DNA from: a virus
Lineage: Duplodnaviria > Heunggongvirae > Uroviricota > Caudoviricetes
Direction: 5' to 3' (one strand)
DNA length: 18,880 bases
Virus record (IMG/VR): IMGVR_UViG_2740892422_000003
Location: 1-18,880 of that record
Shown here: piece after piece, positions 1 through 18,880 of the stretch
How positions within the stretch are numbered: position 1 is the stretch's first letter
Layout: the number at the start of each line of letters is the position of its first letter
The notes under the pieces: generated by a model
Database searches by the model: none
Told to the model about the DNA's origin: nothing
Seen by the model: the letters and a program-made list of their open reading frames with translations, nothing else
Made by a program: the position numbers and the translations under genes

Positions 1-50
1 TTGGTGGAGCTGGCGGGAGTTGAACCCGCGTCCGAAATTCCTACATCCTC
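1..50 (-). repeat. Left att direct repeat: 50-nt copy of the 3' end of the tmRNA gene ssrA, antisense on the + strand (displaced partial copy)
   Basis: Bases 1-50 are identical to 18831-18880. The reverse complement reads GAGGATGTAGGAATTTCGGACGCGGGTTCAACTCCCGCCAGCTCCACCA, the T-arm and acceptor CCA end of the tRNA-like domain of tmRNA. Sequence from 51 onward is AT-rich island DNA, not ssrA body. Confidence 0.85.
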
Positions 51-129
51 TTACATAGTATGGGAAAACAAAGCATTACCATATAAATCAATGTGTTGAT
101 TGACACTGACTAACAGTGCTTAACAGTCG

Positions 130-1143
130 CTAACACTCTGCATGGACATTTTGTGGATCTTTTTTGCTGATTTTTAACTTAATGAACTGAGGAACGCTTG
201 CGTCAATTGTAGTGTGATATTGAAATAAGGGGGATTTTCTATCACGATTATTGATTGAATAACTTATTATATCCTTCATAAGTAGCACAAAGTCAGTGGT
301 GAAATTATATTCAAGTATCTCAACCATTTTTAAATGAAAGTGCCAGTATGATTGTAGATATTTTTTTATATCCAATTCATCCGAAAATTTTGTTTTTAAG
401 AATAAAATATATTCATCTTCACCGTGGGTTGAGCACTGATAGAGTTTTTCAATATCTAAACGCTTTAGTCCATAAAGGTTGTGCAATAATTCTAATAGTT
501 TTTCAATGCTATGTATATGGGTGTATAACTCTGTATAGTCATTAATTTCTTCTTTTTTAAATAGTTCAACTAGTTGGCACCAAATTAATTCTGCATTTTG
601 TATGTAGTCCTTGGAAGCATCAAAATTATTATTAGTAGTTGAAGCATAAGGATAGCATTTACGATATGTAGAATAACAATTTTCAAATTCTAATTTTGCG
701 TTCTTTTTTATCAAAGGAATGTCTAAAGATTCAAGATGTTGTAATGCTTCTATAGTGTTTTTTCTATGGGTATAGAAAAAATCCACTTTGTTTTTCTTTT
801 CTGCTTCTTTGATTTGTTTATCTGTTTGTATTGTTCGATGAATATTATTGACAACTACTCCCAGTGGAATCGATAAAGATAAAACAGCTAAAGGAAGTTT
901 ACTAATGTTTAGGAAATTATTAAATCCTTCCGTATCGATTTGAACATTGTGACCATTCCATGCAACAAATCCGAGCAGAAAAAAACTAATTATTGGAATT
1001 GCCAGTGCGGCTTTGAATAATGGTTGATGCGTAAGAGGTTCAGCATTCATCTTGAATGCATTTATCTTGAATAAATAACCCATGTAAACAACCACAAATA
1101 AAATGTTAAATAAAACGATGCATTGATTGATTGTAAGGTTCAT
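130..1143 (-). CDS. Hypothetical membrane-anchored protein (337 aa), low-GC cargo gene directly downstream of the integrase
   Basis: Long ORF with hydrophobic N-terminal segments (CIVLFNILFVVVYMGYLF, LFKAALAIPIISFFLLGFVAW, LPLAVLSLSIPLGVVV) followed by a roughly 250-aa soluble domain rich in K/E/Y/N. Same strand as int with a 6-nt gap. Much more AT-rich than the phage core. No family recognised. Confidence 0.7.
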   Translation of the reverse strand: MNLTINQCIVLFNILFVVVYMGYLFKINAFKMNAEPLTHQPLFKAALAIPIISFFLLGFVAWNGHNVQIDTEGFNNFLNISKLPLAVLSLSIPLGVVVNNIHRTIQTDKQIKEAEKKNKVDFFYTHRKNTIEALQHLESLDIPLIKKNAKLEFENCYSTYRKCYPYASTTNNNFDASKDYIQNAELIWCQLVELFKKEEINDYTELYTHIHSIEKLLELLHNLYGLKRLDIEKLYQCSTHGEDEYILFLKTKFSDELDIKKYLQSYWHFHLKMVEILEYNFTTDFVLLMKDIISYSINNRDRKSPLFQYHTTIDASVPQFIKLKISKKDPQNVHAEC

Positions 1144-1149
1144 TTTTCT

Positions 1150-2163
1150 CTAAATTATTAATGATAAAGGATTTTTTGTTATTACATCTTCAAGATGCGT
1201 TGGCGCAAAGTGAGCATAGATCATAGTCATTTTTATATCTGAATGGCCTAAAATCTCTTTAAGAACAAGTATGTTTCCGCCATTCATCATAAAGTGGCTG
1301 GCAAATGTATGTCGTAATACATGTGTACACTGGCCTTCAGGCAGTACAATCCCCGCTTTAGCTACAGTACGCTCGAAAGTTTTACGGCACGGGGCAAACA
1401 ATTGGCCTCGTTTTTTTGGTATCTCGTTATAAAGCTCTTTTGAGATAGGTATAGAACGTACCTTTCTACTTTTCGTATTTTTGTAAGTGATACGGTATGG
1501 CGTAACTTGAGAGCCTTCTAGATTTTCCGCTTCACTCCACCTTGCACCGGTAGCAAGGCAAATCTTAGTGATGATGAGAACGTGCGGGCTATTAGATTCG
1601 GATAAATATTGTAAAAGAGTTTTGATTTCTTCTGAATAAAGAAAAGAAACCATTTTTTCATCAACTTTAAAGGTTGGAATTCCTGCCAATGGATTTGGAA
1701 GCGACCAATGGCCTAGTTTTTTTAGTGTACCAAATACGGCAGATAGATAGCGTTGCTCATGATTTACTGTCCGTGGTTGTATCGGCATACAACGTCCATT
1801 TATATCCGGAATTTCACCCTTTAAGCGACCTTCTCTGTATTGGCTGAAATCCGCCGCTGTGATTTGTGCTGCAATCGGATTTCCCATACCAGCACAAATA
1901 CCTTTCAATTTCGACATCATGCGGTCGGCATCTGCTAATGTTCGACCATATAGATCATGCCACTGCTCAATCAGATCTGATAAGCGTCGATTATCTTGCT
2001 TCTCACCCAGCCAGGGTTTGCCTTCCATTTCGCTGGCGATATATTTTTCATATGCCAGTGCTTCACCTTTCGTGGCGAATTTTTTACGAATACGCTTACC
2101 TTTCACCCCATTAGGGCGAAGATCGCACAACCATTCACCGCTTTCGATTTTCCGAACTGCCAT
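1150..2163 (-). CDS. int: Tyrosine site-specific integrase (P2/186 Int-like)
   Basis: 337-aa ORF. The C-terminal region carries tyrosine-recombinase signatures (HVLRHTFASHF and LGHSDIKMTMIYAHF with the catalytic Tyr). It lies next to the att repeat and the CI gene abuts it, as in P2/186. Confidence 0.93.
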   Translation of the reverse strand: MAVRKIESGEWLCDLRPNGVKGKRIRKKFATKGEALAYEKYIASEMEGKPWLGEKQDNRRLSDLIEQWHDLYGRTLADADRMMSKLKGICAGMGNPIAAQITAADFSQYREGRLKGEIPDINGRCMPIQPRTVNHEQRYLSAVFGTLKKLGHWSLPNPLAGIPTFKVDEKMVSFLYSEEIKTLLQYLSESNSPHVLIITKICLATGARWSEAENLEGSQVTPYRITYKNTKSRKVRSIPISKELYNEIPKKRGQLFAPCRKTFERTVAKAGIVLPEGQCTHVLRHTFASHFMMNGGNILVLKEILGHSDIKMTMIYAHFAPTHLEDVITKNPLSLII

Positions 2164-2738
2164 TACTCACTCACTAAGTATGTGGCCACAACCTTCCCAA
2201 TCAATTGCACATCAGATACGTCGCAATCAACTGGATATTTTCCCCAGTCAATCCGCAATTTGTTACCAGGAAGTAACGTCAATTCTTTGATGCTTTTCGT
2301 ACCAGAATACTCAAGAAGGAACTTACCGTCCGTAACAGGGTAATCAGCGATATCTACGAAAAATCTCACTGAACTATCACTGATTATTTGAAGTTCACCT
2401 TTGTAGTTGGGGAGTATTGTCTTATCGAAAATTACGGATGCTTGGCGAACCATATCAGACCCTTCGATTTTATAGGCTGAGATTCGAGTGGTATCACTTG
2501 CCACCTGATCAAATCTAACGCCATCACCAGTGGTTAGCCAGTAGATAGAAGCTCCTGTTTCTAGAGCACAAAGTAGTACTAAATCAGCAGGAAAGTTGTC
2601 ACGCATGATACGTGTACTTAAAGCACTTGGAGACATTCCAAGATAATTTGCTAACTGCATTCTGGATGTAAAACCATAAGCCTCACACACCCTTTCGATT
2701 GCTTCGCGTGCACCTGTCTTGATGTTGTAAGTTGTCAT
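2163..2738 (-). CDS. cI: CI-type immunity repressor (phage 186 CI-like), about 191 aa from the internal ATG
   Basis: Sequence from the internal Met (MTTYNIKTGAREAIERVCEAYGFTSRMQLANYLGMSPSALSTRIMRDNFPADLVLLCALETGASIYWLTTGDG) has an N-terminal HTH-like region and the size of 186 CI. Its stop overlaps the int start by 1 nt. The track ORF extends to 2852, but that 38-codon extension overlaps the operator/promoter region, so the ATG at 2736-2738 is preferred. Confidence 0.8.
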   Translation of the reverse strand: MTTYNIKTGAREAIERVCEAYGFTSRMQLANYLGMSPSALSTRIMRDNFPADLVLLCALETGASIYWLTTGDGVRFDQVASDTTRISAYKIEGSDMVRQASVIFDKTILPNYKGELQIISDSSVRFFVDIADYPVTDGKFLLEYSGTKSIKELTLLPGNKLRIDWGKYPVDCDVSDVQLIGKVVATYLVSE

Positions 2739-2889
2739 GTTTGTAGTTCGCAACTGTTGACAAACGACAATTTTAAAAATAATCTCTGAATTGTTTCGAA
2801 TGTAGATATTGATAATTGTCGTTTGTAGATTATTAACAACTATTGTCACCAACGCTCATTAGTGACAAACGAATGAGGAATTTTGCCGT
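2739..2889. promoter_or_regulatory. Lysis-lysogeny switch region with repeated operator-like motifs and a rightward promoter
   Basis: Between divergent cI and the early operon. An 8-9 bp motif GTTTGTAG / GACAAACG occurs in both orientations at about 2739-2746, 2757-2767, 2817-2828 and 2864-2871. A TTGACA (2757-2762), 17-nt spacer, TAATCT (2780-2785) arrangement is a sigma70-like promoter pointing toward the early operon. Confidence 0.55.
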
Positions 2890-3078
2890 ATGCAAACTAA
2901 AGCTGCAACACATTCAGAAAGCAGGTGGGTACCTCTGAAAACGTTTTGCGACAGGGTTGAAATAAAACTGCGCACGGGACGTTACTGGGTACACACTGGC
3001 AAACTCAAAATCAAACCTAAAAGCAAACCGAAAGAACATGTGTTTGTAGATTGGCTTGCGTGGAACAGTGAAAAGTAA
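2890..3078 (+). CDS. Small basic DNA-binding protein, Cro/Apl/Cox-like (62 aa)
   Basis: First gene of the rightward early operon, divergent from cI. Small and basic (KLKIKPKSKPKEH). The call rests on synteny with 186 apl and P2 cox, not on recognised sequence similarity. Confidence 0.5.
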   Translation: MQTKAATHSESRWVPLKTFCDRVEIKLRTGRYWVHTGKLKIKPKSKPKEHVFVDWLAWNSEK

Positions 3079-3121
3079 TCATCACTTTTAGTGATTTTGA
3101 GATTGGGATGGAAGAAAAACA

Positions 3122-3625
3122 ATGTTTGATTACCAGACCTCTAAACATGCGCACTTTGATGCGGCTTGCCGAGCATTTGCAATTGAGCACAATCTTGAAG
3201 ATGTGGCCGCTGCCGTTGGTATGAGGCCGCAGATCCTGCGCAACAAACTGAACCCAGCACAACCGCACCGCCTGACCTGTGATGAGCTTTTGGCTATCAC
3301 GGATTACACCGAAGATGCGCGTTTGCTTGATGGAATGTTAGGTCAGATTAACTGCCTTCCATCCGTGCCGGTGAACAATGCCACAGAAGGCAACATGCAG
3401 TTGTGCGCACTGAGTGCCACAGCCTGTGTGGGCGCGATTGCTGGGGAAGCCGTATCAACTGGCCATATGACTGCCGCCCGCCGTACTCAAATTCTGGATC
3501 GTGCCCGCGATGCAATCCGTAGCTTATCCGTGCTGGCTTATACCGTTGAAAGCCGTATTCACTCTGCGCCTGTTCTGGCCGCTGCGGTGGATCTGGCCAC
3601 AACCAACGCCACCGGCCTGATGTGA
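3122..3625 (+). CDS. cII: CII-like phage regulatory protein (phage 186 CII family)
   Basis: 167 aa, beginning MFDYQTSKHAHFDAACRAFAIEHNLEDVAAAVGMRPQILRNKLNP, with a predicted HTH. Same position and size as 186 CII. Confidence 0.75.
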   Translation: MFDYQTSKHAHFDAACRAFAIEHNLEDVAAAVGMRPQILRNKLNPAQPHRLTCDELLAITDYTEDARLLDGMLGQINCLPSVPVNNATEGNMQLCALSATACVGAIAGEAVSTGHMTAARRTQILDRARDAIRSLSVLAYTVESRIHSAPVLAAAVDLATTNATGLM

Positions 3626-3634
3626 GGGAACACC

Positions 3635-3808
3635 ATGAAAGCGTTTGTCACTTACCTGAAAAAAGAATCACCAGACATGCAGTTGCCGAGTGGTTCAACG
3701 GGATGGATAGAACTTCCGAACGGTCAGCGCTGGAACCCTGGCCACATGTACAAATTCAATGGCCAGCAGCCGCGTCGCCCATGGTGGCGTCGTCTGATGG
3801 GGCTATAG
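3635..3808 (+). CDS. Small hypothetical early protein (57 aa), not in the ORF track
   Basis: ATG at 3635 is preceded by GAGGGAA about 7 nt upstream, immediately after the cII stop. Translation is MKAFVTYLKKESPDMQLPSGSTGWIELPNGQRWNPGHMYKFNGQQPRRPWWRRLMGL. The overlapping frame (track ORF 3622..) gives a W/P-rich sequence that looks like out-of-frame noise. Confidence 0.4.
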   Translation: MKAFVTYLKKESPDMQLPSGSTGWIELPNGQRWNPGHMYKFNGQQPRRPWWRRLMGL

Positions 3809-3816
3809 GGGGCGTT

Positions 3817-4245
3817 ATGGCGATTAGCCAGGAACAGCAAAAGCGCGGGTTGGAGCATTGTAAAAGAATGCGTCTTCAGATCAACCCAGCCTACAGCGAT
3901 GCGGGGGACTGGTGGGACAACTTGACACCAGAGTGGCGCGGCGTGGTGCTTCATGCTGCTGCTGTTACTTCAGGTGCCGGGGTATTTAAAGCCCACTTAA
4001 GCAAATGCTGCTGGCAGGAACTTTATGAACGTCTGGGATATCGGGACATGATTCAACTACGACGGGGTATTTCACGGGCGCGCTTAACGTTCGAAGGTTT
4101 CGGCAGTTTACGTGACAGCGATTTTTCAAAGCGCACCGCGAACCGCCCGATCAAAAAGGCACATCCAATTTATAGCAGTAGCGGGGTGCAGATGGTGATC
4201 GCGCCTCATATCGTCCATAAGTTCCAGCAACAGGGGAATCACTAA
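3817..4245 (+). CDS. Hypothetical early protein (142 aa)
   Basis: Internal ATG of the track ORF 3622..4245, preceded by a G-rich RBS-like run. Its stop overlaps the start of the next ORF (ATGA). The start is ambiguous; in-frame ATGs at 3703 and 3781 are alternatives. Confidence 0.5.
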   Translation: MAISQEQQKRGLEHCKRMRLQINPAYSDAGDWWDNLTPEWRGVVLHAAAVTSGAGVFKAHLSKCCWQELYERLGYRDMIQLRRGISRARLTFEGFGSLRDSDFSKRTANRPIKKAHPIYSSSGVQMVIAPHIVHKFQQQGNH

Positions 4246-4646
4246 TGACCATTATTTCCGTTGAGGGTAAATCGTTGGGGGCTGAACTGGCTGTGTGGGG
4301 TGTCCCGCATAATTACGCTGTAGCGTTTGCAGCGAAAAGCACCAGTAAGAATGGCCGCATCGCTTTGCATCCGTTCTTCTTCAATGACACCGAGCACATG
4401 ACGAATCCGCGTCACTGGCTGGCGATCAATGCCGCTTTCTGGTGTTGCGTGTATCGCGAAGCTGAAAGCAAAGAAGCCCAGATAGAAGCGCTGGCGGGGA
4501 TTCGTGCAATTTTCTATACAGCTGGGGCGCTGGGTGTTGGCGAGATAAAAGCGCTGATCCAGGAGTGGTGGCGGACAACCTATGAGCTTCACCTGATTCC
4601 GGCACCGAACTACTCAGCCGCTACAGTACAACCCACTTTTCACTAA
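4245..4646 (+). CDS. Hypothetical early protein (133 aa)
   Basis: ORF translationally coupled to the upstream gene. No family recognised. Confidence 0.6.
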   Translation: MTIISVEGKSLGAELAVWGVPHNYAVAFAAKSTSKNGRIALHPFFFNDTEHMTNPRHWLAINAAFWCCVYREAESKEAQIEALAGIRAIFYTAGALGVGEIKALIQEWWRTTYELHLIPAPNYSAATVQPTFH

Positions 4647-4713
4647 TTAACAGCCTGAATTTTTTGGCCACGGTTCAAGTGGCCGGGGATTCTTTTGCCT
4701 TAAGGAAACCAAA

Positions 4714-4947
4714 ATGCACATGACACGTCAGGATTTACCCGCAACAAAATCAGGCACCGACCTGCTGGCCATGCTCACCAAAGCCACGCAGGAAGGTAAA
4801 GCCGCAGCTGCTGATCTGTGTTCCACACGTCTGGATAAGCTGGCCACCCATGCAGCCAATGAAGGTTTAAGCGCAGCGGAAATCGTTGAGTTAATCCGCG
4901 AAGAAGCCGCAGCGATTTGCAGCAAAGGCGGTGCGGCATGGCAATAA
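4714..4947 (+). CDS. Hypothetical small protein (77 aa), Ala-rich
   Basis: ATG preceded by AAGGAAA. Its 3' end overlaps the dam start. Confidence 0.5.
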   Translation: MHMTRQDLPATKSGTDLLAMLTKATQEGKAAAADLCSTRLDKLATHAANEGLSAAEIVELIREEAAAICSKGGAAWQ

Positions 4948-5798
4948 AAACTCCGCTTAAATGGGTGGGCAGCAAAGCCCGCCTTATGCCTAAGCTGCGT
5001 CCGCACCTTCCTGAAGGTAAACGCCTGGTTGAACCGTTCGCAGGTTCCTGCGCCGTCATGATGAATACGGATTATGACGATTATCTGATCGCAGATGTGA
5101 ATCCTGATCTGGTTAATCTTTATAAGGCGATGGCGTATCACACTGATGTGCTGCTGAATGAGCTGGAGAGCCTGTTTACTGCCGGTTCGTTAGGTGATGA
5201 AGAAAGCCGTGCCGTTTTCTATTACGCCGTGCGTGATGCTTTCAATCTTTCTGGTGGTAAGGCCGGTTCTGAATCTGTTGAAAATGCTGCGCGTTTCCTG
5301 TACCTGAATCGCCACTGTTTCAATGGCCTGTGCCGGTATAACCGCCGAGGCCAGTTCAACGTCCCGTTCGGTAAGTACAAAAAGCCTTATTTCCCCGCTG
5401 ATGAAATCCGCGCTTTTGCTGAAAAAGCGAAACGCGCAACGTTCATTACTGCCCACTATTCAGAAACGCTCGATTTGGTTCGGGACGGGAATGACGTTGT
5501 TTACTGTGATCCACCTTATCTGACTGAAAGCGATAATTTCACCGCTTACTATGGGCTCGGTTTTTCGCACATGGATCAGGGGAGGCTGGCGCGTAAGTTG
5601 CGCCGTCTGGCCAGAAAAGGCGTGCCGGTTGTGGCCTCTAATGCCGATCTGGAAATGGTGCATTACCTGTACGCCGGATTTGAAGCCGTTCGCATTAATG
5701 CCCCGCGTAGTGTTGGTGCCGCAGCTGCAAGCCAGAAAGTTGCTGCAGAGTTAATTCTGAAGTCGCCGCTTGATTCTATAGCGATGGCCTGCGCATGA
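4938..5798 (+). CDS. dam: DNA adenine methyltransferase (Dam-like, GATC N6-adenine MTase family)
   Basis: Motif I LKWVGSK, HLPEGKRLVEPFAGSCAVMMNTDYDDYLIADVNPDLVNLY, FLYLNRHCFNGLCRYNRRGQFNVPFGKYKKPYFP and catalytic DPPY (VVYCDPPYL) align closely with E. coli Dam as I recall it. Start set at the internal ATG (MAIKTPLKW); the track start at 4917 is an alternative. Confidence 0.9.
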   Translation: MAIKTPLKWVGSKARLMPKLRPHLPEGKRLVEPFAGSCAVMMNTDYDDYLIADVNPDLVNLYKAMAYHTDVLLNELESLFTAGSLGDEESRAVFYYAVRDAFNLSGGKAGSESVENAARFLYLNRHCFNGLCRYNRRGQFNVPFGKYKKPYFPADEIRAFAEKAKRATFITAHYSETLDLVRDGNDVVYCDPPYLTESDNFTAYYGLGFSHMDQGRLARKLRRLARKGVPVVASNADLEMVHYLYAGFEAVRINAPRSVGAAAASQKVAAELILKSPLDSIAMACA

Positions 5799-7816
5799 CT
5801 CCTGTCGCAAATGGCCAACATCATGCCGTCGATACCTGGCGGCGTGAAACGTTCGCACCGGGTACGCCTACAGACGCCACGATCACCGAGCGCCGCCTGT
5901 GGGCGGTTAATCCGCAGGATTACGAATGGCGCTCACAGTACCTGCATGAGATACCCGACTGGTTAGCCGGGTATTTTGGCCGTCGTTACGAAAAGCTTTT
6001 TTCTGGCCGTGACGGGCGTCGCCGTGCCAATACATTCCTGCGCAAAACAATCGGTGAGAATGTATTGCCACGTCTGCGCAAAGTGGCTGCGCGTTACTCG
6101 CTGGCCGCTGATGCTGCTGATCTTCCTTTTGGTAAGTCGCTGGAGCGCTTGCCGTCACTAGACCGTCCTGATCTTAAAAAACTGGCTGGCCAGGTATCTG
6201 GTTGGATTTCCCAGTCACTTTATGACTTCACCGAACAGTTTGATTCCGGCACTGACGATGCCAGAGAGCTGCATCGCCGCACCCTGGAATCTTACCGCCA
6301 TCTTTGTGCCTGTTGCCTGATGCTGAATAACCAGCCGCCGTACTGGACTGAACATGAGGCCAATGAAGGTCAACTGGAAATGCGTAAGGCGGAATCCGGG
6401 ATACTGCGCATGATGGCGCCGGAATGGTGGTACCTGCGTCTTAAACGTGCGCGTGATACGAAGCGCGAGCACATGGCCATTGCGGTGGGACAGGTGCAAA
6501 AAGCGGCCAGCGCTTATGTATCCCGCAAAACACTGGGCGAATGGATAGACCAGAAAAAGCGGAATCTGGAGTTCTTTAAAAAGTTTGATCTGCTGAATGA
6601 TGAGGGGCTGCGCATTGCACTGGACAGCCTGGTGCACCGCAGCGTTGCAAATCCGGCGATCCGTCGATGTGAACTAATGGTAAGAATGCGAGGGTTTGAA
6701 GATATGGCCAATGAAGAAGGACTGGCCGGTGAGTTTTACACCATCACCGCGCCATCACGTTTCCACGCAGTGCACAGCAAAGGTGGCTTTGTATCGCAAT
6801 GGGATGGATGTACGCCGCAGGATACCCAGCGCTATTTATGCGGCATATGGGCAAAAGCACGCGCAGCGATCTCGCGTGCGGGTATTCATGTATTTGGGTT
6901 TCGGGTTGTTGAGCCTCACCATGACGGGACACCGCACTGGCATATGTTGCTTTTTATGCGTCCGCATGACGTGGACACGGTACGCGATATTCTTTGCTAT
7001 CACGCCAGAATTACCGATTCTGAAGAACTGCAATCTGAAAAGGCGCTGAAGGCGCGTTTTCATGTTGAAGCGATCGATCCCGCCAAAGGTTCGGCCACGG
7101 GCTACATCGCGAAATACATTTCAAAAAATATTGATGGTTTTGCGCTGGATGGTGAGCAGGACGAAGAAACCGGCGAAAACCTGCGTGATATGGCTAAGTC
7201 CGTTTCCGCGTGGGCTTCACGCTGGCGTATTCGCCAGTTTCAGCAGATTGGTGGTGCGCCGGTAACTGTCTGGCGTGAGCTGCGTCGGTTGCGGGATCAG
7301 GTGCTGACCGATCGCAGAATGGATGCGGTTCTGGCCGCTGCTGATGTCGGTGACTGGGCTGCATATACCCAGGCGCAGGGCGGTGCACTGGTTGCCCGCC
7401 GTGATCTGGTTGTTCGTCTGGCCTATGAAATTACGGAACAGGGCAACGAGTACGCAGAGGACGTACAGCGCGTACAGGGGGTTTATTCTCCTTTAGTTCC
7501 TGATTCAGAAGTTTGCACCCGTCTGGTTAAGTGGCAAAAGGTTGCGAAGTTGGCCGAAGCGCCAGCGGAGGCGGGGTTTTCTGGCGGCAACGCCGCCCCT
7601 TGGAGTTCTGTCAATAACTGTACGGAGGGGGGAGCCCGCAGACGGTTAAAACTGGAATTACGCAGTCGGGGTTTTGAGGGTTCCGATGAAGAAATAGCCA
7701 TTCTCCTGCGGGGTAGTGGTTTGAGATTCGGTCAAGGGGCGCTGATTTACCGTAATGGGCGGCTTAAAGAGACTCAAAACGAGCCATTACAGGAGCTGTG
7801 GCCGGGGTGGGTGTAG
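5795..7816 (+). CDS. Rolling-circle replication initiation protein (P2 gpA / 186 A-like)
   Basis: 673 aa. Contains an HUH-type motif (HHDGTPHWHMLLF) and a downstream tyrosine motif (GYIAKYISKN) typical of P2 A-family nickases. Sits after the early regulatory genes as in P2/186. Start overlaps the dam stop (ATGA). Confidence 0.88.
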   Translation: MTPVANGQHHAVDTWRRETFAPGTPTDATITERRLWAVNPQDYEWRSQYLHEIPDWLAGYFGRRYEKLFSGRDGRRRANTFLRKTIGENVLPRLRKVAARYSLAADAADLPFGKSLERLPSLDRPDLKKLAGQVSGWISQSLYDFTEQFDSGTDDARELHRRTLESYRHLCACCLMLNNQPPYWTEHEANEGQLEMRKAESGILRMMAPEWWYLRLKRARDTKREHMAIAVGQVQKAASAYVSRKTLGEWIDQKKRNLEFFKKFDLLNDEGLRIALDSLVHRSVANPAIRRCELMVRMRGFEDMANEEGLAGEFYTITAPSRFHAVHSKGGFVSQWDGCTPQDTQRYLCGIWAKARAAISRAGIHVFGFRVVEPHHDGTPHWHMLLFMRPHDVDTVRDILCYHARITDSEELQSEKALKARFHVEAIDPAKGSATGYIAKYISKNIDGFALDGEQDEETGENLRDMAKSVSAWASRWRIRQFQQIGGAPVTVWRELRRLRDQVLTDRRMDAVLAAADVGDWAAYTQAQGGALVARRDLVVRLAYEITEQGNEYAEDVQRVQGVYSPLVPDSEVCTRLVKWQKVAKLAEAPAEAGFSGGNAAPWSSVNNCTEGGARRRLKLELRSRGFEGSDEEIAILLRGSGLRFGQGALIYRNGRLKETQNEPLQELWPGWV

Positions 7817-7896
7817 TTGTGTAAGTATGTGAAAGGCATTCATTTGTCAGTAGATGGCAGGAAAAAGCACTTTCACATTTTGTGCTTAAATGTATA

Positions 7897-7912
7897 CTGT
7901 GTTTATATACAG
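7897..7912. promoter_or_regulatory. LexA (SOS) box, CTGT-N8-ACAG
   Basis: CTGTGTTTATATACAG is a perfect match to the CTGT-N8-ACAG LexA consensus with an AT-rich centre. It overlaps candidate -10 elements (TATACT about 7893-7898, TATATA about 7904-7909). Confidence 0.7.
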
Positions 7913-7931
7913 TTATTCTGTTTTTGGGAGG

Positions 7932-8150
7932 ATGCTTGTGCAGGATTTGTTTTTGGAAACTATCGCATTGCAGCGGATTGCGTTGTTTACAAGGCTTATA
8001 GCTAAAAGTAATTGCACCGGCTGTGAGAAAGACATAGCACTTGCCTGGCTGAGCGAACTGACTTCAGATCTGGAAAGTAAGCTCGATGAGTATGAGAACA
8101 AAACCCCCAGTAATGGGGGCATTTCAGGCGGCGGGAGTCGCTTTCAGTAG
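7932..8150 (+). CDS. Small LexA-controlled ORF (72 aa), positional analogue of a Tum-like SOS antirepressor
   Basis: ATG at 7932 immediately follows GGGAGG and lies about 20 nt downstream of the LexA box. Translation begins MLVQDLFLETIALQRIALFTRLIAKSNCTGCEKD. Its 3' end overlaps the convergent ogr-like gene by about 27 nt. No sequence similarity to Tum recognised. Confidence 0.35.
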   Translation: MLVQDLFLETIALQRIALFTRLIAKSNCTGCEKDIALAWLSELTSDLESKLDEYENKTPSNGGISGGGSRFQ

Positions 8151-8447
8151 GTCTAATGCCATCTGGCGCTGATCGGGTGAAAGTGCATTCAGTATTTTTT
8201 GCACCATCGCATCACCCGTTTTAGCGCTGGGGCTGAGAGTGTGGGAGAACGTCAGATTCATAACAAACGTATGGCCACACTCAACATCTGAACAGGCGCA
8301 GTAAATATCCGCAATTTGCCGGTGCTTCCTGTTCGTTTTACGAATAACAGCCTTTGAGCCGCATTCCGGGCATTCGATTTTCAGAACTCGCATATTCCAT
8401 GCTCCAGCTGTTAAATGATGCCTGGATTTTAGCCTGTTTCGCCTCAT
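8124..8447 (-). CDS. ogr: Ogr/Delta-family zinc-finger late transcription activator
   Basis: Contains CPECGSKAVIRKTNRKHRQIADIYCACSDVECGHTF, matching the Cys4 pattern of P2 Ogr / 186 B (CPxC ... YxQCxNxxCxxTF). The track start overlaps the portal stop (ATGA); an internal Met (MRVLKIECPECG) directly before the zinc finger is an alternative start. Confidence 0.8.
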   Translation of the reverse strand: MRRNRLKSRHHLTAGAWNMRVLKIECPECGSKAVIRKTNRKHRQIADIYCACSDVECGHTFVMNLTFSHTLSPSAKTGDAMVQKILNALSPDQRQMALDLLKATPAA

Positions 8448-9505
8448 GCCGCACCCTTATCCGTTGATTCTGTGTAACTTAAATCAAAGTTAAGGTGTAG
8501 CCTTTCCGGTATTTCGGGATCGTTGTTAACGGCCAGCATGAAACGGCGCTGGATGGGGGCTATTTCGCTTTTCTTGTAAATGCGTTCAGCCTTTTCAACA
8601 TCCCCCAGTCCGGCAGTGTTCTGCGGGACAATACCGGCGAGGCCAGCAGGGAAACGGTGCGCGTTCAGAATGTCCTGGGCGCTGATGTTTTTGATGTTGG
8701 CAAATTCATCCTTCGCGGAAATATCCCCCATTTCAATGAATTTGATTGCGTCACCGTCTCCACCAGGAATGTTTACAAGGATGGTGGAGAAGTTACCGAT
8801 CCCTTTGCTGTCACGCAGCTGCTGTTCAATTTCTTCCTCCATTTCGTCCGTCATGCTGGGATCGCGGGTATAAAGAATACCGCCAGTGTGCGCACCGTTG
8901 TGGTAATAGCGGCGTCGGAAAATGACCGCTTCACTGTTTAGTAACGCGGAATGCACGCCGCCGATGTAGTCCGGCAGTCCGTAGATATGCTGTTGCGGGT
9001 CATACATTTTGATGAAGATAATATCTTCTTCTGGCCATACCTGCGGTTCTCCTTCCTGTAACACCACGTAGTCACCGGGCTTATCCTGGGCGTTATCTCT
9101 GACTTTGCGGCGGCGAATATACAGACCGGGCAAGGGTTCAAGTGCGATCACGTCGCCCCAGCCGTTACGAATTTTGGCAATTGCAATATCCCCAAAGGTT
9201 ATATAGTCAAACGCTGCCGCTTCCAGCTGGTCGTGAATAAGCCCGCCCCCCTGGTAGTCTGAAACAATCATGTTTTTGCGGGCGTGAATGATGCCGCCGT
9301 GCTGACCGTTAAGATTAATCAGCTGTGCGAGTGCCAGCCGGTCAATCGGCTGGGTGAAGTGATCGGCGGCATTGTCGTACCAGATATCACGATAATCTGT
9401 GCCGGTAGTCAGAACCGGTTCAGGTTTGCCGAATGTGATAATGCTCATCTTTTTTGATTTGTCGCCGCGCTGGTCGCGCTTAACAAAGCGTTTCTTTTTA
9501 CTCAT
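8444..9505 (-). CDS. Capsid portal protein (P2 gpQ-like)
   Basis: 353 aa, same size and position as P2 Q (downstream of and overlapping the terminase gene, divergent from scaffold/capsid genes). Basic N-terminus (MSKKKRFVKRDQRGDKSKK). Confidence 0.8.
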   Translation of the reverse strand: MSKKKRFVKRDQRGDKSKKMSIITFGKPEPVLTTGTDYRDIWYDNAADHFTQPIDRLALAQLINLNGQHGGIIHARKNMIVSDYQGGGLIHDQLEAAAFDYITFGDIAIAKIRNGWGDVIALEPLPGLYIRRRKVRDNAQDKPGDYVVLQEGEPQVWPEEDIIFIKMYDPQQHIYGLPDYIGGVHSALLNSEAVIFRRRYYHNGAHTGGILYTRDPSMTDEMEEEIEQQLRDSKGIGNFSTILVNIPGGDGDAIKFIEMGDISAKDEFANIKNISAQDILNAHRFPAGLAGIVPQNTAGLGDVEKAERIYKKSEIAPIQRRFMLAVNNDPEIPERLHLNFDLSYTESTDKGAA

Positions 9506-11277
9506 GCTGCCTCTTTCCTTACACCCCAGCGGGATTTAGGTTTGTTTTCATAGTTAAGGGGTTCGTTATGCAGACCGTGGGTAATCGCCCAGAACGCCTC
9601 CGCGTGGCCAGTATCCTGGCTGCGGTCAGCGACAAACGTCATGGCGTTGCCGCTTTGTGTGGTGGTTCGGCGCACAGACATAAAGCTGGCCGCGATCTCT
9701 TTCAGGTTTTTATCCCACTCAATACGCTGGCTTTCCACCACGTCCACCGCTTTCAGTACCAGTTGATTTTTAGTGTTCAGGTCGTAACGAATAGGGACGG
9801 CCACGCGCATGGCAAAATGCTGAATGTTGTCAAAAACACCCTGGCCAATGCCGGTAACGTCCACCCCCAGATAAGTGAAGTTGTATTTTTTGAACAACTG
9901 CTCGATCTGTTTTGCCTGATACCGGAAGTTCATGCCTTTCCAGTAAATCACCTTCAGAACGCGGAACTTCTCCACGGCGAGCATCGGTGGAGCGATGATG
10001 ACAAAACAGGACAAATCACCGCTGCGAGCCGGGTCAAAGCCACCCCATACAGGTCTGTCACCGAATGGCCGCGCTGCATCAGGATTGTGATCCTGCCAGG
10101 TGTCGATTTCAACGCCGCAGGCTTCCAGATCGGAAAAGCTGAAAACGGAATCTTTGCTGTCAACGAACACGCACATATAGAGCATGTTAAAAGTGGCGTC
10201 GTTGTAGCGGTTGCGAAGTTTCTCGATGTTCGCCAGGTTGAAACCGCCCGCAATGGCATCTTCCATCGTAATGACGTAGCGCCATTGCCCATCCGGGCAG
10301 AGTCGCCCACCGTCACGCATTTCGTTAAAGGAAGGAAACTTAATGGCCGCACGTTTTTTACTGCCCTGTTTCCACTCATCGCCCGTCCAGAACGGGTACG
10401 CCTGGTGCGTTTTTGCCGATGGCGTTGAAAAATAGGTGGTACGCCACTTGTCATGCGTGGCCATTGCGCTGGCCACTTCGTTAAGTTTTGCAAAGTTTGG
10501 TACCCAGAAATATTCGTCACAGTACAGGTGGCCGCTGTAGGACTGGGCGGTGTTTTTGTTGGTGGAGAGAAAACGCAGTTCTGCGCCGTTGCTTAAGCGG
10601 ATCGGGTTGCCGGTCAGCGTAATACCGAAATACTGCTCTGCAATATTCACGATGTAAGACCGGAACACTTCAGCCTGAGCCTTTGACGCTGACAGAAAGA
10701 TTTGCGGATCGCCGGTCATCACCGCGTTTTCAAACGCTTCAAACGCAAAATACCAGGTTGCACCGATCTGGCGGCTTTTCAGGATGTTCCTGACAAGCTG
10801 GCCAATGTTATTGCGCAGGTGTTTCTGATATTCAAAAAGATGTTCCTCAGCCCATGCGTCAAAGTCCTCCTGCGTCAGCGAGGTAATATCGTTTTTCTTG
10901 TACTTCCGTTTGCTGCGCGGTTCGTCGTCATTGTTGTCCCGTGCAGTTGCTTGCCCGGAACTCTGACCGCTGGCCATTTTCTCTTTATGTTTATTACTCT
11001 GCGCACGCAGTTTGGTGGCATGAGTAATGAGCATGTCCATTTCTTTCAGGTCGAGATCGGTTTTGTTATCGCGGCTGGCCAGCAGCTGGTAACGGCGTTC
11101 AATCGCTTCCTCTGTGCTTTCAAAACTGAGCAAATCCGCCCAGCTGTATTTCTCCGCCCAGTAGTAAACGATCCGCGCATTCGGCAGATTTAATTCAGAT
11201 GCGATTTCCTTTGGCGTATAGCGGCGCAGATAAAGTGCGCGAACAACGCCTTTTAATTCTTCAGAGTATTTAGCCAT
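9502..11277 (-). CDS. Terminase large (ATPase) subunit (P2 gpP-like)
   Basis: 591 aa (P2 P is about 590 aa). Divergent from the scaffold gene across a short control region and followed by the portal gene with a 4-nt overlap, as in the P2 head module. Confidence 0.82.
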   Translation of the reverse strand: MAKYSEELKGVVRALYLRRYTPKEIASELNLPNARIVYYWAEKYSWADLLSFESTEEAIERRYQLLASRDNKTDLDLKEMDMLITHATKLRAQSNKHKEKMASGQSSGQATARDNNDDEPRSKRKYKKNDITSLTQEDFDAWAEEHLFEYQKHLRNNIGQLVRNILKSRQIGATWYFAFEAFENAVMTGDPQIFLSASKAQAEVFRSYIVNIAEQYFGITLTGNPIRLSNGAELRFLSTNKNTAQSYSGHLYCDEYFWVPNFAKLNEVASAMATHDKWRTTYFSTPSAKTHQAYPFWTGDEWKQGSKKRAAIKFPSFNEMRDGGRLCPDGQWRYVITMEDAIAGGFNLANIEKLRNRYNDATFNMLYMCVFVDSKDSVFSFSDLEACGVEIDTWQDHNPDAARPFGDRPVWGGFDPARSGDLSCFVIIAPPMLAVEKFRVLKVIYWKGMNFRYQAKQIEQLFKKYNFTYLGVDVTGIGQGVFDNIQHFAMRVAVPIRYDLNTKNQLVLKAVDVVESQRIEWDKNLKEIAASFMSVRRTTTQSGNAMTFVADRSQDTGHAEAFWAITHGLHNEPLNYENKPKSRWGVRKEAA

Positions 11278-11437
11278 GCGGATAATTATGCCGTGGCTGT
11301 GATGAAAAAACGGTGGTGTTAATTCGTGTCCGTTCGGTAAAGCGTTATAACCGAACTGTTCAGAATAAAGCGTAATGCAGTGGCGGTTTTATTTGGCAAT
11401 AATTGATTTGCAGCGTCAGGGAGTGGAACAGGGGGAT
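11278..11437. promoter_or_regulatory. Divergent late-promoter region between terminase (leftward) and scaffold (rightward) genes, containing a dyad symmetry element
   Basis: Inverted repeat GTTCGGT-N11-ACCGAAC at about 11332-11356, embedded in TGTCCGTTCGG...CCGAACTGTTCAG. It lies between two divergently starting late operons, where P2-type late promoters carry the activator-binding dyad. Confidence 0.5.
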
Positions 11438-12241
11438 ATGTCACATTTAAAAACTGACTGGCTGTGTGTTGCTACTGAAGGGGATACCGTTGACGGCAGG
11501 GTAATTAAACGGCAGTGGATCATTGATATGGGGGAAACCTATGACTATAGCCACTATGTCGCTTTAATCTGGCCAGAACATGAGGATGATTGCGGAAATT
11601 TTGGTGAAGTGCTGGAAGCCACCTGGAATGATGGTGAAGATGGACTGGCACGGTTATATGTCAGCCTTTGCCCGAATATGCGTCTGATTTTCGCAAATCA
11701 TGAAGATCAGCTTTTGTTCTTCTCCATTGAGCCGGAAGAAAACTGGCGCGGTAGCGGGCGTACTTACCTGAAAGGGCTGGCGGTAACAGATACACCTGCC
11801 AGCGTTGGCACCACACGGCTGCGCTTTAGTAGTCGGCGCAATAAATTAACAAAGCAGGGATATTACAGCTGTGTAATTTCCCATGACGGAAAAATTAAAC
11901 AGGAAGCAAGAATGAAGAACTGGCAGAAACTGTTTGGTCTTAAACCAAAGTTTGAAGATGAAACGCCGCAGGATAATCCTGCCCCGGATGAAGATAAATT
12001 ACAGGCGCTTGCCAATGTGGTTAACGATCTGGAAGCGCGTGTGGCGAAAATTGAAACTCAACTGAATGACGTTCAGGGTGATGTTGACACAATCGCTGAA
12101 GTGGTGGATACGCAGGAATTTGCGGCAATTCGCGATAATGCAAAAGAAATCGTAACCCGCTTTAACGATTTGGGTAATAAAAACCCCCGTACACCGGGGC
12201 GTACTATTAAAGATAAAGCCGGGAAATTTAATTTCCTGTAA
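11438..12241 (+). CDS. Capsid scaffolding protein (P2 gpO-like)
   Basis: Internal ATG preceded by AGGGGGA. N-terminal VATEGDTVDGRVIKRQWIIDMGETYD resembles the P2 O N-terminus (GVEGDTCDGRVI...) as I recall it, and YLKGLAVTDTPASVGTTRLRF resembles the conserved gpO protease-like segment. The track ORF begins 63 nt upstream at 11375. Confidence 0.8.
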   Translation: MSHLKTDWLCVATEGDTVDGRVIKRQWIIDMGETYDYSHYVALIWPEHEDDCGNFGEVLEATWNDGEDGLARLYVSLCPNMRLIFANHEDQLLFFSIEPEENWRGSGRTYLKGLAVTDTPASVGTTRLRFSSRRNKLTKQGYYSCVISHDGKIKQEARMKNWQKLFGLKPKFEDETPQDNPAPDEDKLQALANVVNDLEARVAKIETQLNDVQGDVDTIAEVVDTQEFAAIRDNAKEIVTRFNDLGNKNPRTPGRTIKDKAGKFNFL

Positions 12242-12303
12242 TTCGCTTTATTGCTGATTAGTCCAGAACATATTTTTAAATCGCTTAATTGCGAGGGAGT
12301 TTT

Positions 12304-13326
12304 ATGCACCTTAATAATCGTGCGCGGGATTTACTGGATAAATATTCGGCGGGGATGGCGCAGCAGTTTGGTGCGCGTGATACCAGTCGATATTTTTCCC
12401 TGAATGACCCGCAGGAAAATGCGCTGCGTCTTGCGTTGCTGGAATCCGTCGAGTTCCTGAACATGATCACCTGTCTGGATGTTGACCAGCTGAGTGGCCA
12501 GGTGATCTCTGTCGGTTCTTCCGTGCTGCATACCGGCCGCAGCGAAAATGGCCGTTTTATTCGTCAGGTAGGCGTTGACGGTAATGACTATTCCCTGGTT
12601 GAAACAGACAGCTGCGCCGCACTGCGCTGGGATCTGCTTTCTGTCTGGGCAAACGCCGGTAAGGACGAAAACGAATTTTACAACCTGGTACAGGCATTCA
12701 CCACGCAGGCTTTTGCGCTGGACATGTTGCGCATTGGTTTCAATGGTAAGAGCCGGGCGAAAACCACTGATCCGGTAGCAAACCCGAACGGTGAAGATGT
12801 GAACATCGGCTGGCATGAGCGTATGAAAACGCTGCTGGGCGGCAATCAGATTATGACGGATGCCGTGGTGCTTGATGAGGCCGGGGATTACAAGTCACTG
12901 GATGCAATGGCGTCCGATCTGATTAACGCCAAAATCCCGGCGCAGTTCCGCAATGACCCGCGTCTGGTTGTCCTGGTCGGTGCCGATCTGGTCGCTGCTG
13001 AACAGTACCGACTGTATCAGGCGGCAGACCGTCCGACTGAAAAAATTGCTGCGCAGATGCTGGGAAGTACCATTGCTGGCCGTCAGGCCATTATCCCGCC
13101 GTTTATGCCGGGTAAACGCATGGTGGTTACGCCGCTTTCTAACCTGCACATCTACACCCAGCGCAATACCCGTATGCGTAAGGCGGAGTTTGTTGAAGAT
13201 CGTAAGCAGTTCGAAAACAAATACCTGCGCAATGAAGGTTACGCGGTGGAAGTGCCGGAGCTGTATGCGGCCATTGATGAATCCGCAGTGACGATCGGCA
13301 AAGTCTCCGAACCGGTGGAGGGCTGA
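12304..13326 (+). CDS. Major capsid protein (P2 gpN-like)
   Basis: About 340 aa from the ATG preceded by GAGGGAG. Segments FNGKSRAKTTDPVANPNGEDVNIGWHE and GDYKSLDAMASDLIN resemble recalled P2 N sequence. Directly follows the scaffold gene. Confidence 0.85.
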   Translation: MHLNNRARDLLDKYSAGMAQQFGARDTSRYFSLNDPQENALRLALLESVEFLNMITCLDVDQLSGQVISVGSSVLHTGRSENGRFIRQVGVDGNDYSLVETDSCAALRWDLLSVWANAGKDENEFYNLVQAFTTQAFALDMLRIGFNGKSRAKTTDPVANPNGEDVNIGWHERMKTLLGGNQIMTDAVVLDEAGDYKSLDAMASDLINAKIPAQFRNDPRLVVLVGADLVAAEQYRLYQAADRPTEKIAAQMLGSTIAGRQAIIPPFMPGKRMVVTPLSNLHIYTQRNTRMRKAEFVEDRKQFENKYLRNEGYAVEVPELYAAIDESAVTIGKVSEPVEG

Positions 13327-13329
13327 TAA

Positions 13330-15222
13330 ATGGCACTTTCCCCCGCGCAGCGTCACAGCCAGCGCATTGCGATGGAACAAAAGCTGAAACGCAGCCAGGC
13401 ACTGGAAACCACGGAAAGTATGCACCTGCTGATCAGGGCGTTGGAAACAGATGTGGAACACGTTCGAAGTCTGCCTACCATCGCCGATCGCGTCGAGTAT
13501 AAACGCGATGTGCTGTTAATGATGAAACCAGTAAAACGCCTTTACCTTTCAACGGATGAAGTTCACCTGGTGGATGCCAGCCTGGTACTGGAGCTGAACA
13601 GCTGCGGCCGGGGCTTCATCACCGCAGAGACAACAACCGATTACACCGGAAAACTGGTGCGGCTGGATGTGGGGTATACCGATCTGCTTTTGCGCTGGTT
13701 TACGGGGTATGTGGAGCGATCACAGCCCGCAGAAAACGGTTTTCAGCGTCTGTTCATTCGTGAGCTGGCAGGTGTGTTTGAAAGGATGTGGCCGTGTTCG
13801 TTTCAACACCCGACTTTGCGAGAAATTGCGGGCTGGCTGGAAGAAAACAGCGGGATCACAGTCAGTGTGCCTGATGCACAGTACAGCGATACCCCCATCC
13901 CACATTTTACCCATAACGGTACTGGTTATCAGTTGCTGAACAATCTGGGCAGGGCGTTCAGTATCCAGGATTACATCTGGTACCAGTTGCCTGATGGTTC
14001 GCTTTACGTCGGCGGCGCAGAAAAATCATTGTTTGCCGGTCGTCCCGTAGAAATCCCGTCAGAGTTCAGCCAGGGGGCTGCTGGCGGTAACTCTGTGACA
14101 TTACCAGTGATCCAGACTATGCGGCCAGGGGTGGAGATGAACGGTGAACGCGTGACTAAAGTTCACCTGACGAATGACACGATGGCGATCACATGGACGC
14201 CGAGAAACCGCGCAACGGGTAAACCTTTGCAGAAAACACCGGCGCAACGGCAGATTGAAAGCCATTACCCGGAACTGGCATCCGGGCTTCATTTGCCAAA
14301 GATGGCCAGAGTCGTGGCGCATTCAGAGCCAGTAAAAAGCGGTAACTTTGCCGATCCCTTCCGGCCACGTTACGCAGTGGACGTGCAGCTGCTTGACGCA
14401 GACGGAAACCCGGACAATCAGACGCCTGTTTACTCAGCGGTGCCGCTGCCGGTGCCAATGGCCGGGAATGATTCAGGTATGTTTCAGTTCCCGCCAGAAG
14501 GGACGCTGGTTGAGGTTGCATTCACGGGAGGCAGACCGGATAAACCCTTTATCAGGCAGACGCTGCCGGATGGTACCAGCCTGCCGGACGTTAAACCCGG
14601 TGAGCAATTGCAGCAGCAGCGGGAAGAAGTTTCCCAGCGGGTGACTCAGGCAGGAGACTGGGTAAGACAGACCGATCAGACCATCAGTGAAACATCGATG
14701 GTGCGAACGGTAAAGGCCGATACGGAACAGCGCGAACTGGTCAGCCGTGAAACCACGGTGAAAGCCACGGATAAAACTACGGTACTGGGAACCGCCACAC
14801 TGCTGGCCGGAGCTATTCAGCAGGTAAGCGCCGGTGATTATAGCCAGGCGGTGAAAGGTAACAGACTGGCCAGTATTGAAGGAAACGAAGAAACGGACAT
14901 AGCAGGACAGCAGTCCACTAAAGTGGGCGGTGCTGTAGCCGTGGAGGTTGGCGAAAGCCTGACAGAGAAAATTGCCGCACTGCGTAAATCAGTGGCCGCT
15001 GGCGGTCAGCAGGTCATGGGGGCAACTGTCCATATTGGCAGTGAGAGTATCAACGCCCTGACCATGATGCTGGATACCATTGATTTACTGGCAGATCTGG
15101 CGCAGCAATGCGCGAGCCATTCGCACCCCACCGTTGGGACGCCAACCAATGCCGCCGCGTTCACACAGACGGCGACGAAAGCCGGGCAGACCCGGAGCAA
15201 GTACCAGGGGATCATTGCTTAA
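13330..15222 (+). CDS. Chimeric 630-aa protein: small-terminase-like N-terminus (gpM-like) joined to a baseplate central-spike-like C-terminus (gpV/gp5/VgrG-like OB fold plus His-containing apex)
   Basis: Starts 4 nt after the capsid gene stop, with GGAGGG upstream. The N-terminus MALSPAQRHSQRIAMEQ resembles the start of P2 gpM (MTSPAQRH..., from memory). The C-terminal half has an OB-fold spike signature (FQFPPEGTLVEVAFTGGRPDKPFI), a repetitive T/V/K-rich segment (TVKADTEQRELVSRETTVKATDKTTVLGTA) and an HxH element near the end (CASHSHPTVGTP). Confidence 0.6.
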   Translation: MALSPAQRHSQRIAMEQKLKRSQALETTESMHLLIRALETDVEHVRSLPTIADRVEYKRDVLLMMKPVKRLYLSTDEVHLVDASLVLELNSCGRGFITAETTTDYTGKLVRLDVGYTDLLLRWFTGYVERSQPAENGFQRLFIRELAGVFERMWPCSFQHPTLREIAGWLEENSGITVSVPDAQYSDTPIPHFTHNGTGYQLLNNLGRAFSIQDYIWYQLPDGSLYVGGAEKSLFAGRPVEIPSEFSQGAAGGNSVTLPVIQTMRPGVEMNGERVTKVHLTNDTMAITWTPRNRATGKPLQKTPAQRQIESHYPELASGLHLPKMARVVAHSEPVKSGNFADPFRPRYAVDVQLLDADGNPDNQTPVYSAVPLPVPMAGNDSGMFQFPPEGTLVEVAFTGGRPDKPFIRQTLPDGTSLPDVKPGEQLQQQREEVSQRVTQAGDWVRQTDQTISETSMVRTVKADTEQRELVSRETTVKATDKTTVLGTATLLAGAIQQVSAGDYSQAVKGNRLASIEGNEETDIAGQQSTKVGGAVAVEVGESLTEKIAALRKSVAAGGQQVMGATVHIGSESINALTMMLDTIDLLADLAQQCASHSHPTVGTPTNAAAFTQTATKAGQTRSKYQGIIA

Positions 15223-15319
15223 TGCTGGTATTCATGTGATAAGTTGAGACGTTCTGGACTTCCTGATGGCTGTAGCTCTGTTGTTGGGTAGCCCAGAAAA
15301 ATTCGAAATAAAATGGGTA

Positions 15320-15874
15320 TCAAGTAGTGGTAATTGTATGGCTTTTGCGGGTTATATAAACGCTATTGGCGGGTACGTCTCTGTTAACGAATGACATTGC
15401 GCCAATTGTCACGTTATCACCAATGGTTAGATCATCACCGATGATGCACGAATTTGCACCAATCTCCACATTGTCTCCGATCCTGATGGCTTTGATTCCC
15501 TCAACCGTTTTTAATCCAATTGTTGTGTTTTGTCGGATACGCACATTCTTACCAATCACAGCCTGGGGGCAAATGACTATTCCAACGAAATGATAAATTT
15601 TGAATTTTTCCCCTATCTGTGCCCCCAACCCAATATCAGTATTGTATTTTGAAACAAGTCTCCTATGGATTCTTCGCGCCCATTTCACTCTTGCTCTCCC
15701 ACCCTGGCAGTAAAGGCAATTCGCTATTCTCCACCAACACATGAACCTGTATCCGGGCTGTCTCCAGCAACGTAGTATGATTCTTCTCCATGAGAATTTT
15801 TTACTGTTGCTCAGTATGTCCGCGCACAATAACTGCTTCATTTCCTCGTAGTGAGATATTTTGCTGCTGCTCAT
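15320..15874 (-). CDS. Hexapeptide-repeat (left-handed beta-helix) acetyltransferase, WcaB/CysE-like sugar O-acetyltransferase family
   Basis: Tandem hexapeptide repeats (IGKNVRIRQNTTIGLKTVEGIKAIRIGDNVEIGANSCIIGDDLTIGDNVTIGAMSFV) and an N-terminal region similar in pattern to WcaB-type acetyltransferases. Lower GC than the phage core. Start is ambiguous (ATG at 15874 or 15841; the track ORF begins with TTG at 15889). Confidence 0.8.
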   Translation of the reverse strand: MSSSKISHYEEMKQLLCADILSNSKKFSWRRIILRCWRQPGYRFMCWWRIANCLYCQGGRARVKWARRIHRRLVSKYNTDIGLGAQIGEKFKIYHFVGIVICPQAVIGKNVRIRQNTTIGLKTVEGIKAIRIGDNVEIGANSCIIGDDLTIGDNVTIGAMSFVNRDVPANSVYITRKSHTITTT

Positions 15875-16661
15875 AAATTGTCCGTCCAAATAATCCTGAC
15901 GGTTATCGTAACATGGGAATGGTCTGATTTTCTGCTAACAGCACAACACTAGGCTATGTGGTTCGGTCTGATAGTGGGCTTCTTCATCCAAAATGATTTA
16001 GTTGGGTTACCAACACAAATCTATTTCTCACATCGTCATAGGCGTCACCAGACGCATTTTAAACCCTTTAGTAACAAACCCTACCCCGCGCACCAAGTGT
16101 AAAAGATCCGAAGCGTGGCGTGGCGCTGGTAGGGTCATATGATGGCGAAATAAATCTTTCGCAGACAAAAACGGCGCTACACCGCACCCGCCTGCGGTTT
16201 CTGGATCTGGAAATTTTTTCAGTTTTATTTTTCTACAAACCAGACCGCCAGACCGCACCATTACTGGCGGCTTTGCAGATAATCAGAACTGAAATGATTG
16301 AAAAGAATTTCAGTGTTTTTCACTTTCATGGATCTGTGGAGGATCGAATACAAAATGTAACCAGCAGAAAAATAAGGGGAAATAATTTTTTTGTGAGTGG
16401 GAAGGATCGTTTTTGTTTTCTGGTTGTTTTCGTCGTAGAAAAGCCGAGGCCAGATTTAGCAAGGCATAGGGACAATTAGAAGGTTCATAGAAAACTGAAA
16501 AAACTGCATGCATGTCGTGGAAACTAGCGAGCTAACAATTGCATCGAAATCTAATTTTAATCTTGGAACTTGAGAAAACTTTTGTCAAATTAGTTGTCGC
16601 TTTTTAGTTGTGGATATCCTTCCGATGTTTACTTGGCAGAGCTTACATTAAGGCATTCGAT

Positions 16662-17780
16662 ATGACTGAAAAATTCACCGCAATTTTGTTAGATACGAGT
16701 ATCTACGATCAGTACGGATTAAAGCTTGAGAAAGGACTGCTGGGTAAGCTTTCCCAGTTCAGCAGAACCCCGACAACGTTTTTGATACCGGATGTAATTT
16801 ACAATGAAGTTAAAAATCATCTTGAAAGAAAAATCAAGACATCACGTGGCTCCCTTGAGAAAGCTTTCGAAGAAGCTGGCGATCATCTTTTTTTTGATGG
16901 AAGCGAACTAAATGATGCAAGAAAAACATTGATTGAAAGCAGAGAAGTTGAAGGATTAGGAAAGAGCAGATTAGACAGATTTGTTGGCGTAACAGATGCG
17001 AAGGTTCTAACTACAGGGGATTATGTTTCGGTACCTGAACTCCTTGAACGATACTTCTCTTCTGAAGCTCCTTTCGCAGATACAGGTAAGAAAAAAAATG
17101 AGTTTCCCGATGCAATAACATTAATGGCCGTCCAAGCCTGGGCTAAAGAGAATGGTGAAAATGTTCTTGCTGTAGCAAGAGATGACGACTGGCAGAGATT
17201 TTGTATTGATGCTGAGAATTTGCACTATGAACCTGACTTATCAAACGCTTTAGCACACTTCAATGAAGAAACCGCACCTTATGAACTAATTGATAACTTA
17301 CAAAAAGCACTTGCTGAAGGACAAGCCGGTAAATTCTTGCATGATGTTGCTGTACACCTTGAGTCAACCTTTGAAGGATTTGCACCAGAACAAGAGGCAG
17401 ATTCATATTTATACTGGGAGGCTGACGGATGCTCAGGTGGATTTGAAGATTTTGAGTTTACAGATAACCACTTCACTGTCATCGACAAGGATGAAAACTG
17501 GGTTGTTATAGAAGCATTTGCAGACATTTCACTTTACGCAGAAGGTGATTTCTCCCTATCGGTTTACGATTCATTCGACAAAGACCATGCTTACATGGGG
17601 TCAATTACCAAGCGAGCCGAGGAAACATATACATCCAGAATACTTATCACAATCTCCGGAGACTTATCAGGTTCTATAGATGATTTGACCGTTGACGATG
17701 TGGAAGTGATCGAGCGTCCAACGTCGATGGATTTTGGGGAGCTTGAATTAGAGTATGAGCCTGACGAGCAAGACTTGTAA
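16662..17780 (+). CDS. PIN-like domain protein with a strongly acidic C-terminal region (372 aa)
   Basis: Start at the ATG (MTEKFTAILLDTSIYDQYG) preceded by TAAGG. The N-terminus has a PIN-like acidic signature (ILLDTSIY; later EFPDAITLMAV, ARDDDW). The C-terminal roughly 150 aa are very D/E-rich (EADGCSGGFEDFEFTDNHF...DDLTVDDVEVIERPTSMDFGELELEYEPDEQDL). Low GC. Confidence 0.65.
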   Translation: MTEKFTAILLDTSIYDQYGLKLEKGLLGKLSQFSRTPTTFLIPDVIYNEVKNHLERKIKTSRGSLEKAFEEAGDHLFFDGSELNDARKTLIESREVEGLGKSRLDRFVGVTDAKVLTTGDYVSVPELLERYFSSEAPFADTGKKKNEFPDAITLMAVQAWAKENGENVLAVARDDDWQRFCIDAENLHYEPDLSNALAHFNEETAPYELIDNLQKALAEGQAGKFLHDVAVHLESTFEGFAPEQEADSYLYWEADGCSGGFEDFEFTDNHFTVIDKDENWVVIEAFADISLYAEGDFSLSVYDSFDKDHAYMGSITKRAEETYTSRILITISGDLSGSIDDLTVDDVEVIERPTSMDFGELELEYEPDEQDL

Positions 17781-17884
17781 CAACTATGATTAGGCACTAT
17801 CGCTGTCGCCATTTTGTCGCCAACTCGATTGCAGTTTCGTTGTAACTAATTGAATTTAATCTTTTTTATTTTCAGGCAACAAAA

Positions 17885-17915
17885 AACCCATCATCTTTAG
17901 AGCATGATGGGTTTA
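17885..17915. terminator. Bidirectional rho-independent terminator between convergent cargo genes
   Basis: AAAAAA, then stem CCCATCAT, a 9-nt loop, stem ATGATGGG, then TTTA, at about 17881-17915 between the PIN-like gene (ends 17780) and the convergent HEPN-like gene (ends 17924). Confidence 0.6.
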
Positions 17916-17923
17916 TAACTTGC

Positions 17924-18733
17924 TTATTCTTTTTTTTCATCCCACGATTCAAGAATAAACATAGTTAGTGTATGTGCAGCATTGATGGCTAATCGTGCGT
18001 GTCGGGGCTTGAGATTGTAAATTTTTCGTCCTGCGCCATGAGCTGAACTCGCATGAGTTCTTAGCGAGCCGATACCATCGGTGAGAGAATATAAGCCGCT
18101 CAAAATGCGTTTTAAGTCCTCATCTTCTACCGCTTTAGTGTCAAGACCTAAATGTTCACGAACGGTCTTCCACAAGCCCTGCAAATCCTGCTTCGCAGGA
18201 ATCGGTAGGTTTTCATCTGCGATAAAAATTTTAAATGTTGATTCTAATATATTACAGGCTGCTGATACTGCTTCTCTTGGGTCAGTATGCAAGTTTTCTA
18301 AAGCTCTTGCGAATTCCATTTCTACTGCTGGAGTATTACGTTTCTGGATAGCTTCTTTCAAGGAAAGGGATGCTAGTGATGCTCCATCAGTAATGTAACC
18401 GCCAGTCACATAGTTCAGCCCATAACGACCAAGTAGTTCCGGCATTTTTTTAACAAACTCGACTTTCTTTTTTTCCCACTCATAGTATGGATTGGCGGGT
18501 AACTCTGACTCCATATAGGTTTCGATTAAGCGACCAAGTAAAACTAATGGTTCATCAGATTCTTTATTAATACGCCTTAACCATTCGAGAGCTTTAACGT
18601 GCTTAGATCCTTCGGGTGGTTCCCCTGGCGCATCAGCATAGGCAAACAAACTATCCAAACTAGCATGGGTTTCAGTGCTAGCAACGAAGTCAGCTACAAC
18701 AGATATTACAGGTTGAGGTATTGGCCGTCCCAT
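17924..18733 (-). CDS. HEPN-like / abortive-infection (Abi_C-like) protein (269 aa)
   Basis: The C-terminal segment GSLRTHASSAHGAGRK fits the HEPN R-x(4-6)-H motif found in Abi_C-type domains, followed by NAAHTLTMFIL. Low GC. Lies next to the right att repeat. Confidence 0.6.
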   Translation of the reverse strand: MGRPIPQPVISVVADFVASTETHASLDSLFAYADAPGEPPEGSKHVKALEWLRRINKESDEPLVLLGRLIETYMESELPANPYYEWEKKKVEFVKKMPELLGRYGLNYVTGGYITDGASLASLSLKEAIQKRNTPAVEMEFARALENLHTDPREAVSAACNILESTFKIFIADENLPIPAKQDLQGLWKTVREHLGLDTKAVEDEDLKRILSGLYSLTDGIGSLRTHASSAHGAGRKIYNLKPRHARLAINAAHTLTMFILESWDEKKE

Positions 18734-18830
18734 ATCTACTCCATCAGCGGGTCAATTTTGAACTTAGTGGACGCAAAGTGGACATTGCATAAAAAAAGGG
18801 ACTACGTTTTCACGTAACCCCTTGTTTTAA

Positions 18831-18880
18831 TTGGTGGAGCTGGCGGGAGTTGAACCCGCGTCCGAAATTCCTACATCCTC
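18831..18880 (-). repeat. ssrA: Right att direct repeat: 3' end of ssrA (tmRNA), probably the end of the intact gene whose body lies beyond the window
   Basis: Identical to bases 1-50. The reverse complement is the tmRNA 3' tRNA-like end with CCA. For a minus-strand ssrA the gene body would lie at coordinates above 18880. Confidence 0.85.

Follow-up and report, generated by a model that had tools for sequence, protein, structure and literature searches.

An ESSI-2-like Escherichia coli prophage of the ssrA type, very likely crippled by a recent 12.9-kb deletion

Introduction

The window analysed here, a stretch of 18,880 bp with identical 50-bp ends, carries phage integration, replication and head genes and has none for tails or lysis. 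This raises the question of whether it is a naturally tail-less mobile element or what remains of a conventional phage. Very probably it is a defective ESSI-2-like (Quadragintavirus-like; Peduoviridae, P2-family) E. coli prophage of the ssrA type that has recently lost 12.9 kb, and is thus a disabled phage rather than a novel type of mobile element.

Terminal repeats and the ssrA locus

Bases 1-50 and 18831-18880 are 100% identical, both in a repeat search of the window and on direct reading, and the next-longest repeats in that search are of 29 nt or less. A perfect 50-nt repeat within 18.9 kb cannot have arisen by chance. It comprises the final 49 nt of E. coli tmRNA and one further base, in antisense, and matches the tmRNA of relatives. 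On the minus strand, 18832-18880 aligns with positions 325-374 of the 374-position Rfam tmRNA model (53.4 bits, gathering score 47; E = 1e-18), and so with the tRNA-like 3' end of tmRNA in antisense; the initial annotation was therefore right about both the identity of the repeats and their origin. In the window ARAGORN found neither a complete tmRNA nor a complete tRNA; only a 3' fragment of ssrA is therefore present.

The window is one entire contig (JRGC01000012.1, 18,880 bp) of a draft short-read assembly (GCA_000754855.1), and both of its ends coincide with the first base at which the attL and attR contexts of relatives part. The two identical copies therefore mark where the assembler came to a halt and the draft assembly broke, at the att core; given where the ends fall, they may represent a single repeat node of the assembly graph that was printed twice. 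They are compatible with two physical att copies, without proving them, and also with an excised circle plus an empty site. The initial claim that the whole element had been captured is true, but by construction of the assembly, as the ends are contig ends, a point that had been missed.

Because the window is an entire contig, we infer the integration of its element at ssrA from near-identical relatives. In contigs that match the right arm of the window at 99.96-99.98% identity, smpB is followed by an intact tmRNA gene and then by the Abi_C and PIN_12 genes; the tmRNA (363 nt, tag ANDENYALAA) terminates in the repeat, so that an ssrA body does continue from the right-hand copy in these relatives, as the initial annotation had anticipated. 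Full-length relatives show the order smpB-ssrA-attL...attR, with attR after the 337-aa gene. The integrase lies at the ssrA-far end, with a cargo gene between integrase and att. The tmRNA locus is reported to be a site of extreme prophage diversity (PMC3603311), and tandem neighbour elements are present at ssrA in relatives.

The same contig ends allow another reading, in which the contig is the circular excised (episomal) form and the assembler wrote out one attP twice, as the two repeats. The window and the contig coincide, graph assemblers emit identical fixed-length ends for cycles, and the intact int, cox and gpA genes, together with a predicted LexA-controlled gene, make excision and replication plausible. 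However, an integrated prophage between repeats yields the same graph and the same contig, an unlinked circle would break randomly and not at both ssrA/phage divergence points, and the long contigs of near-identical relatives all show the integrated state. An episomal circle is unlikely. This alternative bears on the physical state of the element only and not on its identity.

The tyrosine integrase previously placed inside the element matches both Int_N and Phage_integrase (Table 1). Its identity is 84.8% to the integrase of Cronobacter phage ESSI-2 and 66-67% to those of SopEPhi and RE2010; it groups with known ssrA integrators. Together with the near-identical relatives, this kinship supports the proposal that the element integrates at the 3' end of ssrA. 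CP4-57 and other cryptic ssrA elements are defective integrative elements at the same hot spot. CP4-57 is a P4-like cryptic element whose integrase is of a different type from that of the window and, unlike the window, it is not known to have P2-type head genes. Fels-2, which shares this integrase clade with SopEPhi, RE2010 and ESSI-2 (the identities given being those to the latter three), integrates in ssrA, as does SopEPhi, and the att core of both is the ssrA 3' end, as in the window (PMC3448106). All four, of which Fels-2, SopEPhi and RE2010 are P2-family phages of Salmonella, are complete and of a differing structural-gene lineage; the parent of the window has an ESSI-2/HP1-like tail module.

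Gene content

The features of the window are collected in Table 1.

Table 1. Features of the window, with the basis of each assignment
Feature	Position	Strand	Basis or remark
Distal att repeat, attR-type	1..50	-	tmRNA last 49 nt + 1 nt; phage DNA from 51, not ssrA body
Cargo, 337 aa, unknown function	130..1143	-	between att and int; ~31% GC; PHROG 17460
Tyrosine integrase, 337 aa	1150..2163	-	Int_N 7.5e-31; Phage_integrase 1.5e-21
186-type CI repressor	2163..2852	-	Phage_CI_repr + Phage_CI_C
Cox/Apl-like excisionase and repressor	2890..3078	+	phrog_575, 3.6e-14
CII (CP76) regulator	3122..3625	+	profile match
Early genes: Fil (3635-3808), 142-aa and 133-aa unknowns, DUF2732	3635..4947	+	
Dam-type N6-adenine methyltransferase	4938..5798	+	profile match
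gpA replication endonuclease, 673 aa	5795..7816	+	PF05840, 4.5e-104; length as in intact relatives
LexA box, perfect consensus CTGTGTTTATATACAG	7897..7912	+	overlaps -10-like TATACT; 72-aa ORF 7932-8150 just downstream
Ogr/Delta late-gene activator	8124..8447	-	PF04606, 9e-20; overlaps portal gene end
Portal protein, gpQ-like	8444..9505	-	profile match
Large terminase (TerL), gpP-like	9502..11277	-	profile match
gpO scaffold/protease	11375..12241	+	profile match
P2-family major capsid protein	12304..13326	+	identical protein in 93 index blocks of the collection
Small terminase (TerS) remnant, codons 1-63 of ~233	13330..13518	+	phrog_74 on residues 3-63; intact terS alignment
Deletion junction, GTT microhomology (3 bp)	13515..13517	.	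alignment to intact prophage and ESSI2_ev040
Last late gene, complete; 567-aa baseplate/spike (ESSI2_ev040 gp01)	13519..15222	+	phrog_2258, 7e-276, fused-ORF residues 65-630
Hexapeptide-repeat O-acetyltransferase, cargo	15320..15889	-	profile match
Cargo: 119-aa unknown (16120-16479), PIN_12-domain protein (16662-17780)	16120..17780	+	
Abi_C/AbiJ-like abortive-infection protein, cargo beside attL	17924..18733	-	Abi_C 8.4e-22; PADLOC AbiJ 9.3e-17
ssrA-proximal att repeat, attL-type	18831..18880	-	in relatives, 3' end of intact tmRNA gene, body beyond 18880

Both the gpA rolling-circle endonuclease and the Ogr-type late activator are present, and the head genes stand in the P2 arrangement, with divergent portal-TerL and scaffold (gpO)-capsid (gpN) operons matching PF04860, PF03237/PF17289/PF06056, PF05929 and PF05125. 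The true start of CI is probably internal to the listed ORF, the calls in relatives being of 191 or 228 aa. Searches of Pfam, PADLOC and NCBIfam gave no match for the 337-aa cargo protein; the same protein occurs in full-length relatives.

Coliphage 186 integrates in tRNA-Ile genes (PMC3448106). The window resembles it in the 186-type CI, Apl/Cox, CII (CP76) and Fil, and in a LexA box before a small gene downstream of gpA. Matches to such a box are expected 0.18 times by chance, with at least one in 34 of 200 shuffles. In 186 the LexA-controlled antirepressor tum lies downstream of gpA; since profile searches matched the 72-aa ORF to no named family, it is by its position that this ORF may be assigned a Tum-like role.

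The 12.9-kb deletion

The absence of tail and lysis genes, initially judged real on the strength of the flanking repeats, is indeed real, but the proof lies in an internal deletion junction and not in the repeats. Full-length (~31.7 kb) E. coli prophages are 99.97-99.98% identical to the window, which a single 12,872-bp deletion sets apart from them. In the alignment with the prophage of GCA_025430615.1, window positions 2304-13517 show 3 mismatches in 11,214 and positions 13515-18880 show 1 in 5,366, and 12,872 bp of that prophage lie between the two blocks. The parent type is an ESSI-2-like E. coli prophage at ssrA, 99.97% identical to the window. That the element is not naturally tail-less but a very recent deletion mutant of a normal ~31.7-kb myovirus prophage had escaped the initial annotation.

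The lost segment comprises terS from codon 64, the head-completion and adaptor genes, and those for the tail sheath, tube, tape measure, baseplate, tail fibres, holin, endolysin and spanin. Its right edge lies 4 nt upstream of the start codon of the last late gene, so that codons 1-63 of terS and the complete gp01, whose product has weak Phage_base_V and Gp5_C matches, are joined in frame as a 630-aa ORF. Everything else that a full virion requires, from the small terminase and head completion to the contractile tail, baseplate, fibres and lysis cassette, went with the 12,872-bp segment, and the window is therefore a defective derivative and not a functional member of the P2 family. The remaining genes have the lengths seen in intact relatives, with no further decay. 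This integrity fits a very recent deletion, but selection for a tail-less element that functions would account for it as well.

The closest isolated phage, ESSI2_ev040 (Quadragintavirus ev040, Peduoviridae; NC_049393), is a plaque-forming isolate (PMC6969025). Aligned with it, the window breaks between record positions 14795 and 1722, and the 13,072 bp missing hold terS, adaptor, tail, lysis and baseplate genes; over both comparisons the window is without 12.9-13.1 kb, from terS codon 64 to gp02. Gene order is otherwise the same, nucleotide identity is 87-95% across the region bounded by CII and the acetyltransferase, and the two have in common CII, Fil, Dam, gpA, Ogr downstream of portal, TerL, gpO, the P2-type capsid, gp01, the acetyltransferase and an Abi protein. 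The window differs in its integrase/att module, ev040-type relatives being located between rcdA and ybjL, and in its extra 337-aa and PIN_12 genes. ESSI2_ev040 spans ~60% of the window and 43% of it is absent from the window, the shared blocks being 87-95% identical; the ICTV genus threshold is ~70% identity over the full length.

Since the sequence comes from a draft short-read assembly, in a contig with repeats at both ends, the deletion might be an assembly artefact in a strain carrying the complete prophage. This is scarcely credible: the junction shares 3 bp only, far below what misjoins a k-mer graph, and the junction recurs unchanged in an independent Logan assembly, made from another run, inside a 10,147-bp contig that is 100% identical.

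Survey of relatives

A genuine deletion leaves the alternative of a functional, helper-dependent, capsid-forming satellite of P2-family origin, which would build its own heads from portal, TerL, scaffold and capsid and rely on an ESSI-2-like or P2-like phage in the same cell for TerS, head-completion proteins, tails and lysis. In keeping with this, the head, replication, excision and regulatory genes of the window are all intact; two other E. coli prophages of this family, which retain portal, TerL, scaffold and capsid, have independent deletions starting in the first 214 nt of terS; and three of the four such junctions are in-frame fusions. The window also resembles phage satellites (P4-like satellites and capsid-forming PICIs) in its small size, its int and excision genes, its Ogr/Delta-family activator and its heads without tails.

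The distribution of the deletion speaks against this. Its junction is a singleton, the fusion protein being found on two contigs only, one from NCBI and one from Logan; the 90% cluster of this protein has 683 members, and most of the 15 listed are of ~567 aa. The flanks are 99.97% identical to the intact parent, which leaves no independent evolutionary history. Both terS and the tail genes are intact in 27 of 30 complete E. coli genomes and 76 of 80 IMG/VR loci; the deletion is seen in none of 48 species-representative loci and none of 24 contigs with an identical capsid, all of which are likewise intact, and a satellite lifestyle is therefore very unlikely. Other forms of decay (CUPF12, L135, L008) start elsewhere, some without the capsid gene, and no consistent set of genes is retained.

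Gene content points the same way. Profile searches of the window for P4-like satellite genes (Psu, Sid, Delta, alpha primase-helicase, AlpA-type regulator) returned a single Ogr-type zinc finger only; a P4-like satellite with those genes was found adjoining a relative at locus L012, and the searches are therefore able to detect them. In contrast to satellites, the window has no Psu, Sid, primase or redirecting TerS, its head genes are those of its parent, and it belongs to no conserved lineage. Capsid-forming PICIs have a recurrent tail-less architecture, their own TerS and head-tail connectors, whereas here TerS is cut rather than specialised, the adaptors are deleted and the architecture is a singleton. 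Packaging size is a further objection, as 18.8 kb is ~59% of the parental genome and a dimer ~119%, a poor fit to the parental head; cos packaging in P2 and lambda is the basis of this argument.

Origin and consequences of the deletion

On the preferred and very probable reading of a defective prophage, the element derives from a temperate myovirus that uses a tyrosine integrase of its own to enter ssrA at the last 49 nt, and its lineage has recently lost 12.9 kb in a single illegitimate recombination at the 3-bp microhomology. It has kept the lysogeny/excision module (int, CI, Cox/Apl, CII), the replication module (gpA, Dam), Ogr, the four head genes and cargo at both ends. Judged by gene content, self-repression and immunity should be retained, and SOS induction, excision and replication are probably still possible. 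Recognition and packaging of DNA would be lost because there is no TerS, as would head completion, tails and cell lysis, and the element would therefore yield no infectious particles on its own. Its host probably still gains immunity and the cargo functions (AbiJ-like Abi, PIN-domain protein, Dam, acetyltransferase).

A 50-bp direct repeat at both ends of such a window can thus merely reflect a contig broken at its att repeat, and an element that seems tail-less may turn out to be a common prophage with a deletion only days old; before such elements are counted as satellites, an intact near-identical parent should be sought. The window offers a clean, datable case of how prophage decay begins at the ssrA hot spot and otherwise matters little.

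The starts of three independent E. coli deletions (the window, EcPF15 and 300709) fall within 84 bp of one another in the 5' portion of terS, a clustering that hints at a non-random process. It is highly improbable, though conceivable, that the window is an incipient helper-dependent element, which would undergo SOS excision and replication, form its own procapsids and depend on an intact relative of the ESSI-2-like or P2-like kind for packaging and tails; the TerS(1-63)::baseplate fusion, with its retained N-terminal portion of TerS, might then interfere with helper packaging, and the deletions in the first 214 nt of terS (n=3) would reflect selection and not chance. Other deletions in the same or related prophages were found at loci L008, L017, L018, L099, L103, L122 and L135.

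Parent prophage and gene content

The window represents an unremarkable phage of an established group with a known integration site, crippled by a recent deletion. No complete small terminase, head-completion, tail or lysis gene was found in it, and the GC content is ~52% in the phage core versus 31-46% in the cargo at the ends. All remaining genes except a 630-aa open reading frame (ORF) are equal in length to those of intact relatives, from which the loss would appear to be very recent.

Features of the window
Feature	Position	Strand	Remarks
att copy (attR-type, distal)	1-50		Left end of window, before 337-aa gene
337-aa gene, function unassigned	130-1143		31% GC; between att and integrase; PHROG of unknown function only
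Tyrosine integrase	1150-2163	minus	
186-type CI, Cox/Apl, CII, Fil, three small genes, Dam, gpA			In this order after integrase
72-aa ORF	7932-8150		Downstream of gpA
Ogr, portal, large terminase		minus	After 72-aa gene
gpO scaffold, P2-type capsid			After large terminase
630-aa fusion ORF	13330-15222		After capsid
Hexapeptide O-acetyltransferase, 119-aa gene, PIN_12 protein, Abi_C (AbiJ-like) protein	15320-18733		Followed by att copy
att copy (attL-type, ssrA-proximal)	18831-18880		

Among phages, the best match is Escherichia phage ESSI2_ev040 (Quadragintavirus, Peduoviridae, 30.6 kb), itself one of the ESSI-2-like temperate phages that were isolated on E. coli from infant viromes (PMC6969025). 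Window positions 4938-13517 align with 23374-14795 of this phage at 94.9% identity and 13515-15234 with 1722-3 at 95.5%, while 15237-16378 match the other end of the circularly permuted record at 87%. The 13,072-bp segment between 14795 and 1722 is absent from the window; it holds the rest of the small-terminase gene (terS), the adaptor, tail terminator, completion genes, sheath and tube, and also the holin, endolysin, spanin, tape measure, baseplate, fibre, fibre-assembly and gp03-gp02 genes.

Exact-protein look-ups with the Abi_C, 337-aa and capsid proteins led to long E. coli contigs and to a near-identical parent prophage of ~31.7 kb, assembled here by merging two overlapping loci on one 107.6-kb contig of GCA_025430615.1. 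Window 2304-13517 differs from the merged parent at 3 of 11,214 positions and 13515-18880 at 1 of 5,366, and in the parent these two blocks are separated by 12,872 bp.

The deletion junction

The deletion has its left end at terS nt 188 and its right end 4 nt before the ATG of gp01, the last late gene (567 aa), the only microhomology being GTT at 13515-13517. Its product is an in-frame TerS(1-63)::gp01 ORF of 630 aa that keeps the complete 567-aa baseplate/spike protein, in agreement with PHROG matches to small terminase (residues 3-63) and baseplate protein (residues 65-630). Misassembly was considered and is ruled out, since the junction shares 3 bp only and is reproduced at 100% identity in an independent Logan contig from another run. 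The initial annotation held that the absence of tail and lysis genes is real; the internal deletion relative to the parent, with its junction repeated in the Logan contig, bears this out.

Defective prophage or satellite

A compact element with capsid genes but no tails could also be a helper-dependent satellite. The search for this tail-less architecture covered 48 species-representative genomes, 24 contigs with an identical capsid, 80 IMG/VR loci and 5,426 complete E. coli genomes, and no conserved lineage was found among them. All 48 representative genomes (Enterobacterales and Vibrionaceae) have an intact terS and an intact tail module, as do 24/24 identical-capsid contigs, 27/30 complete E. 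coli genomes and 76/80 IMG/VR loci. The fusion protein occurs on two contigs, one from NCBI and the other from Logan; its 90% cluster has 683 members, and most of the 15 listed are ~567 aa long. Nor does the window hold any satellite-type gene, although the same searches did detect a P4-like satellite beside one relative (locus L012). At 18.8 kb, the window amounts to 59% of the parent genome, and a dimer to 119%. Under cos packaging, either would fit the parental head poorly. The window is thus very probably a defective prophage. That it is a satellite is highly improbable, given a deletion form that is a singleton among the genomes and contigs searched, its lack of satellite-type genes and its ill-fitting genome size.

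Integration site and contig ends

Positions 1-50 and 18831-18880 are identical, both by repeat comparison and by direct reading, and Rfam matches 18832-18880 on the minus strand to positions 325-374 of the 374-position tmRNA model (53.4 bits, gathering score 47), confirming the proposed ssrA-derived, antisense nature of the 50-bp repeats. With ARAGORN, neither a complete tmRNA nor a complete tRNA was found in the window. The RNA is on the minus strand, which places the ssrA body beyond the right end (18880); past the left copy, the DNA from position 51 onward is unrelated. In the relatives, an intact ssrA body is found on the predicted side, in the order rpsP ... recN, bamE, ratA, smpB, intact 363-nt tmRNA, Abi_C, PIN_12, acetyltransferase, gp01, gp02. 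Their tmRNA encodes the tag ANDENYALAA and its final 49 nt are the repeat of the window, while at the far end a repeat copy of 42 or 49 nt comes after the 337-aa gene, with other islands beyond it. The tyrosine integrase noted within the element shares 84.8% identity with the enzyme of Cronobacter phage ESSI-2 and 66-67% with those of SopEPhi and RE2010. ssrA is the integration site of SopEPhi and Fels-2 (PMC3448106), and in E. coli and Salmonella the tmRNA locus is known as a hot spot where prophages are highly diverse (PMC3603311). Together, the ssrA context of the relatives, the integrase kinship and these published sites support the original interpretation of integration at the 3' end of ssrA.

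The further claim, that the whole element is captured in the window, holds true, but only because of how the assembly was built. Searching for exact matches to the 630-aa ORF identified the window as the entire draft contig JRGC01000012.1 (18,880 bp, assembly GCA_000754855.1; no mention of JRGC00000000 was found in the literature searched). Both contig ends are the exact bases at which the ssrA and phage contexts part in relatives: at one, GAGG is preceded by TACC (ssrA) or GTAA (phage), and at the other the contexts diverge one base past CCACCA. The identical ends are consequently the att repeat, where a graph assembler came to a halt, so that the terminal repeat doubles as an assembly break point. 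Such a contig would arise either from an integrated prophage or from an excised circle accompanied by an empty site.

At the same att site, locus L012 (11327-21014; GCA_018430565.1) carries a P4-like satellite in tandem, directly past attR of a full-length ssrA prophage, with genes for an integrase, SIR2_2, DUF87, Psu, a Delta-type Ogr, AlpA, ASH and a primase. Here, then, a prophage of the P2 family and a satellite of the P4 type lie side by side.

Predicted behaviour of the remnant

A perfect LexA-box consensus, CTGTGTTTATATACAG, lies at 7897-7912, overlapping a TATACT -10-like hexamer just upstream of the 72-aa ORF. At least one such box occurred in 34 of 200 shuffles, and a single box is therefore not rare. 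In phage 186, the LexA-controlled antirepressor gene tum is located downstream of gpA, and the box and 72-aa gene of the window occupy a tum-like position. The promoter-like site and 186-like position of the box make SOS induction of the element plausible by analogy. Repression and immunity would be upheld by CI; upon induction, Int and Cox could excise the element, gpA could replicate it once excised, and Ogr could turn on the portal, large terminase, scaffold and capsid genes. No infectious particle would be expected to form, because TerS, the head-completion proteins, the tails and the lysis genes are missing.

Cargo genes

The 337-aa, 119-aa and 72-aa proteins had no match in PADLOC, NCBIfam or Pfam, and the PIN-domain protein matched Pfam PIN_12 only, with no match in PADLOC, PHROG or NCBIfam. 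Conserved in full-length relatives, the 337-aa ORF may be a moron or a defence gene. The block at 15320-18733, between the last late gene and attL, has a GC content of ~40-46%. In a relative (locus L007) three other genes replace the PIN_12 region, a swap that suggests a variable cargo hot spot.

Relatives located at rcdA-ybjL carry variable cargo between int and cI (L003 5322-7055; L002 5445-7031), comprising in one an AAA ATPase with a DUF4276 protein, the pairing that makes up the PARIS defence system, and in the other a 528-aa TPR protein. In the window int lies directly next to cI, without intervening cargo.

Deletions in related prophages

Two E. coli prophages of this family at rcdA-ybjL also have deletions beginning in terS, at nt 131 in EcPF15 and at nt 214, with GGAAG microhomology, in strain 300709. 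The three E. coli deletions thus have left ends at terS nt 131, 188 and 214 (window 13330-13543, L002 18461-18604, L003 18430-18643) and right ends that spread across 1.5 kb close to where the tail module ends. With flanks 99.97% identical to the intact parent, the deletion in the window is an event independent of those in EcPF15 and 300709. A terS deletion hot spot was considered and is not well supported: once the wider sample of about ten events is taken into account, the clustering ceases to convince (rough scan-statistic p ~0.1, ~10 events over ~4.4 kb). The left end lies elsewhere in other decay forms, at the capsid start (CUPF12), the capsid end (L135), the sheath (L122) or ~1.6-1.7 kb past the capsid (L099 and L103), and the losses in L008 and PSJ-16 are of a quite different kind. 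No Chi sites were found, and the 19-nt P2/P4 cos sequence was absent at three or fewer mismatches.

Locus L008 (13690-20553; GCA_000460335.1), from another strain, is this ssrA prophage again, with 99.8-99.9% identity over window 1-4040 and 15024-18880 but quite different deletions: the tape measure and some of the lysis genes have been retained, and gpA, every head gene and the baseplate are gone. Another P2-family prophage, different from this one, is present in E. coli CUPF12 and PK5. Its 590-aa ORF (L017 8151-9923) bears the annotation major capsid protein and from locus position 8375 continues into sequence that has 89% identity to gp01, the baseplate gene of ESSI2_ev040.

Follow-up and report, generated by a model that had tools for sequence, protein, structure and literature searches.

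Closest described systems and placement of the element

In Haemophilus phage HP1, cos and attP lie beside int, followed by the early and replication genes, with Q and P running leftward and O, N and M rightward, and the tail cluster ends in orf33-orf34-orf35. Coliphages 186 and P2 carry CI, Apl/Cox, CII, Fil, gpA with a conserved ori core, Ogr and the Q/P/O/N head proteins. cf-PICIs, which are capsid-forming, tail-stealing satellites, encode a protease, head-tail connectors, HNH, TerS and TerL, are regulated as PICIs and have no close relationship to any phage. P4-like satellites have no capsid genes and are marked by sid/psu, an alpha primase-helicase and a delta activator. Deletion-made cryptic prophages, such as those of P2-like and lambdoid phages in E. 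coli, are flanked by att sites, are collinear with a complete phage and lack essential morphogenesis or lysis genes.

The window analyzed here is one complete contig of 18,880 bp, filled from end to end by the element (1 to 18880). An earlier note had described it as 186/P2-like. The switch is of 186 type, but neither P2 nor 186 is among the closest relatives, which are ESSI-2-like phages (Peduoviridae, Quadragintavirus) whose genes are ordered as in HP1. Escherichia phage ESSI2_ev040 (NC_049393) has the same gene order and ∼95% nucleotide identity across the cII-to-capsid and baseplate/acetyltransferase regions (94.9 to 95.5% over 8.6 kb and 1.7 kb, syntenic), placing the element beside a classified member of the family. 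It differs from the window in integrase (only ∼50% identical), CI and cargo, and the window lacks the stretch from terS codon 63 to the baseplate gene. The RefSeq genome of ev040 retains a sequencing adapter. The HP1 arrangement is shared by the window, and Pfam HP1_Orf24 and HP1_ORF34 were found in its intact relatives, but the host is different, no cos DNA similarity to HP1 was detectable, and its switch and replication proteins resemble those of 186/P2. In contrast to 186 and P2, with which it shares the gene set above, the window has no P2/186 cos 19-mer, its ogr adjoins the portal gene, and the tail module is HP1-like; among the phage matches listed by megablast, none was to P2 or 186.

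The ends of the window, 1 to 50 and 18831 to 18880, are exact 50-nt direct repeats equal to the 3' end of the tmRNA gene (ssrA). The left copy, attL (1..50, minus strand), has been displaced and matches the tmRNA 3' end in reverse complement, and attR (18831..18880, minus strand; Rfam RF00023, 53.4 bits, model positions 325 to 374) is the functional ssrA 3' end, the body of the gene lying beyond the window. No tRNA genes were found by a tRNA scan. In an intact sibling prophage, smpB comes after attR/ssrA. The host species is E. coli, whose ssrA gene harbors the prophage at its 3' end. The limits proposed previously, 2163 to 15222, were too narrow and left out cargo genes on both sides.

Genes retained between the att sites

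The earlier note had described a lysogeny switch, replication genes, a late activator and P2-type portal, terminase, scaffold and major capsid. Intact open reading frames were recovered for the integrase, CI, a Cox/Apl-like protein, CII, Fil, the Dam methylase, gpA and Ogr, and for the portal, gpP-type large terminase, gpO scaffold and P2-family capsid. The tyrosine integrase of the ssrA-specific type (1150..2163, minus strand; Pfam Int_N and Phage_integrase) was found as an exact protein on 41 Escherichia contigs. It is followed by the CI repressor (2163..2741, minus strand; Pfam Phage_CI_repr and Phage_CI_C), whose likely start is the ATG giving ∼192 amino acids, and on the plus strand by a Cox/Apl-like excisionase-repressor (2890..3078; PHROG 575, E = 3.6e-14) and the CII (CP76) regulator (3122..3625; PF06892, E = 1e-46). 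Gene calls, Pfam and PHROG defined the early genes at 3635..4947 on the plus strand, comprising fil (3635 to 3808), orf142 (3817 to 4245), orf133 (4245 to 4646) and a DUF2732 gene (4714 to 4947). Next, also on the plus strand, are a Dam-type N6-adenine methyltransferase (4938..5798; PF02086, E = 1.7e-66), called an orphan methyltransferase by PADLOC, and the gpA replication endonuclease (5795..7816; Pfam Phage_GPA, E = 4.5e-104). By alignment to P2 gpA, the annotated P2 ori nick site (P2 29892) maps to GAGTTCTGTCAATAACTGT at ∼7600/7601.

Direct reading of the sequence revealed a LexA-box-like site, CTGTGTTTATATACAG, at 7897 to 7912 on the plus strand, followed by a 72-amino-acid open reading frame (7932 to 8150, plus strand) matching PHROG 698, a family without assigned function. 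From its position, which is that of tum in 186, this frame is a candidate SOS-controlled antirepressor. The Ogr/Delta late-gene activator (8124..8447, minus strand; PF04606, E = 9e-20) completes the set. The gpA rolling-circle initiator, the CI/Cox/CII switch and the Ogr activator are those expected of Peduoviridae, as are the P2-family capsid, gpO scaffold, portal and gpP-type large terminase described below.

The intact portal of gpQ type (8444..9505, minus strand; Phage_portal, PF04860) is 100% identical to that of ev040 across 353 amino acids, and the intact large terminase subunit of gpP type (9502..11277, minus strand; Terminase_5, PF06056; Terminase_6N, PF03237; Terminase_6C, PF17289) is 98% identical across 591 amino acids. 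On the plus strand are the gpO capsid scaffold/protease (11375..12241; Phage_GPO, PF05929), with a real start possibly at 11438, and the intact major capsid protein of the P2 family (12304..13326; PF05125, E = 5.6e-99). The terminase assigned previously is thus complete in its large subunit only: of the small subunit gene, terS, the first 62 to 63 of 234 codons remain (13330..13517, plus strand), with residues 1 to 63 100% identical by tblastn, and the adaptor gene is also gone.

No sheath, tube, tape measure, fiber, terminator, holin or endolysin gene is present in the element, and no head-completion/adaptor gene or connector homologue is left in it, so that the virion and lysis gene set of a viable phage is incomplete. 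The claim that tail and lysis genes are absent therefore stands for these functions, but a complete baseplate gene was overlooked in the last large open reading frame. That frame (13330 to 15222) encodes a 630-residue in-frame fusion in which the N-terminal part is the TerS stub and residues 64 to 630 are the whole baseplate protein. The profile search with Pfam and PHROG that had been proposed gave the head, switch and replication calls and also revealed this tail gene. The 567-amino-acid protein (13519..15222, plus strand; PHROG 2258, E = 5e-276) is homologous to HP1 orf35 and ev040 gp01, has weak Pfam matches to two spike domains, Phage_base_V and Gp5_C, and was found, as an exact protein, inside intact prophages.

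The outer regions carry cargo. At the left is a 337-amino-acid open reading frame (130..1143, minus strand) of 31% GC with a hydrophobic N terminus; it belongs to PHROG 17460, a family without assigned function, had no match in Pfam or PADLOC and occurs as an exact protein on 17 E. coli contigs. At the right, a hexapeptide-repeat acetyltransferase moron (15320..15889, minus strand; Pfam Hexapep), also present in ev040 and the intact sibling, is followed by a PIN_12-domain protein (16662..17780, plus strand; PF16289, E = 2.9e-32), to which PADLOC gave no match, and an Abi_C/AbiJ-like abortive-infection protein (17924..18733, minus strand; PF14355; PADLOC AbiJ, E = 9e-17).

No convincing cos had been noticed before, but a plausible candidate was located outside the interval then considered. 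It is a conserved noncoding block at ∼16148..16242 with the GC-rich core GGCGCTACACC/GCACCCGCCTGCGG, near-invariant in seven family members with differing flanks. HP1 cos is located directly downstream of orf35. The Nextera adapter in the ev040 assembly sits exactly between the positions equivalent to 16183 and 16184 of the window. Judged from sequence, this block is a candidate cos for the ESSI-2-like phages. Searches for the P2 and 186 cos 19-mers with up to 6 mismatches gave nothing convincing in the window or its intact relatives, and the HP1 cos region had no meaningful similarity to the noncoding DNA of the window. A site between gpA and the small open reading frame, at ∼7857, was an early idea abandoned for the conserved block.

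The deletion junction and the intact sibling

The head and packaging genes without a tail had been taken to reflect either a deletion or an element producing capsids of its own and depending on a helper for tails. An intact sibling prophage in E. coli GCA_025430615.1, occupying the same ssrA/smpB locus and att site and carrying the same cargo genes, decided between the two. It differs from window positions 2304 to 13517 by 3 mismatches in 11,214 nt (99.973% identity) and from 13515 to 18880 by 1 mismatch in 5,366 nt (99.981% identity). Apart from these 4 mismatches, out of 16,580 aligned bases (99.97% nucleotide identity), only one deletion, of 12,872 bp, separates the two. The alignment to the sibling gave an exact breakpoint, and the intact, near-identical sister copy is the outcome that the earlier note had named as a refutation of a satellite. 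Loss of the tail and lysis region by deletion is therefore supported.

The junction lies at 13515..13517 within a 3-nt GTT microhomology, as seen in a three-way junction alignment and in the alignment to the sibling. The blastn alignments to intact phages end at 13517, and both sides of the junction are collinear with ev040 and with intact E. coli prophages. The deletion extends from terS codon 63 to 4 nt upstream of the last tail gene, which explains why one tail gene survives while terS and the adaptor gene are lost. It removed the rest of terS and the head-completion/adaptor, tail terminator, neck, sheath, tube and tape measure genes, together with the holin, endolysin, spanin, baseplate wedge, fiber and fiber-assembly genes and the homologues of HP1 orf33 and orf34. 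Between its att sites, the element is thus an intact phage save for a discrete deletion, as in cryptic prophages; unlike these, it is unusually young, with 4 substitutions in 16.6 kb and a single deletion separating it from the intact form.

A mis-join of short reads, the strain really harboring an intact prophage, was considered, as the window is a whole short-read contig ending in repeats. The independent Logan assembly ERR15942230, however, has the identical junction with 100% identity over 10,147 nt, a 3-nt overlap cannot produce a de Bruijn mis-join, and comparable deletions are present in closed long-read genomes. We regard such an artifact as extremely improbable.

The element superficially resembles a cf-PICI: it has an intact portal, large terminase, scaffold and capsid, no sheath, tube or fiber genes, and a layout similar to that of independent relatives (EcPF15, strain 300709 and locus L053). 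A satellite of this kind would build and fill its own capsids and take only tails from a helper. However, cf-PICIs encode TerS with TerL (plus HNH) and head-tail connectors with a maturation protease, whereas here only TerL is intact, terS is cut, no connector homologue was found, and gpO is a P2-type scaffold/protease. The baseplate gene is kept, and cf-PICIs are evolutionarily far from phages, in contrast to the near-identity with an intact prophage seen here. The 18.83-kb genome corresponds to 59% of the parental size, so that neither one nor two copies would be expected to fill a head of parental size. Nor does the element fit the P4-like satellites: full Q, P, O and N genes and gpA are present, and no open reading frame of the element matches sid/psu, alpha primase-helicase or delta functions.

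A satellite would also be expected as a conserved lineage. The exact fusion protein was found on only 2 contigs, and the junction was absent from all 5,426 complete E. coli genomes searched. The exact capsid and baseplate proteins were indexed in 93 and 46 blocks of the collection, respectively, and every place listed was an intact prophage; these alleles occur in dozens of assemblies, with full tails in every case. Capsid-anchored surveys of 42 species-representative loci and 80 IMG/VR loci found the region after the capsid gene overwhelmingly intact, and the exceptions were a continuum of assorted, differing deletions. The search for a conserved truncated form, suggested earlier, thus failed to yield a single architecture. 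Since nearly identical intact copies occupy the same site in sister strains, the element is not regarded as a capsid-making satellite, and that reading is left very improbable.

The best explanation, with a probability of about 0.9, is a defective prophage formed by a very recent, single, microhomology-mediated deletion in a complete ESSI-2-like temperate phage of ∼31.7 kb in the 3' end of E. coli ssrA. The intact parent would be a member of the Peduoviridae that combines an HP1-type gene order with a CI/Apl/CII switch of 186 type. The GTT-overlap deletion of 12,872 bp brought the terS stub and the last tail gene into a single reading frame. The "heads without tails" appearance would then be an accident of the position of the deletion. 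Counted against this explanation are the full length of all retained genes, the retention of the cos candidate and the in-frame fusion. Such a prophage probably still represses, responds to SOS, excises and replicates, and its portal, large terminase, scaffold and capsid may be expressed from Ogr-dependent late promoters. Without TerS it would be unable to recognize cos, and it would be predicted neither to complete heads nor to build tails or lyse the cell, making it a dead end unless complemented.

Judged from sequence alone, complementation by a coresident intact sibling may occur. Compatible with the deletion origin, the defective phage might occasionally be packaged and moved by a sibling supplying TerS, adaptor, tails and lysis; the element keeps int, cox, gpA with its ori, and the candidate cos block, and intact siblings circulate in E. 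coli. But the element has the very same CI immunity as the sibling and would repress it on superinfection, the genome length appears ill-suited to parental capsids, the cos is a candidate only, and the junction has not spread beyond the 2 contigs. Helper-dependent movement is accordingly judged improbable.

Recurrent truncation at terS

Within the ESSI-2-like family, at least nine independent deletions have an end inside a ∼100-bp zone near the start of terS (nt 117 to 222), several of them at identical nucleotides. Independent truncations that kept the head and lost the tail were seen in EcPF15, strain 300709 and L053. The protein search with the TerS N terminus was used for finding junctions only and not for frequencies, as it was biased by returning short proteins only. 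A single truncated ancestor with nested later deletions was rejected, because every truncated element has an intact phage of its own to which it is closer than to any other truncated element.

The recurrence looks like a mutational hotspot; that in EcPF15, strain 300709 and L053 could also be read as selection for the architecture. No Chi sites lie close to the terS zone, direct or inverted repeats joining terS to the tail end gave chance-level matches only, and stable DNA hairpins at the zone were not supported (best z-score, −1.9). CRISPR-spacer-like matches to terS were absent from 5,426 E. coli genomes, and the zone was not among the best matches to secondary gpA ori-like sites. A true site-preferring break or template-switch hotspot at terS nt 117 to 222, due to a specific enzyme or DNA-protein complex, is a tentative and rather doubtful proposal.

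The combination of lysogeny, replication and head genes without tails mimics a capsid-forming satellite, and here one sister-strain alignment exposed a deletion product that is, in evolutionary terms, "days old." Because a recent deletion product can mimic a satellite, screens for satellites need a test of recency and synteny. A secondary value of the locus is the candidate cos position for ESSI-2-like phages. Were the hotspot real, it would predictably and repeatedly yield defective prophages in which cos and the genes for replication and capsid are retained, and "head-only" elements would be a recurrent class that could now and then hitchhike on intact siblings. A tendency to deletion at the start of terS would account for the recurrence of remnants with heads but no tails and would shape the decay of the ESSI-2-like prophage family.

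Extent and gene content of the ssrA island

The window corresponds to the whole of assembly contig JRGC01000012.1 (GCA_000754855.1), in which the first 50 nt exactly repeat, in direct orientation, the last 50 nt. The att-like repeat matches the tmRNA 3' end in reverse complement (Rfam RF00023, 53.4 bits, 18832-18880, minus strand), and in sister genomes its right-hand copy continues into the E. coli ssrA/smpB locus. Therefore, the element is an island integrated in ssrA that spans 1-18880, not 2163-15222 as the earlier note had it. The exact integrase and left-end cargo protein are both on record from Escherichia coli. A tRNA or tmRNA gene usually adjoins int; here the arrangement is the reverse, with int at the island end distant from the ssrA gene body (1-50 versus 18831-18880). 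The right-hand repeat is the functional tmRNA 3' end, and the displaced fragment adjoins the cargo ORF and int.

Genes were assigned from left to right using Pfam, PHROGs and PADLOC together with gene calls. A 337-aa cargo ORF is leftmost, followed in order by integrase, CI, a Cox/Apl-like protein, CII and Fil; two unknown ORFs, DUF2732, a Dam methylase and gpA; a 72-aa ORF; Ogr, portal, large terminase, gpO scaffold and a P2-family capsid; a 630-aa ORF; and, at the right end, a hexapeptide acetyltransferase, a PIN_12 protein and an AbiJ-like Abi_C protein. The switch, replication, late-activator and head genes listed earlier were all recovered by these searches. The accompanying claim that tail and lysis genes were missing held for sheath, tube, tape measure, fibre, holin and endolysin, none of which was found in the window; one tail gene, encoding a complete baseplate protein, is present.

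This protein forms most of the 630-aa ORF, a chimera in which residues 1-63 are 100% identical to residues 1-63 of the 234-residue small terminase (TerS) of Escherichia phage ESSI2_ev040, and residues 64-630 are the complete baseplate protein (PHROG 2258, E = 5e-276), homologous to HP1 orf35 and to gp01, the final tail gene of ev040. Phage_base_V and Gp5_C spike domains gave weak Pfam matches. Given this composition, one tail gene remains and terS and the adaptor gene are gone, neither an intact terS nor a head-completion/adaptor gene being present in the window.

Several smaller features were also observed. The SOS-box-like (LexA-box-like) sequence CTGTGTTTATATACAG lies in the promoter region of the 72-aa ORF, between gpA and ogr (7897-8150), a position occupied in 186 by tum, which suggests that the ESSI-2-like family is SOS inducible via a small antirepressor. 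The ORF varies among relatives, and an alignment gap at 7917-8104 was seen repeatedly in several comparisons. The P2 ori core at the annotated nick (GAGTCCTGTCAATAACTGT) is kept within gpA (7591-7625) as GAGTTCTGTCAATAACTGT, placing the replication origin at ~7600. Cargo flanks attP on both sides (130-1143 and 15320-18733), comprising a membrane ORF, the acetyltransferase, PIN_12 and the AbiJ-like Abi_C protein; otherwise near-identical siblings (L065/L066, 13217-14518) carry an FRG-domain protein and a small ORF in place of the PIN_12/Abi_C pair. Defence or moron genes appear to be readily exchanged in this slot beside ssrA.

Relatives and a candidate cos region

Although the element had been called 186/P2-like, its nearest phages are neither P2 nor 186 but the ESSI-2-like coliphages ESSI2_ev040, ev015 and ev129 (Peduoviridae, Quadragintavirus; ~30.6 kb), which were isolated from infant-gut viromes by Mathieu et al. 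(PMC6969025). In ev040, ~13 kb separates terS from gp01, encoding adaptor, tail terminator, neck, sheath, tube, chaperone, tape measure, baseplate, fibre, fibre-assembly, holin, endolysin and spanin functions plus two more genes.

The earlier note found no convincing cos, and indeed no P2- or 186-type cos sequence was found; a candidate was nevertheless located beyond the interval it considered. The ESSI-2-like family has the gene order of HP1, in which cos lies immediately downstream of orf35, adjoining attP. Downstream of the orf35 homologue, the window retains a non-coding block (~16148-16242) that is near-invariant in seven family members with differing flanks. The virion-derived ev040 record (NC_049393.1) contains a 41-nt Nextera adapter remnant (CTGTCTCTTATACACATCT...) left in the RefSeq/GenBank sequence, with the mosaic end at 29647-29665 of that record. 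Its insertion point falls inside the block, exactly between window-equivalent positions 16183 and 16184, as expected if the original ev040 contig stopped at a physical DNA end. The block is therefore proposed as cos with moderate confidence. A publicly annotated 119-aa ORF (16120-16479) overlaps it, has no family match and is probably a spurious gene call.

Origin and class of the truncated element

Relative to ev040, the left breakpoint lies at terS nt 188 and the right one 4 nt upstream of the gp01 start codon (blastn), the join carrying a GTT microhomology. In GCA_025430615.1, a prophage sits at this ssrA/smpB site and shares the window's acetyltransferase, PIN_12 and Abi_C cargo, differing from the window by 3 mismatches in 11,214 nt (2304-13517) and 1 mismatch in 5,366 nt (13515-18880); the sole other difference is 12,872 additional bases at the junction. 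The intact prophage is thus ~31.7 kb, and the 18.83-kb window element is 59% of that. This alignment bears out the first of the two origins suggested earlier: the truncation is a simple deletion of recent date, and sister strains carry intact relatives.

The truncated form showed no conservation, and this, together with the alignment, is what the earlier note had named as refuting the other suggestion, a capsid-encoding satellite. Just two contigs, the window and one Logan assembly (100% identical over 10,147 nt), carried the fusion protein, and the junction was absent from all 5,426 complete E. coli genomes searched. Intact copies were found instead: the exact capsid protein was present in 93 blocks of the assembly collection, with full-length terS and then tail and lysis genes at all the capsid places listed, and the exact 567-aa baseplate protein in 46 blocks, always with a full tail cluster ahead of it; GCA_025430615.1 is among the genomes with this baseplate protein. 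Capsid-forming satellites (cf-PICIs) are defined as encoding capsid, protease, portal, head-tail connectors, HNH, TerS and TerL, with no tail genes, and as evolutionarily very distant from phages (bioRxiv 10.1101/2022.09.08.507074). Unlike these, the window element lacks TerS and connectors, retains a baseplate gene and amounts to a phage that has lost one segment, with a near-identical intact sibling; P4-type satellite features were also absent from it. The satellite reading is not supported, and the element, an ordinary and very young defective prophage, is best filed as such.

From its gene content, the element could probably still maintain repression, respond to SOS, excise and replicate, and produce head proteins; it would be unable to recognise cos, complete heads, make tails or lyse. 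Rescue by a sibling phage, which would supply these missing functions, is disfavoured by the immunity common to both and by the element's length, which matches neither a whole nor a half parental headful.

Recurrent deletions at the start of terS

Including the window (terS nt 188; 13330-13517), at least nine events end inside a ~105-bp stretch of terS (nt 117-222; L004, L005/L079 and L050-L055 among the compared loci). Breaks join terS nt 131 to a point within gp03 in EcPF15 (closed genome, ybjL site; the junction peptide is also P0007), nt 214 to a point inside the fibre-assembly gene in strain 300709 (IMG/VR locus L079 shows this event too), nt 216 to mid-gp01 in L051, nt 216 to the end of the adaptor gene in L052 (1.15 kb, tails retained), nt ~213-222 to gp01 in L050, nt 117 to the last 13 codons of gp01 in L053 and nt 120 to the tail-terminator gene in L054 (1.66 kb); L055 runs in the opposite direction, from the portal gene to nt 142. 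End positions recur at nt 117-120 (twice) and nt 213-216 (four times) with differing far ends. Left joins are mostly directly 3' of TGGAA, with overlaps of 3-5 nt. Every truncated element is nearer some intact phage than its fellow truncated elements; the deletions are therefore independent, and similar truncations recur as accidents. L051, 99.96% identical to an intact prophage, has three separate deletions at the locus; in the comparison of its SRR30549666 contig with L007 (99.96-99.98% identity to intact), these measure 0.5, 6.5 and 13.7 kb, so that several deletions accrued within almost no sequence divergence.

Chi sites near the zone, repeats connecting the endpoints, a strong hairpin, CRISPR-spacer-like matches to terS in E. 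coli and resemblance to the gpA ori core, whose position was taken from the nick site annotated in P2, were each sought as a cause, and all searches were negative.

Some junctions came from a terS N-terminus query able to find such cases only, so frequencies were taken from capsid-anchored surveys. None of 42 species-representative genomes had a terS-anchored deletion, and one had a deletion running from neck to tape measure. Of 80 IMG/VR loci, 62 kept the normal order downstream of the capsid gene; the exceptions that are real deletions broke at terS nt 214 in L079, at the capsid end in L130, at the tail terminator in L096 and L098, and at the sheath in L117. The adaptor gene was the break position in two additional remnants, and Combat13F7 has lost everything from the early region through just upstream of gp01. 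In these less biased sets, with the window excluded, a zone of <1% of the late region holds the start of ~2 of 10 late-region deletions, and we read the hotspot as real but not exclusive. The remnants form a continuum, with 1.1 to 22 kb lost, some retaining tails and others lacking heads. The terS hotspot explains the recurrence of remnants with heads but no tails, with no function required, and of the whole finding it alone deserves further attention.

Follow-up and report, generated by a model that had tools for sequence, protein, structure and literature searches.

A likely 186/HP1-type lysis-lysogeny switch at ssrA with candidate asymmetric repressor operators around face-to-face promoters

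In 186 and P2-like phages, the excisionase binds a row of direct repeats between two facing promoters and represses both. The excisionase sites, direct repeats spaced by one helical turn, are located at att as well as between pR and pL (PMC7498355), and the arm sites of P2-type integrases follow the consensus tgTGGaCa (PMC3448106). The helix-turn-helix of 186 CI reads two distinct sequences according to Shearwin et al. 2002, as cited in PMC3675496. The Pe-Pc switch of P2 also consists of face-to-face promoters, with Cox-type direct repeats in the switch and at att, and in Haemophilus phage HP1 two tandem rightward promoters (PR1/PR2) face PL and Cox is both excisionase and repressor. The sequenced phage closest to the prophage analyzed here is Cronobacter phage ESSI-2 (Seongnamvirus), for the switch of which no functional study was found in the literature.

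The stretch of DNA analyzed in this work (18,880 nucleotides; hereafter, the window) constitutes the left end of a prophage of the 186/HP1 type (Peduoviridae) that is integrated in ssrA, the 3' end of which occupies positions 1-50. From the left, the prophage encodes int, cI, the switch, a Cox/Apl-like excisionase and cII, and positions 2736-2908 most likely represent the switch between lysis and lysogeny of a 186/HP1-type temperate phage, with pR and pL face to face. The initial annotation had recognized the switch between cI and the early operon of a 186-type phage, an assignment borne out by the Phage_CI_repr and Phage_CI_C domains of the repressor, the CP76 domain of CII and the Cox-like excisionase. 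For comparison, we used 27 distinct related switch regions whose CI proteins are 71-99% identical to that of the window, and altogether roughly 35 natural variants of the switch (TGTAG, TGTCG and TGTCAC types) were found; these relatives are not independent samples.

The locus shares with coliphage 186 the gene order int-cI-switch-apl-cII, the convergent promoters and the placement of pL relative to the apl ATG. As in 186, the candidate repressor sites run from the cI start codon across pR in the direction of pL, with further candidates some 300 bp to the left and right, and a palindrome similar to FR lies where FR does in 186; the putative excisionase motif is seen in the switch as well as at att. 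Whereas 186 CI binds inverted repeats of 17-19 bp, the candidate sites of the window have an asymmetric TGT(A/C)G motif and differ in orientation among themselves, the predicted promoter starts are about 81 bp apart (62 bp in 186), Apl consists of 62 aa with TTAACA-type sites (87 aa and TTGGCA-type sites in 186), and the prophage is located at ssrA with P2-type Int arm sites, whereas 186 inserts in a tRNA-Ile gene. In ESSI-2, the CI protein is 78% identical to that of the window, the switch can be aligned at 72% nucleotide identity with the same block of O1, -35 and O2 and the same pR and pL, and the ssrA insertion and att-arm layout are shared; it differs in a longer Apl-type protein, another cII type and GTCACGTTTGGTTAAC at the FR position. 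HP1 encodes a CI of the same family (32% identity), and the -10 and -35 of its PL are placed equally to the cox ATG, as is the dual role of Cox shared, but its tandem rightward promoters and different host clade set it apart. The face-to-face promoters, the Cox-type direct repeats and the P2-type Int arm sites are all shared with P2, but the P2 repressor C is a small unrelated protein that acts on two direct repeats flanking the Pe -10, and P2 lacks cII; membership in the P2-type switches was rejected, the repressor being of the 186 CI type (191 aa) and cII being present.

The immunity repressor gene cI occupies positions 2163-2738 on the minus strand (191 aa, start ATG 2736-2738) and was identified by Pfam domains, BLASTP and PDB matches. 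Phage_CI_repr (PF07022) covers residues 12-73 (1.8e-24) and Phage_CI_C (PF16452) residues 87-184 (5.5e-16); the protein is 35% identical to 186 CI over 178 aa (BLASTP, E=5e-39) and matches the structures 2FJR (E=1e-31) and 2FKD (E=4e-11). Thus, by all three approaches, the repressor has both the N-terminal helix-turn-helix and the C-terminal oligomerization domain of 186 CI, and the homology to the 186 CI structures spans the full length, including the wheel-forming C-terminal domain. This domain is homologous to the 2FKD 14-mer, and the repressor may assemble into a 14-mer wheel that wraps and loops operator DNA. The recognition helix, SPSALSTRIMRD, differs from that of 186 CI (SSSLSNRYTRG). 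A shorter cI start, as had been proposed, is supported because the upstream extension of the reading frame is not conserved in the relatives: the long ORF would begin at TTG 2852, but a stop codon is found 5 codons upstream of cI in a 99%-identical relative and 12 codons upstream in group B, leaving the ATG at 2738. The RefSeq record of ESSI-2 carries an over-long CI of 305 aa that overlaps cox, and such prophages are poorly annotated in databases. The main value of the present analysis lies in annotation, namely in fixing the cI start and placing pR, pL, the likely operators, the excisionase sites and the CII site.

Convergent lytic and lysogenic promoters are present, at the sequence level, between cI and the first lytic gene, with a geometry as in characterized relatives. 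The rightward TTGACA-N17-TAATCT promoter reported in the initial annotation is real and conserved, and corresponds to the lytic promoter pR (2757-2785, plus strand; -35 TTGACA at 2757-2762, 17-bp spacer, -10 TAATCT at 2780-2785), with a predicted start near 2792. Its -10 matches the consensus at only three of six positions, which is why a promoter scan omitted it; nevertheless, TTGACA is invariant and TA...T is retained at the 17-bp spacing in every relative as well as in an E. coli prophage of unrelated immunity, and the placement of pR relative to cI is that of the annotated 186 pR. Facing pR is the lysogenic promoter pL (2880-2908, minus strand; -10 CAAAAT at 2880-2885, -35 TTGCAG at 2903-2908, 17-bp spacer), which was absent from the earlier reading of the switch and would start near 2873, about 81 bp from the pR start. 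The pL -10 ends 4 nt before the apl/cox ATG and the -35 begins 13 nt after its A, a spacing identical to that of the annotated 186 pL and HP1 PL, and ATTTTGCC and GCAAC are invariant in this region among the relatives. The consensus scan yielded a leftward candidate (TTGTCA 2868-2863, 18 bp, AATAGT), but group B does not retain it, and the pL placed by homology was preferred.

All repeat strings reported for the switch were recovered where they had been described: GTTTGTAG at 2739-2746 and 2821-2828, with a third copy at 3042-3049, beyond the interval 2739-2889, and GACAAACG at 2759-2766 and 2864-2871. The two strings, however, are not complements of each other as had been stated (the reverse complement of GTTTGTAG is CTACAAAC) and have in common only the 6-mer GTTTGT/ACAAAC. 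The proposed motif of 8-9 bp with at least four copies in 150 bp thus exists as strings, but its literal repetition is only modestly above chance: among 2000 dinucleotide-preserving shuffles of 2739-2889, some 6-mer occurred at least four times in 157 and some 8-mer at least three times in 25. Moreover, the motif as defined lumps two things together, with relatives losing GTTTGT/ACAAACG at O4 and at 2864. The unit that is conserved across the 27 distinct relatives is not GTTTGTAG or GACAAACG but a TGT(A/C)G core. It is the retention of these cores at four fixed alignment positions across 27 switch regions that makes the repeat signal decisive. The sites of this family are asymmetric, share the TGT(A/C)G core and have a consensus of about TCGTTTGTAG(A/T)T. 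Taken together, TGTAG, TGTCG and TGTCA occur 8 times in 2736-2872, compared with 0.62 expected from the window-wide rate; this count, for a pattern picked after the data were seen, was reached in none of 3000 local shuffles and marks the densest spot of the 18.9-kb window. When a matrix built from the relatives only was scanned over about 37,700 positions of the window, the top six matches all fell inside 2397-3052 (656 bp), two of them being distal sites outside the training set.

Four candidate CI operators were delineated in the switch. O1 (ATGTTTGTAGTTC, 2737-2749, plus strand; core TGTAG at 2742-2746) is the best matrix match of the window (15.6 bits), lies at about -48 from the predicted pR start, adjoining the cI start codon, and retains the block TTTGTaGTTC in 25 of the 27 distinct relatives. 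O1 also overlaps the expected ribosome-binding region of cI, which could alone account for its conservation. A CII half-site, ATGTTTG, that overlaps O1 was set aside as a coincidence, being lost in relatives with the same CII type (CATTTTTG, CATCTTTG). O2 (2762-2774; AAAATTGTCGTTT on the minus strand, plus-strand core CGACA at 2765-2769) is inverted, sits in the pR spacer beside the -35, ranks fourth in the window and is kept in relatives as AACGACAA or AACTACAA; the group B version repeats O1 exactly in the opposite orientation (TTTGTAGTT ... AACTACAAA), so that O1 and O2 form a perfect inverted repeat with 9-bp arms around the -35. O3 (TCGAATGTAGATA, 2796-2808, plus strand; core TGTAG at 2801-2805, about +12 of pR) is a weaker candidate, with a matrix score of 8.6 (rank 13 in the window) and a TGTAG column kept in most relatives. 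O4 (ATAATTGTCGTTTGTAGATT, 2812-2831, plus strand) is a pair of sites with cores TGTCG at 2817-2821 and TGTAG at 2824-2828 that yield the second- and fifth-best matches of the window; the core (T/A)(G/A)T(A/C)G is kept in relatives 22-23 bp from O3, and a perfect 13-bp inverted repeat (I1) pairs 2814-2826 with 2760-2772. The O1-O2 and O3-O4 spacings of 22-23 bp match the two-turn operator spacing in 186 (PMC3675496), but O2 and O3 are 37 bp apart. O3 and O4 are also roughly in phase with an att-type array located downstream.

Copies of the motif recur on both sides of the switch. To the left, ACCTTTGTAGTTG (2397-2409, plus strand) lies inside cI, over the codons N-Y-K, 340 bp from O1 at a position comparable to 186 FL, and is the sixth-best matrix match in the window, outside the training positions. 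Relatives with a TGTAG-type switch have TTGTAG at -335 (TAC AAA) or -348 (CTA CAA), and both cI-internal sites are missing in lineages without TGTAG in the switch. CTA-CAA is invariant amid varying neighboring codons although CTA makes up 12.5% of the Leu codons overall, and the cI-internal site is kept through synonymous drift. To the right, about 300 bp from O1, GTGTTTGTAGATT (3040-3052, plus strand) covers the last codons of apl (F-V-D), resembles FR in placement and is the third-best match in the window, again outside the training set; this site reads (T/A)TGTAGAT in groups A and B and in relative L016, and TTGTCGAT in relative L018, the switch cores of which are TGTCG. The distal sites fall in codons of conserved residues (NYK, ELQ, FVD), so part of their conservation is due to the protein. 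The distances of 300-340 bp on either side appear to match the FL/pR/FR layout of the 186 CI sites. In group C, with the palindrome TAGTGTTCAT, a search for distal copies as a family-wide check of the FL/FR layout gave no convincing ones.

Just past the apl stop codon, at the 186 FR position, there is a palindrome, ATCAC-TTTTA-GTGAT (3081-3095), the only perfect ATCAC-N5-GTGAT in the window, which resembles 186 FR (ATTCACTTTATGTGAAT). It is kept as (A/G)(T/A)CAC-N5-GTGA(T/A/C) in relatives L014, L016, L018 and L025 and replaced in group B by a copy of the motif, TAGTAGTTCG. The presence of either a palindrome or a motif copy at this position is consistent with 186 CI reading two sequences. A palindrome with two mismatches in cI (2523-2537) was left uncounted; it encodes the conserved WLTTGDG. 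Further to the right, cII (CDS 3122-3625; CP76, PF06892, E=1e-46) follows the Cox/Apl-type gene that opens the lytic operon and begins with a predicted CII binding site for pE, ATGTTTG-N13-TAAACAT (3122-3148), which corresponds in sequence and spacing to the annotated 186 site ATGTTTG-N13-CAAACAT at the start of cII.

On balance, we consider it probable that the TGT(A/C)G sites O1-O4 are the CI operators of a 186-type switch with face-to-face pR and pL. The initial annotation had proposed a CI operator set at the lytic promoter, and the motifs over and flanking pR are indeed the best candidates, but pL and the outlying copies had been missed. With regard to the mechanism, for which we infer the pairing of protein and sites, looping and wheel formation, pR would drive apl-cII and the early lytic genes rightward and pL (2908-2880) would drive cI-int leftward, so that transcripts from the facing starts would collide. 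CI bound to O1, upstream of the -35, and to the inverted O2 in the spacer would occlude pR, and the direct copies O3 and O4, downstream of the start, would extend the CI complex towards pL at roughly two-turn spacing. The distal copies at 2397-2409 and 3040-3052 and the palindrome at 3081-3095 might act as FL and FR do, with looping as an aid to repression and pE as a further target.

The comparison with the operators of 186, taken from the annotated GenBank record, had been suggested as a check; it revealed no sequence similarity at pR. The immunity specificity differs from that of 186. Neither A-type (ATTCAC-N5-GTGAAT) nor B-type (TCTCTCAATTGGGAGA-like) inverted repeats of 186 were detected in 2736-2800, the sole resemblance to the A type being that of the palindrome ATCACTTTTAGTGAT at the FR position. 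The asymmetry and mixed orientation of the sites, as opposed to the inverted repeats bound by 186 CI, speak against their being CI operators. A more far-reaching and tentative possibility is that a 186-type 'wheel' repressor reads asymmetric TGT(A/C)G sites in either orientation, spread across both promoters for about 130 bp and repeated farther out within the coding sequences of cI and apl, and perhaps also a palindrome like those of the 186 A type at the FR position. In that case, each of the two N-terminal domains of a CI dimer would contact its site independently of the other, whether the sites are direct or inverted, and the roughly 35 natural variants would lend themselves, as a natural series, to tests of the wrapping and looping model for 186 CI and to the study of how immunity specificity shifts while the recognition helix stays the same. 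The separation of CI from Apl by covariation of helix and motif was tried and proved uninformative: in group E, the recognition helices of both CI and Apl are identical to those of TGTAG-type relatives, yet TGTCAC is found in place of TGTAG.

The principal alternative, which appears rather unlikely, is that the repeats are bound, in part or in full, by the Apl/Cox-like excisionase instead of CI. The excisionase gene (2890-3078, plus strand; Shine-Dalgarno GAGGA at 2875-2879) is the first of the lytic operon, in the position of 186 apl, and encodes a 62-aa protein that matches PHROG 575, 'Cox-like excisionase and repressor' (E=3.6e-14), with a weak match to P2 Cox (4LHF, E=1). The excisionase motif was defined, independently of the switch, from the att arm (86-158, plus strand), which comprises an IHF-like site (86-98), four direct repeats exactly 10 bp apart (TTGACAC 100, CTAACAG 110, TTAACAG 120 and CTAACAC 130, spanning 100-136) that are conserved in all relatives, and P2-type Int arm sites (TGGACA 143-148, TGTGGAT 152-158); this gap-free layout is common to all relatives inserted at ssrA. 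In the switch, a candidate array of the same type, with 9-10 bp phasing, lies at 2833-2868 (plus strand; TTAACAA 2833, TTGTCAC 2843, a weak unit at 2853 and GTGACAA 2862), and matches of the att-arm matrix at offsets 97, 107, (117) and 126 are in phase across the relatives. Only two units are good in the window, and the array is clearer in ESSI-2-like relatives, with TTAACA/TTGCCA/ATGACA/GTGACA in ESSI-2 itself; over the window, the excisionase matrix gives 105 matches above 6 bits and carries too little information for use alone. Excisionase binding to some of the reported repeats would accord with the seven Apl sites that fill the pR-pL interval of 186, with the O3/O4 direct repeats in that interval, roughly phased with the array 2833-2868, and with the TGACA contained in the second and fourth reported copies, which matches att-arm units (TTGACAC at 100 and GTGACAA-type units in relatives). 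Excisionases also have relaxed specificity and spread onto adjacent DNA (PMC7498355). For the TGT(A/C)G sites, however, this explanation meets several obstacles. The att arms, where an excisionase must bind, contain neither TGTAG nor TGTCG in the window or in any relative, and C and A at positions 5-6 of the att matrix are the most conserved, whereas TGTAG has A-G there. O3 and O4 are separated by 23 bp instead of 10-11 bp and have no unit between them, O1, O2 and the copies in cI and apl lie outside any phased direct array, and the immunity groups differ in the switch motif but not in the att motif.

The Apl-like excisionase probably binds a separate 10-bp-phased TTAACA/TGACA-type array at 2833-2868 with the motif used at att. 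Units 2 and 4 of this array are the arms of a conserved 26-bp dyad, TTGTCAC-N12-GTGACAA (2843-2868); the fourth reported copy of the repeat (2864-2871), in the right arm of the dyad and in the array, is not assignable to CI. The inner pairs of the dyad covary, and it folds on both strands, the minus-strand RNA of the window reaching -12.7 kcal/mol (z -3.8). An Rfam scan of 2500-3300 returned only a sub-threshold match to mir-240 (24.7 bits, with a gathering score of 67.5), which was taken as chance.

Still less probable is that the repeats have no operator role, being T/G-rich low-complexity intergenic DNA that is conserved on account of other signals, such as the -35 and upstream region of pR, the cI translation start, coding constraints at the distal sites and a structural hairpin. 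Such an explanation gains from the recurrence of a 6-mer four times in 8% of the local shuffles, from the adjacency of O1 to the cI start codon, the overlap of O2 with the promoter and the conserved residues encoded by the distal copies, from the hairpin-like covariation of the dyad and from the non-independence of the relatives. It does not account for the density of the core family, unmatched in the 3000 local shuffles, or for the core at O3 and O4, which recurs away from any expected promoter or translation signal and persists despite divergent flanks. At the cI-internal site, an infrequent Leu codon is invariant only where the switch has the motif, and the top six matrix matches cluster within 656 bp. 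We consider it very improbable that the true CI operators are palindromes like those of the 186 A type (TCAC-N5-GTGA as at 3081-3095, or the CAC...GTG dyad at 2843-2868), with the TGTAG sites bound by another, for instance a host, factor: ATCACTTTTAGTGAT does lie exactly at the 186 FR position and resembles FR, and the dyad arms contain GTCAC/GTGAC, but no such palindrome occurs at pR, where repression must take place, group B has a TGTAG-type motif and no palindrome at the FR position, and the N12 spacing of the dyad misfits the N5 geometry.

With O1-O4 as the probable CI operators, the switch is an ordinary example of a well-studied kind, but its immunity specificity has no earlier description. 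The asymmetric motifs and their natural variants amount to a modest comparative resource for specialists on the 186 switch and do not constitute a new mechanism. The immunity type of the window was found in none of 5,426 complete E. coli genomes, although the remaining prophage sequence shows 96% identity with E. coli prophages; taken together, this indicates that the whole att-int-cI-apl module has been exchanged, the boundary lying sharply 5 bp ahead of cII. In an E. coli prophage that shares the cII but has another cI, the pR hexamers are the same, TTCGA-type repeats are present and TGTAG is absent.

On the basis of ORF listing and domain searches, the window is the left end of a 186/HP1-type temperate phage, with an integrase (1150-2163, minus strand), a 191-aa cI repressor carrying both 186-CI Pfam domains (2163-2738, minus) and, beyond a gap of 151 bp, a 62-aa Cox/Apl-like excisionase-repressor (apl; 2890-3078, plus; PHROG 575, E=3.6e-14) and a CP76-family CII (3122-3625). 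The repressor is 35% identical to 186 CI across its full length and matches the solved 186 CI structures (2FJR, 1e-31; 2FKD, 4e-11), including the C-terminal domain, which in 186 CI forms a 14-mer wheel and may do so here. The window opens with 50 bases that form the ssrA 3' end, so the prophage is integrated and this is its att-proximal side (ARAGORN reports nothing for ssrA because only the gene end is present). The region between cI and apl is a standard 186-type switch with a previously undescribed immunity specificity. None of 5,426 complete Escherichia coli genomes contains the module at 50-3116 (cargo gene, int, cI, switch and apl; 28-45% GC); the part of the prophage from 3117 on (~55% GC) shares 96% identity with ESSI2_ev015-like prophages in 27 of these genomes, and the sharp mosaic junction (3112-3122), where GC content rises from ~40% to ~55%, lies 5 bp ahead of the cII start.

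Cronobacter phage ESSI-2 (CI 78% and switch DNA 72% identical) is the only close relative in the annotated phage collection, where the remaining phage CI proteins are less than 40% identical; CI protein scans recovered 40 viral contigs and two genome loci (CI 40-100% identical). The alignment of 27 distinct switch regions (CI 71-99% identical) reveals CAT.TTTGTaGTTC where cI starts, next an invariant GTTGACAAAC.ACAA block that contains the -35 hexamer, TA...T exactly 17 bp 3' of this hexamer, a TGTAG core near +12 and another core, (T/A)(G/A)T(A/C)G, 22-25 bp beyond it, TTAAC, the dyad TTGyCAC-N12-GTGrCAA, and an invariant ATTTTGCC.(T/C)ATG ... GCAAC block around the apl start.

The rightward promoter TTGACA-N17-TAATCT described in the initial annotation is present; a consensus scan left it unlisted because its -10 agrees at only three of six positions. 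The leftward promoter had been missed. In 186 and HP1, for which the records annotate, respectively, pR, pL, three CI sites, seven Apl sites, FL, FR, pE and a CII site, and PR1, PR2 and PL, the -10 of the lysogenic promoter ends 4 nt before the apl/cox ATG and the -35 starts 13 nt after the A. At exactly these positions, within the invariant blocks, the minus strand carries a predicted pL with -10 CAAAAT (complement of 2880-2885), -35 TTGCAG (complement of 2903-2908) and a 17-bp spacer, which makes the region, at sequence level, a face-to-face pR/pL pair. The predicted start sites are ~81 bp apart, compared with 62 bp in 186. The 186 CII site at the cII start, ATGTTTG-N13-CAAACAT, has a counterpart at 3122-3148. 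The related locus L034 contains a 7-bp tandem duplication (CAAACTA) that extends the pR spacer to 24 bp; either this prophage is decaying and its lytic promoter has been inactivated, or the assembly is wrong here.

The short cI start proposed initially is correct, but not on account of the operator overlap that was cited for it. The 229-aa reading from TTG 2852 lacks conservation among the relatives: a relative with 99% identity has an in-frame stop five codons 5' of the cI ATG, group B relatives have a stop after 12 codons of the extension and no alternative start, and a 1-bp indel lies inside it in a relative. In the short form, the Pfam domain starts at residue 12; the length of 186 CI is 192 aa. 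There is no Shine-Dalgarno sequence before the cI ATG (2736-2760, minus; upstream mRNA sequence TTGCGAACTACAAAC), as is also the case in 186; the O1 motif sits at the usual position of the ribosome-binding site. For ESSI-2 (NC_047854.1, locus 1914-2831), RefSeq gives a 305-aa CI that overlaps a cox-like gene, and lets cox itself begin too far upstream; a CI of 191 aa from the conserved ATG is what homology and the conservation of the switch point to.

The 8-9 bp motif reported to recur at least four times in 2739-2889 required redefinition. The strings occur where they had been located, but GACAAACG is not the reverse complement of GTTTGTAG, the common part being GTTTGT/ACAAAC only, and the repetition, although present, is modest if taken literally: among 2000 dinucleotide-preserving shuffles of 2739-2889, some 6-mer occurred four times in 157 and some 8-mer three times in 25. 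Relatives do not keep GTTTGT at O4 (they have GAATGTAG, GATTGTCG or GATAGTAG) or ACAAACG at 2864, which leaves the TGT(A/C)G core as the conserved unit; it is found at O1 (2742-2746, plus), O2 (2765-2769, inverted), O3 (2801-2805, plus) and O4 (2817-2821 and 2824-2828, plus). In group B, O2 is a perfect inverted copy of O1, giving TTTGTAGTT-N14-AACTACAAA around the -35. For the pattern TGTAG/TGTCG/TGTCA, which was picked after the data were seen, there are eight occurrences in 2736-2872 against 0.62 expected at the window-wide rate, a count reached in none of 3000 local shuffles, and all top-scoring sliding windows overlap the switch. A 13-bp matrix built from relatives only, leaving out the window and its two near-identical copies, has its best six matches among ~37,700 positions at 2737+, 2819+, 3040+, 2762-, 2812+ and 2397+, two of which (2397-2409 and 3040-3052) are outside the training positions. 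The more distant Pantoea group (CI 40% identical) has an AATATCG direct repeat at 23 bp just 3' of the pR -10, which fits the same geometry.

These cores could be read by CI or by the excisionase, which in this phage family binds the switch too, at direct repeats of the att motif one helical turn apart (PMC7498355). The excisionase motif was defined independently, at att. The att arm has an identical, gap-free layout in the window and every ssrA-inserted relative, with an IHF-like site (86-98), excisionase-type direct repeats exactly 10 bp apart (TTGACAC at 100, CTAACAG at 110, TTAACAG at 120, CTAACAC at 130) and P2-type Int arm sites (TGGACA/TGTGGAT, 143-158; consensus tgTGGaCa, PMC3448106); TGTAG and TGTCG are absent from all of these arms. 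The att motif T(T/G)(A/G)ACA is unchanged in all immunity groups, whereas the switch motif varies: TGTAG in most, TGTCG in the related locus L018, TGTCAC in group E and, for group C, the palindrome TAGTGTTCAT; an E. coli prophage that shares the cII has TTCGA-type repeats. Such behavior is expected of immunity-repressor operators. The recognition helices of both CI and Apl are kept in group E despite its different motif. The 186 CI sites are inverted repeats, whereas the candidate sites here are asymmetric and in mixed orientation.

Within the switch, the att-type matrix detects units in phase at 2833 (TTAACAA), 2843 (TTGTCAC), ~2853 (weak) and 2862 (GTGACAA), an array far clearer in ESSI-2-like relatives (TTAACA/TTGCCA/ATGACA/GTGACA) and group C; 2833-2868 is the best candidate for an Apl-type operator array, and the fourth motif copy of the initial annotation falls inside it. 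The conserved 26-bp dyad 2843-2868, just 3' of the predicted pL start, shows compensatory inner pairs among relatives and folds on both strands in all of them, the leftward RNA being the more stable in the window (-12.7 kcal/mol, z -3.8, versus -6.6 on the plus strand). Its arms are units of the att-type array and also TGTCA members of the core family, and in group E the hexamer TGTCAC occupies O2, O4 and the dyad alike, so that the dyad may belong to the Apl array, be a CI site over pL or act in the RNA as a hairpin at the 5' end of the pL transcript. The equivalent place in L046, an E. coli prophage whose immunity is unrelated, has another dyad, CCTGTA-TTGCCG-TACAGG.

The two matches outside the training positions are candidate distal sites, FL-like (2397-2409, plus; within cI and 340 bp to the left of O1) and FR-like (3040-3052, plus; apl end, ~300 bp right). 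Because the former encodes conserved residues, codon usage was examined. Relatives with a TGTAG-type switch have TTGTAG at -335 (TAC AAA, Tyr-Lys) or -348 (CTA CAA, Leu-Gln); in ~21 distinct cI genes CTA-CAA never varies, but the adjacent codons for Gly, Glu and Ile show synonymous variation, and CTA accounts for 12.5% of all Leu codons in these genes. The three lineages without switch TGTAG (L018 and two group E loci) have TTA or TTG and lack both distal TTGTAG sites. Directly past the apl stop, at 3081-3095, lies ATCACTTTTAGTGAT, the sole perfect match in the window, at the place equivalent to the 186 FR operator ATTCACTTTATGTGAAT. The CAC-N5-GTG palindrome is kept at this position in four related loci (L014, L016, L018 and L025), and group B has a switch-motif copy there, TAGTAGTTCG. 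The helix-turn-helix of 186 CI is reported to recognize two distinct sequences (Shearwin et al. 2002, listed in PMC3675496); the interchange agrees with this and points to CI as a single protein reading palindrome and switch motif alike.

With CI as the reader of the cores, CI on O1 and O2 would occlude pR, where the three CI sites of the 186 record likewise begin at the cI start codon, and O3 and O4 would extend the complex toward pL. The O3-O4 spacing of 22-23 bp resembles that of the operators in 186, which is two turns (PMC3675496). Looping would let the FL-like and FR-like copies assist, the palindrome at the FR position overlaps the predicted pE start, and the Apl-like protein would act on 2833-2868 and the att arm.

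In relatives, ssrA lies 130 bp or ~1.0-1.2 kb past int, which implies a variable cargo slot between att and int that may contain a moron or defence gene. A 337-aa ORF occupies this interval in the window (130-1143, minus; 28-30% GC); it matches PHROG 17460 (unknown function) and yielded no match in Pfam and PADLOC searches. Beyond cII, the PHROG match of a 207-aa ORF with a GTG start (3622-4245) is confined to residues 76-204, so its real start is probably further downstream, and a 57-aa ORF (3635-3808) takes the place behind cII at which the E. coli relatives have an annotated Fil-family filamentation protein.

Follow-up and report, generated by a model that had tools for sequence, protein, structure and literature searches.

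Between the cII-type activator gene and dam of a viral record in IMG/VR (IMGVR_UViG_2740892422_000003, Caudoviricetes) lie four small open reading frames (ORFs) of 57, 142, 133 and 77 aa, at positions 3635-4947 of the 18,880-nucleotide stretch that we analysed and refer to as the window. An initial annotation, made from the letters of the sequence, found none of them recognisable and considered them as possible anti-host or anti-defence factors. Are these ORFs genuine genes and, if so, do they constitute a new anti-host cluster? We conclude that they represent the conserved early-operon core of widespread enterobacterial P2/186-like prophages, which is ordinary for the group rather than a new anti-host cluster. 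All four proteins belong to known or catalogued families and their genes are annotated in public records.

Four genuine genes in a conserved order

Judged by its sequence, the element in the window is a P2/186-type prophage of the Peduoviridae that resembles Quadragintavirus. Positions 3100-5900 share 95% nucleotide identity, and their gene order, with Escherichia phage ESSI2_ev015 (Peduoviridae, Quadragintavirus). On the plus strand the operon runs from a cox/apl-like gene (2890-3078) to the cII-type activator gene that is the left neighbour of the cluster (3122-3625; Pfam PF06892 Phage_CP76, E 1e-46; 45% identity to 186 CII), through ORF1 (3635-3808), ORF2 (3817-4245), ORF3 (4245-4646) and ORF4 (4714-4947), to dam, the right neighbour, which encodes a D12-class N6-adenine methyltransferase (4938-5798; Pfam PF02086, E 1.6e-66). 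It is followed by a gene for an A-type rolling-circle replication endonuclease (5795-7816; phmmer, 1.5e-143 with 186 A and 3.6e-109 with P2 A), the counterpart of which in ESSI2_ev015 is annotated 'nicking at origin of replication'.

As originally described, the four ORFs are early, lie on the plus strand and are densely packed. The cII stop (3625) is separated by 9 nt from the ATG of ORF1 (3635), and the stop of ORF1 (3808) by 8 nt from the ATG of ORF2 (3817); ORF2 and ORF3 overlap in a TAATG (4243-4247), and ORF4 and dam overlap in ATGGCAATAA (dam ATG at 4938, ORF4 stop at 4947). A purine-rich Shine-Dalgarno sequence is found 5-8 nt 5' of every one of the four starts, which bears out the good ribosome-binding site ascribed to the 57-aa ORF; that ORF was missing from the ORF track for no reason other than the size cut-off, and RefSeq annotates its homologues. 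The description of the cluster as mostly translationally coupled is right for the ORF2/ORF3 overlap but fails for ORF3 and ORF4, which are uncoupled and stand on either side of a 67-nt spacer with a terminator-like hairpin. The frame of ORF2 is already open from a GTG at 3622; given that its homologues are 141-146 aa long and begin MAIS..., we place the start at the ATG at 3817 and not at 3818.

All four ORFs are genuine genes under purifying selection. In comparisons with orthologues from five related phages and prophages, substitutions pile up at third codon positions (for example, 6/3/48 over the three codon positions of ORF3 and 2/2/24 over those of ORF1, against related locus L006), and dN/dS is 0.02-0.07 for ORF1, 0.11-0.20 for ORF2, 0-0.07 for ORF3 and 0.05-0.18 for ORF4, similar to the 0.02-0.16 of cII. 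The amino-acid identity to orthologues is 72-88% for ORF2 and 95-100% for cII and ORF3. The initial annotation had left room for frames that are not conserved in related elements; they are conserved, with dN/dS of about 0.02-0.2. The pattern across codon positions agrees with the plus-strand frames, and on that ground the antisense ORFs (3724-3954, 4242-4592 and others) were not accepted as genes.

The block of four ORFs was found in 31 of 5426 complete E. coli genomes, where RefSeq annotates all four, the 57-aa ORF included. The order cII-Fil-ORF2-ORF3-DUF2732 is kept in all 24 related loci, down to approximately 25-50% identity; these comprise 8 annotated loci and 16 IMG/VR viral contigs, the latter retrieved with a degenerate motif of the most distant ORF2-like proteins. 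A search for related loci in genome contigs with P0332 found none. Since the order is fixed in every locus, we regard the four ORFs as an invariant backbone of the clade rather than a variable accessory island; the variable genes of the region sit between DUF2732 and A. Neither gpB of P2 nor dhr of 186 is present in any of the 24 loci.

ORF1 and ORF4 are members of known families

That none of the products would be recognisable proved incorrect, as ORF1 and ORF4 match Pfam families above threshold and ORF2 and ORF3 fall into catalogued PHROGs. ORF1 scores 37.4 bits against PF10893 Phage_186_Fil (cut-off 25; E 2e-9; residues 1-37) and matches phrog_7623 (2e-29) and phrog_816, 'cell division inhibitor' (1e-7); RefSeq names its homologues in E. 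coli prophages 'phage filamentation protein Fil family protein'. The Pfam match covers positions 1-34 of the 56 in the Fil model, so that the similarity to 186 Fil is partial rather than full-length. ORF1 and 186 Fil have in common an N-terminal core, F..L.K.SP....GWI....G.RW.P, and a position directly after cII, which ORF1 occupies in 24 of 24 loci. They differ in length (57 aa for ORF1 and 75 aa for 186 Fil) and at the C-terminus, where ORF1 carries a basic and aromatic RRPWWRRLMGL tail that is conserved in the clade, whereas the family alignment gives 186 Fil a hydrophobic tail. The 186 record states of fil that 'overexpression blocks cell division' and, by homology, abundant ORF1 may likewise block division of the host cell. 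As a Fil homologue, ORF1 makes one host-directed function of the cluster plausible.

ORF4 scores 46.4 bits against PF10809 DUF2732 (cut-off 25; E 4e-12) and belongs to phrog_128 (1e-21). Together with P2 Orf80 and the 186 ORF that follows tR1 it forms one family, each member being the first gene past the terminator. The genomic context differs in that the ORF4 stop overlaps dam, whereas the DUF2732 gene of P2 and of 186 precedes other small ORFs. The 186 member is annotated 'not essential' and, since the stop of ORF4 overlaps the dam start, one may speculate that ORF4 serves mainly to pass ribosomes on to the downstream genes. PDB sequence searches with ORF1 and with ORF4 gave nothing significant, and nothing relevant was found in the literature on DUF2732.

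A terminator divides the cluster

ORF3 and ORF4 are separated by an element (4644-4700, plus strand) with the features of a tR1-type rho-independent terminator, namely a TAATTAA stop cluster at the end of ORF3, a hairpin and the tail GGGGATTCTTTTGCC. A terminator scan placed the hairpin at 4661-4689, followed by TTCTTTT. The predicted fold (-17.2 kcal/mol, z -1.75) is unremarkable in stability alone. The whole spacer, from TAATTAA through the hairpin, GGGGATTCTTTTGCC and the ribosome-binding site to the ATG, aligns with the annotated tR1 of 186 and with the putative terminator of P2. The alignment spans 11 members of the clade, in which the stems vary in sequence yet pair and the 3' tail is conserved, and it ends at the DUF2732 ATG in 13 of 13 sequences. 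On this comparative evidence we assign 4661-4700 as a terminator with homologues in 186 tR1 and in the terminator that follows gene B in P2. Its position between ORF3 and ORF4 divides the cluster into two units, fil-ORF2-ORF3 before it and DUF2732-dam-A after it. According to the 186 record, anti-termination acts on the region's terminators in early lytic development.

ORF2 is probably a divergent, single-domain relative of P2 gpB

ORF2 falls into phrog_33841 (4e-44) and has 104 homologue clusters of 136-146 aa, the named ones all from Enterobacteriaceae and labelled hypothetical. Searched exhaustively by HMMER, 1.84 billion representatives yielded no more than 40 clusters that match the ORF2 profile, among them shorter relatives of 113-158 aa that share W..L....RG.(V/L)LHAAG...W...L.RGIQRL...F....DF. 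The protein is laid out as a helical core (residues ~13-105), a basic linker (~105-117) and a C-terminal helix; an AF2 model has a pLDDT of 68 with helices over residues 5-92. For both ORF2 and ORF3, searches of Pfam at E<=1, of NCBIfam and, beyond their own families, of PHROGs at E<=10 returned noise or nothing, PDB sequence searches with the family profiles gave nothing significant, and neither a helix-turn-helix nor any known family that binds RNA or DNA turned up.

Remote-homology searching, which the initial annotation had suggested, was informative for ORF2, linking it by profiles to the helical domain of P2 gpB. Distant members of the ORF2 family, recovered by the ORF2 profile at library-wide E-values of 2e-8 to 5e-4, match phrog_33841 and, over the same region, phrog_5349 and phrog_14551; residues 11-83 of P2 gpB in turn match phrog_14551 (1e-11), phrog_602 (1e-9) and phrog_5349 (2e-5). 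The chain from ORF2 through its distant relatives and phrog_14551/phrog_5349 to gpB is significant at each step. One ORF2 relative, gp07 of Yersinia phage vB_YenM_324 (hhalign 98%, E 3e-14), was labelled 'replication protein GpB' by its depositor. Direct comparison by hhalign of a broad ORF2 alignment with gpB aligned ORF2 residues 25-102 with gpB residues 28-103 at an E-value of 2.7e-4 and a moderate probability of 42%; in 400 column or block shuffles the real score was never attained, though the best of them came near it. The close ORF2 family taken alone gave no significant match to gpB (hhalign probability 0.8%), and ORF2-like ORFs scored just E 0.1-3 against a gpB HMM built in this analysis. 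PF26815, the Pfam family of gpB, is found in none of the 104 ORF2 homologues among precomputed hits, whereas all gpB homologues have it. ORF2 should not, then, be classed as a member of the gpB family.

The N-terminal half of gpB matches its C-terminal half at 80% probability, an indication at the sequence level that gpB arose by internal duplication, and the motif R-x-phi-phi-phi-H-A-[AG] is common to both halves and to ORF2. P2 gpB, with its 166 aa, thus holds the domain twice; the 142 aa of ORF2 hold it once, supplemented by the basic linker and the C-terminal helix. ORF2 is moreover accompanied by ORF3, which P2 lacks. Both proteins occupy the same slot, after the first small ORF past cox or cII and before the TAATTAA-terminator-DUF2732 junction. 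We believe that ORF2 is probably a single-domain, divergent relative of P2 gpB; whether it would also have a gpB-like role we consider evenly balanced. The link is offered as a modest new annotation, one that the depositor of the Yersinia phage had already hinted at. Nothing relevant was found in the literature on vB_YenM_324 or on P2 early-operon anti-defence.

In P2, gpB is an essential replication protein. The P2 record describes it as 'required for lagging strand synthesis', and the protein reportedly binds the host DnaB helicase, a finding of Odegrip et al. 2000 that PMC11087808 cites.

ORF3 is an uncharacterised helical partner of ORF2

ORF3 falls into phrog_3935 (3e-52). Its 93 homologue clusters range from 131 to 133 aa, mostly 133, and the named ones are again all from Enterobacteriaceae and labelled hypothetical; the family is uncharacterised and confined to enterobacterial P2-like prophages. 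In the confident AF2 model (pLDDT 86.7, pTM 0.82), a brief strand region at the N-terminus leads into a bundle of helices. Aromatic side chains make up most of the invariant positions (W18, Y24, F28, W66, Y70, W108 and W109), to which R71-E72 and H116 are added; in 20 of 21 sequences the protein ends in His, although the tails vary. No specific relative was found in BFVD, and none among PDB sequences or solved structures.

On the strength of a similar AP...P..[FL]H tail and the resemblance of IRAIFYTAG to RRTLFMHAG, ORF3 was considered as the missing second half of gpB, that is, as the product of a split gene. This was rejected, as hhalign gave E-values of 0.07-0.29, and a profile comparison of ORF3 with the ORF2 family was likewise not significant. 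ORF3 follows ORF2 directly in 24 of 24 loci, and such constant coupling leads us to infer that the two act jointly. No relation of ORF3 to gpB, ORF2 or solved structures could be detected, so that any role given to it is a guess.

A replaceable cassette in P2-type early operons

Comparison of the three layouts locates the difference between these phages. P2 has cox-orf78-gpB-terminator-DUF2732, 186 has cII-fil-dhr-tR1-DUF2732, and the clade, the window included, has cII-fil-ORF2-ORF3-terminator-DUF2732. From this alignment of gene orders the slot appears to be a replaceable cassette, filled by gpB, by dhr or by ORF2 and ORF3, with a conserved right boundary. The correspondence that had been drawn with the fil/dhr interval of 186 agrees with the layout in the 186 record. 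Dhr resembles ORF2 and ORF3 in position, between fil and tR1, and in being small, early and possibly active on replication; the 186 record states that dhr 'inhibits host DNA replication'. It is, in contrast, one protein of 66 aa, as opposed to a total of 275 aa for ORF2 and ORF3. Homology to Dhr was rejected for both, Dhr being a member of phrog_6069, which is different from the PHROGs of ORF2 and ORF3, and a phmmer search with Dhr over 1572 ORFs from 25 loci matched 186 itself only. Nothing relevant was found in the literature on 186 Fil or Dhr.

A proposed role for the cluster and its alternatives

We propose, with slightly better than even confidence, that the cluster is the conserved middle of the early operon, made up of fil, a gpB-like, DnaB-directed replication pair, tR1 and the DUF2732-dam-A unit. 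Each biochemical function in this proposal is inferred from sequence. Upon derepression, transcription from the early promoter would pass through cox, cII, ORF1, ORF2 and ORF3 unconditionally and then reach the tR1-type terminator, where read-through would allow expression of DUF2732, Dam and A. A would nick the origin. ORF2, as one copy of the helical domain that P2 gpB has twice, and the always-coupled ORF3 would most likely recruit or hijack host DnaB at the A-nicked origin for lagging-strand synthesis. Capture of DnaB could depress host replication too, which would reconcile the proposal with the presence of dhr in the 186 slot.

In its most specific form, the proposal holds that ORF2 and ORF3 are a two-subunit recruiter or hijacker of DnaB, a third and previously unrecognised solution among P2-type phages, and this we regard as possible but doubtful. 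If it were true, P2 would have a gpB with a duplicated domain, 186 no gpB-like protein, and the clade a single-domain gpB-like protein with a new helical partner that ends in an invariant histidine, and the slot from fil to TAATTAA-tR1 would be a hotspot for the exchange of replication-takeover modules. Proteins of the lambda P type are small and early and capture the host's DnaB to serve the phage origin, a step that can inhibit host replication. Any likeness of ORF2 and ORF3 to lambda P and other phage helicase loaders is by analogy only, as no similarity to any solved helicase loader was detected in sequence or fold; initiation in P2-type phages, moreover, proceeds from a nick by the A protein and not from an origin-binding O/P pair.

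A rather unlikely alternative, though the strongest, is that ORF2 and ORF3 are host-takeover or anti-defence accessories, functional analogues of Dhr that phage replication can dispense with. This would fit the presence of dhr in their slot in 186, the exchange of slot contents across the family, the faster evolution of ORF2 relative to its neighbours (72-88% identity; dN/dS 0.11-0.20), the weak direct similarity between ORF2 and gpB and the orphan fold of ORF3. However, typical anti-defence islands vary in presence and absence, whereas no such variation was seen within the clade (24 of 24 loci); it is further downstream, between DUF2732 and A, that gene content truly varies; no PADLOC model was matched by any of the four at E <= 1; and the chain of significant matches joins ORF2 to gpB. 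The location of ORF2 in the gpB slot, combined with its remote kinship to gpB, itself argues against an anti-defence reading. Of the anti-host and anti-defence roles originally suggested for the cluster, one is plausible for ORF1 as a Fil homologue; for ORF2 and ORF3 an anti-host role is less likely than a replicative one. Accessory and replicative roles do overlap, since a protein that binds DnaB would affect host replication as well.

That ORF2 and ORF3 regulate the early operon, for example as factors for read-through of the tR1-type terminator or as modulators of the level of cII or A, is improbable. They lie directly 5' of the conserved terminator, the 186 record gives anti-termination of the region's terminators in early lytic development, and the basic linker of ORF2 (~105-117) might bind nucleic acid, but the same terminator is present in P2 and 186, which lack ORF2 and ORF3, no helix-turn-helix or known nucleic acid-binding family was detected, and regulation would leave the homology chain to gpB unexplained. 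Finally, that chance open frames account for some of the ORFs, as their small size and the lack of a Pfam family for ORF2 and ORF3 might suggest, is already refuted by the comparative data, namely conserved lengths with some 100 homologue clusters for each of ORF2 and ORF3, third-position-dominated substitutions with low dN/dS, a constant order in 24 loci to ~25-50% identity and a confident AF2 model of ORF3.

Implications of the gpB link

The replicative proposal would move phrog_33841, a hypothetical family of ~100 clusters, to the lineage of gpB replication proteins, an assignment that can be tested. By-products of the comparison are the apparent internal duplication of gpB and the delimitation of the slot as a replaceable cassette whose right boundary is conserved. 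186 replication is reported to be dnaC-dependent. If ORF2 and ORF3 were to load or capture DnaB, phages of the present clade would be predicted to be independent of DnaC and would add a case to a pattern now emerging, in which phage genes often take the place of helicase loaders; PMC11087808 describes such replacement by non-homologous genes.

State of the prophage

The prophage in the window is defective. In the ORF at 13330-15222, some 63 N-terminal residues from the small terminase subunit are fused to a baseplate protein, and this fusion matches a deletion of ~13 kb, comprising 19 late genes, relative to ESSI2_ev015.

The right-hand boundary of the early cassette

In the window, 186 and P2, the interval before the tR1-type terminator is occupied by different genes, namely ORF2 and ORF3, dhr and gpB, respectively. 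In each of the three the slot gene ends in TAATTAA (window 4644-4650, with equivalent sites in 186 and P2, where the form is TAAGTAATTAA), which provides stops in more than one frame, and the conserved terminator is located 3' of this motif. From the sequences compared, TAATTAA and the terminator seem to mark where, on the right-hand side, a cassette with a fixed boundary stops; its content is gpB, dhr or ORF2 and ORF3, depending on the phage.

In the ORF3 family histidine is the very last residue in 20 of the 21 sequences, although tail lengths vary (last codon of ORF3, window 4641-4643). Most members of the ORF2 family likewise end in histidine (...GNH, ...RNH, ...VEH; last codon of ORF2, window 4240-4242), as does the consensus of P2 gpB (...EQYLH). 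The latter protein (L005 1959-2459, gene B of P2) appears to be an internal duplication: when the N-terminal and C-terminal halves of the gpB family alignment were compared with each other by hhalign, they matched at 80% probability (E 1.4e-5), and the pattern R-x-phi-phi-phi-H-A-[AG] is present in both halves.

Neighbouring early genes

When aligned, P2 Orf78 (L005 1792-1962) and the Fil family, to which ORF1 belongs, have an N-terminal 'LL...SP....HG' pattern in common. A Pfam search of Orf78 for Fil returned no match; Orf78 may be a very distant Fil relative at the same position. In Cronobacter phage ESSI-2 (NC_047854, 2397-3702), the Fil and DUF2732 genes are missing from the public annotation, and the ORF2/ORF3 region is spanned by overlapping CDSs, one of them antisense, which are probably spurious.

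The truly variable segment of the early operon lies downstream of the four-ORF cluster, between DUF2732 and gene A. It holds dam only in the window (4938-5798), an exonuclease, an RNA-binding protein and dam in ESSI2_ev015 (L001 5828-7594), Zn-finger/exonuclease/DUF5405/PAPS-reductase in 186 (L002 4667-6748) and no gene in one E. coli prophage (L008 2849-2883).

Late genes and the ends of the window

A 630-aa ORF on the plus strand (13330-15222) is an in-frame fusion of two late genes, in which the N-terminus of gpM, the small terminase subunit, supplies residues 3-63 and a baseplate protein supplies residues 65-630. Since these two genes are separated by ~13 kb and 19 late genes in the close intact relative ESSI2_ev015, the window prophage is defective, having lost genes for head completion, tail, lysis and fibres.

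Adjoining the integrase is a 337-aa ORF (130-1143, minus strand), for which no Pfam family was found and whose sole match was phrog_17460 (unknown function); in 186 this position, a typical moron site, is occupied by orf69. At the right end (15320-18733), the phage backbone is supplemented by three cargo-like or defence-like genes. They encode a hexapeptide acetyltransferase at 15320-15889 (minus strand), a PIN_12-domain protein of 390 aa at 16608-17780 (plus strand) and, at 17924-18733 (minus strand), an Abi_C (abortive infection C-terminus) protein of 269 aa.

Follow-up and report, generated by a model that had tools for sequence, protein, structure and literature searches.

The dam-gpA locus and the element that carries it

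The window, by which we mean the whole stretch of 18,880 bp that was analyzed, is an att-to-att deletion derivative of a P2/186-like Escherichia coli prophage. The prophage belongs to a 186/ESSI-2-like type of temperate phage (Peduoviridae, Quadragintavirus-like), for which ssrA of Escherichia is the integration site. The terminator, genes, motifs, and probable origin of the dam-gpA locus described below lie on the plus strand. A terminator scan identified a tR1-like intrinsic terminator at 4661 to 4699, just 5′ of a DUF2732-dam-A gene block; it is a GC-rich hairpin with a T-run, in which the 11-bp stem is followed by TTCTTTTG. Its position is that of the annotated tR1 of phage 186, directly 5′ of the DUF2732 open reading frame, and by this synteny it would be expected to function as a terminator. 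The DUF2732 gene (4714 to 4947, 77 aa; PF10809, E = 3.8e-12) is a homologue of 186 orf79, an assignment also based on the ORF list and the gene order of relatives. Its last 10 nt overlap the start of dam, and this gene order is common to relatives. Next come dam (4938 to 5798) and gpA (5795 to 7816), which overlap by the four nucleotides ATGA at 5795 to 5798. The operon order matches that of 186 and of intact prophages, and the early expression proposed for the gene pair by a first-pass annotation agrees with its location, since dam and gpA both belong to the early lytic operon that follows apl-cII, an arrangement also seen in phage 186.

The window also encodes a 630-aa gpM::baseplate fusion, which among public records is present in the window's own 18,880-bp record alone. 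We read 24 contigs that encode an identical Dam protein, and at each of the six places that represent them the prophage is intact. Intact relatives include the prophages in GCA_025430615.1 and NZ_AP045820. Because the fusion is unique and the prophage is intact elsewhere, the window is best regarded as a one-off deletion derivative, and on the same grounds we rejected the idea that the tail-less element represents a lineage of capsid-encoding satellites. The derivative is unable to make virions, and the copy of dam in this record may therefore never act in a productive cycle.

The dam gene encodes an orphan methyltransferase of the Dam family

The dam open reading frame (ATG at 4938 to 4940, TGA at 5796 to 5798) specifies a 286-aa protein that is predicted to be an orphan N6-adenine DNA methyltransferase of the D12 class. 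It matched the Pfam D12 methyltransferase profile PF02086 with E = 1.6e-66 and 225.1 bits (cut-off 22) over positions 1 to 251 of 253, and scored 263.5 bits against the NCBIfam model TIGR00571 "dam" (cut-off 114.85). Alignment with the structure of E. coli Dam (EcoDam, 2g1p) extended over the full length with 42.6% identity (E = 1e-58), and DpnM, also a GATC enzyme, matched with E = 1e-33. The catalytic motif IV, DPPY, is found at residues 191 to 194 (5508 to 5519), aligned to the DPPY of EcoDam, and is kept in 71 to 72 of 73 Dam homologues linked to P2-like phages. The SAM-binding motif I reads FAGSC (residues 34 to 38, 5037 to 5051) and aligns to F35-V-G-A-G39 of EcoDam. Within it, F34 and the first glycine, G36, are invariant across the 73 homologues, as is D53, which corresponds to the acidic residue D54 that follows strand β2 in EcoDam. 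The last position is cysteine rather than glycine in 51 of the 73 homologues, and with cysteine as the majority state, FAGSC is a family-typical variant of FxGxG; T4 Dam also lacks the final glycine of this motif. Taken together, the profile matches, motif IV, motif I with its acidic residue, and the GATC-recognition residues described below all point to the Dam family. The identification of a Dam methyltransferase by the first-pass annotation is thus borne out at the level of predicted protein sequence, and the catalytic residues, whose absence from an alignment it had named as counterevidence, are conserved instead.

Several observations distinguish the protein from the chromosomal enzyme. 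It shares with E. coli Dam (PDB 2G1P, 4RTJ) the fold family, the full-length alignment, DPPY, and the SAM-binding and GATC-contact residues, but it is carried by a phage, within a lytic operon. With the housekeeping Dam equivalog NF008152 (PRK10904) it scored 253.7 bits, below the cut-off of 441, and this score together with the 42.6% identity to EcoDam indicates a phage paralogue rather than the host dam. Its neighbors are the DUF2732 gene and gpA, with no adjacent restriction endonuclease gene, and the rest of the early operon yielded no nuclease domain. In PADLOC, the protein scored best with the model "orphan methyltransferase" (oMTase, 302.8 bits). In comparisons with 21 relatives, the dN/dS of dam was 0.09 to 0.25; the gene is under purifying selection.

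gpA is a P2/186-type initiator with a probable internal origin

The gene downstream (ATG at 5795 to 5797, TAG at 7814 to 7816) encodes a 673-aa protein that matches PF05840, Phage_GPA, with E = 4.5e-104. Its HUH motif is H381-W-H383 (6935 to 6943), and the active-site tyrosines of the Y-x-x-x-Y motif are Y437 and Y441 (7103 to 7117); neither motif varies when the protein is aligned with the A proteins of 186, P2, SEN5, and VcP032. A probable origin, or A-protein nick region, lies inside the coding sequence at 7594 to 7626. Here CGCCCCTTGGAGTTCTGTCAATAACTGTACGG matches the sequence surrounding the rep_origin annotated in phage 186 at 31 of 32 aligned bases, with one 1-nt gap, and the P2 equivalent also aligns. 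The Phage_GPA domain, the HUH motif, the paired tyrosines, and the predicted origin within its own coding sequence confirm what had been called a rolling-circle Rep gene as a P2 gpA-type replication initiator (nickase).

The dam/gpA overlap is conserved and may couple gpA to any upstream gene

The overlap of the dam stop with the start of the initiator gene, as first described, is exact. For the contigs encoding the identical Dam, the 4-nt overlap was present in all six places shown. It is also retained in relatives whose dam genes have diverged to a dS of up to ∼1.7, for example at loci L009 and L096 (CGCATGAG/C), and it was found in 17 of the 26 directly adjacent Dam-gpA pairs in our survey. 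In calling gpA starts, tblastn matches that began at residues 50 to 74 gave spurious 51-aa ORFs, so the class of junctions with a gap of >15 nt is unreliable and was left out of the results. The dam/gpA overlap is more than chance.

We then compared Shine-Dalgarno (SD) pairing across the early operon. The gpA start had a pairing energy of −2.6 kcal/mol (mean of the background, −2.0), the weakest in the early operon; all other early genes, dam among them, had values of −6.1 to −9.3 kcal/mol. Overlapping gpA starts of relatives were also weak (median, −3.8), as was the start of A in 186 (−3.0). The stop and start codons overlap and gpA has almost no ribosome-binding signal of its own, and the weak pairing fits translation of gpA by reinitiation after dam. 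The GenBank record of phage 186 further notes that translation of A appears to need orf84 to be translated to its end. One element of the 186 arrangement was not evident: a terminator scan of 5795 to 5950 revealed no counterpart in the prophage of tM1, which in 186 is annotated inside A. Likewise, folding of 5740 to 5930 gave no significant RNA structure at the junction (z = −0.75), and neither a tM1-like terminator nor any special RNA fold in or downstream of the junction is supported.

It could be argued that the overlap reflects gene packing, with gpA translated independently and dam a passenger unlinked to replication. Four nucleotides is the commonest overlap length in the operons of bacteria and phages, this operon has other overlapping junctions (DUF2732/dam by 10 nt, orf142 and orf133 by 1 nt), unrelated genes occupy the same position in relatives, and the junction has no detectable structure. 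We nevertheless consider incidental packing unlikely, because SD pairing at gpA is at the background level while the other early genes have good SD sequences, because the overlap is retained at dS > 1, and because of the apparent dependence of A on its upstream gene in the 186 record. Since genes of this operon usually overlap, the overlap between dam and gpA is real yet not special to dam. The same position in phage 186, with the same 4-nt overlap, is held by a PAPS-reductase-like gene, and we therefore ascribe the coupling to gpA. It appears to be a conserved property of gpA with any upstream gene. Translational coupling, as originally proposed, is thus consistent with the ATGA, the weak gpA SD, and the 186 parallel, but a Dam-specific arrangement is not, since other genes fill the position.

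The position 5′ of gpA appears to be a variable accessory slot

Among 76 species-level genomic loci, 31 had a Dam homologue upstream of gpA, as did 37 of 61 IMG/VR loci. In other relatives, the slot is occupied by Dcm (a C5 cytosine methylase) or by a PAPS-reductase-like gene, and Pfam assigned the intervening ORFs of 280 to 360 aa in ten relatives to Dcm or PAPS_reduct. Two methyltransferases precede A in SEN5, and in the relative ev129, dcm lies between dam and gpA. At two loci (L137 and L141) the Dam proteins are 83 to 84% identical to ours while gpA is only 49 to 50% identical, a disparity that indicates cassette exchange. From these comparisons, the position just 5′ of gpA appears to be a variable accessory slot, in keeping with the earlier view of dam as accessory content within a core operon.

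The closest named phages, Escherichia phages ESSI2_ev040 and ev015 (Quadragintavirus), are 96.3% identical in nucleotide sequence over 4600 to 7900, with 95.8% identity for Dam and 98.1% for gpA. In their annotation gp28 ("nicking at origin of replication") and gp29 ("DNA methyltransferase") share the 4-nt overlap seen in the prophage, and Dam adjoins gpA in ESSI2_ev040; they differ in carrying two additional genes, one for an exonuclease subunit and one for an "RNA-binding"/DUF3850 protein, between DUF2732 and dam. Salmonella phage Fels-2 (NC_010463) has a "DNA adenine methylase-like protein" (STM2730) directly 5′ of, and overlapping, a "P2 gpA-like protein" (STM2729). It shares the order of DUF2732 followed by Dam-gpA and a CI/Apl/CII-type early operon. 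Its Dam is 53% identical to that of the prophage, with FAGSC and DPPY common to both. However, Fels-2 has a TraR/DksA-like gene between DUF2732 and dam, an annotated overlap of 10 nt, and a P2-type tail module. In the Fels-2-like prophage of Klebsiella pneumoniae Kp52145, the coordinates of the DNA adenine methylase (2016847 to 2017704) and the replication endonuclease (2017701 to 2020115) give the same 4-nt overlap (PMC7826664), although the host is different and TraR again lies between DUF2732 and dam. A Dam methylase ORF is also borne by the 34-kb Ec67 retron element (Hsu et al., 1990, as cited in PMC7826664).

Phage 186 resembles the prophage in having tR1 before the DUF2732 orf, an origin inside A, and an ATGA overlap of orf84 with an A gene whose SD is weak, but the upstream gene is the PAPS-reductase-like orf84 and there is no Dam. 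Classical P2 is more distant. Its gpA is homologous (38% identity), with the origin within the gene and a small upstream orf overlapping the A start, but its immunity region is of the C/Cox type, in contrast to the CI/Apl/CII type of the prophage, and its early operon contains no methyltransferase (PMC3091744), just as the first-pass annotation stated in saying that classical P2 lacks dam.

GATC is the probable target but is distributed as expected by chance

To assess the specificity of the enzyme, we aligned it with EcoDam, for which we take the GATC-recognition residues to be K9, Y119, N120, L122, R124, P134, and Y138, from their roles in the EcoDam-DNA structure 2G1P. The corresponding residues are K8, F128, N129, L131, R133, P143, and Y147, so that the sole change in the contact set is Y119 to F. 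K8 and R133 are invariant in the 73 homologues, and P143 is present in 72. We infer from these residues that the prophage Dam is very probably GATC specific.

We next examined the distribution of GATC. The prophage part contains 59 sites, with an observed/expected ratio of 0.98 (maximal-order Markov), ordinary among 4-mer palindromes. The GATC density analysis that had been suggested thus uncovered neither depletion nor enrichment. With the count at expectation, the sequence bears no trace of selection by GATC-directed restriction, and we rejected avoidance or enrichment as a mark of restriction pressure or regulation.

Might the enzyme instead act as a regulator that methylates particular GATC sites in the origin, the immunity switch, or the late promoters of the phage and thereby steers the onset of replication or the choice between lysis and lysogeny, as at oriC, pap, and P1 pac? 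Dam would be made together with the initiator, Dam-dependent control of excision or expression is documented in other Salmonella prophages (PMC7380047), and P1 requires GATC methylation at pac (PMC12707154). In the prophage, however, no GATC occurs in the origin core (7594 to 7626; the closest sites, at 7403 and 8067, lie at distances of 190 and 440 bp), in the interval from 2507 to 3232, which covers the CI/apl immunity switch, or in the divergent terL/scaffold late-promoter region (11277 to 11375). Tight GATC pairs are confined to coding sequence, and many close relatives without Dam share the same gpA and origin. With no GATC in the origin core and the immunity switch, a regulatory role is unsupported; we regard it as distinctly unlikely, and the suggested modulation of origin or promoter methylation is disfavored.

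Somewhat less probable still is a specificity other than GATC, guarding against another restriction system. The D12 class does have members with other specificities, and both the modest identity to EcoDam and the shortfall against NF008152 leave room for one. Against this stand the full-length alignment to EcoDam, the conserved equivalents of K9, L122, R124, P134, N120, and Y138, with R133 and K8 invariant, and the match to DpnM.

Excess Dam is known to disturb mismatch repair, a point that would favor lysogenic conversion, in which Dam expressed from the prophage changes GATC methylation, the mutation rate, or gene expression in the host. Prophage-encoded methyltransferases can indeed change host phenotypes (PMC12435837), but this explanation is the least probable that we considered, given that dam lies inside an early lytic operon, expected to be CI repressed, 3′ of a terminator-like hairpin, that no σ70-like promoter was detected on the plus strand between 2700 and 8500 by an admittedly insensitive scan, and that GATC is already methylated by the host Dam.

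Discussion

Overall, we consider it likely that dam is an accessory orphan gene in a 186/ESSI-2-like early operon, to which gpA is chained by reinitiation, with the enzyme adding GATC-methylating capacity. The course of expression, reinitiation, and protection that we infer would be as follows. By analogy with 186, the operon would be silent in the lysogen through CI repression of pR, and upon induction or infection it would be transcribed through the tR1-like terminator. Ribosomes would translate DUF2732 and next dam, terminate at the TGA within ATGA, and reinitiate at the overlapping gpA ATG, which is nearly devoid of its own SD sequence. Reinitiation at this codon would tie synthesis of the initiator to translation of the upstream gene. 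Since the E. coli host already has a Dam, the prophage gene is redundant in specificity, and its likely benefit would be added GATC methylation at the very stage when the scarce host enzyme cannot keep pace with rolling-circle replication. The progeny genomes would thereby become fully methylated instead of remaining unmethylated or hemimethylated, forms that are substrates of MutH or SeqA, and in the next host they could be guarded against restriction by GATC-cutting, methylation-sensitive enzymes of the DpnII/MboI type.

Orphan Dam methylases carried by phages are familiar from T4, P1, HP1, Fels-2, and the retron Ec67 prophage. The dam-gpA layout is itself a common and ordinary arrangement, one that public genomes already annotate and that is known in such phages as Fels-2. 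The exact Dam and gpA proteins already carry names in NCBI. With the layout so widespread in both surveys, and with the two genes adjacent in Fels-2 and ESSI2_ev040, the novelty implied by the first-pass annotation was overstated. Our search found no literature linking Peduoviridae, Dam, and GATC.

A more speculative reading, which we hold to be improbable, is that the slot 5′ of gpA may be dedicated to DNA-modification enzymes (Dam, Dcm, and PAPS-reductase-like proteins) translationally chained to the initiator, with coupling that would fix the stoichiometry of the enzyme relative to the cis-acting initiator and perhaps its localization in cis. If this were true, every newly initiated rolling circle would be modified while it is made, and the locus would be a functional replication-modification module, not loose accessory cargo.

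Returning to the preferred reading of an accessory Dam with a chained initiator, its significance beyond correct annotation is small. It does suggest a modestly useful generalization: in P2/186-like phages, the ribosome-binding site of gpA is weak, and its translation is chained to that of a variable accessory gene upstream, most commonly one for a DNA-modification enzyme. This chaining could guide experiments on the timing of initiator synthesis and on whether modification genes benefit from occupying the slot.

A Dam-type methyltransferase gene overlaps the gene for the replication initiator

The dam ORF extends from an ATG at 4938 to a TGA at 5798 (+ strand, 286 aa) and the gpA ORF from an ATG at 5795 to a TAG at 7816 (+ strand, 673 aa), exactly as located and described in the first-pass annotation, and the two share an ATGA at 5795-5798. 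The dam product belongs to the D12 class of N6-adenine methyltransferases, whose profile it matches over its full length (Pfam PF02086, E=1.6e-66). It passes the NCBIfam model TIGR00571 'dam' (263.5 bits vs a cut-off of 114.85), and its alignment with E. coli Dam (EcoDam; PDB 2g1p, E=1e-58, 42.6% identity) is also full-length; DpnM was a further match (E=1e-33). The catalytic residues are in place on alignment, with DPPY at residues 191-194, a motif I that reads F-A-G-S-C, and D53 as the acidic counterpart of EcoDam D54. The GATC-base contacts in the EcoDam-DNA structure (K9, Y119, N120, L122, R124, P134, and Y138) are conserved in the window Dam with the sole exception of Y119, which is changed to F. 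When residue conservation was scored in 73 extracted Dam homologues adjoining gpA genes, F34, G36, D53, K8, and R133 proved invariant and DPPY was retained in 71-72; in most of them (51/73), as in the window Dam, motif I ends in Cys instead of Gly. Pairwise dN/dS values for dam of 0.09-0.25 across 21 relatives, with dS up to 1.7, point to purifying selection on the gene. We infer that the window Dam is active and GATC-specific. Since its score falls short of the housekeeping-Dam equivalog cut-off (253.7 vs 441), it counts as a phage paralogue; neither neighbour of dam is a nuclease gene, and the top PADLOC model for its product is 'orphan methyltransferase'.

The downstream gene encodes a P2 gpA-type initiator (PF05840, E=4.5e-104). 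Its HUH motif (H381-W-H383) and tyrosine pair (Y437 and Y441, spaced Y-x-x-x-Y) are shared without change by the aligned A proteins of phages 186, P2, SEN5, and VcP032, and bear out its identification as a rolling-circle Rep. The sequence at 7594-7626 (CGCCCCTTGGAGTTCTGTCAATAACTGTACGG) matches that surrounding the annotated 186 rep_origin and its P2 equivalent, and this probable origin lies inside the A gene, as do the origins of 186 and P2.

Translation of gpA is probably coupled to the upstream gene

Shine-Dalgarno (SD) pairing is all but absent at the gpA start (-2.6 kcal/mol, with a window background of -2.0 ± 2.5), while all other early genes range from -6.1 to -9.3 kcal/mol, dam itself being at -8.4. 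The A gene of 186 is similar (-3.0), and the median for 64 relatives in which the gpA start overlaps an upstream stop is -3.8. In 186, the gene directly 5' of A is the PAPS-reductase-like orf84, which also overlaps A by an ATGA, and the GenBank record states that translation of orf84 to its end 'appears necessary for translation of A protein'. Because sequence and the 186 analogy agree, the dam-gpA translational coupling proposed in the first-pass annotation is well supported, as a property of gpA with any gene upstream rather than of dam. No tM1-like terminator turned up inside gpA in a terminator scan, and RNA folding at the dam/gpA junction was unexceptional (z=-0.75). Separately, a Logan assembly yielded a 619-aa predicted protein (P0038) with both PF02086 and PF05840 and 98% identity to the window gpA. 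The call apparently arose from a read-through or frameshift that fused the two genes at the ATGA junction, and an error in sequencing or assembly could account for it.

dam and gpA lie beyond a probable terminator in a 186-type early operon

The early operon is of the 186 type. Leftward int (1150-2163, - strand) and CI (longest ORF 2163-2852, 229 aa, TTG start, - strand) are followed by an apl/cox-like gene (2890-3078), cII (3122-3625), fil (3635-3808), and two small orfs. A strong terminator-like hairpin with an 11-bp stem and T-run (4661-4699, + strand) separates orf133 from a DUF2732 gene, with DUF2732, dam, and gpA as the successive genes on its 3' side. The 186 record has the anti-terminated tR1 at this same position, directly before its DUF2732 orf, so dam and gpA would be terminator-distal within the early operon. 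On the 3' side of gpA are ogr, portal, and terL, all on the - strand, with scaffold and capsid last in gene order, past terL. The CI longest ORF is ∼36 residues longer than the annotated CI of relatives (191-193 aa), and other gene callers were divided (191 vs 228 aa), so that neither the true CI start nor the pR/pL switch region can be placed with certainty.

Cargo genes occur at both element ends: a 337-aa protein of phrog_17460 between attL and int (130-1143, - strand), a hexapeptide-repeat (acetyltransferase-like) protein (15320-15889, - strand), a 390-aa PIN_12-domain protein (16608-17780, + strand), and an AbiJ-like/Abi_C protein (17924-18733, - strand; PADLOC AbiJ, E=9e-17). All four are likely to be morons with an anti-phage or accessory role.

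The arrangement is widespread and already annotated

The nearest phages, Escherichia phages ESSI2_ev040 and ev015 (Peduoviridae, Quadragintavirus; 96.3% nucleotide identity), have dam and gpA annotated with the same 4-nt overlap. We surveyed 160 gpA loci, 80 from bacterial genomes (one per species) and 80 from IMG/VR. A same-strand Dam homologue was present in the gpA upstream flank at 31/76 genomic and 37/61 IMG/VR loci; it directly adjoined gpA at 11 and 15 loci, respectively, with the exact 4-nt overlap in 5 and 12 of these pairs. The intervening gene, abutting gpA, was often a C5 cytosine methylase (PF00145) or PAPS-reductase-domain protein (PF01507); phage ev129 has the order dam-dcm-gpA, and SEN5 carries two methyltransferases 5' of gpA. 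At two IMG/VR loci (L137 and L141), Dam is 83-84% identical to the window Dam whereas the gpA beside it reaches only 49-50% identity, a contrast that indicates horizontal exchange of the dam cassette between distinct gpA lineages.

In the Salmonella LT2 reference prophage Fels-2, STM2730 ('DNA adenine methylase-like protein', 53% identity to the window Dam, with an annotation that notes similarity to the adenine methylase of retron Ec67) lies directly 5' of gpA and overlaps it, and the gene table of a Klebsiella Fels-2-like prophage has the same 4-nt overlap as the window (PMC7826664). A close dam homologue (>80% nucleotide identity) was found in 28/5,426 complete E. coli genomes, where PGAP names it 'DNA adenine methylase' or 'Dam family site-specific DNA-(adenine-N6)-methyltransferase', and the window's exact Dam and gpA proteins occur under those names in ∼30 NCBI contigs. 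The dam-gpA arrangement is thus common, already annotated, and already known. Classical P2 does lack a methylase, as the first-pass annotation had stated (PMC3091744, and our inspection of the P2 early operon).

This copy is a recent deletion derivative

Identical 50-bp direct repeats at 1-50 and 18831-18880 (TTGGTGGAGCTGGCGGGAGTTGAACCCGCGTCCGAAATTCCTACATCCTC) are the complement of the ssrA/tmRNA 3' end, a sequence that all 5,426 complete E. coli genomes carry at ≥99%. It follows that the window is a whole att-to-att element of ∼18.8 kb, integrated or as an excised circle. A 630-aa ORF (13330-15222, + strand) is an in-frame fusion of the first 63 residues of the small terminase gpM (phrog_74) with an entire baseplate protein (phrog_2258, profile positions 1-544 of 544). 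It reflects the loss, relative to intact prophages, of ∼13 kb that encoded the remainder of gpM and the head-completion, lysis, and tail functions. The fusion protein occurs in only one public (NCBI) record, of 18,880 bp, while every place shown for the 24 contigs read with an identical Dam was an intact prophage; thus the dam-gpA module belongs to a normal phage, of which this copy is a defective derivative of recent origin.

Related head-only, tail-less versions are integrated at the rcdA/ybjL site in E. coli EcPF15 (L004, NZ_CP054227) and 300709 (L169, NZ_CP025903). Their deletions begin on the left at or just past the gpM start, as in the window (within the 5' part of gpM in EcPF15), and differ at the right end, and there may be a recurrent deletion hotspot near the gpM start. 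In two intact-prophage contigs (L170 and L171), directly outside the prophage left end (contig positions 31-4880), lies a P4-like island encoding an Arm-DNA-binding-domain integrase, a SIR2_2 protein, a DUF87/AAA ATPase, and Psu. The island resembles a defence-carrying satellite of the P4 type, in tandem with a potential P2-like helper, both at the ssrA site.

GATC content and a possible function for dam

GATC density across the element, a check proposed in the first-pass annotation, is extreme in neither direction: the prophage part has 59 sites (4.8 per kb; observed/expected 0.98 under a maximal-order Markov model), unremarkable among 4-mer palindromes, and these counts carry no footprint of GATC-directed restriction. 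GATC is missing from the ori core, from the stretch 2507-3232 that spans the CI/apl switch, and from the intergenic region of terL and scaffold, so the suggested role in origin or promoter methylation is without sequence support; tight GATC pairs are few, all within coding sequence. Instead of a regulatory role, dam may supply additional GATC-methylating capacity co-produced with the initiator, which would allow full methylation of rapidly replicating and packaged DNA.

Follow-up and report, generated by a model that had tools for sequence, protein, structure and literature searches.

A short tum-like gene behind a predicted LexA operator as the probable SOS induction module of a defective 186-like prophage

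Introduction

What is a small open reading frame doing behind a LexA-like palindrome, between the replication gene and a convergent ogr-like gene of a 186-like prophage? This question is raised by positions 7817 to 8150 of the 18,880-nucleotide stretch of phage DNA analysed here (the whole stretch is called the window below). An earlier note made from the sequence had proposed a Tum-like, LexA-repressed module serving a CI repressor that RecA does not cleave, and had suggested that the product might be a different small antirepressor.

Tum of phage 186 works by sequestering CI, and pR returns to its repressed state when LexA recovers (PMC7708051). According to Lemire et al. 2011, Tum looks like a fusion of an antirepressor with DinI, and the tum genes of Fels-2 and PSP3 are split in two by a stop codon (PMC3121763). 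For PSP3, the antirepressor activity is placed in the upstream gene by a personal communication cited in Bunny et al. 2002, as relayed in PMC3121763. Antirepressors that are controlled by LexA and act in trans have also been documented for the Gifsy and Fels-1 prophages (PMC3121763).

Results

The window carries a 186-like prophage with a large deletion

The window is a P2-family, 186-like prophage of the ESSI-2 group (Peduoviridae). Over the module region it shares about 98% identity with Escherichia phage ESSI2_ev040, of the same family. It encodes an integrase (1150-2163, minus strand), a 186-type CI repressor (2163-2738, minus strand), an Apl/Cox-like protein (2890-3078), CII (3122-3625), a Dam methylase (4917-5798) and the replication protein of gene A (5795-7816, plus strand; Pfam Phage_GPA, 4.5e-104), which lies immediately upstream of the module. 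Downstream of the module, the convergent ogr-like gene is followed by portal gene Q (8444-9505, minus strand), large terminase gene P (9502-11277, minus strand) and, beyond gene P, scaffold gene O and capsid gene N.

The match to intact relatives breaks off at approximately position 13512, some 62 codons into gpM (the small terminase), and is picked up again where the last gene of ESSI2_ev040 begins. Between these two points about 12.6-13 kb has been lost, including the remainder of gpM together with gpL and the genes for lysis, tail and tail fibres. By contrast, the int, CI, replication, tum, ogr, portal, large terminase, scaffold and capsid genes are retained. Judged by this gene content, the window prophage is a defective deletion derivative. 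SOS induction could derepress, excise and replicate such an element; phage release would be impossible without help, because the small terminase, lysis and tail genes are absent.

The small ORF had been placed after the replication gene, and this order holds, as gene A ends at 7816 and the promoter described below begins at 7872. The intervening 7817-7871 is a conserved 55-nt spacer. A sequence in this spacer, GGCAGGAAAAAGCAC, loosely resembles the cohesive end of 186 and P2 and was considered as a cos site. It was rejected, as the 186/P2 cos pattern is unmatched in the window at up to 3 mismatches.

A predicted LexA operator covers the -10 hexamer of a p95-type promoter

The palindrome reported at 7897-7912 is exactly there: CTGTGTTTATATACAG is the sole CTGT-N8-ACAG sequence in the 18.9-kb window and forms the CTG-N10-CAG core of a predicted, strandless LexA operator, TACTGTGTTTATATACAGTT, at 7895-7914. 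This 20-mer differs from the LexA consensus TACTGTATATATATACAGTA by three mismatches, and is the only such site in the window. At least one copy of the bare core arose in 34 of 200 shuffles of the window, but the match level of the full 20-mer was reached in none of 200 dinucleotide-preserving shuffles. The core is thus less exceptional than the 20-mer, and the description of the site as a LexA operator is best worded as near-consensus.

The left arm of the operator, TACTGT (7895-7900), also reads as a -10 hexamer. Seventeen nucleotides upstream of it lies TTCACA (7872-7877, plus strand), assigned as the -35 hexamer by homology. Both hexamers are those annotated for p95, the promoter from which SOS-dependent transcription of the phage 186 tum operon starts; the spacer there is 18 nt instead of 17, and the LexA site in the GenBank record of phage 186 likewise begins at the -10 hexamer of p95. 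TTCACA or TTTACA followed by a 17-nt spacer and TACTGT was found in 9 of 11 loci of the same type as the window (window-type loci). A generic sigma-70 scan called no promoter at the tum-like module. The proposed overlap between the operator and a plausible promoter is nevertheless borne out, in that the operator covers the -10 element of a p95-type hexamer pair. These features support the presence of a LexA-repressed, p95-type promoter in front of the small gene. An Rfam search of positions 7500-8700 found no RNA family match.

The small ORF is a coding gene with a likely GTG start

The tumA-like gene occupies 7938-8150 on the plus strand when read from GTG 7938 (70 aa), or begins at ATG 7932 in an alternative version of 72 aa; both end at the stop codon TAG at 8148-8150. 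A Shine-Dalgarno sequence, GGGAGG, is read at 7926-7931 (plus strand). It abuts ATG 7932 with a spacer of zero and lies 6 nt upstream of GTG 7938. Homologues begin MQD... or VQD... at the position of GTG 7938. GTG 7938 is therefore preferred, because of its distance from the Shine-Dalgarno sequence and because it gives an MQD... start as in homologues, and it is the likely start of the gene. Hence, of the previously described 72-aa ORF with a strong ribosome-binding site, the ORF and GGGAGG are real, but its ATG is the less likely start. The G-rich Shine-Dalgarno sequence is in the same place in all relatives, and the start codon is also conserved. An 86-aa version from ATG 7890, annotated in ESSI2_ev040, is implausible, as its start falls inside the promoter.

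Comparison of the window with the locus of E. coli EcPF15 (L040) over a 53-codon core revealed 14 synonymous and 2 non-synonymous differences, corresponding to a dN/dS of 0.03. When 15 pairs of diverged window-type loci were pooled, the frame of the ORF had a pN/pS of 0.35, versus 0.97 and 1.52 in the other two plus-strand frames. The tumA-like ORF is a real coding gene under purifying selection.

AlphaFold, supplied with a 41-sequence alignment, predicted a two-helix hairpin with helices at residues 5-23 and 28-54 and a mean pLDDT of 83.7. The blocks covering residues 11-50 reached a pLDDT of 94-97, and confidence was low after residue 54, dividing the protein into a core of residues 1-54, the predicted hairpin, and a low-confidence tail of residues 55-70. 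No solved structure was found, either for the short Tum family or for the N-terminal part of Tum. Compared with the PDB by Foldseek, the model matched generic helical hairpins only, with E above 1; because all of these neighbours are generic, the fold is uninformative on function.

The product belongs to the Tum family

The idea of a different small antirepressor, resting on a lack of recognised similarity, has to be given up, since profiles, PHROGs and BLASTP against a short Tum all place the ORF in the Tum family. We built a family profile of 41 members from an exhaustive search of 1.84 billion representatives, which returned 54 clusters with an E of 1e-3 or lower, almost exclusively of short proteins (47-123 aa). 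With hhalign, this profile matched 186 Tum with a probability of 95.2% and an E of 2.6e-8, over residues 5-44 in both. The window ORF matched phrog_698 (6.9e-18) and phrog_8554 (3.1e-7), and the N-terminal 44 residues of 186 Tum matched the same two PHROGs (2.7e-5 and 1.4e-11, respectively). By BLASTP, the ORF and the 62-aa short Tum of DuoHS are 51% identical over 53 residues (E 2e-18), and the Fels-2 homologue STM2728 (STM2728.Fels2) shows the same level of identity (51%), making these proteins members of one family. The hhalign match to PSP3 TumA was weak (probability 30%, E 6e-4). Because pairwise BLASTP between the window ORF and 186 Tum found nothing, the link to this biochemically characterised protein rests on profiles and intermediates. 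Pfam and NCBIfam searches assigned the window ORF to no family.

In 186 Tum, which has 146 aa, Pfam DinI covers residues 87-145 (1.8e-17). No Pfam DinI match was found in the window ORF even at E 10, and tblastn with the 186 DinI domain found no match in the window at E 1e-4. The ORF had been noted to be half the size of Tum, and it is, because tum is known in a split form, with tumA encoding the antirepressor and tumB the DinI part in PSP3 and Fels-2. The DinI feature is accessory, not defining, for the antirepressor half. Together, the alignments support reading the window ORF as the counterpart of the N-terminal, non-DinI antirepressor half of 186 Tum.

A short Tum of this family has been examined genetically. 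In the Phollow study, an in-frame tum deletion in the E. coli HS prophage DuoHS abolished lysis induced by mitomycin C, and lexA(Ind-) did so as well (PMC12055606). We found that the three delta-tum primers published in the preprint all match the HS chromosome, and that the gene they bound is ECHS_RS04495. It encodes 62 aa labelled 'hypothetical protein', with a LexA box, TACTGTAAATATAAACAGTG, upstream and a separate DinI-like gene downstream.

The module resembles known systems to different extents

The short tum of Fels-2 and DuoHS directly follows gpA, has a LexA box upstream and is accompanied by a 186-type CI in the same prophage. However, the LexA box is 58-67 nt upstream of the start there, versus 41 nt in the window, and the C-terminal 10-15 residues are unrelated to those of the window Tum. 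A separate DinI-like gene and cargo genes then precede the portal gene in these prophages, whereas the gene in the window runs into the convergent ogr. PSP3 TumA (60 aa) is likewise a short, stand-alone antirepressor half of Tum, with a LexA box 38 nt upstream and a promoter layout as in the window. It differs by its remote sequence relation and by having tumB, the DinI gene, immediately downstream. The PSP3 record annotates tumA as 'similar to 5' end 186 tum; UV induction of prophage' and tumB as a DinI homologue.

With phage 186, the window shares homology over the N-terminal 44 residues of Tum, identical -35 and -10 hexamers, a LexA box over the -10, a tum gene that follows gene A, and a CI lacking an autocleavage domain. 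The reversible binding of CI by 186 Tum, shown biochemically, serves as the model that may apply to the window Tum. In contrast, 186 has a fused DinI-like domain, internal starts giving modulatory products and orf97 downstream, none of which occurs in the window.

GfoA and GftA of Gifsy, FsoA of Fels-1 and AntC of N15 follow the same logic, as each is a small LexA-repressed protein that binds and inactivates a non-cleavable repressor (PMC3121763). They target other repressor families, however, and in the Gifsy gene order dinI comes first. No sequence relation between them and the window Tum was found, the exhaustive search having given only short Tum-like proteins. Epsilon of P4 is another small protein that inactivates an immunity repressor of the P2 family. 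It is encoded by a satellite, is not controlled by LexA and acts on the unrelated C repressor of P2. No similarity between Epsilon and the window Tum was detected.

The arrangement is conserved across Enterobacterales

Scanning one genome per species yielded 28 loci across Enterobacterales. A CTG-N10-CAG box was present 37-67 nt upstream of the start in 25 of these in this first scan, the exceptions being a contig end (L010), a pseudogene (L034) and a locus with no detectable box (L030). After phage and E. coli loci had been added and starts re-anchored, the box was found 36-67 nt upstream in 39 of 41 loci, including 186, PSP3, Fels-2 and E. coli HS, in a count limited to loci with an intact gene and enough upstream sequence, in which L030 and L044 (the latter unscanned) were entered as lacking a box.

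The distance between box and start varies by type. The box lies at -36 to -41 in 186, in PSP3 and in the 11 window-type loci, every one of which has it after start re-anchoring, and at -58 to -67 in most loci of the DuoHS/Fels-2 type; three Pantoea-group loci have it at -39. Its distance stays fixed in dozens of diverged loci while the flanks diverge. Gene order is similarly stable: gpA lies just upstream of the short tum in nearly all related loci, and the order of gene A followed by tum is common to 186, PSP3, Fels-2, DuoHS and the genome loci. The short tum is also accompanied by a 186-type CI in the related loci. A separate dinI is found downstream in most loci; no dinI partner was found in the window-type loci or in seven DuoHS-type loci (L012, L016, L018, L019, L021, L022 and L029).

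The C-terminal tail is read from the terminator and 3' end of ogr

The Ogr/Delta-like late-gene activator is encoded on the minus strand at 8124-8447 (Pfam Ogr_Delta, 6.4e-20) and has 107 aa when started at ATG 8447 or 89 aa from ATG 8393. The small ORF had been said to overlap the 3' end of this convergent gene, and does so by 27 nt (8124-8150), the last 9 ogr codons being antisense to the last tum codons. A terminator scan placed the intrinsic terminator hairpin of the ogr-like gene at 8103-8120 on the minus strand (GCCCCCATTACTGGGGGT followed by TTTTGTT), inside the coding tail of tum. Its C5/G5 stem is kept in 11 of 11 window-type loci.

Read on the plus strand, the hairpin encodes K-T-P-S-N-G-G in the window Tum, an instance of the motif K-x-P-x-x-G-G. 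The last 15 or so residues of the protein are accordingly translated from the terminator hairpin and from the strand opposite the ogr 3' end. Despite indels, tum keeps an open frame across the hairpin up to the same stop in each of the 11 window-type loci. A tail of the form K-x-P-x-x-G-G...(F/L)Q occurs in about 15 of the 41 family clusters, and the placement of tum over the ogr terminator is therefore widespread. We infer that the tail is a tolerated read-through of the ogr terminator and 3' end and not a functional domain, because it is modelled with low confidence and has no relation to the C-termini of Tum from DuoHS or PSP3.

Tum and CI alleles are loosely coupled

The repressor of the window has about 191 aa and matches Phage_CI_repr (2.1e-24) and Phage_CI_C (6.5e-16). 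An S24 peptidase domain, as needed for autocleavage, is absent from it by Pfam, in agreement with the earlier assignment of CI to the 186 type that RecA does not cleave. It is 35% identical to 186 CI and, by analogy with 186, is the presumed target of the window Tum.

We compared identities of Tum and CI between loci. The window and L040 share 98% identity in Tum and 38% in CI (58% in the N-terminal and 26% in the C-terminal domain), while the window and L032 share 52% in Tum and 79% in CI. There are 78 locus pairs in which Tum is at least 90% identical, and in 55 of them CI is less than 50% identical. Such loose coupling of alleles, as seen at the sequence level, is unexpected for a strictly cognate pair. 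Tum identity correlated with that of the CI N-terminal domain with a rho of 0.58 and with that of the C-terminal domain with a rho of 0.20. However, these correlations are confounded by phylogeny, because gpA tracks Tum even better (rho 0.70). Being weak and confounded in this way, the coupling neither supports nor refutes CI as the target. One strain, 300709, holds a window-type element together with a DuoHS-type tum.

Discussion

We propose, with a probability of roughly 0.8, that the region serves a 186-like prophage as its SOS induction module, with a LexA-repressed, p95-type promoter driving a short Tum that inactivates CI. In an undamaged lysogen, host LexA would occupy 7895-7914, cover the p95-type -10 hexamer and silence the small gene. 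Upon DNA damage, activated RecA would lead to self-cleavage of LexA and the promoter would fire, giving an mRNA that starts about 30 nt upstream of GTG 7938 and is translated into the 70-residue helical-hairpin protein. If it behaves as 186 Tum does, the short Tum would bind CI stoichiometrically and reversibly, so that CI would lose its operators, and under the 186 scheme the early lytic promoter would then be derepressed until LexA recovers. The Tum-like, LexA-repressed module for a non-cleavable CI outlined in the earlier note is consistent with this proposal, as all its elements at the sequence level, namely operator, promoter architecture, coding ORF, Tum family membership, repressor type and arrangement, occur in the window and are conserved in relatives. 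From the 186 precedent, LexA would be expected to bind, transcription to depend on SOS and the protein to act on CI. This type of switch is already known, and the established picture of 186-type induction is unchanged.

Other roles for the region can be weighed against this proposal. As the promoter faces ogr, Q and P, its main output might be RNA, with SOS-induced antisense transcription or transcriptional interference into ogr-Q-P modulating late genes. The sole downstream hairpin is a strong terminator for the minus strand only, and the 27-nt overlap of the ORF with ogr fits such a role too. We nevertheless regard it as quite unlikely: purifying selection acts on the core at the protein level, the Shine-Dalgarno sequence and start codon are conserved, and Rfam gave no match. 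Moreover, the homologues in DuoHS, Fels-2, 186 and PSP3 precede co-directional genes instead of ogr, which argues that the conserved feature is the protein. A chance origin of the palindrome, as an AT-rich inverted repeat in front of a constitutive or unexpressed ORF, agrees with the recurrence of the bare core in shuffled DNA, but the failure of any shuffle to equal the full 20-mer and the fixed position of the box in diverged loci make it highly improbable. A constitutive antirepressor would also, from 186 biology, be incompatible with stable lysogeny. Finally, the plus-strand ORF could be the shadow of a 69-aa ORF on the minus strand (7913-8122). In most relatives this strand is stop-free across nearly the whole region, and the frame of the 69-aa ORF has a pN/pS of 0.42, not far from the 0.35 of the plus-strand frame. 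This antisense phase shares its wobble positions with the sense frame, and therefore mimics constraint. The minus-strand ORF starts inside the ogr terminator, has no called promoter and is interrupted in L041 and L042, while all homology and the experimentally deleted DuoHS gene lie on the plus strand. It is barely credible as the true gene, and we rejected it as the shadow ORF of the two.

A further alternative concerns the range of the protein. The LexA-controlled Tum homologue might be a trans-acting antirepressor of broad range, able to recognise a surface conserved among 186-type repressors and not specific to its own CI. It could then cross-induce co-resident P2/186-like prophages, which may be the main remaining role of Tum in a remnant lacking tail and lysis genes. 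The many locus pairs with near-identical Tum and dissimilar CI, the coexistence of two types in strain 300709 and the trans-acting antirepressors of Gifsy and Fels-1 are in keeping with this view. So is the tendency of Tum identity to follow the conserved CI N-terminal domain over the C-terminal one, from which it may tentatively be suggested that short Tum has broad specificity and targets the N-terminal, DNA-binding domain conserved among 186-type repressors. On the other hand, shared ancestry confounds correlations of this kind, and CI proteins that are only 35-40% identical may still share the one contact surface needed, so that uncoupling is no proof of promiscuity. We therefore consider broad specificity doubtful, if conceivable. 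If it were true, the Tum made by one element of a polylysogen during the SOS response, even by a head-only remnant like the window prophage, would turn on every other 186-like prophage in the cell, and such remnants would take an active part in induction networks, or be helper-dependent elements, instead of inert debris.

In the proposed induction module, the features that set the window apart are the missing DinI partner and the terminator-derived tail. Its wider interest is modest and lies in the poor database annotation of the short Tum family and in the uncoupling of Tum and CI alleles, which raises the question of cross-induction in polylysogens. RefSeq gives members of the family the label 'hypothetical protein', PHROGs lists them under 'unknown function' (phrog_698, phrog_8554, phrog_1993 and phrog_37919), and the gene is uncalled in several phage records, such as those of Yersinia phage vB_YenM_324 and Cronobacter ESSI-2. 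Annotating short Tum would be of value, as the SOS inducibility of 186-like prophages probably depends on this gene; considered along with its LexA box, it may offer a simple sequence test for the inducibility of P2-family prophages by DNA damage. Of 5426 complete E. coli genomes, about 1100 carry a 23-mer located upstream of the DuoHS-type tum, and 26 carry the window-type region.

Exchange and sequence context of the tum gene

Comparison of the tum gene, which is predicted to encode a 70-aa short Tum antirepressor (7938-8150, plus strand), among related loci reveals two alleles, beginning 'MQDLFLE...' and 'MDLLEASAQLERIE...', that are only 33-35% identical to each other (L039, L042, L043 and L003 versus window 7938-8100). 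The flanks of both alleles are near-identical: gpA shows 94-96% identity, and both alleles adjoin one and the same ogr. The allele difference is a replacement by recombination within the module. Among other E. coli prophages, the 55-nt spacer running from the gpA stop codon to the −35 element of the putative p95-like promoter (7817-7871) shows 79-87% conservation, even in those where a different allele has taken the place of the tum coding body. This spacer contains GGCAGGAAAAAGCAC, which bears a vague resemblance to the 186/P2 cohesive end. It did not match the cos pattern, and the 186/P2 pattern search did not locate the cos position for this phage group.

Homologues of tum accompanied by a LexA box were also found, unannotated, in the RefSeq records of two phages, Yersinia phage vB_YenM_324 (L036 6893-7105) and Cronobacter phage ESSI-2 (L002 2543-2767), and the protein of the former has a sequence intermediate between those of the window type and 186 Tum. 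Among the E. coli prophages, the window-type element of strain 300709 (L044) and prophage DuoHS of strain HS (L045/L046) are both inserted between rcdA and ybjL, at the same place in the chromosome. Strain 300709 possesses, besides its window-type element, a DuoHS-type tum (H47) elsewhere, and two Tum types are therefore present in one cell.

The whole tum gene is covered by a 69-aa antisense ORF (7913-8122, minus strand), whose reading frame is open in most relatives. Its antisense phase is the wobble-coincident one, and the constraint suggested by its pN/pS of 0.42 is a pseudo-constraint.

A deletion junction and recurrent head-only remnants

The region 13330-15222 identifies the window prophage as a deletion derivative with a junction near 13512. 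Here gpM (small terminase) is broken off after about 62 codons, and the stub is joined in frame to a homologue of gp01 ('baseplate protein', 568 aa) of the related Escherichia phage ESSI2_ev040 to create a 630-aa ORF. The sequence absent from the prophage amounts to about 12.6-13 kb and comprises the remainder of gpM, all of gpL and the genes for lysis, tail and tail fibres. In the window-type elements of E. coli EcPF15 (L040 12010-12821) and 300709 (L044 19512-22152), gpM is truncated too, within its first 50-60 codons. These two elements do not share a right-hand junction: one joins gp02 and the other the tail fibre assembly gene. Such 'head-only' remnants, extending from int through capsid, are recurrent among window-type elements, and they may reflect independent deletions, nested deletions or a selected architecture.

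Genes flanking the remnant and the start of the ogr-like gene

Downstream of the remnant, window 15320-18733 carries genes for a hexapeptide-repeat transferase (15320-15889, minus strand), a PIN_12-domain protein (16608-17780, plus strand) and an Abi_C abortive-infection-type protein (17924-18733, minus strand), which may be either defence cargo or flanking island genes. At the other end, a 337-aa ORF adjoining the integrase gene (130-1143, minus strand) was searched for a Pfam family and none was found. Relatives differ in the genes between int and CI, which encode a TPR protein, a P-loop NTPase, or DUF4276 with an AAA ATPase, and this variation suggests a variable cargo slot.

The ogr-like gene encodes 107 aa from ATG 8447 in its RefSeq form and 89 aa from ATG 8393 in the form found in phage records. 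If ATG 8447 is the start, it forms an ATGA overlap with the stop codon of the portal gene (8444-8447), and translational coupling of ogr to Q would therefore be implied.

Follow-up and report, generated by a model that had tools for sequence, protein, structure and literature searches.

Why an ogr/Delta-family zinc-finger gene should lie directly behind the portal gene in a P2-like prophage from which the tail operon has been removed is the question raised by this locus, when in phages P2 and 186 the corresponding gene follows tail gene D beside attP. The window, meaning the whole stretch of 18,880 nucleotides that was analysed, is the entire contig JRGC01000012.1 of assembly GCA_000754855.1. 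Both of its ends carry the same 50 bases, which correspond to the 3' end of tmRNA (positions 325-374 of Rfam RF00023) and identify the window as a prophage lying between ssrA attachment repeats. Identity of the region to the Peduoviridae phage ESSI2_ev040 is 95-98%, and its features are listed in Table 1. The reading argued here, to which a probability of about 0.85 is given, is that the gene is the ordinary late-gene activator of a P2-like prophage of the ESSI-2/K139/HP1 type and occupies the usual place of that lineage, as the last gene of a short late operon.

Table 1. Positions of genes and sequence elements in the window, in order along the contig.
Feature	Position	Strand	Basis
Integrase	1150-2163	minus	
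CI-type repressor	2163-2852	minus	
186-like early operon, through Dam methylase and GPA replication protein	3122-7816	plus	
Small convergent ORF	7890-8150	plus	
Intrinsic terminator hairpin (GCCCCCATTACTGGGGGT then TTTGTT), beginning 3 nt past the ogr stop	8103-8120	minus	Terminator scan
ogr/Delta-family zinc-finger gene, long form, 107 aa	8124-8447	minus	ORF list and translation
Short form, 89 aa, from M19 (MRVLKIECPEC...)	8124-8393	minus	100% identical to proteins of ESSI2_ev015, ev129 and S.Kent 1-2-1
Basic linker or N-terminal extension, 18 codons (MRRNRLKSRHHLTAGAWN)	8394-8447	minus	Lies between portal stop and M19
GGAG ribosome-binding site, 8 nt 5' of the M19 ATG	8402-8405	minus	Sequence read
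TAAAAT hexamer in linker, candidate -10 without -35 for the short form	8426-8431	minus	Near-invariant nucleotides
Portal gene, P2 gpQ type	8444-9505	minus	Pfam Phage_portal, E 8e-18
GGGTG ribosome-binding-like motif, 4 nt 5' of the long-form ATG, in the last portal codons	8452-8456	minus	Alignment
Terminase large subunit, P2 gpP type, first gene of the short late operon	9502-11277	minus	Pfam Terminase_6N, Terminase_6C, Terminase_5
CATAAT, -10-like, putative for the terminase operon, 56.5 nt from dyad centre	11285-11290	minus	
Exact dyad TTCGG-N13-CCGAA, mid-way between the divergent terminase and scaffold genes, proposed activator site	11333-11355	none	
GPO scaffold ORF, start probably 11438	11375-12241	plus	
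AATAAT, -10-like, putative for the scaffold-capsid operon, 56.5 nt from dyad centre	11398-11403	plus	
P2-family capsid	12289-13326	plus	
Small-terminase codons 1-62 fused in frame to the complete last tail gene ('baseplate protein')	13330-15222	plus	BLAST, PHROG

The ogr open reading frame is intact, with 107 codons and an ATG start. Residues 25-71 of its product match the Ogr_Delta family (Pfam PF04606) over all 47 of the 47 model positions (E 9.2e-20), and residues 1-105 of the long form match PHROG 603, 'transcriptional regulator' (E 1.5e-44). A zinc motif, C-X2-C-X22-C-X4-C, is formed by C26, C29, C52 and C57 in long-form numbering, and these four cysteines are the sole invariant columns in an alignment with P2 Ogr, 186 B, both halves of P4 Delta, K139 orf13, phiO18P gp19, KS5 gp8, phi52237 gp20, YenM_324 and ev239. 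Identity in this alignment falls from 79% with ev239 to 65% with YenM_324, 53% with K139 orf13 and 18% with P2 Ogr. With K139 orf13 and the HP1 group of PHROG 603, the protein also shares a C-terminal SPSAKT segment. The neighbours of the gene are likewise of P2 type by Pfam (GPA replication protein, portal, terminase, GPO scaffold and P2-family capsid). Public records agree with this assignment: RefSeq WP_012602735.1, which has the same 324-nt long form, is named 'ogr/Delta-like zinc finger family protein', and the phage records of ESSI2_ev040 and ESSI-2 name the counterpart 'transcriptional regulator'. A sequence search of solved structures with the Ogr protein gave nothing significant (best E 0.76). 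Judged on its sequence, the protein fits the features that define the Ogr/Delta family and the portal-linked, K139-type subfamily within it.

The comparison with the best-known members of the family shows both likeness and difference. P2 Ogr and 186 B are also small proteins with the same cysteine arrangement, each encoded by the gene that closes a late operon, although the window protein is 17 residues longer than P2 Ogr at its C terminus. The same four cysteines occur in each half of P4 Delta. However, Delta, at 166 aa, is built as a tandem duplication, and its gene lies between sid and psu in a satellite, whereas the window protein has a single domain and belongs to a phage-derived element. 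The original prediction had named an Ogr/Delta-type activator that lies immediately 3' of the portal gene on the same strand, with an ATGA overlap and possibly an 18-residue N-terminal extension. This part of it has held throughout: the match to the full Pfam model is accompanied by alignment of all four cysteines with those of P2 Ogr, 186 B and P4 Delta, with no sign of non-conservation; the overlap is exact by coordinates, on the minus strand, which had gone unmentioned; and 18 codons separate the overlapping ATG from M19, the residue at which relatives start.

Portal-side placement of the gene is shared with complete phages. At the nucleotide level, region 7700-9600 of the window shares 97.5-98.4% identity with ESSI2_ev040, ev015 and ev129, all of them complete tailed phages. 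The order in ESSI2_ev040 (terminase large subunit, portal and regulator, followed by a small opposite-strand ORF and the replication gene) is that of the window, and this phage is also complete in its small terminase, head-completion, tail and lysis genes. In this Quadragintavirus group the 89-aa form of the protein is 100% identical and the ATGA junction is the same; its members differ from the window in being complete phages, and the window prophage differs also in its integrase and its attachment site (ssrA). The order terminase-portal-ogr recurs in Cronobacter ESSI-2, ev239, Yersinia YenM_324, Salmonella SI7, K139, HP1, phiO18P, Pseudomonas phi3 and Pasteurella F108, and spans ten Peduoviridae genera. 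The K139 homolog, orf13, is annotated as 'zinc-finger protein' and lies 3' of the portal gene on the same strand, in an interval between portal and replication genes that has been described before (PMC8537503, 2021), while the HP1 counterpart is an unannotated ORF. When one genome is taken per species, 53 loci encode a relative, and a same-strand portal gene lies just 5' in 38 of them; in 37 of these 38 portal-linked loci, the portal gene ends 35-53 nt before the M19 codon. The position beside the portal is therefore the usual one in this branch of P2-like phages and is already on record, just as the gene and its family are already present in public phage annotations and in the literature.

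At its 3' end, the gene is followed after 3 nt by the intrinsic terminator, which makes ogr the last gene of a terminase-portal-ogr unit. The records of P2 and 186 show one terminator serving both ogr or B and the late tail operon, an arrangement with the same logic in a different operon. Since ogr closes a late operon, just ahead of the operon terminator, late transcription would feed back positively on synthesis of the activator. Downstream of ogr, similarity to the cos sites of P2 and 186 did not rise above chance.

The junction with the portal gene raises the further question of which protein is made. The ATG at 8447-8445 overlaps the portal stop TGA at 8446-8444 to give the exact ATGA, and a second ATG follows at 8393-8391 (M19), 18 codons further 3'. 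M19 is aligned with the MRV start of K139 orf13 and phiO18P gp19, and is the annotated start in ESSI2_ev040. Among the 38 portal-adjacent loci, 34 have an in-frame ATG that overlaps the end of the portal gene and is followed by 17-18 open codons; most of these overlap by 4 nt (ATGA), while several do so by 1 nt and a few by 19 nt. Of the exceptions, one has TTG as its upstream start, and two, L044 (ATA) and L065 (frameshift), have lost the upstream start and kept M19. The combination of start/stop overlap and 18-codon linker distinguishes the enterobacterial clade from K139, in which a small orf14 and an intergenic gap separate the portal gene from orf13 and no N-terminal linker is found. Homologs that are not linked to the portal gene in this way (K139, phiO18P and the Xenorhabdus tail-cluster copies) have no linker, which fits with the linker being a by-product of coupling.

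Whether the 18 codons are read as protein can be judged in part from how they vary. Over 30 distinct sequences, entropy at the three codon positions is 0.84, 0.83 and 1.12 in the linker, in comparison to 0.37, 0.15 and 1.19 in the zinc domain. Variability in the linker is thus highest at the third position, and this, together with the GGTG before the upstream ATG, suggests that the linker is translated under weak constraint. The GTG of the GGGTG motif is invariant in 19 aligned sequences while the surrounding 3' end of the portal gene varies. It may instead be that the 89-aa form alone is made and that the 18 codons are untranslated regulatory DNA left open by chance, a possible reading whose odds are somewhat short of even. 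Such a reading draws on the overlap of the most strongly conserved linker residues, L-K and G-A, with two motifs at the DNA level, TAAAAT and GGAG; TAAAAT is kept in 29 of the 30 distinct sequences despite codon changes (L/V/I, then S/Y/L/F), and the G-G of GGAG is conserved across relatives. The MRV start is also found in relatives beyond the enterobacterial clade and in the Xenorhabdus tail-cluster copies, M19 survives in both L044 and L065, and the short form is the one annotated in ESSI2_ev040, ev239 and SI7. The rest of the evidence tells against this reading: the overlapping ATG, the length of 17-18 codons, the lack of an in-frame stop and the GGTG are retained in 34 of 38 loci, in genera whose proteins are 60-100% identical, and a one-codon indel in ESSI-2 keeps the frame. 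The peak of variability at the third codon position and the annotation of the long form by RefSeq (WP_012602735.1) point in the same direction.

The favoured, though tentative, reading is that both starts are in use, the long form by coupling on late read-through and the short form from a weak promoter of its own. Through the ATGA overlap, ribosomes that end translation of the portal gene would restart on the 18-codon linker and yield the 107-aa form, and the internal ribosome-binding site and M19, located after TAAAAT, would yield the 89-aa form. A more elaborate version takes the linker as a switch between two forms, in which a weak early TAAAAT promoter lacking a -35 element gives 89 aa and late coupled read-through gives 107 aa with a basic N-terminal arm, acting at TTCGG-N13-CCGAA near -66 with a near-leaderless terminase mRNA; in this full form the proposal is rather unlikely. 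TAAAAT resembles a -10 element but is accompanied by no acceptable -35 element, and a scan for consensus sigma-70 promoters 5' of ogr gave no match. Comparison of the ogr upstream sequence with the repressor and early promoter region (2840-3130) found a single shared AT-rich 8-mer, consistent with chance, and a search for conserved RNA structure over the portal-ogr junction in 19 sequences predicted zero pairs.

The target of the activator is suggested by the sequence between the divergent late genes. P2 Ogr is a zinc-binding protein whose targets are inverted repeats with their centres near -55 at the late promoters (PMC3152322), and it activates via the alpha-subunit C-terminal domain of RNA polymerase (PMC3152322; rpoA109 suppressors, PMC11434276). 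By homology, the small zinc-binding protein of the window may bind an inverted repeat between divergent late promoters and recruit the host RNA polymerase through its alpha subunit. Its proposed site is the dyad TTCGG-N13-CCGAA, which occurs in exact form once in the window and once in ESSI2_ev040. The arms of this dyad are conserved and the spacer is variable in ev040, EcPF15, ESSI-2, YenM_324, ev239 and K139, and the HP1 copy is partial; in K139 it takes the form TTCGG-N14-CCGAA, 67 nt 5' of the terminase start. Copies with one mismatch number 3-5, against 3.8 expected, which is the level of chance, and a search for further dyads marking other late promoters or a site 5' of ogr returned chance-level one-mismatch matches only.

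Hexamers resembling a -10 element lie on both sides of the dyad, 55.5-58 nt from its centre, in all seven of the phages compared. From this spacing, the activator site is predicted to lie near -66, one helical turn beyond that of P2. The P2 record has one activator site, 55-56 nt from the divergent P and O transcription starts, so that in P2, as proposed for the window, one dyad is placed between divergent packaging and head promoters. The site itself differs, being of the TGT-N12-ACA type in P2 and 186; three such sequences occur in the window, none of them in the late intergenic region 11278-11437. A consensus sigma-70 scan of the terminase/scaffold region also gave no match. If the promoters are placed as predicted, transcription would begin at about 11277 for the terminase, approximately at its ATG, and at about 11410 for the scaffold, and a near-leaderless terminase mRNA is predicted in five of the seven phages. 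Small new details are the dyad, the conservation of the coupling linker and the symmetrical geometry of the promoters. The dyad, the geometry and the portal-ogr coupling constitute testable predictions for late control in phages of the HP1/K139/ESSI-2 type, though the interest of the linker, dyad and geometry is confined to specialists in P2-like phages, for whom neither the gene nor its position should come as a surprise.

An improbable alternative is that the protein is not the late activator but a zinc-ribbon protein with another role, such as restriction alleviation like that of Lar or general DNA binding. Weak Pfam matches below threshold to Lar_restr_allev (20.2 bits, cut-off 28.6) and to other zinc ribbons could be taken in this sense, yet Ogr_Delta scores 70.8 bits across its full model against a curated cut-off of 26.3, and the spacing of the cysteines is exactly that of Ogr, B and Delta. 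The identity of a mere 18% to P2 Ogr leaves more room for such a role, as does the lack of direct experiment on the K139-type Ogr subfamily, for which no experimental test was reported in the literature searched. However, the annotation of ESSI2_ev040 shows no second Ogr homolog, and the Xenorhabdus homologs head clusters made up of tail genes only, a position expected for an activator.

The absence of tail genes from the window is explained by a single deletion. In BLAST comparison with ESSI2_ev040, window 4938-13517 corresponds to 23374-14795 and window 13515-15234 to 1722-3, so that the window lacks 13,072 bp (ESSI2_ev040 1723-14794, which takes in gp02 through the greater part of gp21), and the two sides of the junction (13515-13517) share a 3-base microhomology. 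The complete gene set of an ESSI-2-like, Quadragintavirus-type phage is therefore absent, with small terminase, head-completion, tail and lysis genes lost. At the junction, a 630-aa fusion protein has been formed, in which residues 3-63 match PHROG 74 (small terminase) and residues 65-630 match PHROG 2258 (baseplate protein). With no small terminase, tail or lysis genes left, the activator cannot bring about virion production in this prophage.

It is very doubtful that the tail-less element is instead an evolved, capsid-forming satellite that keeps ogr to answer a helper phage or switch it on. Integrase, repressor, replication, ogr, portal, terminase large subunit, scaffold and capsid genes are all intact, which counts in favour of this idea, but the small terminase is destroyed and satellite-specific hijacking genes are lacking (no sid-, psu- or delta-like genes). 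The fusion protein was found on two contigs only, that of the window and one from another sequencing run, and the second occurrence lends the idea some weight; the junction nevertheless drew no hits in exact searches of 185,579 species-representative genomes and of IMG/VR, and it had no match among 5,426 complete E. coli genomes. Tail-less versions are also seen in EcPF15, which has a different tail deletion, and in strain 300709, where the span is shortened, but their junctions are not that of the window, a pattern of random prophage decay. Among complete E. coli genomes, 31 carry this type of prophage, and in about 28 of the 31 the flanks are approximately 13 kb apart, indicating that the prophage is complete in most carriers. 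The loss of the tail genes is ordinary prophage decay, separate from the position of ogr.

The original prediction had joined these two features, and here its correct identification was followed by an incorrect evolutionary inference. It rightly held that P2 ogr and 186 B stand at the end of the tail operon near att (the records place P2 ogr after D and before attP, and the position given for 186 B is also correct) and that the tail operon was removed from this element, and the physical coupling of ogr to the portal gene stands alongside the Ogr/Delta identity, whereas the relocation does not. Movement of ogr to the portal by the rearrangement that deleted the tail operon is refuted, even though the P2/186 activator does follow tail gene D and the window does lack all tail genes apart from the fused last one, because complete tailed phages that are 98% identical here have the same order and the same ATGA junction, the order extends over ten genera, and the deletion joins the small terminase to the last tail gene at a point on the opposite late arm, 5 kb distant from ogr, which it leaves untouched. 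The gene order at this locus should accordingly not be taken as a sign of a rearrangement tied to tail loss. Elsewhere in the family, the place of the gene again varies, with Ogr homologs encoded in the early operon of the Burkholderia phages KS5 and phi52237.

The window carries a 13,072-bp deletion: the head-completion and lysis genes are gone, only the last tail gene is left, and the small terminase gene is mostly missing. At the junction, the start of the small terminase gene now runs into the gene for a 'baseplate protein' as one fusion ORF (see table). The same fusion protein is found on one other contig, Logan ERR15942230. No match to the deletion junction was found among the species-representative genomes, in IMG/VR or among the complete genomes of E. 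coli. E. coli EcPF15 (NZ_CP054227.1) carries a tail-less version of this prophage type that arose independently. It sits elsewhere in the chromosome, with rcdA and ybjL on either side. Only the first 138 nt of its small terminase gene remain, and its two final tail genes are kept. In strain 300709, the span is shortened in a manner consistent with a further deletion.

Locations of features in the window and in related loci
Feature	Sequence	Coordinates	Strand	Description
Fusion ORF	Window	13330-15222		630 aa, in-frame; small terminase codons 1-62 joined to 'baseplate protein'
Deletion junction	Window	13515-13517		
Terminase/scaffold intergenic region	Window	11278-11437		
Small ORF	Window	7890-8150	+	Conserved; PHROG 698, unknown function
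ogr terminator hairpin	Window	8103-8120		
Identical 50-bp ends	Window	1-50, 18831-18880		
Accessory genes	Window	130-1143, 15320-15889, 16608-17780, 17924-18733		337-aa protein with hydrophobic N-terminal part (PHROG 17460); hexapeptide-repeat acetyltransferase; PIN_12-domain protein; Abi_C abortive-infection family protein
Tail-less derivative	EcPF15	16461-18975		
Ogr-like ORF	HP1 (U24159.1)	~3950-4220		Unannotated
Ogr homologue gp20	phi52237	3956-4249		
Ogr homologue and flanking genes	Enterobacterales MAG	219-5066		

The window represents an entire 18,880-bp contig (JRGC01000012.1) whose two 50-bp ends, identical to each other, match the 3' end of the tmRNA gene (ssrA); these ends are the attachment-site repeats of an ssrA-integrated prophage. 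Relative to ESSI2_ev040, the complete tailed Escherichia phage used as reference, the integrase shares only about 73% nucleotide identity. Accessory genes flank the attachment sites, and ESSI2_ev040 lacks counterparts of the PIN_12 gene and of the gene for the 337-aa protein.

Between the divergent terminase large-subunit and scaffold genes, -10-like hexamers are placed symmetrically about the centre of the TTCGG-N13-CCGAA dyad (the proposed activator site), 56.5 nt to each side. The terminase ATG coincides with the position at which transcription is predicted to start, and no ribosome-binding site precedes it, suggesting a leaderless mRNA for the terminase large subunit. This hexamer and ATG geometry recurs in ESSI2_ev040, EcPF15, ESSI-2, YenM_324 and K139, whereas in ev239 the terminase leader is 32 nt longer and carries a ribosome-binding site.

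Homologues of the Ogr/Delta-type activator are also present in other contexts. In HP1, an Ogr-like ORF lies just downstream of the portal gene, with the first C-X2-C pair (MARTTDIYCTVC) out of frame with the rest. This stems either from a mistake in the 1996 sequence or from a real frameshift in strain HP1c1. The gp20 gene of Burkholderia phage phi52237 does not adjoin a portal gene, yet the annotated protein has a basic stretch (MRPPRLRRMPPREFV) ahead of MRILNRC, an N-terminal extension that may be real or an annotation artefact. Short-form homologues (69-74% identical) occur in Xenorhabdus budapestensis, X. vietnamensis and X. sp. Sc-CR9, where they stand alone: the 2.5 kb upstream contain no portal gene, host genes flank them on that side, and tail genes follow (GpR tail completion, DUF2586 sheath-type protein, HP1 Orf24). 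They resemble tail-only, bacteriocin-like clusters in which the activator has been kept, the reverse of the situation in the window, a head-only remnant. A further homologue, 60% identical, from an uncultured Enterobacterales MAG is flanked by a DUF927/Toprim primase-like gene and by an AAA_21 ATPase and DUF3226 pair, a setting reminiscent not of a P2-like phage but of a P4-like satellite that carries a defence cassette.

Within the window, the small ORF is convergent with ogr, the two sharing the final 27 nt of ogr, and the ogr terminator hairpin falls inside the 3' end of this ORF.

Follow-up and report, generated by a model that had tools for sequence, protein, structure and literature searches.

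A conserved inverted repeat between the divergent head operons of an ESSI-2-like prophage is a candidate Ogr-type activator site for two late promoters

The window (the whole stretch of 18,880 nucleotides analyzed here, IMG/VR record IMGVR_UViG_2740892422_000003) carries a P2-family prophage (Peduoviridae, ESSI-2/Quadragintavirus-like) in which the terL and portal genes diverge from the scaffold and capsid genes. The genes for an Ogr/Delta zinc-finger protein, the portal and TerL are on the minus strand, and those for the scaffold and capsid proteins are on the plus strand. The early side comprises an integrase, a 186-type CI, a CII of the CP76 family, a Dam-type methylase and a GpA replicase. 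Across the region of the dyad described below, the window is 98.5% identical to Escherichia phage ESSI2_ev129 (Peduoviridae, Quadragintavirus), and when 5426 complete E. coli genomes were searched, 29 also proved to carry an ESSI-2-type region. The genes considered here are:

130..1143, minus strand: 337-aa open reading frame adjoining the integrase (1150..2163), with no Pfam or PADLOC match
8124..8393, minus strand: Ogr/Delta-family zinc-finger activator (PF04606), at the end of the leftward operon, candidate binder of the dyad
8444..9505, minus strand: portal (P2 gpQ homologue), colinear with the ev129 gene annotated as portal
9502..11277, minus strand: terminase large subunit TerL (P2 gpP homologue), 591 aa (Pfam Terminase_6N, Terminase_6C and Terminase_5)
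11438..12241, plus strand: GpO capsid scaffold/protease (Pfam Phage_GPO, E = 2e-35)
12289..13326, plus strand: major capsid protein (P2 gpN family), colinear with the gene for the P2-family major capsid protein in the ev129 annotation
15320..15889, minus strand: hexapeptide acetyltransferase, beyond the late-operon remnant
16608..17780, plus strand: PIN_12-domain protein, 390 aa, with no PADLOC match
17924..18733, minus strand: Abi_C/AbiJ-like protein, 269 aa (PADLOC AbiJ, E = 9e-17)

The terL start codon at 11277 (minus) and the gpO start codon at 11438 (plus) delimit an intergenic gap, 11278..11437, of exactly 160 bp, the length that the preliminary description had given for the region from which the terminase/portal and scaffold/capsid operons diverge. 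The N-terminus of TerL could be aligned with that of P2 gpP. The annotated gene starts of two relatives are at odds with the conserved alignment. In ESSI-2 (NC_047854) terL is annotated from 17321, across the intergenic dyad, and the annotated scaffold gene of ev129 (NC_049394) begins at an internal start codon and has 714 nt, vs. 804 nt in the window.

The prophage is defective. Relative to ev129, ∼13.1 kb (positions 1939..15056 of the ev129 locus) are absent from region 13330..15222 of the window, with the junction at about 13515-13517. The deletion begins within the small terminase gene and ends where the last baseplate gene starts, and the tail, lysis and head-completion genes are all gone. 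At the junction, the first ∼62 codons of terS are fused in frame to a gpD-like baseplate gene, which generates a 630-aa open reading frame with weak matches to Phage_base_V and Gp5_C. No one-piece match across the junction was found in the complete E. coli RefSeq genomes; in E. coli strain EcPF15 it was matched in two pieces ∼1.2 kb apart, possibly a different deletion. Owing to the 13-kb deletion, the element between the head operons is perhaps a relic here, even if functional in intact relatives, and the biological stakes for the window are low because the prophage lacks tail and lysis genes. The three genes at 15320..18733 may be defence cargo, in either the terminal part of the prophage or flanking host DNA. 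Like the window with its acetyltransferase gene, ev129 has an annotated serine acetyltransferase moron.

The ogr-like gene implied by the preliminary description lies at 8124..8393. Its product matched PF04606 with 70.8 bits (cut-off 26.3, E = 9.2e-20) over the full length of the domain (1-47 of 47), is most likely 89 aa long, and consists of a single Ogr-like domain with a C-terminal extension. The zinc-binding motif quoted for Ogr/Delta, CX2CX22CX4C (PMC3931495), is present as CPEC-X22-CSDVEC. When aligned with P2 Ogr and 186 B, the protein was 26-27% identical and all four cysteines were invariant, and the low identity between the cysteines fits a changed DNA specificity. A search of the PDB for a structure of the Ogr family returned none. 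The stretch at about 8099..8145 contains a hairpin, aaaacccccagtaatggggg, and, after it, GGCGGCGGGAGTCGC. This element, which would overlap the last codons of the ogr-like gene, resembles the P2/186 cos junction, with its hairpin and 19-nt cohesive end (GGCGAGGCGGGGAAAGCAC), and is a possible candidate cos site as judged from its sequence.

The gene order terL-portal-ogr is constant in four complete relatives (ev129, ESSI-2, YenM324 and ev239), and in the IMG/VR loci listed the Ogr-family gene is syntenic with the dyad wherever the locus is long enough. In the same four phages, the remaining late genes form one long co-directional block that starts at the scaffold gene. With only two late gene blocks, these phages appear to need two late promoters, both in the terL-gpO gap. 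The immunity/replication module of ev239 is different (no CII, a regulator of the size of P2 C, and a primase replacing GpA), and the dyad and the Ogr-like gene are kept.

The dyad GTTCGGT-N11-ACCGAAC, which had been claimed within 11325-11360, is present at 11332..11356. It is the inner part of a larger imperfect palindrome, whose arms (11319..11338 and 11350..11369) are 20 nt each, 70% complementary and 11 nt apart. Four half-sites can be recognized in it, with the layout TTCGT-N5-TTCGG-N13-CCGAA-N5-CAGAA (11323..11365). The elements of the gap are:

11285..11290, minus strand: predicted -10, CATAAT, of the leftward (terL-portal-ogr) late promoter, at a conserved offset of 47 (±1) from the inner-left half-site
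11319..11369, no strand: whole imperfect palindrome with four half-sites, from a repeat search
11323..11327, no strand: auxiliary half-site TTCGT on the outer left, 10 bp beyond the inner-left half-site, with a conserved TTC core
11332..11356, no strand: core dyad GTTCGGT AAAGCGTTATA ACCGAAC, centre 11344, read directly from the sequence
11333-37 and 11351-55, no strand: core TTCGG and CCGAA, conserved in relatives
11333-41 and 11347-55, no strand: extended half-sites TTCGGTAAA and ATAACCGAA, which match WTWnCCGAAY in the half-site position weight matrix (PWM)
11361..11365, no strand: auxiliary half-site CAGAA on the outer right, 10 bp beyond the inner-right half-site, with a conserved GAA core
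11376..11378, plus strand: conserved TGC in the rightward -35 region, from the information-content profile
11396, plus strand: conserved G at -14 of the rightward promoter, from the alignment
11398..11403, plus strand: predicted -10, AATAAT, of the rightward (scaffold-capsid and onward) late promoter, at offset 47 from the inner-right half-site

As a single sequence, the dyad is not significant and is compatible with chance. The window contains 40 perfect inverted repeats with 7-bp arms (spacers 0-20) vs. ∼27 expected from Markov-1 random sequences, and such a repeat turns up in ∼12% of 160-bp regions of random sequence. A shuffle test of the exact dyad sequence was post hoc and is not relied on. 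The dyad is raised above chance by the conservation of its sequence, position and geometry in ∼80 related loci.

In five phage records from four genera (Quadragintavirus, Seongnamvirus, Tresduoquattuorvirus and Evevirus), TTCGG-N13/14-CCGAA is kept and the surrounding intergenic DNA is divergent. A scan of bacterial genomes with the TerL N-terminus as the query, taking one genome per species, yielded 49 loci, 48 of which extend to the intergenic region; their hosts range from Escherichia to Photorhabdus, Xenorhabdus, Providencia, Morganella, Serratia, Erwinia and others. The core was found at the expected place with two mismatches or fewer in 46 of these 48 phylogenetically non-independent loci (no mismatch in 28, one in 14 and two in 4), and the flanks diverge. 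It was absent from the two most distant of the 48, those of Pseudoalteromonas and Agitococcus. For two of the 14 one-mismatch loci (Ewingella, L025 and L028), the scored match is another dyad-like element close to the left -10; the right arm of their homologous site reads CCGAT. One contig labelled 'MAG: Bacillota bacterium' (JAEWTL010000126.1) encodes a TerL N-terminus 99% identical to that of the window and carries an identical dyad; it is probably mis-binned or a contaminant.

When IMG/VR was searched blind for a 14-base form of the motif, at least 80 loci were returned. At least 32 of them encode both terL and gpO homologues, and among those listed the motif lies between the two genes in all, with TerL identity down to 43%. 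The other 48 matches listed, which lack terL or gpO, are mostly inside long open frames of unrelated contigs of varied GC content. In none of these 48 is the match flanked on each side by a -10-like hexamer at one of the conserved offsets (37 or 47 bp), and they look like chance matches. No P4-like satellite with a TTCGG dyad was present among the IMG/VR matches listed. The inverted repeat between the head operons is real and deeply conserved.

A dyad-anchored ungapped alignment of 44 loci was used to locate the conserved positions. Information content peaks at the inner half-sites and at two -10-like blocks, GCATAAT on the minus strand and G-n-AATAAT/AATACT on the plus strand. Further conserved blocks are the outer TTC and GAA cores, 10 bp outside the inner half-sites, and the TGC in the right -35 region. 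In the Xenorhabdus loci, the outer-left half-site is a perfect TTCGG. When the half-sites were pooled, the model WTWnCCGAAY was obtained, whose central T is shared by all 100 half-sites. A PWM scan detected exactly one site in each of the complete ev129, ESSI-2, YenM324 and ev239 genomes (29-34 bits), and no second non-overlapping match of at least 8 bits, hence no further late promoters with the site, in these four. No comparable site was detected when P2 and 186 were scanned. The left-arm variants TTCGC, TTCGA, ATCGG and ATGGG occur among the 48 bacterial loci with no compensating change in the right arm. These uncompensated variants, together with the unremarkable hairpin stability reported below, point to selection on the half-site sequence, as for a protein site.

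The preliminary description had pointed to the dyad that P2-family late promoters carry upstream of -35, and the conserved -10-like hexamers on both sides of the present dyad agree with such a position. All -10 and start-site assignments are consensus-based. The -12 bases, 11290 on the left and 11398 on the right, are each 47 bp outside the inner half-site and are mirror-symmetric about 11344. The rightward hexamer at offset 47 reads AATAAT, AATACT or GATACT in the relatives. The rightward -35 hexamer, ATGCAG (11375-80), is poor, with two of six matches to TTGACA, and the leftward -35 was also judged poor by eye. A consensus scan of 11150..11550 found no full sigma-70 promoter, and the lack of a sigma-70 promoter with a good -35 in the gap fits activator-dependent promoters. 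From the sequence, rightward transcription is predicted to start at about 11410 and leftward transcription at 11277/11278, that is, either at the A of the terL start codon or at the base preceding it. CATAAT lies 7 nt from the terL ATG in the window (6-7 nt in relatives) and there is no Shine-Dalgarno sequence, so that a leaderless terminase mRNA is predicted in most of the clade. P2 offers a precedent for a leaderless late mRNA, as the annotated PV start is the first base of gene V.

The spacing between the dyad and the -10 is constant, whereas the terL start codon follows the -10 after 6-7 nt in most loci and after as much as about 33 nt in others. A longer leader, of about 20-33 nt and with a Shine-Dalgarno sequence, precedes terL in the ev239-like and Erwinia/Mixta loci. 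A fixed dyad-to--10 distance despite a variable start codon is what would be expected if the promoter elements were coupled to an upstream activator on one face of the helix.

Three offset classes were observed. In the large majority of loci the offsets are 47/47, the outer half-sites are present, and the predicted dyad centre is about -66. Morganella/Providencia-type loci and several viral contigs have offsets of 37/37 and no outer half-sites; both -10s are 10 bp closer to the dyad, whose predicted centre is about -56.5. A few loci have a 47/37 layout with a mixed dyad centre. The outer GAA is present on 96 of the 120 promoter sides with offset 47 vs. 3 of the 18 with offset 37 (Fisher p = 3e-7, kinship ignored). 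The half-site nearest the promoter has its predicted centre near -47 whether the offset is 47 or 37, and the proximal ACA of P2 is at about -48. The asymmetric 47/37 layout is found, with the CCGAT right arm, in Ewingella and an uncultured Enterobacterales MAG (L025, L027 and L028). The leftward -10 of these loci (ATTATG) is adjoined or overlapped by a further element resembling the dyad, CTTCGGATAACGTCCATAACCGTAA, which may be an additional autoregulatory or repressive site.

A consensus for the Ogr family, TGT-N12-ACA, has been quoted, and a shared site has been described for PP'/PO' of Smp131 (PMC3931495). In the P2 record, a single "activator binding site; pO, pP promoters" is annotated (3057..3087), and the mapped starts are at 3016 (minus) and 3127 (plus). 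The centre of the TGT..CCA dyad, about 3072.5, is 56.5 and 54.5 bp from these starts. The 186 record likewise annotates one B-protein site (3798..3817) for "activation of pV and p12 promoters". Given the shared sites of P2, 186 and Smp131, one dyad for both divergent promoters is an established architecture of the family. The proposal that a single dyad might serve both promoters gains support from the single site per genome, the mirror-symmetric -10s and the similar annotations of P2 and 186.

P2-family late promoters carry a site with the consensus TGT-N12-ACA centred near -55 and depend on an Ogr-family protein and on the alpha subunit of RNA polymerase (rpoA109). To our knowledge, TGT-N12-ACA is the sole DNA motif of the Ogr/Delta family and the one site of that family defined by experiment. 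The suggested comparison with the late promoters of P2 and 186 thus gave a divided result: the shared-site design is common to all, but the consensus is not matched. TGT-N12-ACA is absent from 11278..11437, and its three matches across the whole window, below the chance expectation of 5.2, are all outside the gap. As in the window, P2 has a single dyad between the terminase-portal and scaffold-capsid operons, equidistant from two -35-poor promoters, and a phage-encoded Ogr-family zinc-finger activator, and the relatives of the window without outer half-sites, with the predicted centre at about -56.5, are close to the -54.5 and -56.5 of P2. In contrast, the site of the clade is TTCGG-N13/14-CCGAA (WTWnCCGAAY) rather than TGT-N12-ACA, and the window has four half-sites with a predicted centre near -66 for both promoters, counted from the -10s, rather than near the canonical -55. 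P2 uses three sites for four promoters (those of PV and PF besides PP/PO), whereas the clade has one site per genome, and ogr follows tail gene D in P2 but the portal gene in the window. Phage 186 shares with the window one annotated site that activates both divergent homologous operons, as well as the 186-type CI and CII early module; however, its site reads GTTGTGTGGGCGGTTGTCCA and gave no score with the ESSI-2-type PWM, and its B protein is 27% identical to the Ogr-like protein.

In the satellite P4, whose Delta protein is a tandem duplication of the Ogr fold, the multi-site late promoters Psid and PLL illustrate that a single promoter can have more than one adjacent site for the Ogr family, which sets a precedent for higher-order occupancy, for instance of four half-sites. 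The P4 sites follow TGT-N12-ACA, unlike the dyad of the window, and the window protein of 89 aa is single-domain. In class I activation by CRP, the sites are at -61.5, -71.5 and so on. The present case would be similar in its working, with a symmetric dimer site that precedes a -35-poor promoter and is tolerated only at positions one helical turn apart (37 vs. 47), but the protein family and the sequence are unrelated, and no membership is implied.

From sequence and analogy, we consider it probable that the dyad is the inner pair of a four-half-site activating sequence, bound by the Ogr-like protein and serving both divergent late promoters. The reading as a late-activator site, as put forward in the preliminary description, is thereby supported, with three amendments: the dyad does not follow TGT-N12-ACA, it is only the inner pair of four half-sites, and its predicted centre is near -66 instead of -55. 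We infer the binder from position, synteny and analogy with P2 and 186: the Ogr-family gene is the only regulator homologous to the P2/186 site binders, is syntenic with the dyad, and is co-retained with it in ev239. In the proposed mechanism, (i) the Ogr/Delta-type protein of the phage would bind the symmetric site, either as one dimer or in a larger assembly (two dimers or a tetramer) in which the outer half-sites are engaged as well; (ii) the bound protein would recruit RNA polymerase to the two -35-deficient promoters, as P2 Ogr does via the alpha subunit; (iii) the -10s CATAAT (11290..11285) and AATAAT (11398..11403), 47 bp outside the inner half-sites, would place the dyad centre near -66 and a promoter-proximal outer half-site near -47 on each side; and (iv) as the ogr-like gene ends the leftward operon, activation would feed back positively.

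Binding of the dyad by another protein, such as an Enterobacterales host transcription factor or nucleoid protein, or a Cox/Apl-like, CI or CII protein, is unlikely. The dyad is indeed unlike any known Ogr, B or Delta site, its assignment to the Ogr-like protein is by analogy, and a conserved host factor could also explain conservation across many host genera. However, the dyad lies about 56 or 66 bp upstream of two -35-poor divergent promoters, copying the mapped Ogr/B sites, and occurs once per phage genome, exactly at the late promoters. It is kept in ev239, which has no CII and a different type of repressor, and we know of no resemblance to the IHF consensus (WATCAANNNNTTR) or to Cox boxes. 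Another binder would also be less parsimonious than the Ogr-like protein. Still less probable, and in our view very much so, is an operator that silences the late promoters in the lysogen, or a negative autoregulatory site. Symmetric operators are common, and the second dyad-like element of the Ewingella loci, which overlaps the left -10, illustrates that such sequences can occupy repressive positions, but the dyad of the window is about 40 bp upstream of both -10s and does not overlap a core promoter. Moreover, promoters without a good -35 need activation rather than repression, and spacing quantised in steps of 10 bp is typical of activation that depends on the face of the helix.

We give almost no credence to a hairpin, terminator or cruciform, a packaging (cos) signal, or a chance repeat. 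The perfect 7-bp inverted repeat and single-sequence statistics compatible with chance would be expected of such elements, but conservation in ∼80 loci is beyond chance. The predicted hairpin (minimum free energy -11.5 kcal/mol) has z = -1.0, 32 of 200 shuffles fold equally well, and the changes in the arms are not compensatory, so that the hairpin reading was rejected. There is no T-run, a scan of 11150..11550 for intrinsic terminators found nothing, and the dyad is upstream of both predicted starts. A role as cos or packaging site was rejected because a cos-like hairpin with the G-rich motif GGCGGCGGGAGTCGC lies elsewhere, at about 8099..8145, the P2-equivalent location.

With activation by the Ogr-like protein as the preferred reading, the design is known from P2, and the recognition sequence and layout are most likely new. 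No description of the late promoters of ESSI-2-like phages, nor binding, footprint or start-site data for them, was found in the searchable literature. A broader proposal is more tentative, and we regard it as possible rather than probable: the ESSI-2-like branch may have a distinct Ogr recognition code (WTWnCCGAAY) and a modular bidirectional enhancer, in which a half-site plus one helical turn has been gained or lost independently on each side (47/47, 37/37 and 47/37). A higher-order complex (two dimers or a tetramer) might then occupy the four half-sites, with the proximal subunit at about -47 throughout, and a late programme of ∼20 kb, a leaderless terminase mRNA and feedback on ogr might all be governed from one 45-bp element.

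If confirmed, the site would be a second DNA recognition sequence for the Ogr/Delta zinc-finger family. The clade forms a natural series of promoter layouts (offsets of 37 or 47 bp, with or without outer half-sites), which could be used to dissect the contacts that a small zinc-finger activator makes with RNA polymerase when it is placed on different turns of the helix and acts in both directions simultaneously. The motif and its geometry provide a clean marker of the late-promoter region of ESSI-2-like prophages across Enterobacterales, and predict that the whole late programme of these phages would be run from one bidirectional control element.

Follow-up and report, generated by a model that had tools for sequence, protein, structure and literature searches.

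Hub-spike proteins follow a common order of hub, OB fold, beta-helix and tip, which is found in the VgrG proteins of the T6SS, in Afp8/Pvc8 and other eCIS spikes, and in the phage pairs T4 gp27 and gp5, P2 gpD and gpV, and Mu gp44 and gp45. In P2 and Mu the hub and the spike are encoded by separate genes, whereas VgrG combines both in a single chain. The tails of HP1-type phages share the VgrG arrangement, in that hub and spike are one VgrG-like polypeptide, with members that include HP1/HP2 orf35 and gp01 of Escherichia phage ESSI2_ev129 (Peduoviridae, Quadragintavirus; YP_009877524), in the family phrog_2258. In ESSI2_ev129 and in one intact E. coli prophage, this 567-aa gene closes the tail module, with the small-terminase gene M ~13 kb upstream, and in intact relatives it is preceded by a gene of the HP1_ORF34 family that it overlaps at a TAATG. 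Gene M of P2-like phages (gpM, PF05944) follows the capsid gene, and its intact product in ESSI2_ev129 (gp21) is 234 aa long. Searches of the literature on HP1 orf35 and Quadragintavirus found nothing specific to the hub-spike protein.

In the stretch of DNA analysed here (the window, 18,880 nt), the start of M and the hub-spike gene are joined in a single ORF of 630 codons. Our analysis indicates that this ORF is very probably an accidental in-frame join, created by a deletion in a defective ssrA prophage, and that it reflects ordinary decay and most likely has no function.

The window is the entire contig JRGC01000012.1 of GCA_000754855.1 and is a complete 18.8-kb defective prophage in ssrA that belongs to the P2-like phages with HP1-type tails (Peduoviridae, Quadragintavirus-like). 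Its two ends are a 50-nt exact direct repeat (1-50 and 18831-18880), and both match the Rfam tmRNA model RF00023, with 53.4 bits and an E-value of 1e-18 at 18832-18880. The left copy (1-50, minus strand) is attL, the duplicated 3′ end of ssrA; the right copy (18831-18880, minus strand) is attR, which covers positions 325-374 of the 374-position tmRNA model and is cut by the contig end. Because identical tmRNA 3′ ends stand at both termini, the window represents the whole attL-attR island. The same 50-nt ssrA end was found in 5426 of 5426 E. coli genomes, and the assembler broke the contig at this repeat.

Within the island, the left portion encodes an integrase (1150-2163, minus strand), a CI repressor (2163-2852, minus), CII (3122-3625, plus), a DUF2732 protein (4714-4947, plus), a Dam methylase (4917-5798, plus) and replication protein A (5795-7816, plus). 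These are followed by ogr/Delta (8124-8447), the portal (8444-9505) and the large terminase (9502-11277), all on the minus strand, and by the scaffold gpO (11375-12241, plus; Pfam Phage_GPO) and the major capsid protein gpN (12289-13326, plus; Pfam Phage_cap_P2, E 6e-99), which form an operon with the fusion ORF. Apart from the hub-spike part of that ORF, genes for head completion, tail, lysis and baseplate are absent from the window. All the other prophage genes are full-length ORFs, consistent with one recent deletion in a prophage that was otherwise intact.

Three further genes lie to the right of the fusion ORF. A hexapeptide-repeat acetyltransferase resembling serine or sugar O-acetyltransferases (15320-15889, minus) occupies a moron position directly downstream of the hub-spike gene, and it is kept there in ESSI2_ev129 (gp41) and in E. 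coli prophages. Between the right end of the prophage and attR sit a PIN_12 protein gene (16608-17780, plus) and a gene for an Abi_C or AbiJ-like protein (17924-18733, minus; PADLOC AbiJ, E 9e-17), which probably serve the island as anti-phage cargo; in E. coli LR-51, a related prophage, itself intact, has a homologue of the PIN gene beside it. At the other end, a 337-aa ORF between attL and the integrase (130-1143, minus) gave no match in Pfam, NCBIfam or PADLOC.

The ORF listing and translation place the fusion ORF at 13330-15222 on the plus strand, where it starts with an ATG 4 nt past the stop of the P2-family capsid gene and runs without interruption. It is both real and chimeric, and the junction between its parents falls at residue 63/64 rather than in the middle of the protein. 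The first part, which we call M′ (13330-13518, plus), consists of codons 1-63 of M and is collinear with gp21 of ESSI2_ev129 to 13517. It shares with gpM the position directly 3′ of the capsid gene, the same Shine-Dalgarno sequence and ATG, and 62 of 63 residues, and its N-terminus (MALSPAQRH...) matches the small-terminase family phrog_74 over residues 3-63 (profile positions 2-62 of 232, E 4e-9). In contrast to gpM, however, M′ lacks a complete Phage_term_smal domain. The intact ESSI2_ev129 protein scores 136 bits against PF05944 (E 1e-39), with a domain at residues 37-165 that spans 130 profile positions, whereas the 63-aa fragment aligns with profile positions 3-28 only, at 13.4 bits (E 0.078; cut-off 29.4). 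With 63 of 234 residues and 26 of 130 domain positions left, M′ cannot be a functional TerS. The PDB holds no solved structure matching intact M.

A three-way base-by-base comparison, together with blastn blocks against the intact ESSI2_ev129 genome, establishes the deletion, its endpoints, the reading frame across it and the identity of both parents. Window positions 11000-13517 correspond to the gpO-gpN-M region of ESSI2_ev129 (17574-15056 of that genome) with 98.2% identity, ending in M codon 63, and positions 13515-15218 correspond to 1939-236 with 96.8% identity, starting 4 nt upstream of the gp01 ATG. The two blocks overlap by GTT (13515-13517), a 3-nt microhomology common to the M side and to the sequence directly upstream of the hub-spike gene, which is the signature of one illegitimate-recombination deletion. 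The missing segment measures ~13.1 kb (ESSI2_ev129 positions ~1937-15055) and comprises M codons 64-234 and 19 whole genes (gp02-gp20), among them those for head completion, neck, sheath, tube, holin, endolysin, spanin, tape measure, baseplate and fibre, as well as the HP1_ORF34-like gene. Its endpoint lies 1-4 nt short of the ATG of the last tail gene, and the native start of the hub-spike gene at 13519 is codon 64 of the fusion ORF (63 + 567 = 630). The deleted upstream gene has left behind its TAA stop (13517-13519), which is out of frame with M, and M′ therefore reads through into the spike gene. The segment was lost from a P2/HP1-like prophage in a single illegitimate-recombination event at this microhomology, and no observation speaks against the deletion. 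The frames of M and of the hub-spike gene coincide by a one-in-three chance, so that 63 codons of M run into an intact 567-codon gene.

The second part of the ORF is a complete hub-spike, or 'baseplate protein', gene of the phrog_2258/HP1 orf35 family (13519-15222, plus; 567 codons and a stop, with its native ATG). Residues 65-630 match the phrog_2258 profile end to end (positions 1-544 of 544, E 7e-276), and tblastn against phage genomes gives 98.6% amino acid identity with gp01 of ESSI2_ev129 and its counterparts in relatives of that phage (residues 63/65-630), ~80% identity in Cronobacter phage ESSI-2 and ~40% in orf35 of the Haemophilus phages HP1 and HP2. Its length of 567 aa also falls within the 558-574 aa of its homologues, and residues 64-630 are thus a full-length family member. 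In comparison with gp01 and HP1 orf35, the window copy bears 63 foreign N-terminal residues. Missing, too, are the HP1_ORF34-like, fibre and baseplate neighbours that gp01 has and the translational coupling, and M′ now stands in the place of the HP1_ORF34-family gene.

We aligned 55 family members (39-99% identity) and built an AlphaFold2 monomer model from the alignment, with a mean pLDDT of 77.7 that rises to ~90 for residues 65-300 and is low for the 63-aa extension. Foldseek searches with this model reached E-values down to 4e-19 against VgrG, eCIS and phage hub-spike targets, and residues 64-630 contain a gp27-like hub followed by an OB fold. The hub domain (13522-14229, residues 65-300) has fold matches to gp27, P2 gpD and Mu gp44. 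The OB-fold core containing PEGTLVEVAFTGGRPDKPF (14443-14553, residues 372-408) is recognised marginally by Pfam Phage_base_V, weak NCBIfam VgrG matches cover residues 376-462, and fold matches for this core include P2 gpV, Mu gp45 and the R2 pyocin spike. The triple-stranded beta-helix repeats that follow (14755-15042, residues 476-571) resemble the structures of the T4 gp5 C-terminal beta-helix in the PDB (phmmer, E 5e-7) and exceed the Pfam Gp5_C cut-off (21.8 bits versus 20.4). In the monomer model this segment appears as coil or unstructured, as expected of an obligate trimer. The tip (15055-15219, residues 576-630) is predicted to form a helix, an HxH motif and a second helix, with a putative metal site at the motif (H597-S-H599, 15118-15126), which was located from the alignment and the model. 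Judging from the monomer model, this helix-HxH-helix prediction sets the tip apart from VgrG-type spikes, and the apex layout of HP1-orf35 spikes may also differ from that of P2 gpV.

Taken together, the hub-spike part is a normal VgrG-like protein with a gp27/gpD-like hub, an OB fold, a gp5-like beta-helix and an HxH tip. Although its parts follow the order seen in VgrG, eCIS, T4, P2 and Mu hub-spikes, its sequence identity to these proteins is only 10-15%, and the T6SS VgrG models TIGR01646 and TIGR03361 (NCBIfam) score 16.2 and 15.6 bits, below their cut-offs of 121.8 and 186.35. On these sequence comparisons, it is a phage protein of VgrG-like build and not a member of the T6SS VgrG family.

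These results can be set against an original prediction made from the letters of the window, which is confirmed in its observations and supported in part in its interpretation. The uninterrupted 630-aa ORF after the capsid gene and its gpM-like N-terminus were correctly recognised. The OB-fold signature that it quoted, PEGTLVEVAFTGGRPDKPFI, does lie inside the Phage_base_V match, at a score just under the cut-off (E 1.3e-4, 22.7 bits versus 23.8), the repetitive segment that it took to be beta-helix-like is one, and both histidines of the terminal SHSHP element that it pointed out are invariant in the 55 aligned sequences. The division of the protein, however, needs to be redrawn. A terminase part at residues ~1-150 and a spike part at 340-630 had been proposed; two recognisable parentages are indeed present, but the terminase part is limited to 63 residues and everything from residue 64 belongs to one native protein. 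The ~200 residues in between, described as matching nothing nameable, are the hub domain of that protein. The outcome that was to count against the prediction, a whole protein of one known family, is nearly the case: 90% of the ORF is the full-length phrog_2258 member, and the first 63 residues come from the small terminase. Finally, the proposal of a deletion scar that fuses M to a tail-spike gene was right, and the scar is now mapped to the base against ESSI2_ev129.

As the operon appears to be in place, the fusion could be translated. A strong Shine-Dalgarno sequence of gene M (GGAGG, 13316-13320, plus), read from the sequence, lies 9 nt before the ATG at 13330, and inspection of the sequence before the internal ATG at 13519 showed nothing comparable. 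Transcription of the gpO-gpN-M late operon would let ribosomes that start at the M signals make the 630-aa fusion, which is the product expected from a strong Shine-Dalgarno sequence at M and from a native start that no longer has its upstream coupling sequence and lacks a Shine-Dalgarno sequence of its own. Neither inspection of the gpP/gpO intergenic region by eye nor a sigma-70 scan revealed a convincing late promoter, and expression of the operon is therefore something that we infer. As a counterpoint to a lack of function, the hub-spike part has no frameshift or stop and the operon appears intact, with a good Shine-Dalgarno sequence, so a protein could be made. However, the TerS, the head-completion, tail and baseplate partners and the lysis genes are gone, which leaves no particles to be formed and a hub-spike protein without assembly partners. 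Most likely, the fusion protein has no function and the element is unable to make particles.

The same considerations bear on a reading in which the deletion is real but the extension is irrelevant, and in which the native 567-aa hub-spike, translated from the internal ATG at 13519, is what matters and has been retained for some use. Preservation of the whole coding sequence with its native ATG, and of a second ATG at 13522, is consistent with this idea. We nevertheless consider it unlikely, as the native start was coupled through the TAATG overlap to an upstream gene that has been deleted, ribosomes coming from M pass through the Shine-Dalgarno-less 13519 in frame, and all baseplate and tube partners are missing. 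Internal initiation at a low level is possible and would not alter our conclusion of an accidental join.

The distribution of the fusion is narrow. Essentially all of the ~1250 hub-spike homologues that we collected are stand-alone proteins of 558-574 aa that cover only the C-terminal 90% of the query, and none carries an M extension; one of these stand-alone proteins (P0002) is 99% identical. Only two records contain the exact 630-aa sequence, this contig and a 10,147-bp contig of run ERR15942230 (Logan), the latter 100% identical to window positions 6158-16304. Because the DNA of the two contigs is identical, the fusion is carried by one lineage only, and a search for full-length fusions in other genomes, as the original prediction had proposed, turned up this single identical contig and no diverged homologue. 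Likewise, an exact scan for the 30-nt junction in genome contigs, with one genome per species, gave no match. One homologue, a 666-aa protein on a Logan contig (P0043), has a normal N-terminus and ~100 unrelated C-terminal residues in place of the last few, which probably reflects a 3′ frameshift or deletion; it is another decay variant of the hub-spike gene.

Further remnants came from the few length outliers among the hub-spike homologues and from related prophages with this head module. In one (P0044), from a heavily eroded prophage, capsid residues 1-155 are joined to the spike from about residue 54, and in another (P0045) a gp03 fragment is joined to the spike from about residue 58. In E. 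coli EcPF15, M is reduced to a pseudogene of 46 codons (L001, 12529-12672), with gp02 and gp01 behind it, and E. coli 300709 has M codons 1-71 in frame with the C-terminus of a tail-fibre assembly protein, tfa (L009, 7855-8370), an ORF that RefSeq annotates merely as 'tail fiber assembly protein'. EcPF15 and 300709 have their integration site in common. These defective prophages point to the same process in the same gene neighbourhood as the window fusion, but the breakpoints differ in every remnant compared, and among the deletion-derived fusions of the group only the window keeps the spike complete from its own ATG. Among complete E. coli genomes, 29 matched this head module substantially, and 26 of these have an intact gpO to gp18.

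Three independent left breakpoints fall within M codons 46-71 (window 63, EcPF15 46, 300709 71), two more lie in the capsid gene N, in its 3′ half, and all of the deletions drop the tail-lysis block. Counting those at L006 (4257-6269) and L007 (9315-10508), the independent deletions that begin in M codons 46-71 or in the 3′ half of N number at least five, though this set is biased in its ascertainment, as the remnants came to light in searches with the same genes. A search for inverted or hairpin-forming repeats around the M breakpoints found none. Selection to lose the small terminase and lysis at once, or a local hotspot, would explain the clustering; within M it could also hint at selection to keep the M N-terminus, or again at a hotspot.

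This clustering is relevant to the second suggestion of the original prediction, a genuine fusion protein with a new role, for example as a poison or decoy hub-spike or as a TerS fragment that interferes with packaging. In the decoy variant, the late activator of a superinfecting relative would switch the fusion on and thereby spoil the baseplate assembly of that phage. The ORF is intact and in frame behind a strong Shine-Dalgarno sequence in a late operon, ogr has been retained, and the island also bears defence-type cargo in the PIN_12 and AbiJ-like genes. Moreover, three independent remnants keep 46-71 N-terminal M codons, two of them as in-frame fusions (the window and the M′-tfa′ fusion of 300709). 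Against this stand the confinement of the fusion to one lineage with 100% identical DNA, the lack of an extension in ~1250 homologues, the ascertainment bias of the remnant set, and the fact that the partners differ between remnants (spike, tfa or none), so no common product is conserved. The M piece itself retains 26 of the 130 TerS domain positions and is modelled with low confidence. We therefore find a new role very unlikely and without support, and a genuine conserved fusion is rejected, since no second lineage has it. There is likewise only a slim chance that M′-spike acts as a dominant negative, in which a hub-spike plugged by 63 residues or a TerS fragment sabotages the baseplate assembly or packaging of an invader; were this so, the breakpoint cluster at M codons 46-71 would reflect selection for that fragment.

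An assembly artefact, in which M and the spike gene were misjoined into a chimeric contig although the prophage was intact, might be suspected of a short stand-alone draft-assembly contig bounded by repeats, but it is extremely improbable and we reject it, as the 3 nt common to both sides are far too short for an assembler misjoin, the independent assembly of a different run (ERR15942230) has the same junction, and comparable deletions are also seen in finished chromosomes of E. coli.

It is commonplace for defective prophages to carry internal deletions and fortuitous fusion ORFs, and both parental genes of this ORF belong to annotated families. For annotation, the appropriate label for this ORF is a small-terminase fragment plus a hub-spike gene in a defective prophage, and not a novel multidomain protein. 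What remains curious about this prophage group is that several of its independent deletions begin within the first third of M and take out the whole tail-lysis block. For the phage family, a description as VgrG-like single-chain hub and spike is possible for the HP1-orf35 proteins, most of which are annotated as 'hypothetical protein'.

Follow-up and report, generated by a model that had tools for sequence, protein, structure and literature searches.

An accessory region with two candidate abortive-infection RNases and a sugar-type acetyltransferase at the attP end of a tail-deleted ESSI2_ev040-like prophage

Overview

The DNA analyzed here, called the window, is positions 1-18,880 of IMG/VR record IMGVR_UViG_2740892422_000003. 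It is an entire 18.9-kb element bounded by exact 50-bp ssrA repeats, and it is a tail-deleted ESSI2_ev040-like prophage of E. coli (Peduoviridae, Quadragintavirus) integrated in ssrA. Three genes lie at its right end, and the reading that we favor, with somewhat better than even confidence, is that they are the accessory, or moron, region at the packaging-site and attP end of a defective phage of the ESSI2_ev040 type, carrying a sugar-type acetyltransferase and two abortive-infection RNases. The PIN and HEPN folds are there with their catalytic residues intact, the genes assort independently among relatives, and the same slot of sister phages holds known defense systems. Judged from sequence, the cargo would most likely be two single-protein abortive-infection nucleases and a surface-polysaccharide acetyltransferase, and we infer that the PIN_12 and Abi_C proteins defend against phages, acting on RNA by abortive infection.

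The prophage and its boundaries

The core genes in the window are int, cI, cII, a Dam methylase, gpA, ogr, portal, terminase, and capsid. Among named phages ESSI2_ev040 is the closest, and it has the gene order acetyltransferase, conserved noncoding element, Abi (77% identity), and int. E. coli drafts carry exact copies of the proteins, with smpB adjoining. A sequence-only reading of this DNA had placed an att repeat at the right end, and that repeat is real, since positions 1-50 and 18831-18880 are identical and match the tmRNA 3′ end on the minus strand. The copy at 18831-18880 is the last 50 nt of tmRNA (ssrA), running on into intact ssrA and smpB beyond the window, and the copy at 1-50, at the integrase end, is the displaced ssrA 3′ fragment. 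A terminator hairpin (18796-18823, minus strand), supplied by the phage side of att, immediately follows the ssrA 3′ end, and this stretch is common to Cronobacter phage ESSI-2. Across attP, between att and int, lies a further cargo gene (130-1143, minus strand) of 30% GC, whose product of 337 aa belongs to phrog_17460 and has hydrophobic N-terminal helices.

The left boundary of the block is an ORF (13330-15222, plus strand) that the sequence-only reading took for the last phage structural gene. It is present, but it is actually a deletion fusion in which residues 3-63 of the terminase-small N-terminus are joined to a complete baseplate protein. By comparison with full-length prophages, the genes between terminase-small and baseplate have been lost by deletion, so the prophage is defective.

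Layout of the block

The block (15223-18830) has a GC content of 41.5%, with the acetyltransferase gene at 43.2%, the PIN gene at 40.9%, and the Abi gene at 42.3%, versus 52.0% for the phage core (3122-15222), where 555-bp windows have a standard deviation of 3.1% and a minimum of 43.1%. Much of the sequence-only description stands. All three ORFs are where it put them, with domain matches far beyond chance; they are low-GC accessory cargo, unrelated to morphogenesis; and their orientations alternate as minus, plus, minus. The terminator that it placed between the last two genes corresponds to a strong hairpin (17884-17914) where the PIN_12 and Abi_C genes converge, whose folding energies on the two strands are -19.3 and -19.7 kcal/mol (z = -4.25 and -5.0). 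A simple terminator scan made no call there, probably owing to its loop limit of 3-8 nt, and folding confirmed the hairpin, which has a U-run on its 3′ side on the minus strand and so looks like an intrinsic terminator for Abi_C. What does not hold is the picture of a single cargo block. The genes are accessory, but rather than one contiguous island there are 2 or 3 insertion slots around a conserved element, probably cos, at 16148-16391, and the block is a set of separate single-gene modules in distinct slots, split by that element. We would number these slots so that the acetyltransferase occupies slot 1, from the last baseplate gene to the cos-like element; the PIN_12/DUF4935 gene slot 2, from that element to attP; and the AbiJ-like HEPN RNase gene slot 3, next to attP and ssrA.

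The element that divides the block is a noncoding piece of the phage core found in 70 of 80 related viral loci, with peak conservation at 16160-16200. In most relatives it begins about 160 bp after the baseplate gene. Across 67 distinct copies, its core is conserved to at least 95% and exhibits no codon periodicity, and the element is rich in GATC (5 in 331 bp). The GenBank record of ESSI2_ev015 ends within it, and Nextera adapter sequence is found there in both ESSI2_ev015 and ESSI2_ev040. It is because of these assembly break points in 2 GenBank records that we assign the element as probably the cos or packaging site, with a putative virion DNA end at 16183/16184. The P2/186 cos motif GGCGWGGCGGGGAAAGCA has no match in the window with up to 3 mismatches, so we gave up the idea of a P2-style cos beside the portal gene. 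In the block, Rfam finds only tmRNA, both at gathering thresholds and at E ≤ 1, and no known RNA in the element. Some public assemblies call a gene here, ORF119 (16120-16479), which we reject because it has no Pfam or PHROG match and no codon periodicity in the 67 copies.

Turnover of the cargo among relatives

The sequence-only reading expected cargo turnover at this locus, and relatives bear this out. Downstream of the 567-aa baseplate gene, the cargo of IMG/VR relatives is highly diverse, and in sister phages the slot holds AbiU (E = 4.5 × 10−26), HEC-04 (E = 3 × 10−204), a type II methyltransferase (E = 1.3 × 10−109), Dazbog DzbA (E = 4.7 × 10−57), PDC-S64 (E = 7.5 × 10−45), and Shosta ShosA (E = 2 × 10−52). 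The 3 genes are also independent units, as had been proposed. Among the fetched loci, the trio occurs in 9, PIN alone in 9, Abi alone in 7, the acetyltransferase with PIN in 2, Abi with PIN in 2, and the acetyltransferase with Abi in 1. One locus (L002) keeps Abi_C together with PDC-S64, and 3 others (L008, L011, and LR-51) have PIN without Abi at another att site.

Hotspots of this kind have been described by Rousset et al. 2022 (PMC9122126) as the cos-adjacent hotspots of P2-like phages and P4 satellites, the position in P2 being between gpA and gpQ. The likeness to the present locus is a fixed Peduoviridae slot with conserved core flanks, fast turnover, and known defense systems in relatives, and the slot probably adjoins the packaging site here too, if the identity of cos is as we suggest. 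The sequence-only reading invoked a P2-like cargo position, which is right as to variable cargo near att. The slot differs in lying after the last baseplate gene, beside attP and int, and not between gpA and the portal gene gpQ, and the phage is a Peduoviridae member of the Quadragintavirus type rather than P2 proper, with no P2-type cos motif in the window. From gpA (5795-7816) to the portal gene (8444-9505) there is only an 86-aa ORF and an ogr-like gene. When Rousset et al. (PMC9122126) tested hotspot genes, only roughly one in three gave defense, so location by itself is weak evidence.

The PIN_12/DUF4935 protein

The middle gene (16662-17780, plus strand) encodes 372 aa from ATG 16662, the start that agrees with every homolog, and not from TTG 16608. 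It matches PIN_12 (PF16289) at E = 2.9 × 10−32, with 112.8 bits against a cutoff of 32, over profile positions 1-172 of 172. A VapC-like PIN nuclease makes up about residues 1-200 at the N-terminus, and a helical linker joins it to a beta-rich C-terminal domain, specific to the family, at about 240-360. D11, D44, E49, D150, D174, and D176 do not vary among 49 sequences from several phyla with identities of 52-90%. The PIN fold that the sequence-only reading had claimed is real, with its metal-binding acidic site intact. Matelska et al. 2017 (PMC5499597) describe the family as monocistronic, about 350-380 aa long, with a two-region architecture; the homologs collected here have 365-400 aa, with the C-terminal domain at about 200-370.

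A Vibrio cholerae inovirus carries it as a lone gene, as do islets of Aeromonas and Shewanella, and it lies beside int in 3 other 186-like lineages. LR-51 is the only E. coli complete genome in which megablast finds it. The protein has no PHROG family and no homolog in 50,697 GenBank phage records, and a search of PDB by sequence with the PIN_12 and Abi_C family profiles gave no true relatives. An antitoxin partner was considered and rejected, since the loci of E. coli, Vibrio, Aeromonas, and Shewanella have no conserved small ORF on either side of the gene and their neighbors have nothing in common. The locus thus differs from those of VapC toxins of type II toxin-antitoxin systems, which have an antitoxin gene, and the protein is about 3 times larger than VapC and has its own conserved C-terminal domain.

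As a known defense module the protein fails, since no PADLOC-DB v2.0.0 family matches it at E ≤ 0.1, and hence the case for its defense role is one of location only. In the mechanism that we propose, it would be a self-contained, normally inactive Mg-dependent RNase, held off by its C-terminal domain until a phage cue, whereupon the released nuclease would cut RNA and the infection would abort. The isolated C-terminal domain matches nothing in Pfam at E ≤ 10. Modular reuse of it was looked for among 1.84 billion representatives and rejected: almost only the same architecture is found, the domain otherwise appearing only in short, probably partial, gene products. As it is not shuffled onto other effectors, the sensor role is a guess.

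The Abi_C protein

The gene next to ssrA (17924-18733, minus strand) encodes 269 aa, with a helical N-terminal domain (residues 1 to about 120) and a C-terminal HEPN domain. Residues 187-262 match Abi_C (PF14355) at E = 8.4 × 10−22, with 77.5 bits against a cutoff of 24. The HEPN four-helix fold is present, and R225, H227, and H232 are invariant in 42 homologs that are 59-89% identical, R225 and H232 making the motif Rx6H, so the Rx4-6H motif read from the sequence is genuine. In Salmonella, its gene is often found beside ssrA. Among E. coli complete genomes, megablast finds no close copy.

The sequence-only description of the protein as Abi-like is right in part. The PADLOC AbiJ model does match (E = 9 × 10−17), but only over the C-terminal HEPN half, residues 156-265 aligning with profile positions 170-278 of 281. 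The N-terminal 151 aa have no Pfam match at E ≤ 10, including the AbiJ_NTD families, and the likeness to AbiJ therefore does not run the full length, whether through the AbiJ N-terminal domain or through AbiJ-NTD1-5. With lactococcal AbiJ and the AbiJ/Abi_C family it shares the C-terminal Abi_C HEPN, the Rx4-6H motif, and the joining of an N-terminal domain to HEPN in a single protein; it differs in its N-terminal 150 or so residues, for which the PADLOC AbiJ model and the Pfam families alike give no match. HepS, a HEPN abortive-infection protein of the Gifsy-1 prophage (PMC13043305, PDB ID: 9oik), is alike at the level of fold only, with 12% identity over 121 aligned residues. A model of an N-terminal sensor joined to a HEPN toxin was proposed by Anantharaman et al. 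2013 (PMC3710099), and the helical N-terminal domain here would likewise act as sensor or inhibitor of the HEPN RNase.

Alternative readings of the two nuclease genes

The two nucleases might instead serve the prophage itself, as addiction or stabilization toxins, host-takeover RNases, or counterdefense factors. Hotspots also bear nondefense cargo, only about one in three of the hotspot systems tested was active, PIN_12 has no known defense relative, and PIN domains are classic toxin-antitoxin toxins. We nevertheless consider this unlikely, as PIN_12 has no conserved antitoxin-like partner beside it, the Abi_C family was founded on an abortive-infection gene, the same slot holds 6 known or candidate PADLOC defense families in sister phages, and both genes persist in a prophage that lacks its tail genes. 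Here and in 11 of the fetched loci the two genes are neighbors that converge, which might suggest one two-gene system in which, for example, one protein controls or neutralizes the other. To us this is extremely improbable, because PIN occurs without Abi (in LR-51, L008, L011, L059, Vibrio, Aeromonas, and Shewanella), Abi occurs without PIN (in L002, L066, L075, ESSI2_ev040, Serratia, and Acinetobacter), and a terminator hairpin separates the convergent pair.

The pair could also be no cargo of the phage but the remnant of another island, one that had entered ssrA earlier and now lies in tandem with the phage. The conserved phage element ends at 16391, to the left of both genes, and a Serratia Abi_C homolog directly follows smpB-ssrA at a locus where no phage genes are called for about 6 kb around and an IS transposase is close by. 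Against this, the window has no internal ssrA repeat, the virome-derived ESSI2_ev040 genome has its Abi homolog between the conserved element and int, and PIN_12 accompanies this phage type to another att site as well, beside ybjL, so that we rate a tandem remnant as very unlikely. Returning to the defense reading, a stronger joint version of it is that PIN_12/DUF4935 is a new, widespread, single-gene abortive-infection family and that the hotspot in phages of the Quadragintavirus type followed cos to the attP end. This we hold tentatively, at a little under even chances. The PIN RNase would then be gated by its own C-terminal domain, and would have spread as myovirus and inovirus prophage cargo and in single-gene islets.

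Prophage hotspots are a productive source of new immune genes, and with this locus the P2-related phages gain a second hotspot position. DUF4935/PIN_12 stands out here as a candidate defense gene that is well defined and cheap to test; the family is more than 50% identical across Gammaproteobacteria, Geobacteraceae, and Bacteroidota, has lacked an assigned function since 2017, and is not represented in PADLOC-DB v2.0.0. Should it prove active, we would have a compact single-protein PIN defense with a sensing domain of its own, and if the joint version is true, the rule of defense cargo beside cos extends beyond P2 and P4. In other respects the locus illustrates a familiar phenomenon, being a fairly ordinary defense hotspot with one candidate defense gene.

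The acetyltransferase

The gene nearest the baseplate (15320-15874, minus strand) encodes a hexapeptide O-acetyltransferase with a left-handed beta-helix. Its start is most likely ATG 15874, giving 184 aa as in public assemblies, and not TTG 15889. The hexapeptide repeats are recognized at E = 1.5 × 10−12, with PF00132 scoring 47 bits against a gathering score of 27. The stretch upstream of the gene (15875-16147, minus strand) is the promoter part of the moron, common to ESSI2_ev040 and absent in relatives without the gene. The sequence-only reading counted this gene as part of the cargo block; it has no defense signature, and no PADLOC-DB v2.0.0 family matches it at E ≤ 0.1.

The protein is 97.8% identical to the ESSI2_ev040 "serine acetyltransferase", and its closest relatives in PDB and NCBIfam are CysE enzymes. 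A true serine O-acetyltransferase (SAT), acting as an auxiliary metabolic gene that boosts cysteine synthesis, would account for those relatives and for the name in its sources. We find this quite unlikely, because the protein is CysE/WcaB/EpsC-like and yet falls far under every equivalog cutoff, scoring 72.7 versus 210.65 for cysE (TIGR01172), 87.5 versus 150 for EpsC, and 69.2 versus 196 for WcaB, as well as 49.4 against a cutoff of 397 for PRK11132. PDB matching aligns it only to the C-terminal beta-helix half of SATs, residues about 116-270, so it is without their N-terminal helical domain, and its 184 aa give it the size of the short acetyltransferases that modify polysaccharides, for which the profiles of WcaB and EpsC have 162 and 168 positions. 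The most likely substrate is a surface polysaccharide or sugar precursor, although it could act on a small molecule, as the "serine acetyltransferase" label of its sources would have it. As a lysogenic-conversion enzyme, it would O-acetylate such a polysaccharide or precursor and so mask the receptor.

Precedent for a prophage-encoded enzyme of this kind is NeuO of prophage CUS-3 (PMC3046976), a beta-helix O-acetyltransferase of the polysialic acid capsule. Both are prophage-borne left-handed beta-helix O-acetyltransferases, and NeuO is a lysogenic-conversion gene; they differ in that no NeuO-named chain is among the PDB chains that match the present protein at E ≤ 0.001. The PHROG family to which the acetyltransferase belongs, phrog_2154, is recurrent in many phages.

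Integration and deletion of the prophage

The identical 50-base repeats at the window ends (1-50 and 18831-18880) are the final 50 nt of tmRNA on the minus strand (Rfam, 53.4 bits). The copy at 1-50 continues into non-ssrA sequence, and in public assemblies encoding identical proteins the right copy is followed by smpB. Hence, the right copy, an exact one as the att repeat expected there by the sequence-only reading, supplies the 3' end of an unbroken ssrA, and the window covers the integrated element in full. E. coli draft genomes are the recorded source of the exact proteins, and among named phages Escherichia phages ESSI2_ev040 and ev015 (Peduoviridae, Quadragintavirus) come closest. Besides an unknown 337-aa ORF, Pfam identified int, a CI-type repressor, CII, a Dam methylase, gpA for replication and a zinc-finger protein of the Ogr type, and the portal, large-terminase, scaffold and capsid ORFs were assigned from ORF size and order alone.

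The 630-aa ORF at 13330-15222 (+) is an in-frame fusion of about 63 N-terminal small-terminase residues (match over residues 3-63) to a complete baseplate protein, both identified with PHROGs. Full-length relatives have tape-measure, baseplate J, tail fibre and HP1_ORF34-like genes upstream of the baseplate gene. Because these tail genes lie between the 2 parts of the fusion in the relatives, the element is a prophage crippled by deletion. The cargo genes are all intact, although the deletion made the prophage defective.

A low-GC cargo block in separate slots

Downstream of the baseplate gene, positions 15223-18830 are 41.5% GC against 52.0% in the phage core (sd 3.1% for core 555-bp windows). 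Three genes are encoded there, each with a Pfam match: an acetyltransferase at 15320-15874 (Hexapep, E = 1.5e-12), a PIN protein at 16662-17780 (PIN_12, E = 2.9e-32) and an Abi protein at 17924-18733 (Abi_C, E = 8.4e-22). The likely starts of the first 2 are ATG 15874 and ATG 16662. Orientation runs -, +, -, and between the convergent PIN and Abi genes there is a hairpin at 17884-17914 (z of -4.3 and -5.0 versus shuffles) with its U-run on the Abi strand. The observation of a low-GC three-gene block in alternating orientation with a terminator-like hairpin between the last 2 genes is therefore real, and most of its interpretation stands. For the acetyltransferase, no link to defence was found. 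The block is an instance of a known phenomenon, the prophage hotspots of defence cargo, and databases already label the proteins "abortive infection family protein" and "PIN domain-containing protein."

Inside the block, 16148-16391 is a non-coding element present in 70 of 80 related viral loci, usually about 160 bp past the baseplate gene. Many E. coli genomes have matches to it in unannotated DNA, which in both loci examined (n = 2) is inside related prophages. Its core, 16160-16200, is conserved at 95% or more over 67 distinct copies. Some assemblies call a 119-aa ORF here, which we reject as a gene because substitution rates by codon position in the 67 copies (0.259, 0.300, 0.269) have no periodicity. 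The GenBank record of ESSI2_ev015 has one end exactly at the equivalent of 16184, and its opposite end (L104 1-48) has Nextera adapter followed by the sequence immediately left of that point; in ESSI2_ev040, an adapter insertion falls at the identical position. From these positions we infer that virion DNA probably has its physical ends here, at a cos site. No P2-type cos motif was found in the window. In phage HP1 the last tail genes, cos and int adjoin, which the cos assignment fits. NC_049395 and NC_049393 (GenBank/RefSeq) contain Nextera adapter plus index sequence, an assembly artefact that probably marks the virion DNA ends. GATC occurs at 5 sites in 331 bp at the element versus 4.2 per kb overall. 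This GGATC/GATC cluster, in a phage encoding its own Dam methylase (4917-5798), recalls by analogy the Dam-regulated pac site of P1.

Because the conserved element splits it, the three-gene block resolves into separate slots. One, from the baseplate gene to the probable cos, holds the acetyltransferase in an insertion of about 870 bp common to ev040; the next, from the probable cos to attP, holds PIN_12 and Abi_C; and a third, past attP and bounded by att and int, holds ORF337 (30% GC).

Assortment and turnover

Every combination of the three genes is seen among the fetched loci: the trio in 9, PIN alone in 9, Abi alone in 7, acetyltransferase with PIN in 2, Abi with PIN in 2, and acetyltransferase with Abi in 1. 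This separate assortment bears out the expectation of independent units as opposed to one operon. One locus (L002) has an identical Abi_C beside ssrA with other genes, including a 350-aa ORF, replacing PIN and acetyltransferase; E. coli LR-51, L008 and L011 have PIN with or without the acetyltransferase in the same phage type beside ybjL, with no Abi_C; and ESSI2_ev040 has the acetyltransferase and an Abi homologue (77% identity) with no PIN.

Turnover at the locus is extensive, with dozens of unrelated cargo clusters 3' of the baseplate gene in 42 IMG/VR relatives. PADLOC models matched by this cargo are AbiU (E = 4.5e-26), HEC-04 (E = 3e-204), a type II methyltransferase (E = 1.3e-109), Dazbog DzbA (E = 4.7e-57), Shosta ShosA (E = 2e-52) and PDC-S64 (E = 7.5e-45), the last by the 352-aa counterpart in L066 of the 350-aa ORF of L002. 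In a sister phage (L082 8084-10370, same slot), DzbA adjoins a 366-aa gene with no PADLOC match, which may be a divergent Dazbog partner.

Defence hotspots of P2 and P4 have been described by Rousset et al. 2022 (PMC9122126); the pattern of defence cargo here is the same, but the genome position differs. The P2 old/tin position, between gpA and portal, is essentially empty in this element, with only an 86-aa ORF between gpA and the Ogr/Delta-type gene (7816-8447 region). The Ogr/Delta-type zinc-finger gene itself (8124-8447, -) overlaps the portal gene start. The evidence points to a second hotspot position in P2-related phages, to which separate slots around a probable cos and attP add anatomy.

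Abi_C protein

Searching the Abi_C family gave 1,740 matches; those of full length are 270-280 aa and come from Enterobacterales, Acinetobacter, Vibrio and Myxococcota. On at least 1000 contigs there is a Salmonella variant that falls within the same 90%-identity cluster. R225, H227 and H232 are invariant, forming an Rx6H motif. In the AF2 model (pLDDT 86), a helical N-terminal domain precedes a C-terminal domain of four helices. The PADLOC AbiJ model covers residues 156-265 only, and Pfam matched nothing in the first 151 residues. Motif, fold and the C-terminal-only match together place this protein in the AbiJ family of HEPN proteins, its N-terminal domain being unclassified. For AbiJ-type HEPN proteins, the prevailing model joins a suicidal HEPN RNase to an N-terminal sensor or inhibitor (Anantharaman et al. 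2013, PMC3710099), although even the namesake, lactococcal AbiJ, has no known mechanism.

A 67%-identical homologue in Serratia (L109) is directly past smpB-ssrA, and because it shares this junction, the gene appears to move together with the ssrA attachment module. In the circular form of the phage, int, ORF337, attP and Abi_C share one direction. Once integrated, Abi_C (17924-18880 region, -) is about 100 bp past host ssrA, separated only by a phage-supplied terminator at 18796-18823. It has a good RBS, and a simple promoter scan of the approximately 60 bp from terminator to start codon found no promoter-like site. Given this arrangement, integration may alter Abi_C expression, possibly via read-through from ssrA.

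Acetyltransferase

The acetyltransferase, a member of phrog_2154, is a short beta-helix enzyme nearest EpsC, CysE and WcaB, far under all their cut-offs; where it aligns to serine acetyltransferases of solved structure, it does so solely in their C-terminal catalytic half. Many phage records contain homologues, those of Citrobacter phiNP, Hafnia yong2 and Streptococcus thermophilus phages among them, and sister phages have other beta-helix acetyltransferases in neighbouring slots. By analogy with prophage-encoded NeuO (PMC3046976), it is most likely a surface-polysaccharide O-acetyltransferase.

ORF337

ORF337 (130-1143, -), between the left att copy and int, encodes 337 aa, in which several hydrophobic helices at the N-terminus lead into a soluble domain. 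Its PHROG match is phrog_17460, a family of unknown function, with no significant Pfam match (best E = 0.08) and no PADLOC match. Because other 186-like phages (L121-L127) have PIN_12 homologues at this att-int position, ORF337 may likewise be a candidate for defence or exclusion.

PIN_12 protein

Homologues of the PIN_12 protein (365-376 aa, 52-60% identity) extend across Gammaproteobacteria, Geobacteraceae and Bacteroidota. Invariant residues are D11, D44, E49, D150, D174 and D176 together with many in the C-terminal part, and the model (pLDDT 85) has a PIN domain joined through a helical linker to a beta-rich C-terminal domain. The latter might be a shuffled sensor module; over 237 representative clusters it is almost confined to this architecture, so we reject that idea and consider it integral to the family. 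There was no match in PADLOC, PHROGs or NCBIfam, none to PDB by sequence, and none in 50,697 GenBank phage records. The 2017 PIN classification (PMC5499597) lists DUF4935 as monocistronic and of unknown function, and we found no further literature on DUF4935/PIN_12.

The gene is a one-gene insertion amid housekeeping genes in Aeromonas and Shewanella, directly adjoins int in three other 186-like lineages, and is on 55 IMG/VR contigs, frequently at the contig end; no conserved partner ORF was found at the compared loci. From its fold and intact active site, its mobility as a solitary gene and its place in the hotspot, we propose that PIN_12 would be an auto-inhibited RNase that aborts infection, and we nominate DUF4935/PIN_12 as a single-gene defence candidate. 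A 54%-identical homologue at the end of a V. cholerae filamentous prophage (L016-L018), adjoining the Rep_trans/Zot module, is possibly defence-type cargo of an inovirus. It is accompanied there by an uncharacterised 123-aa gene.
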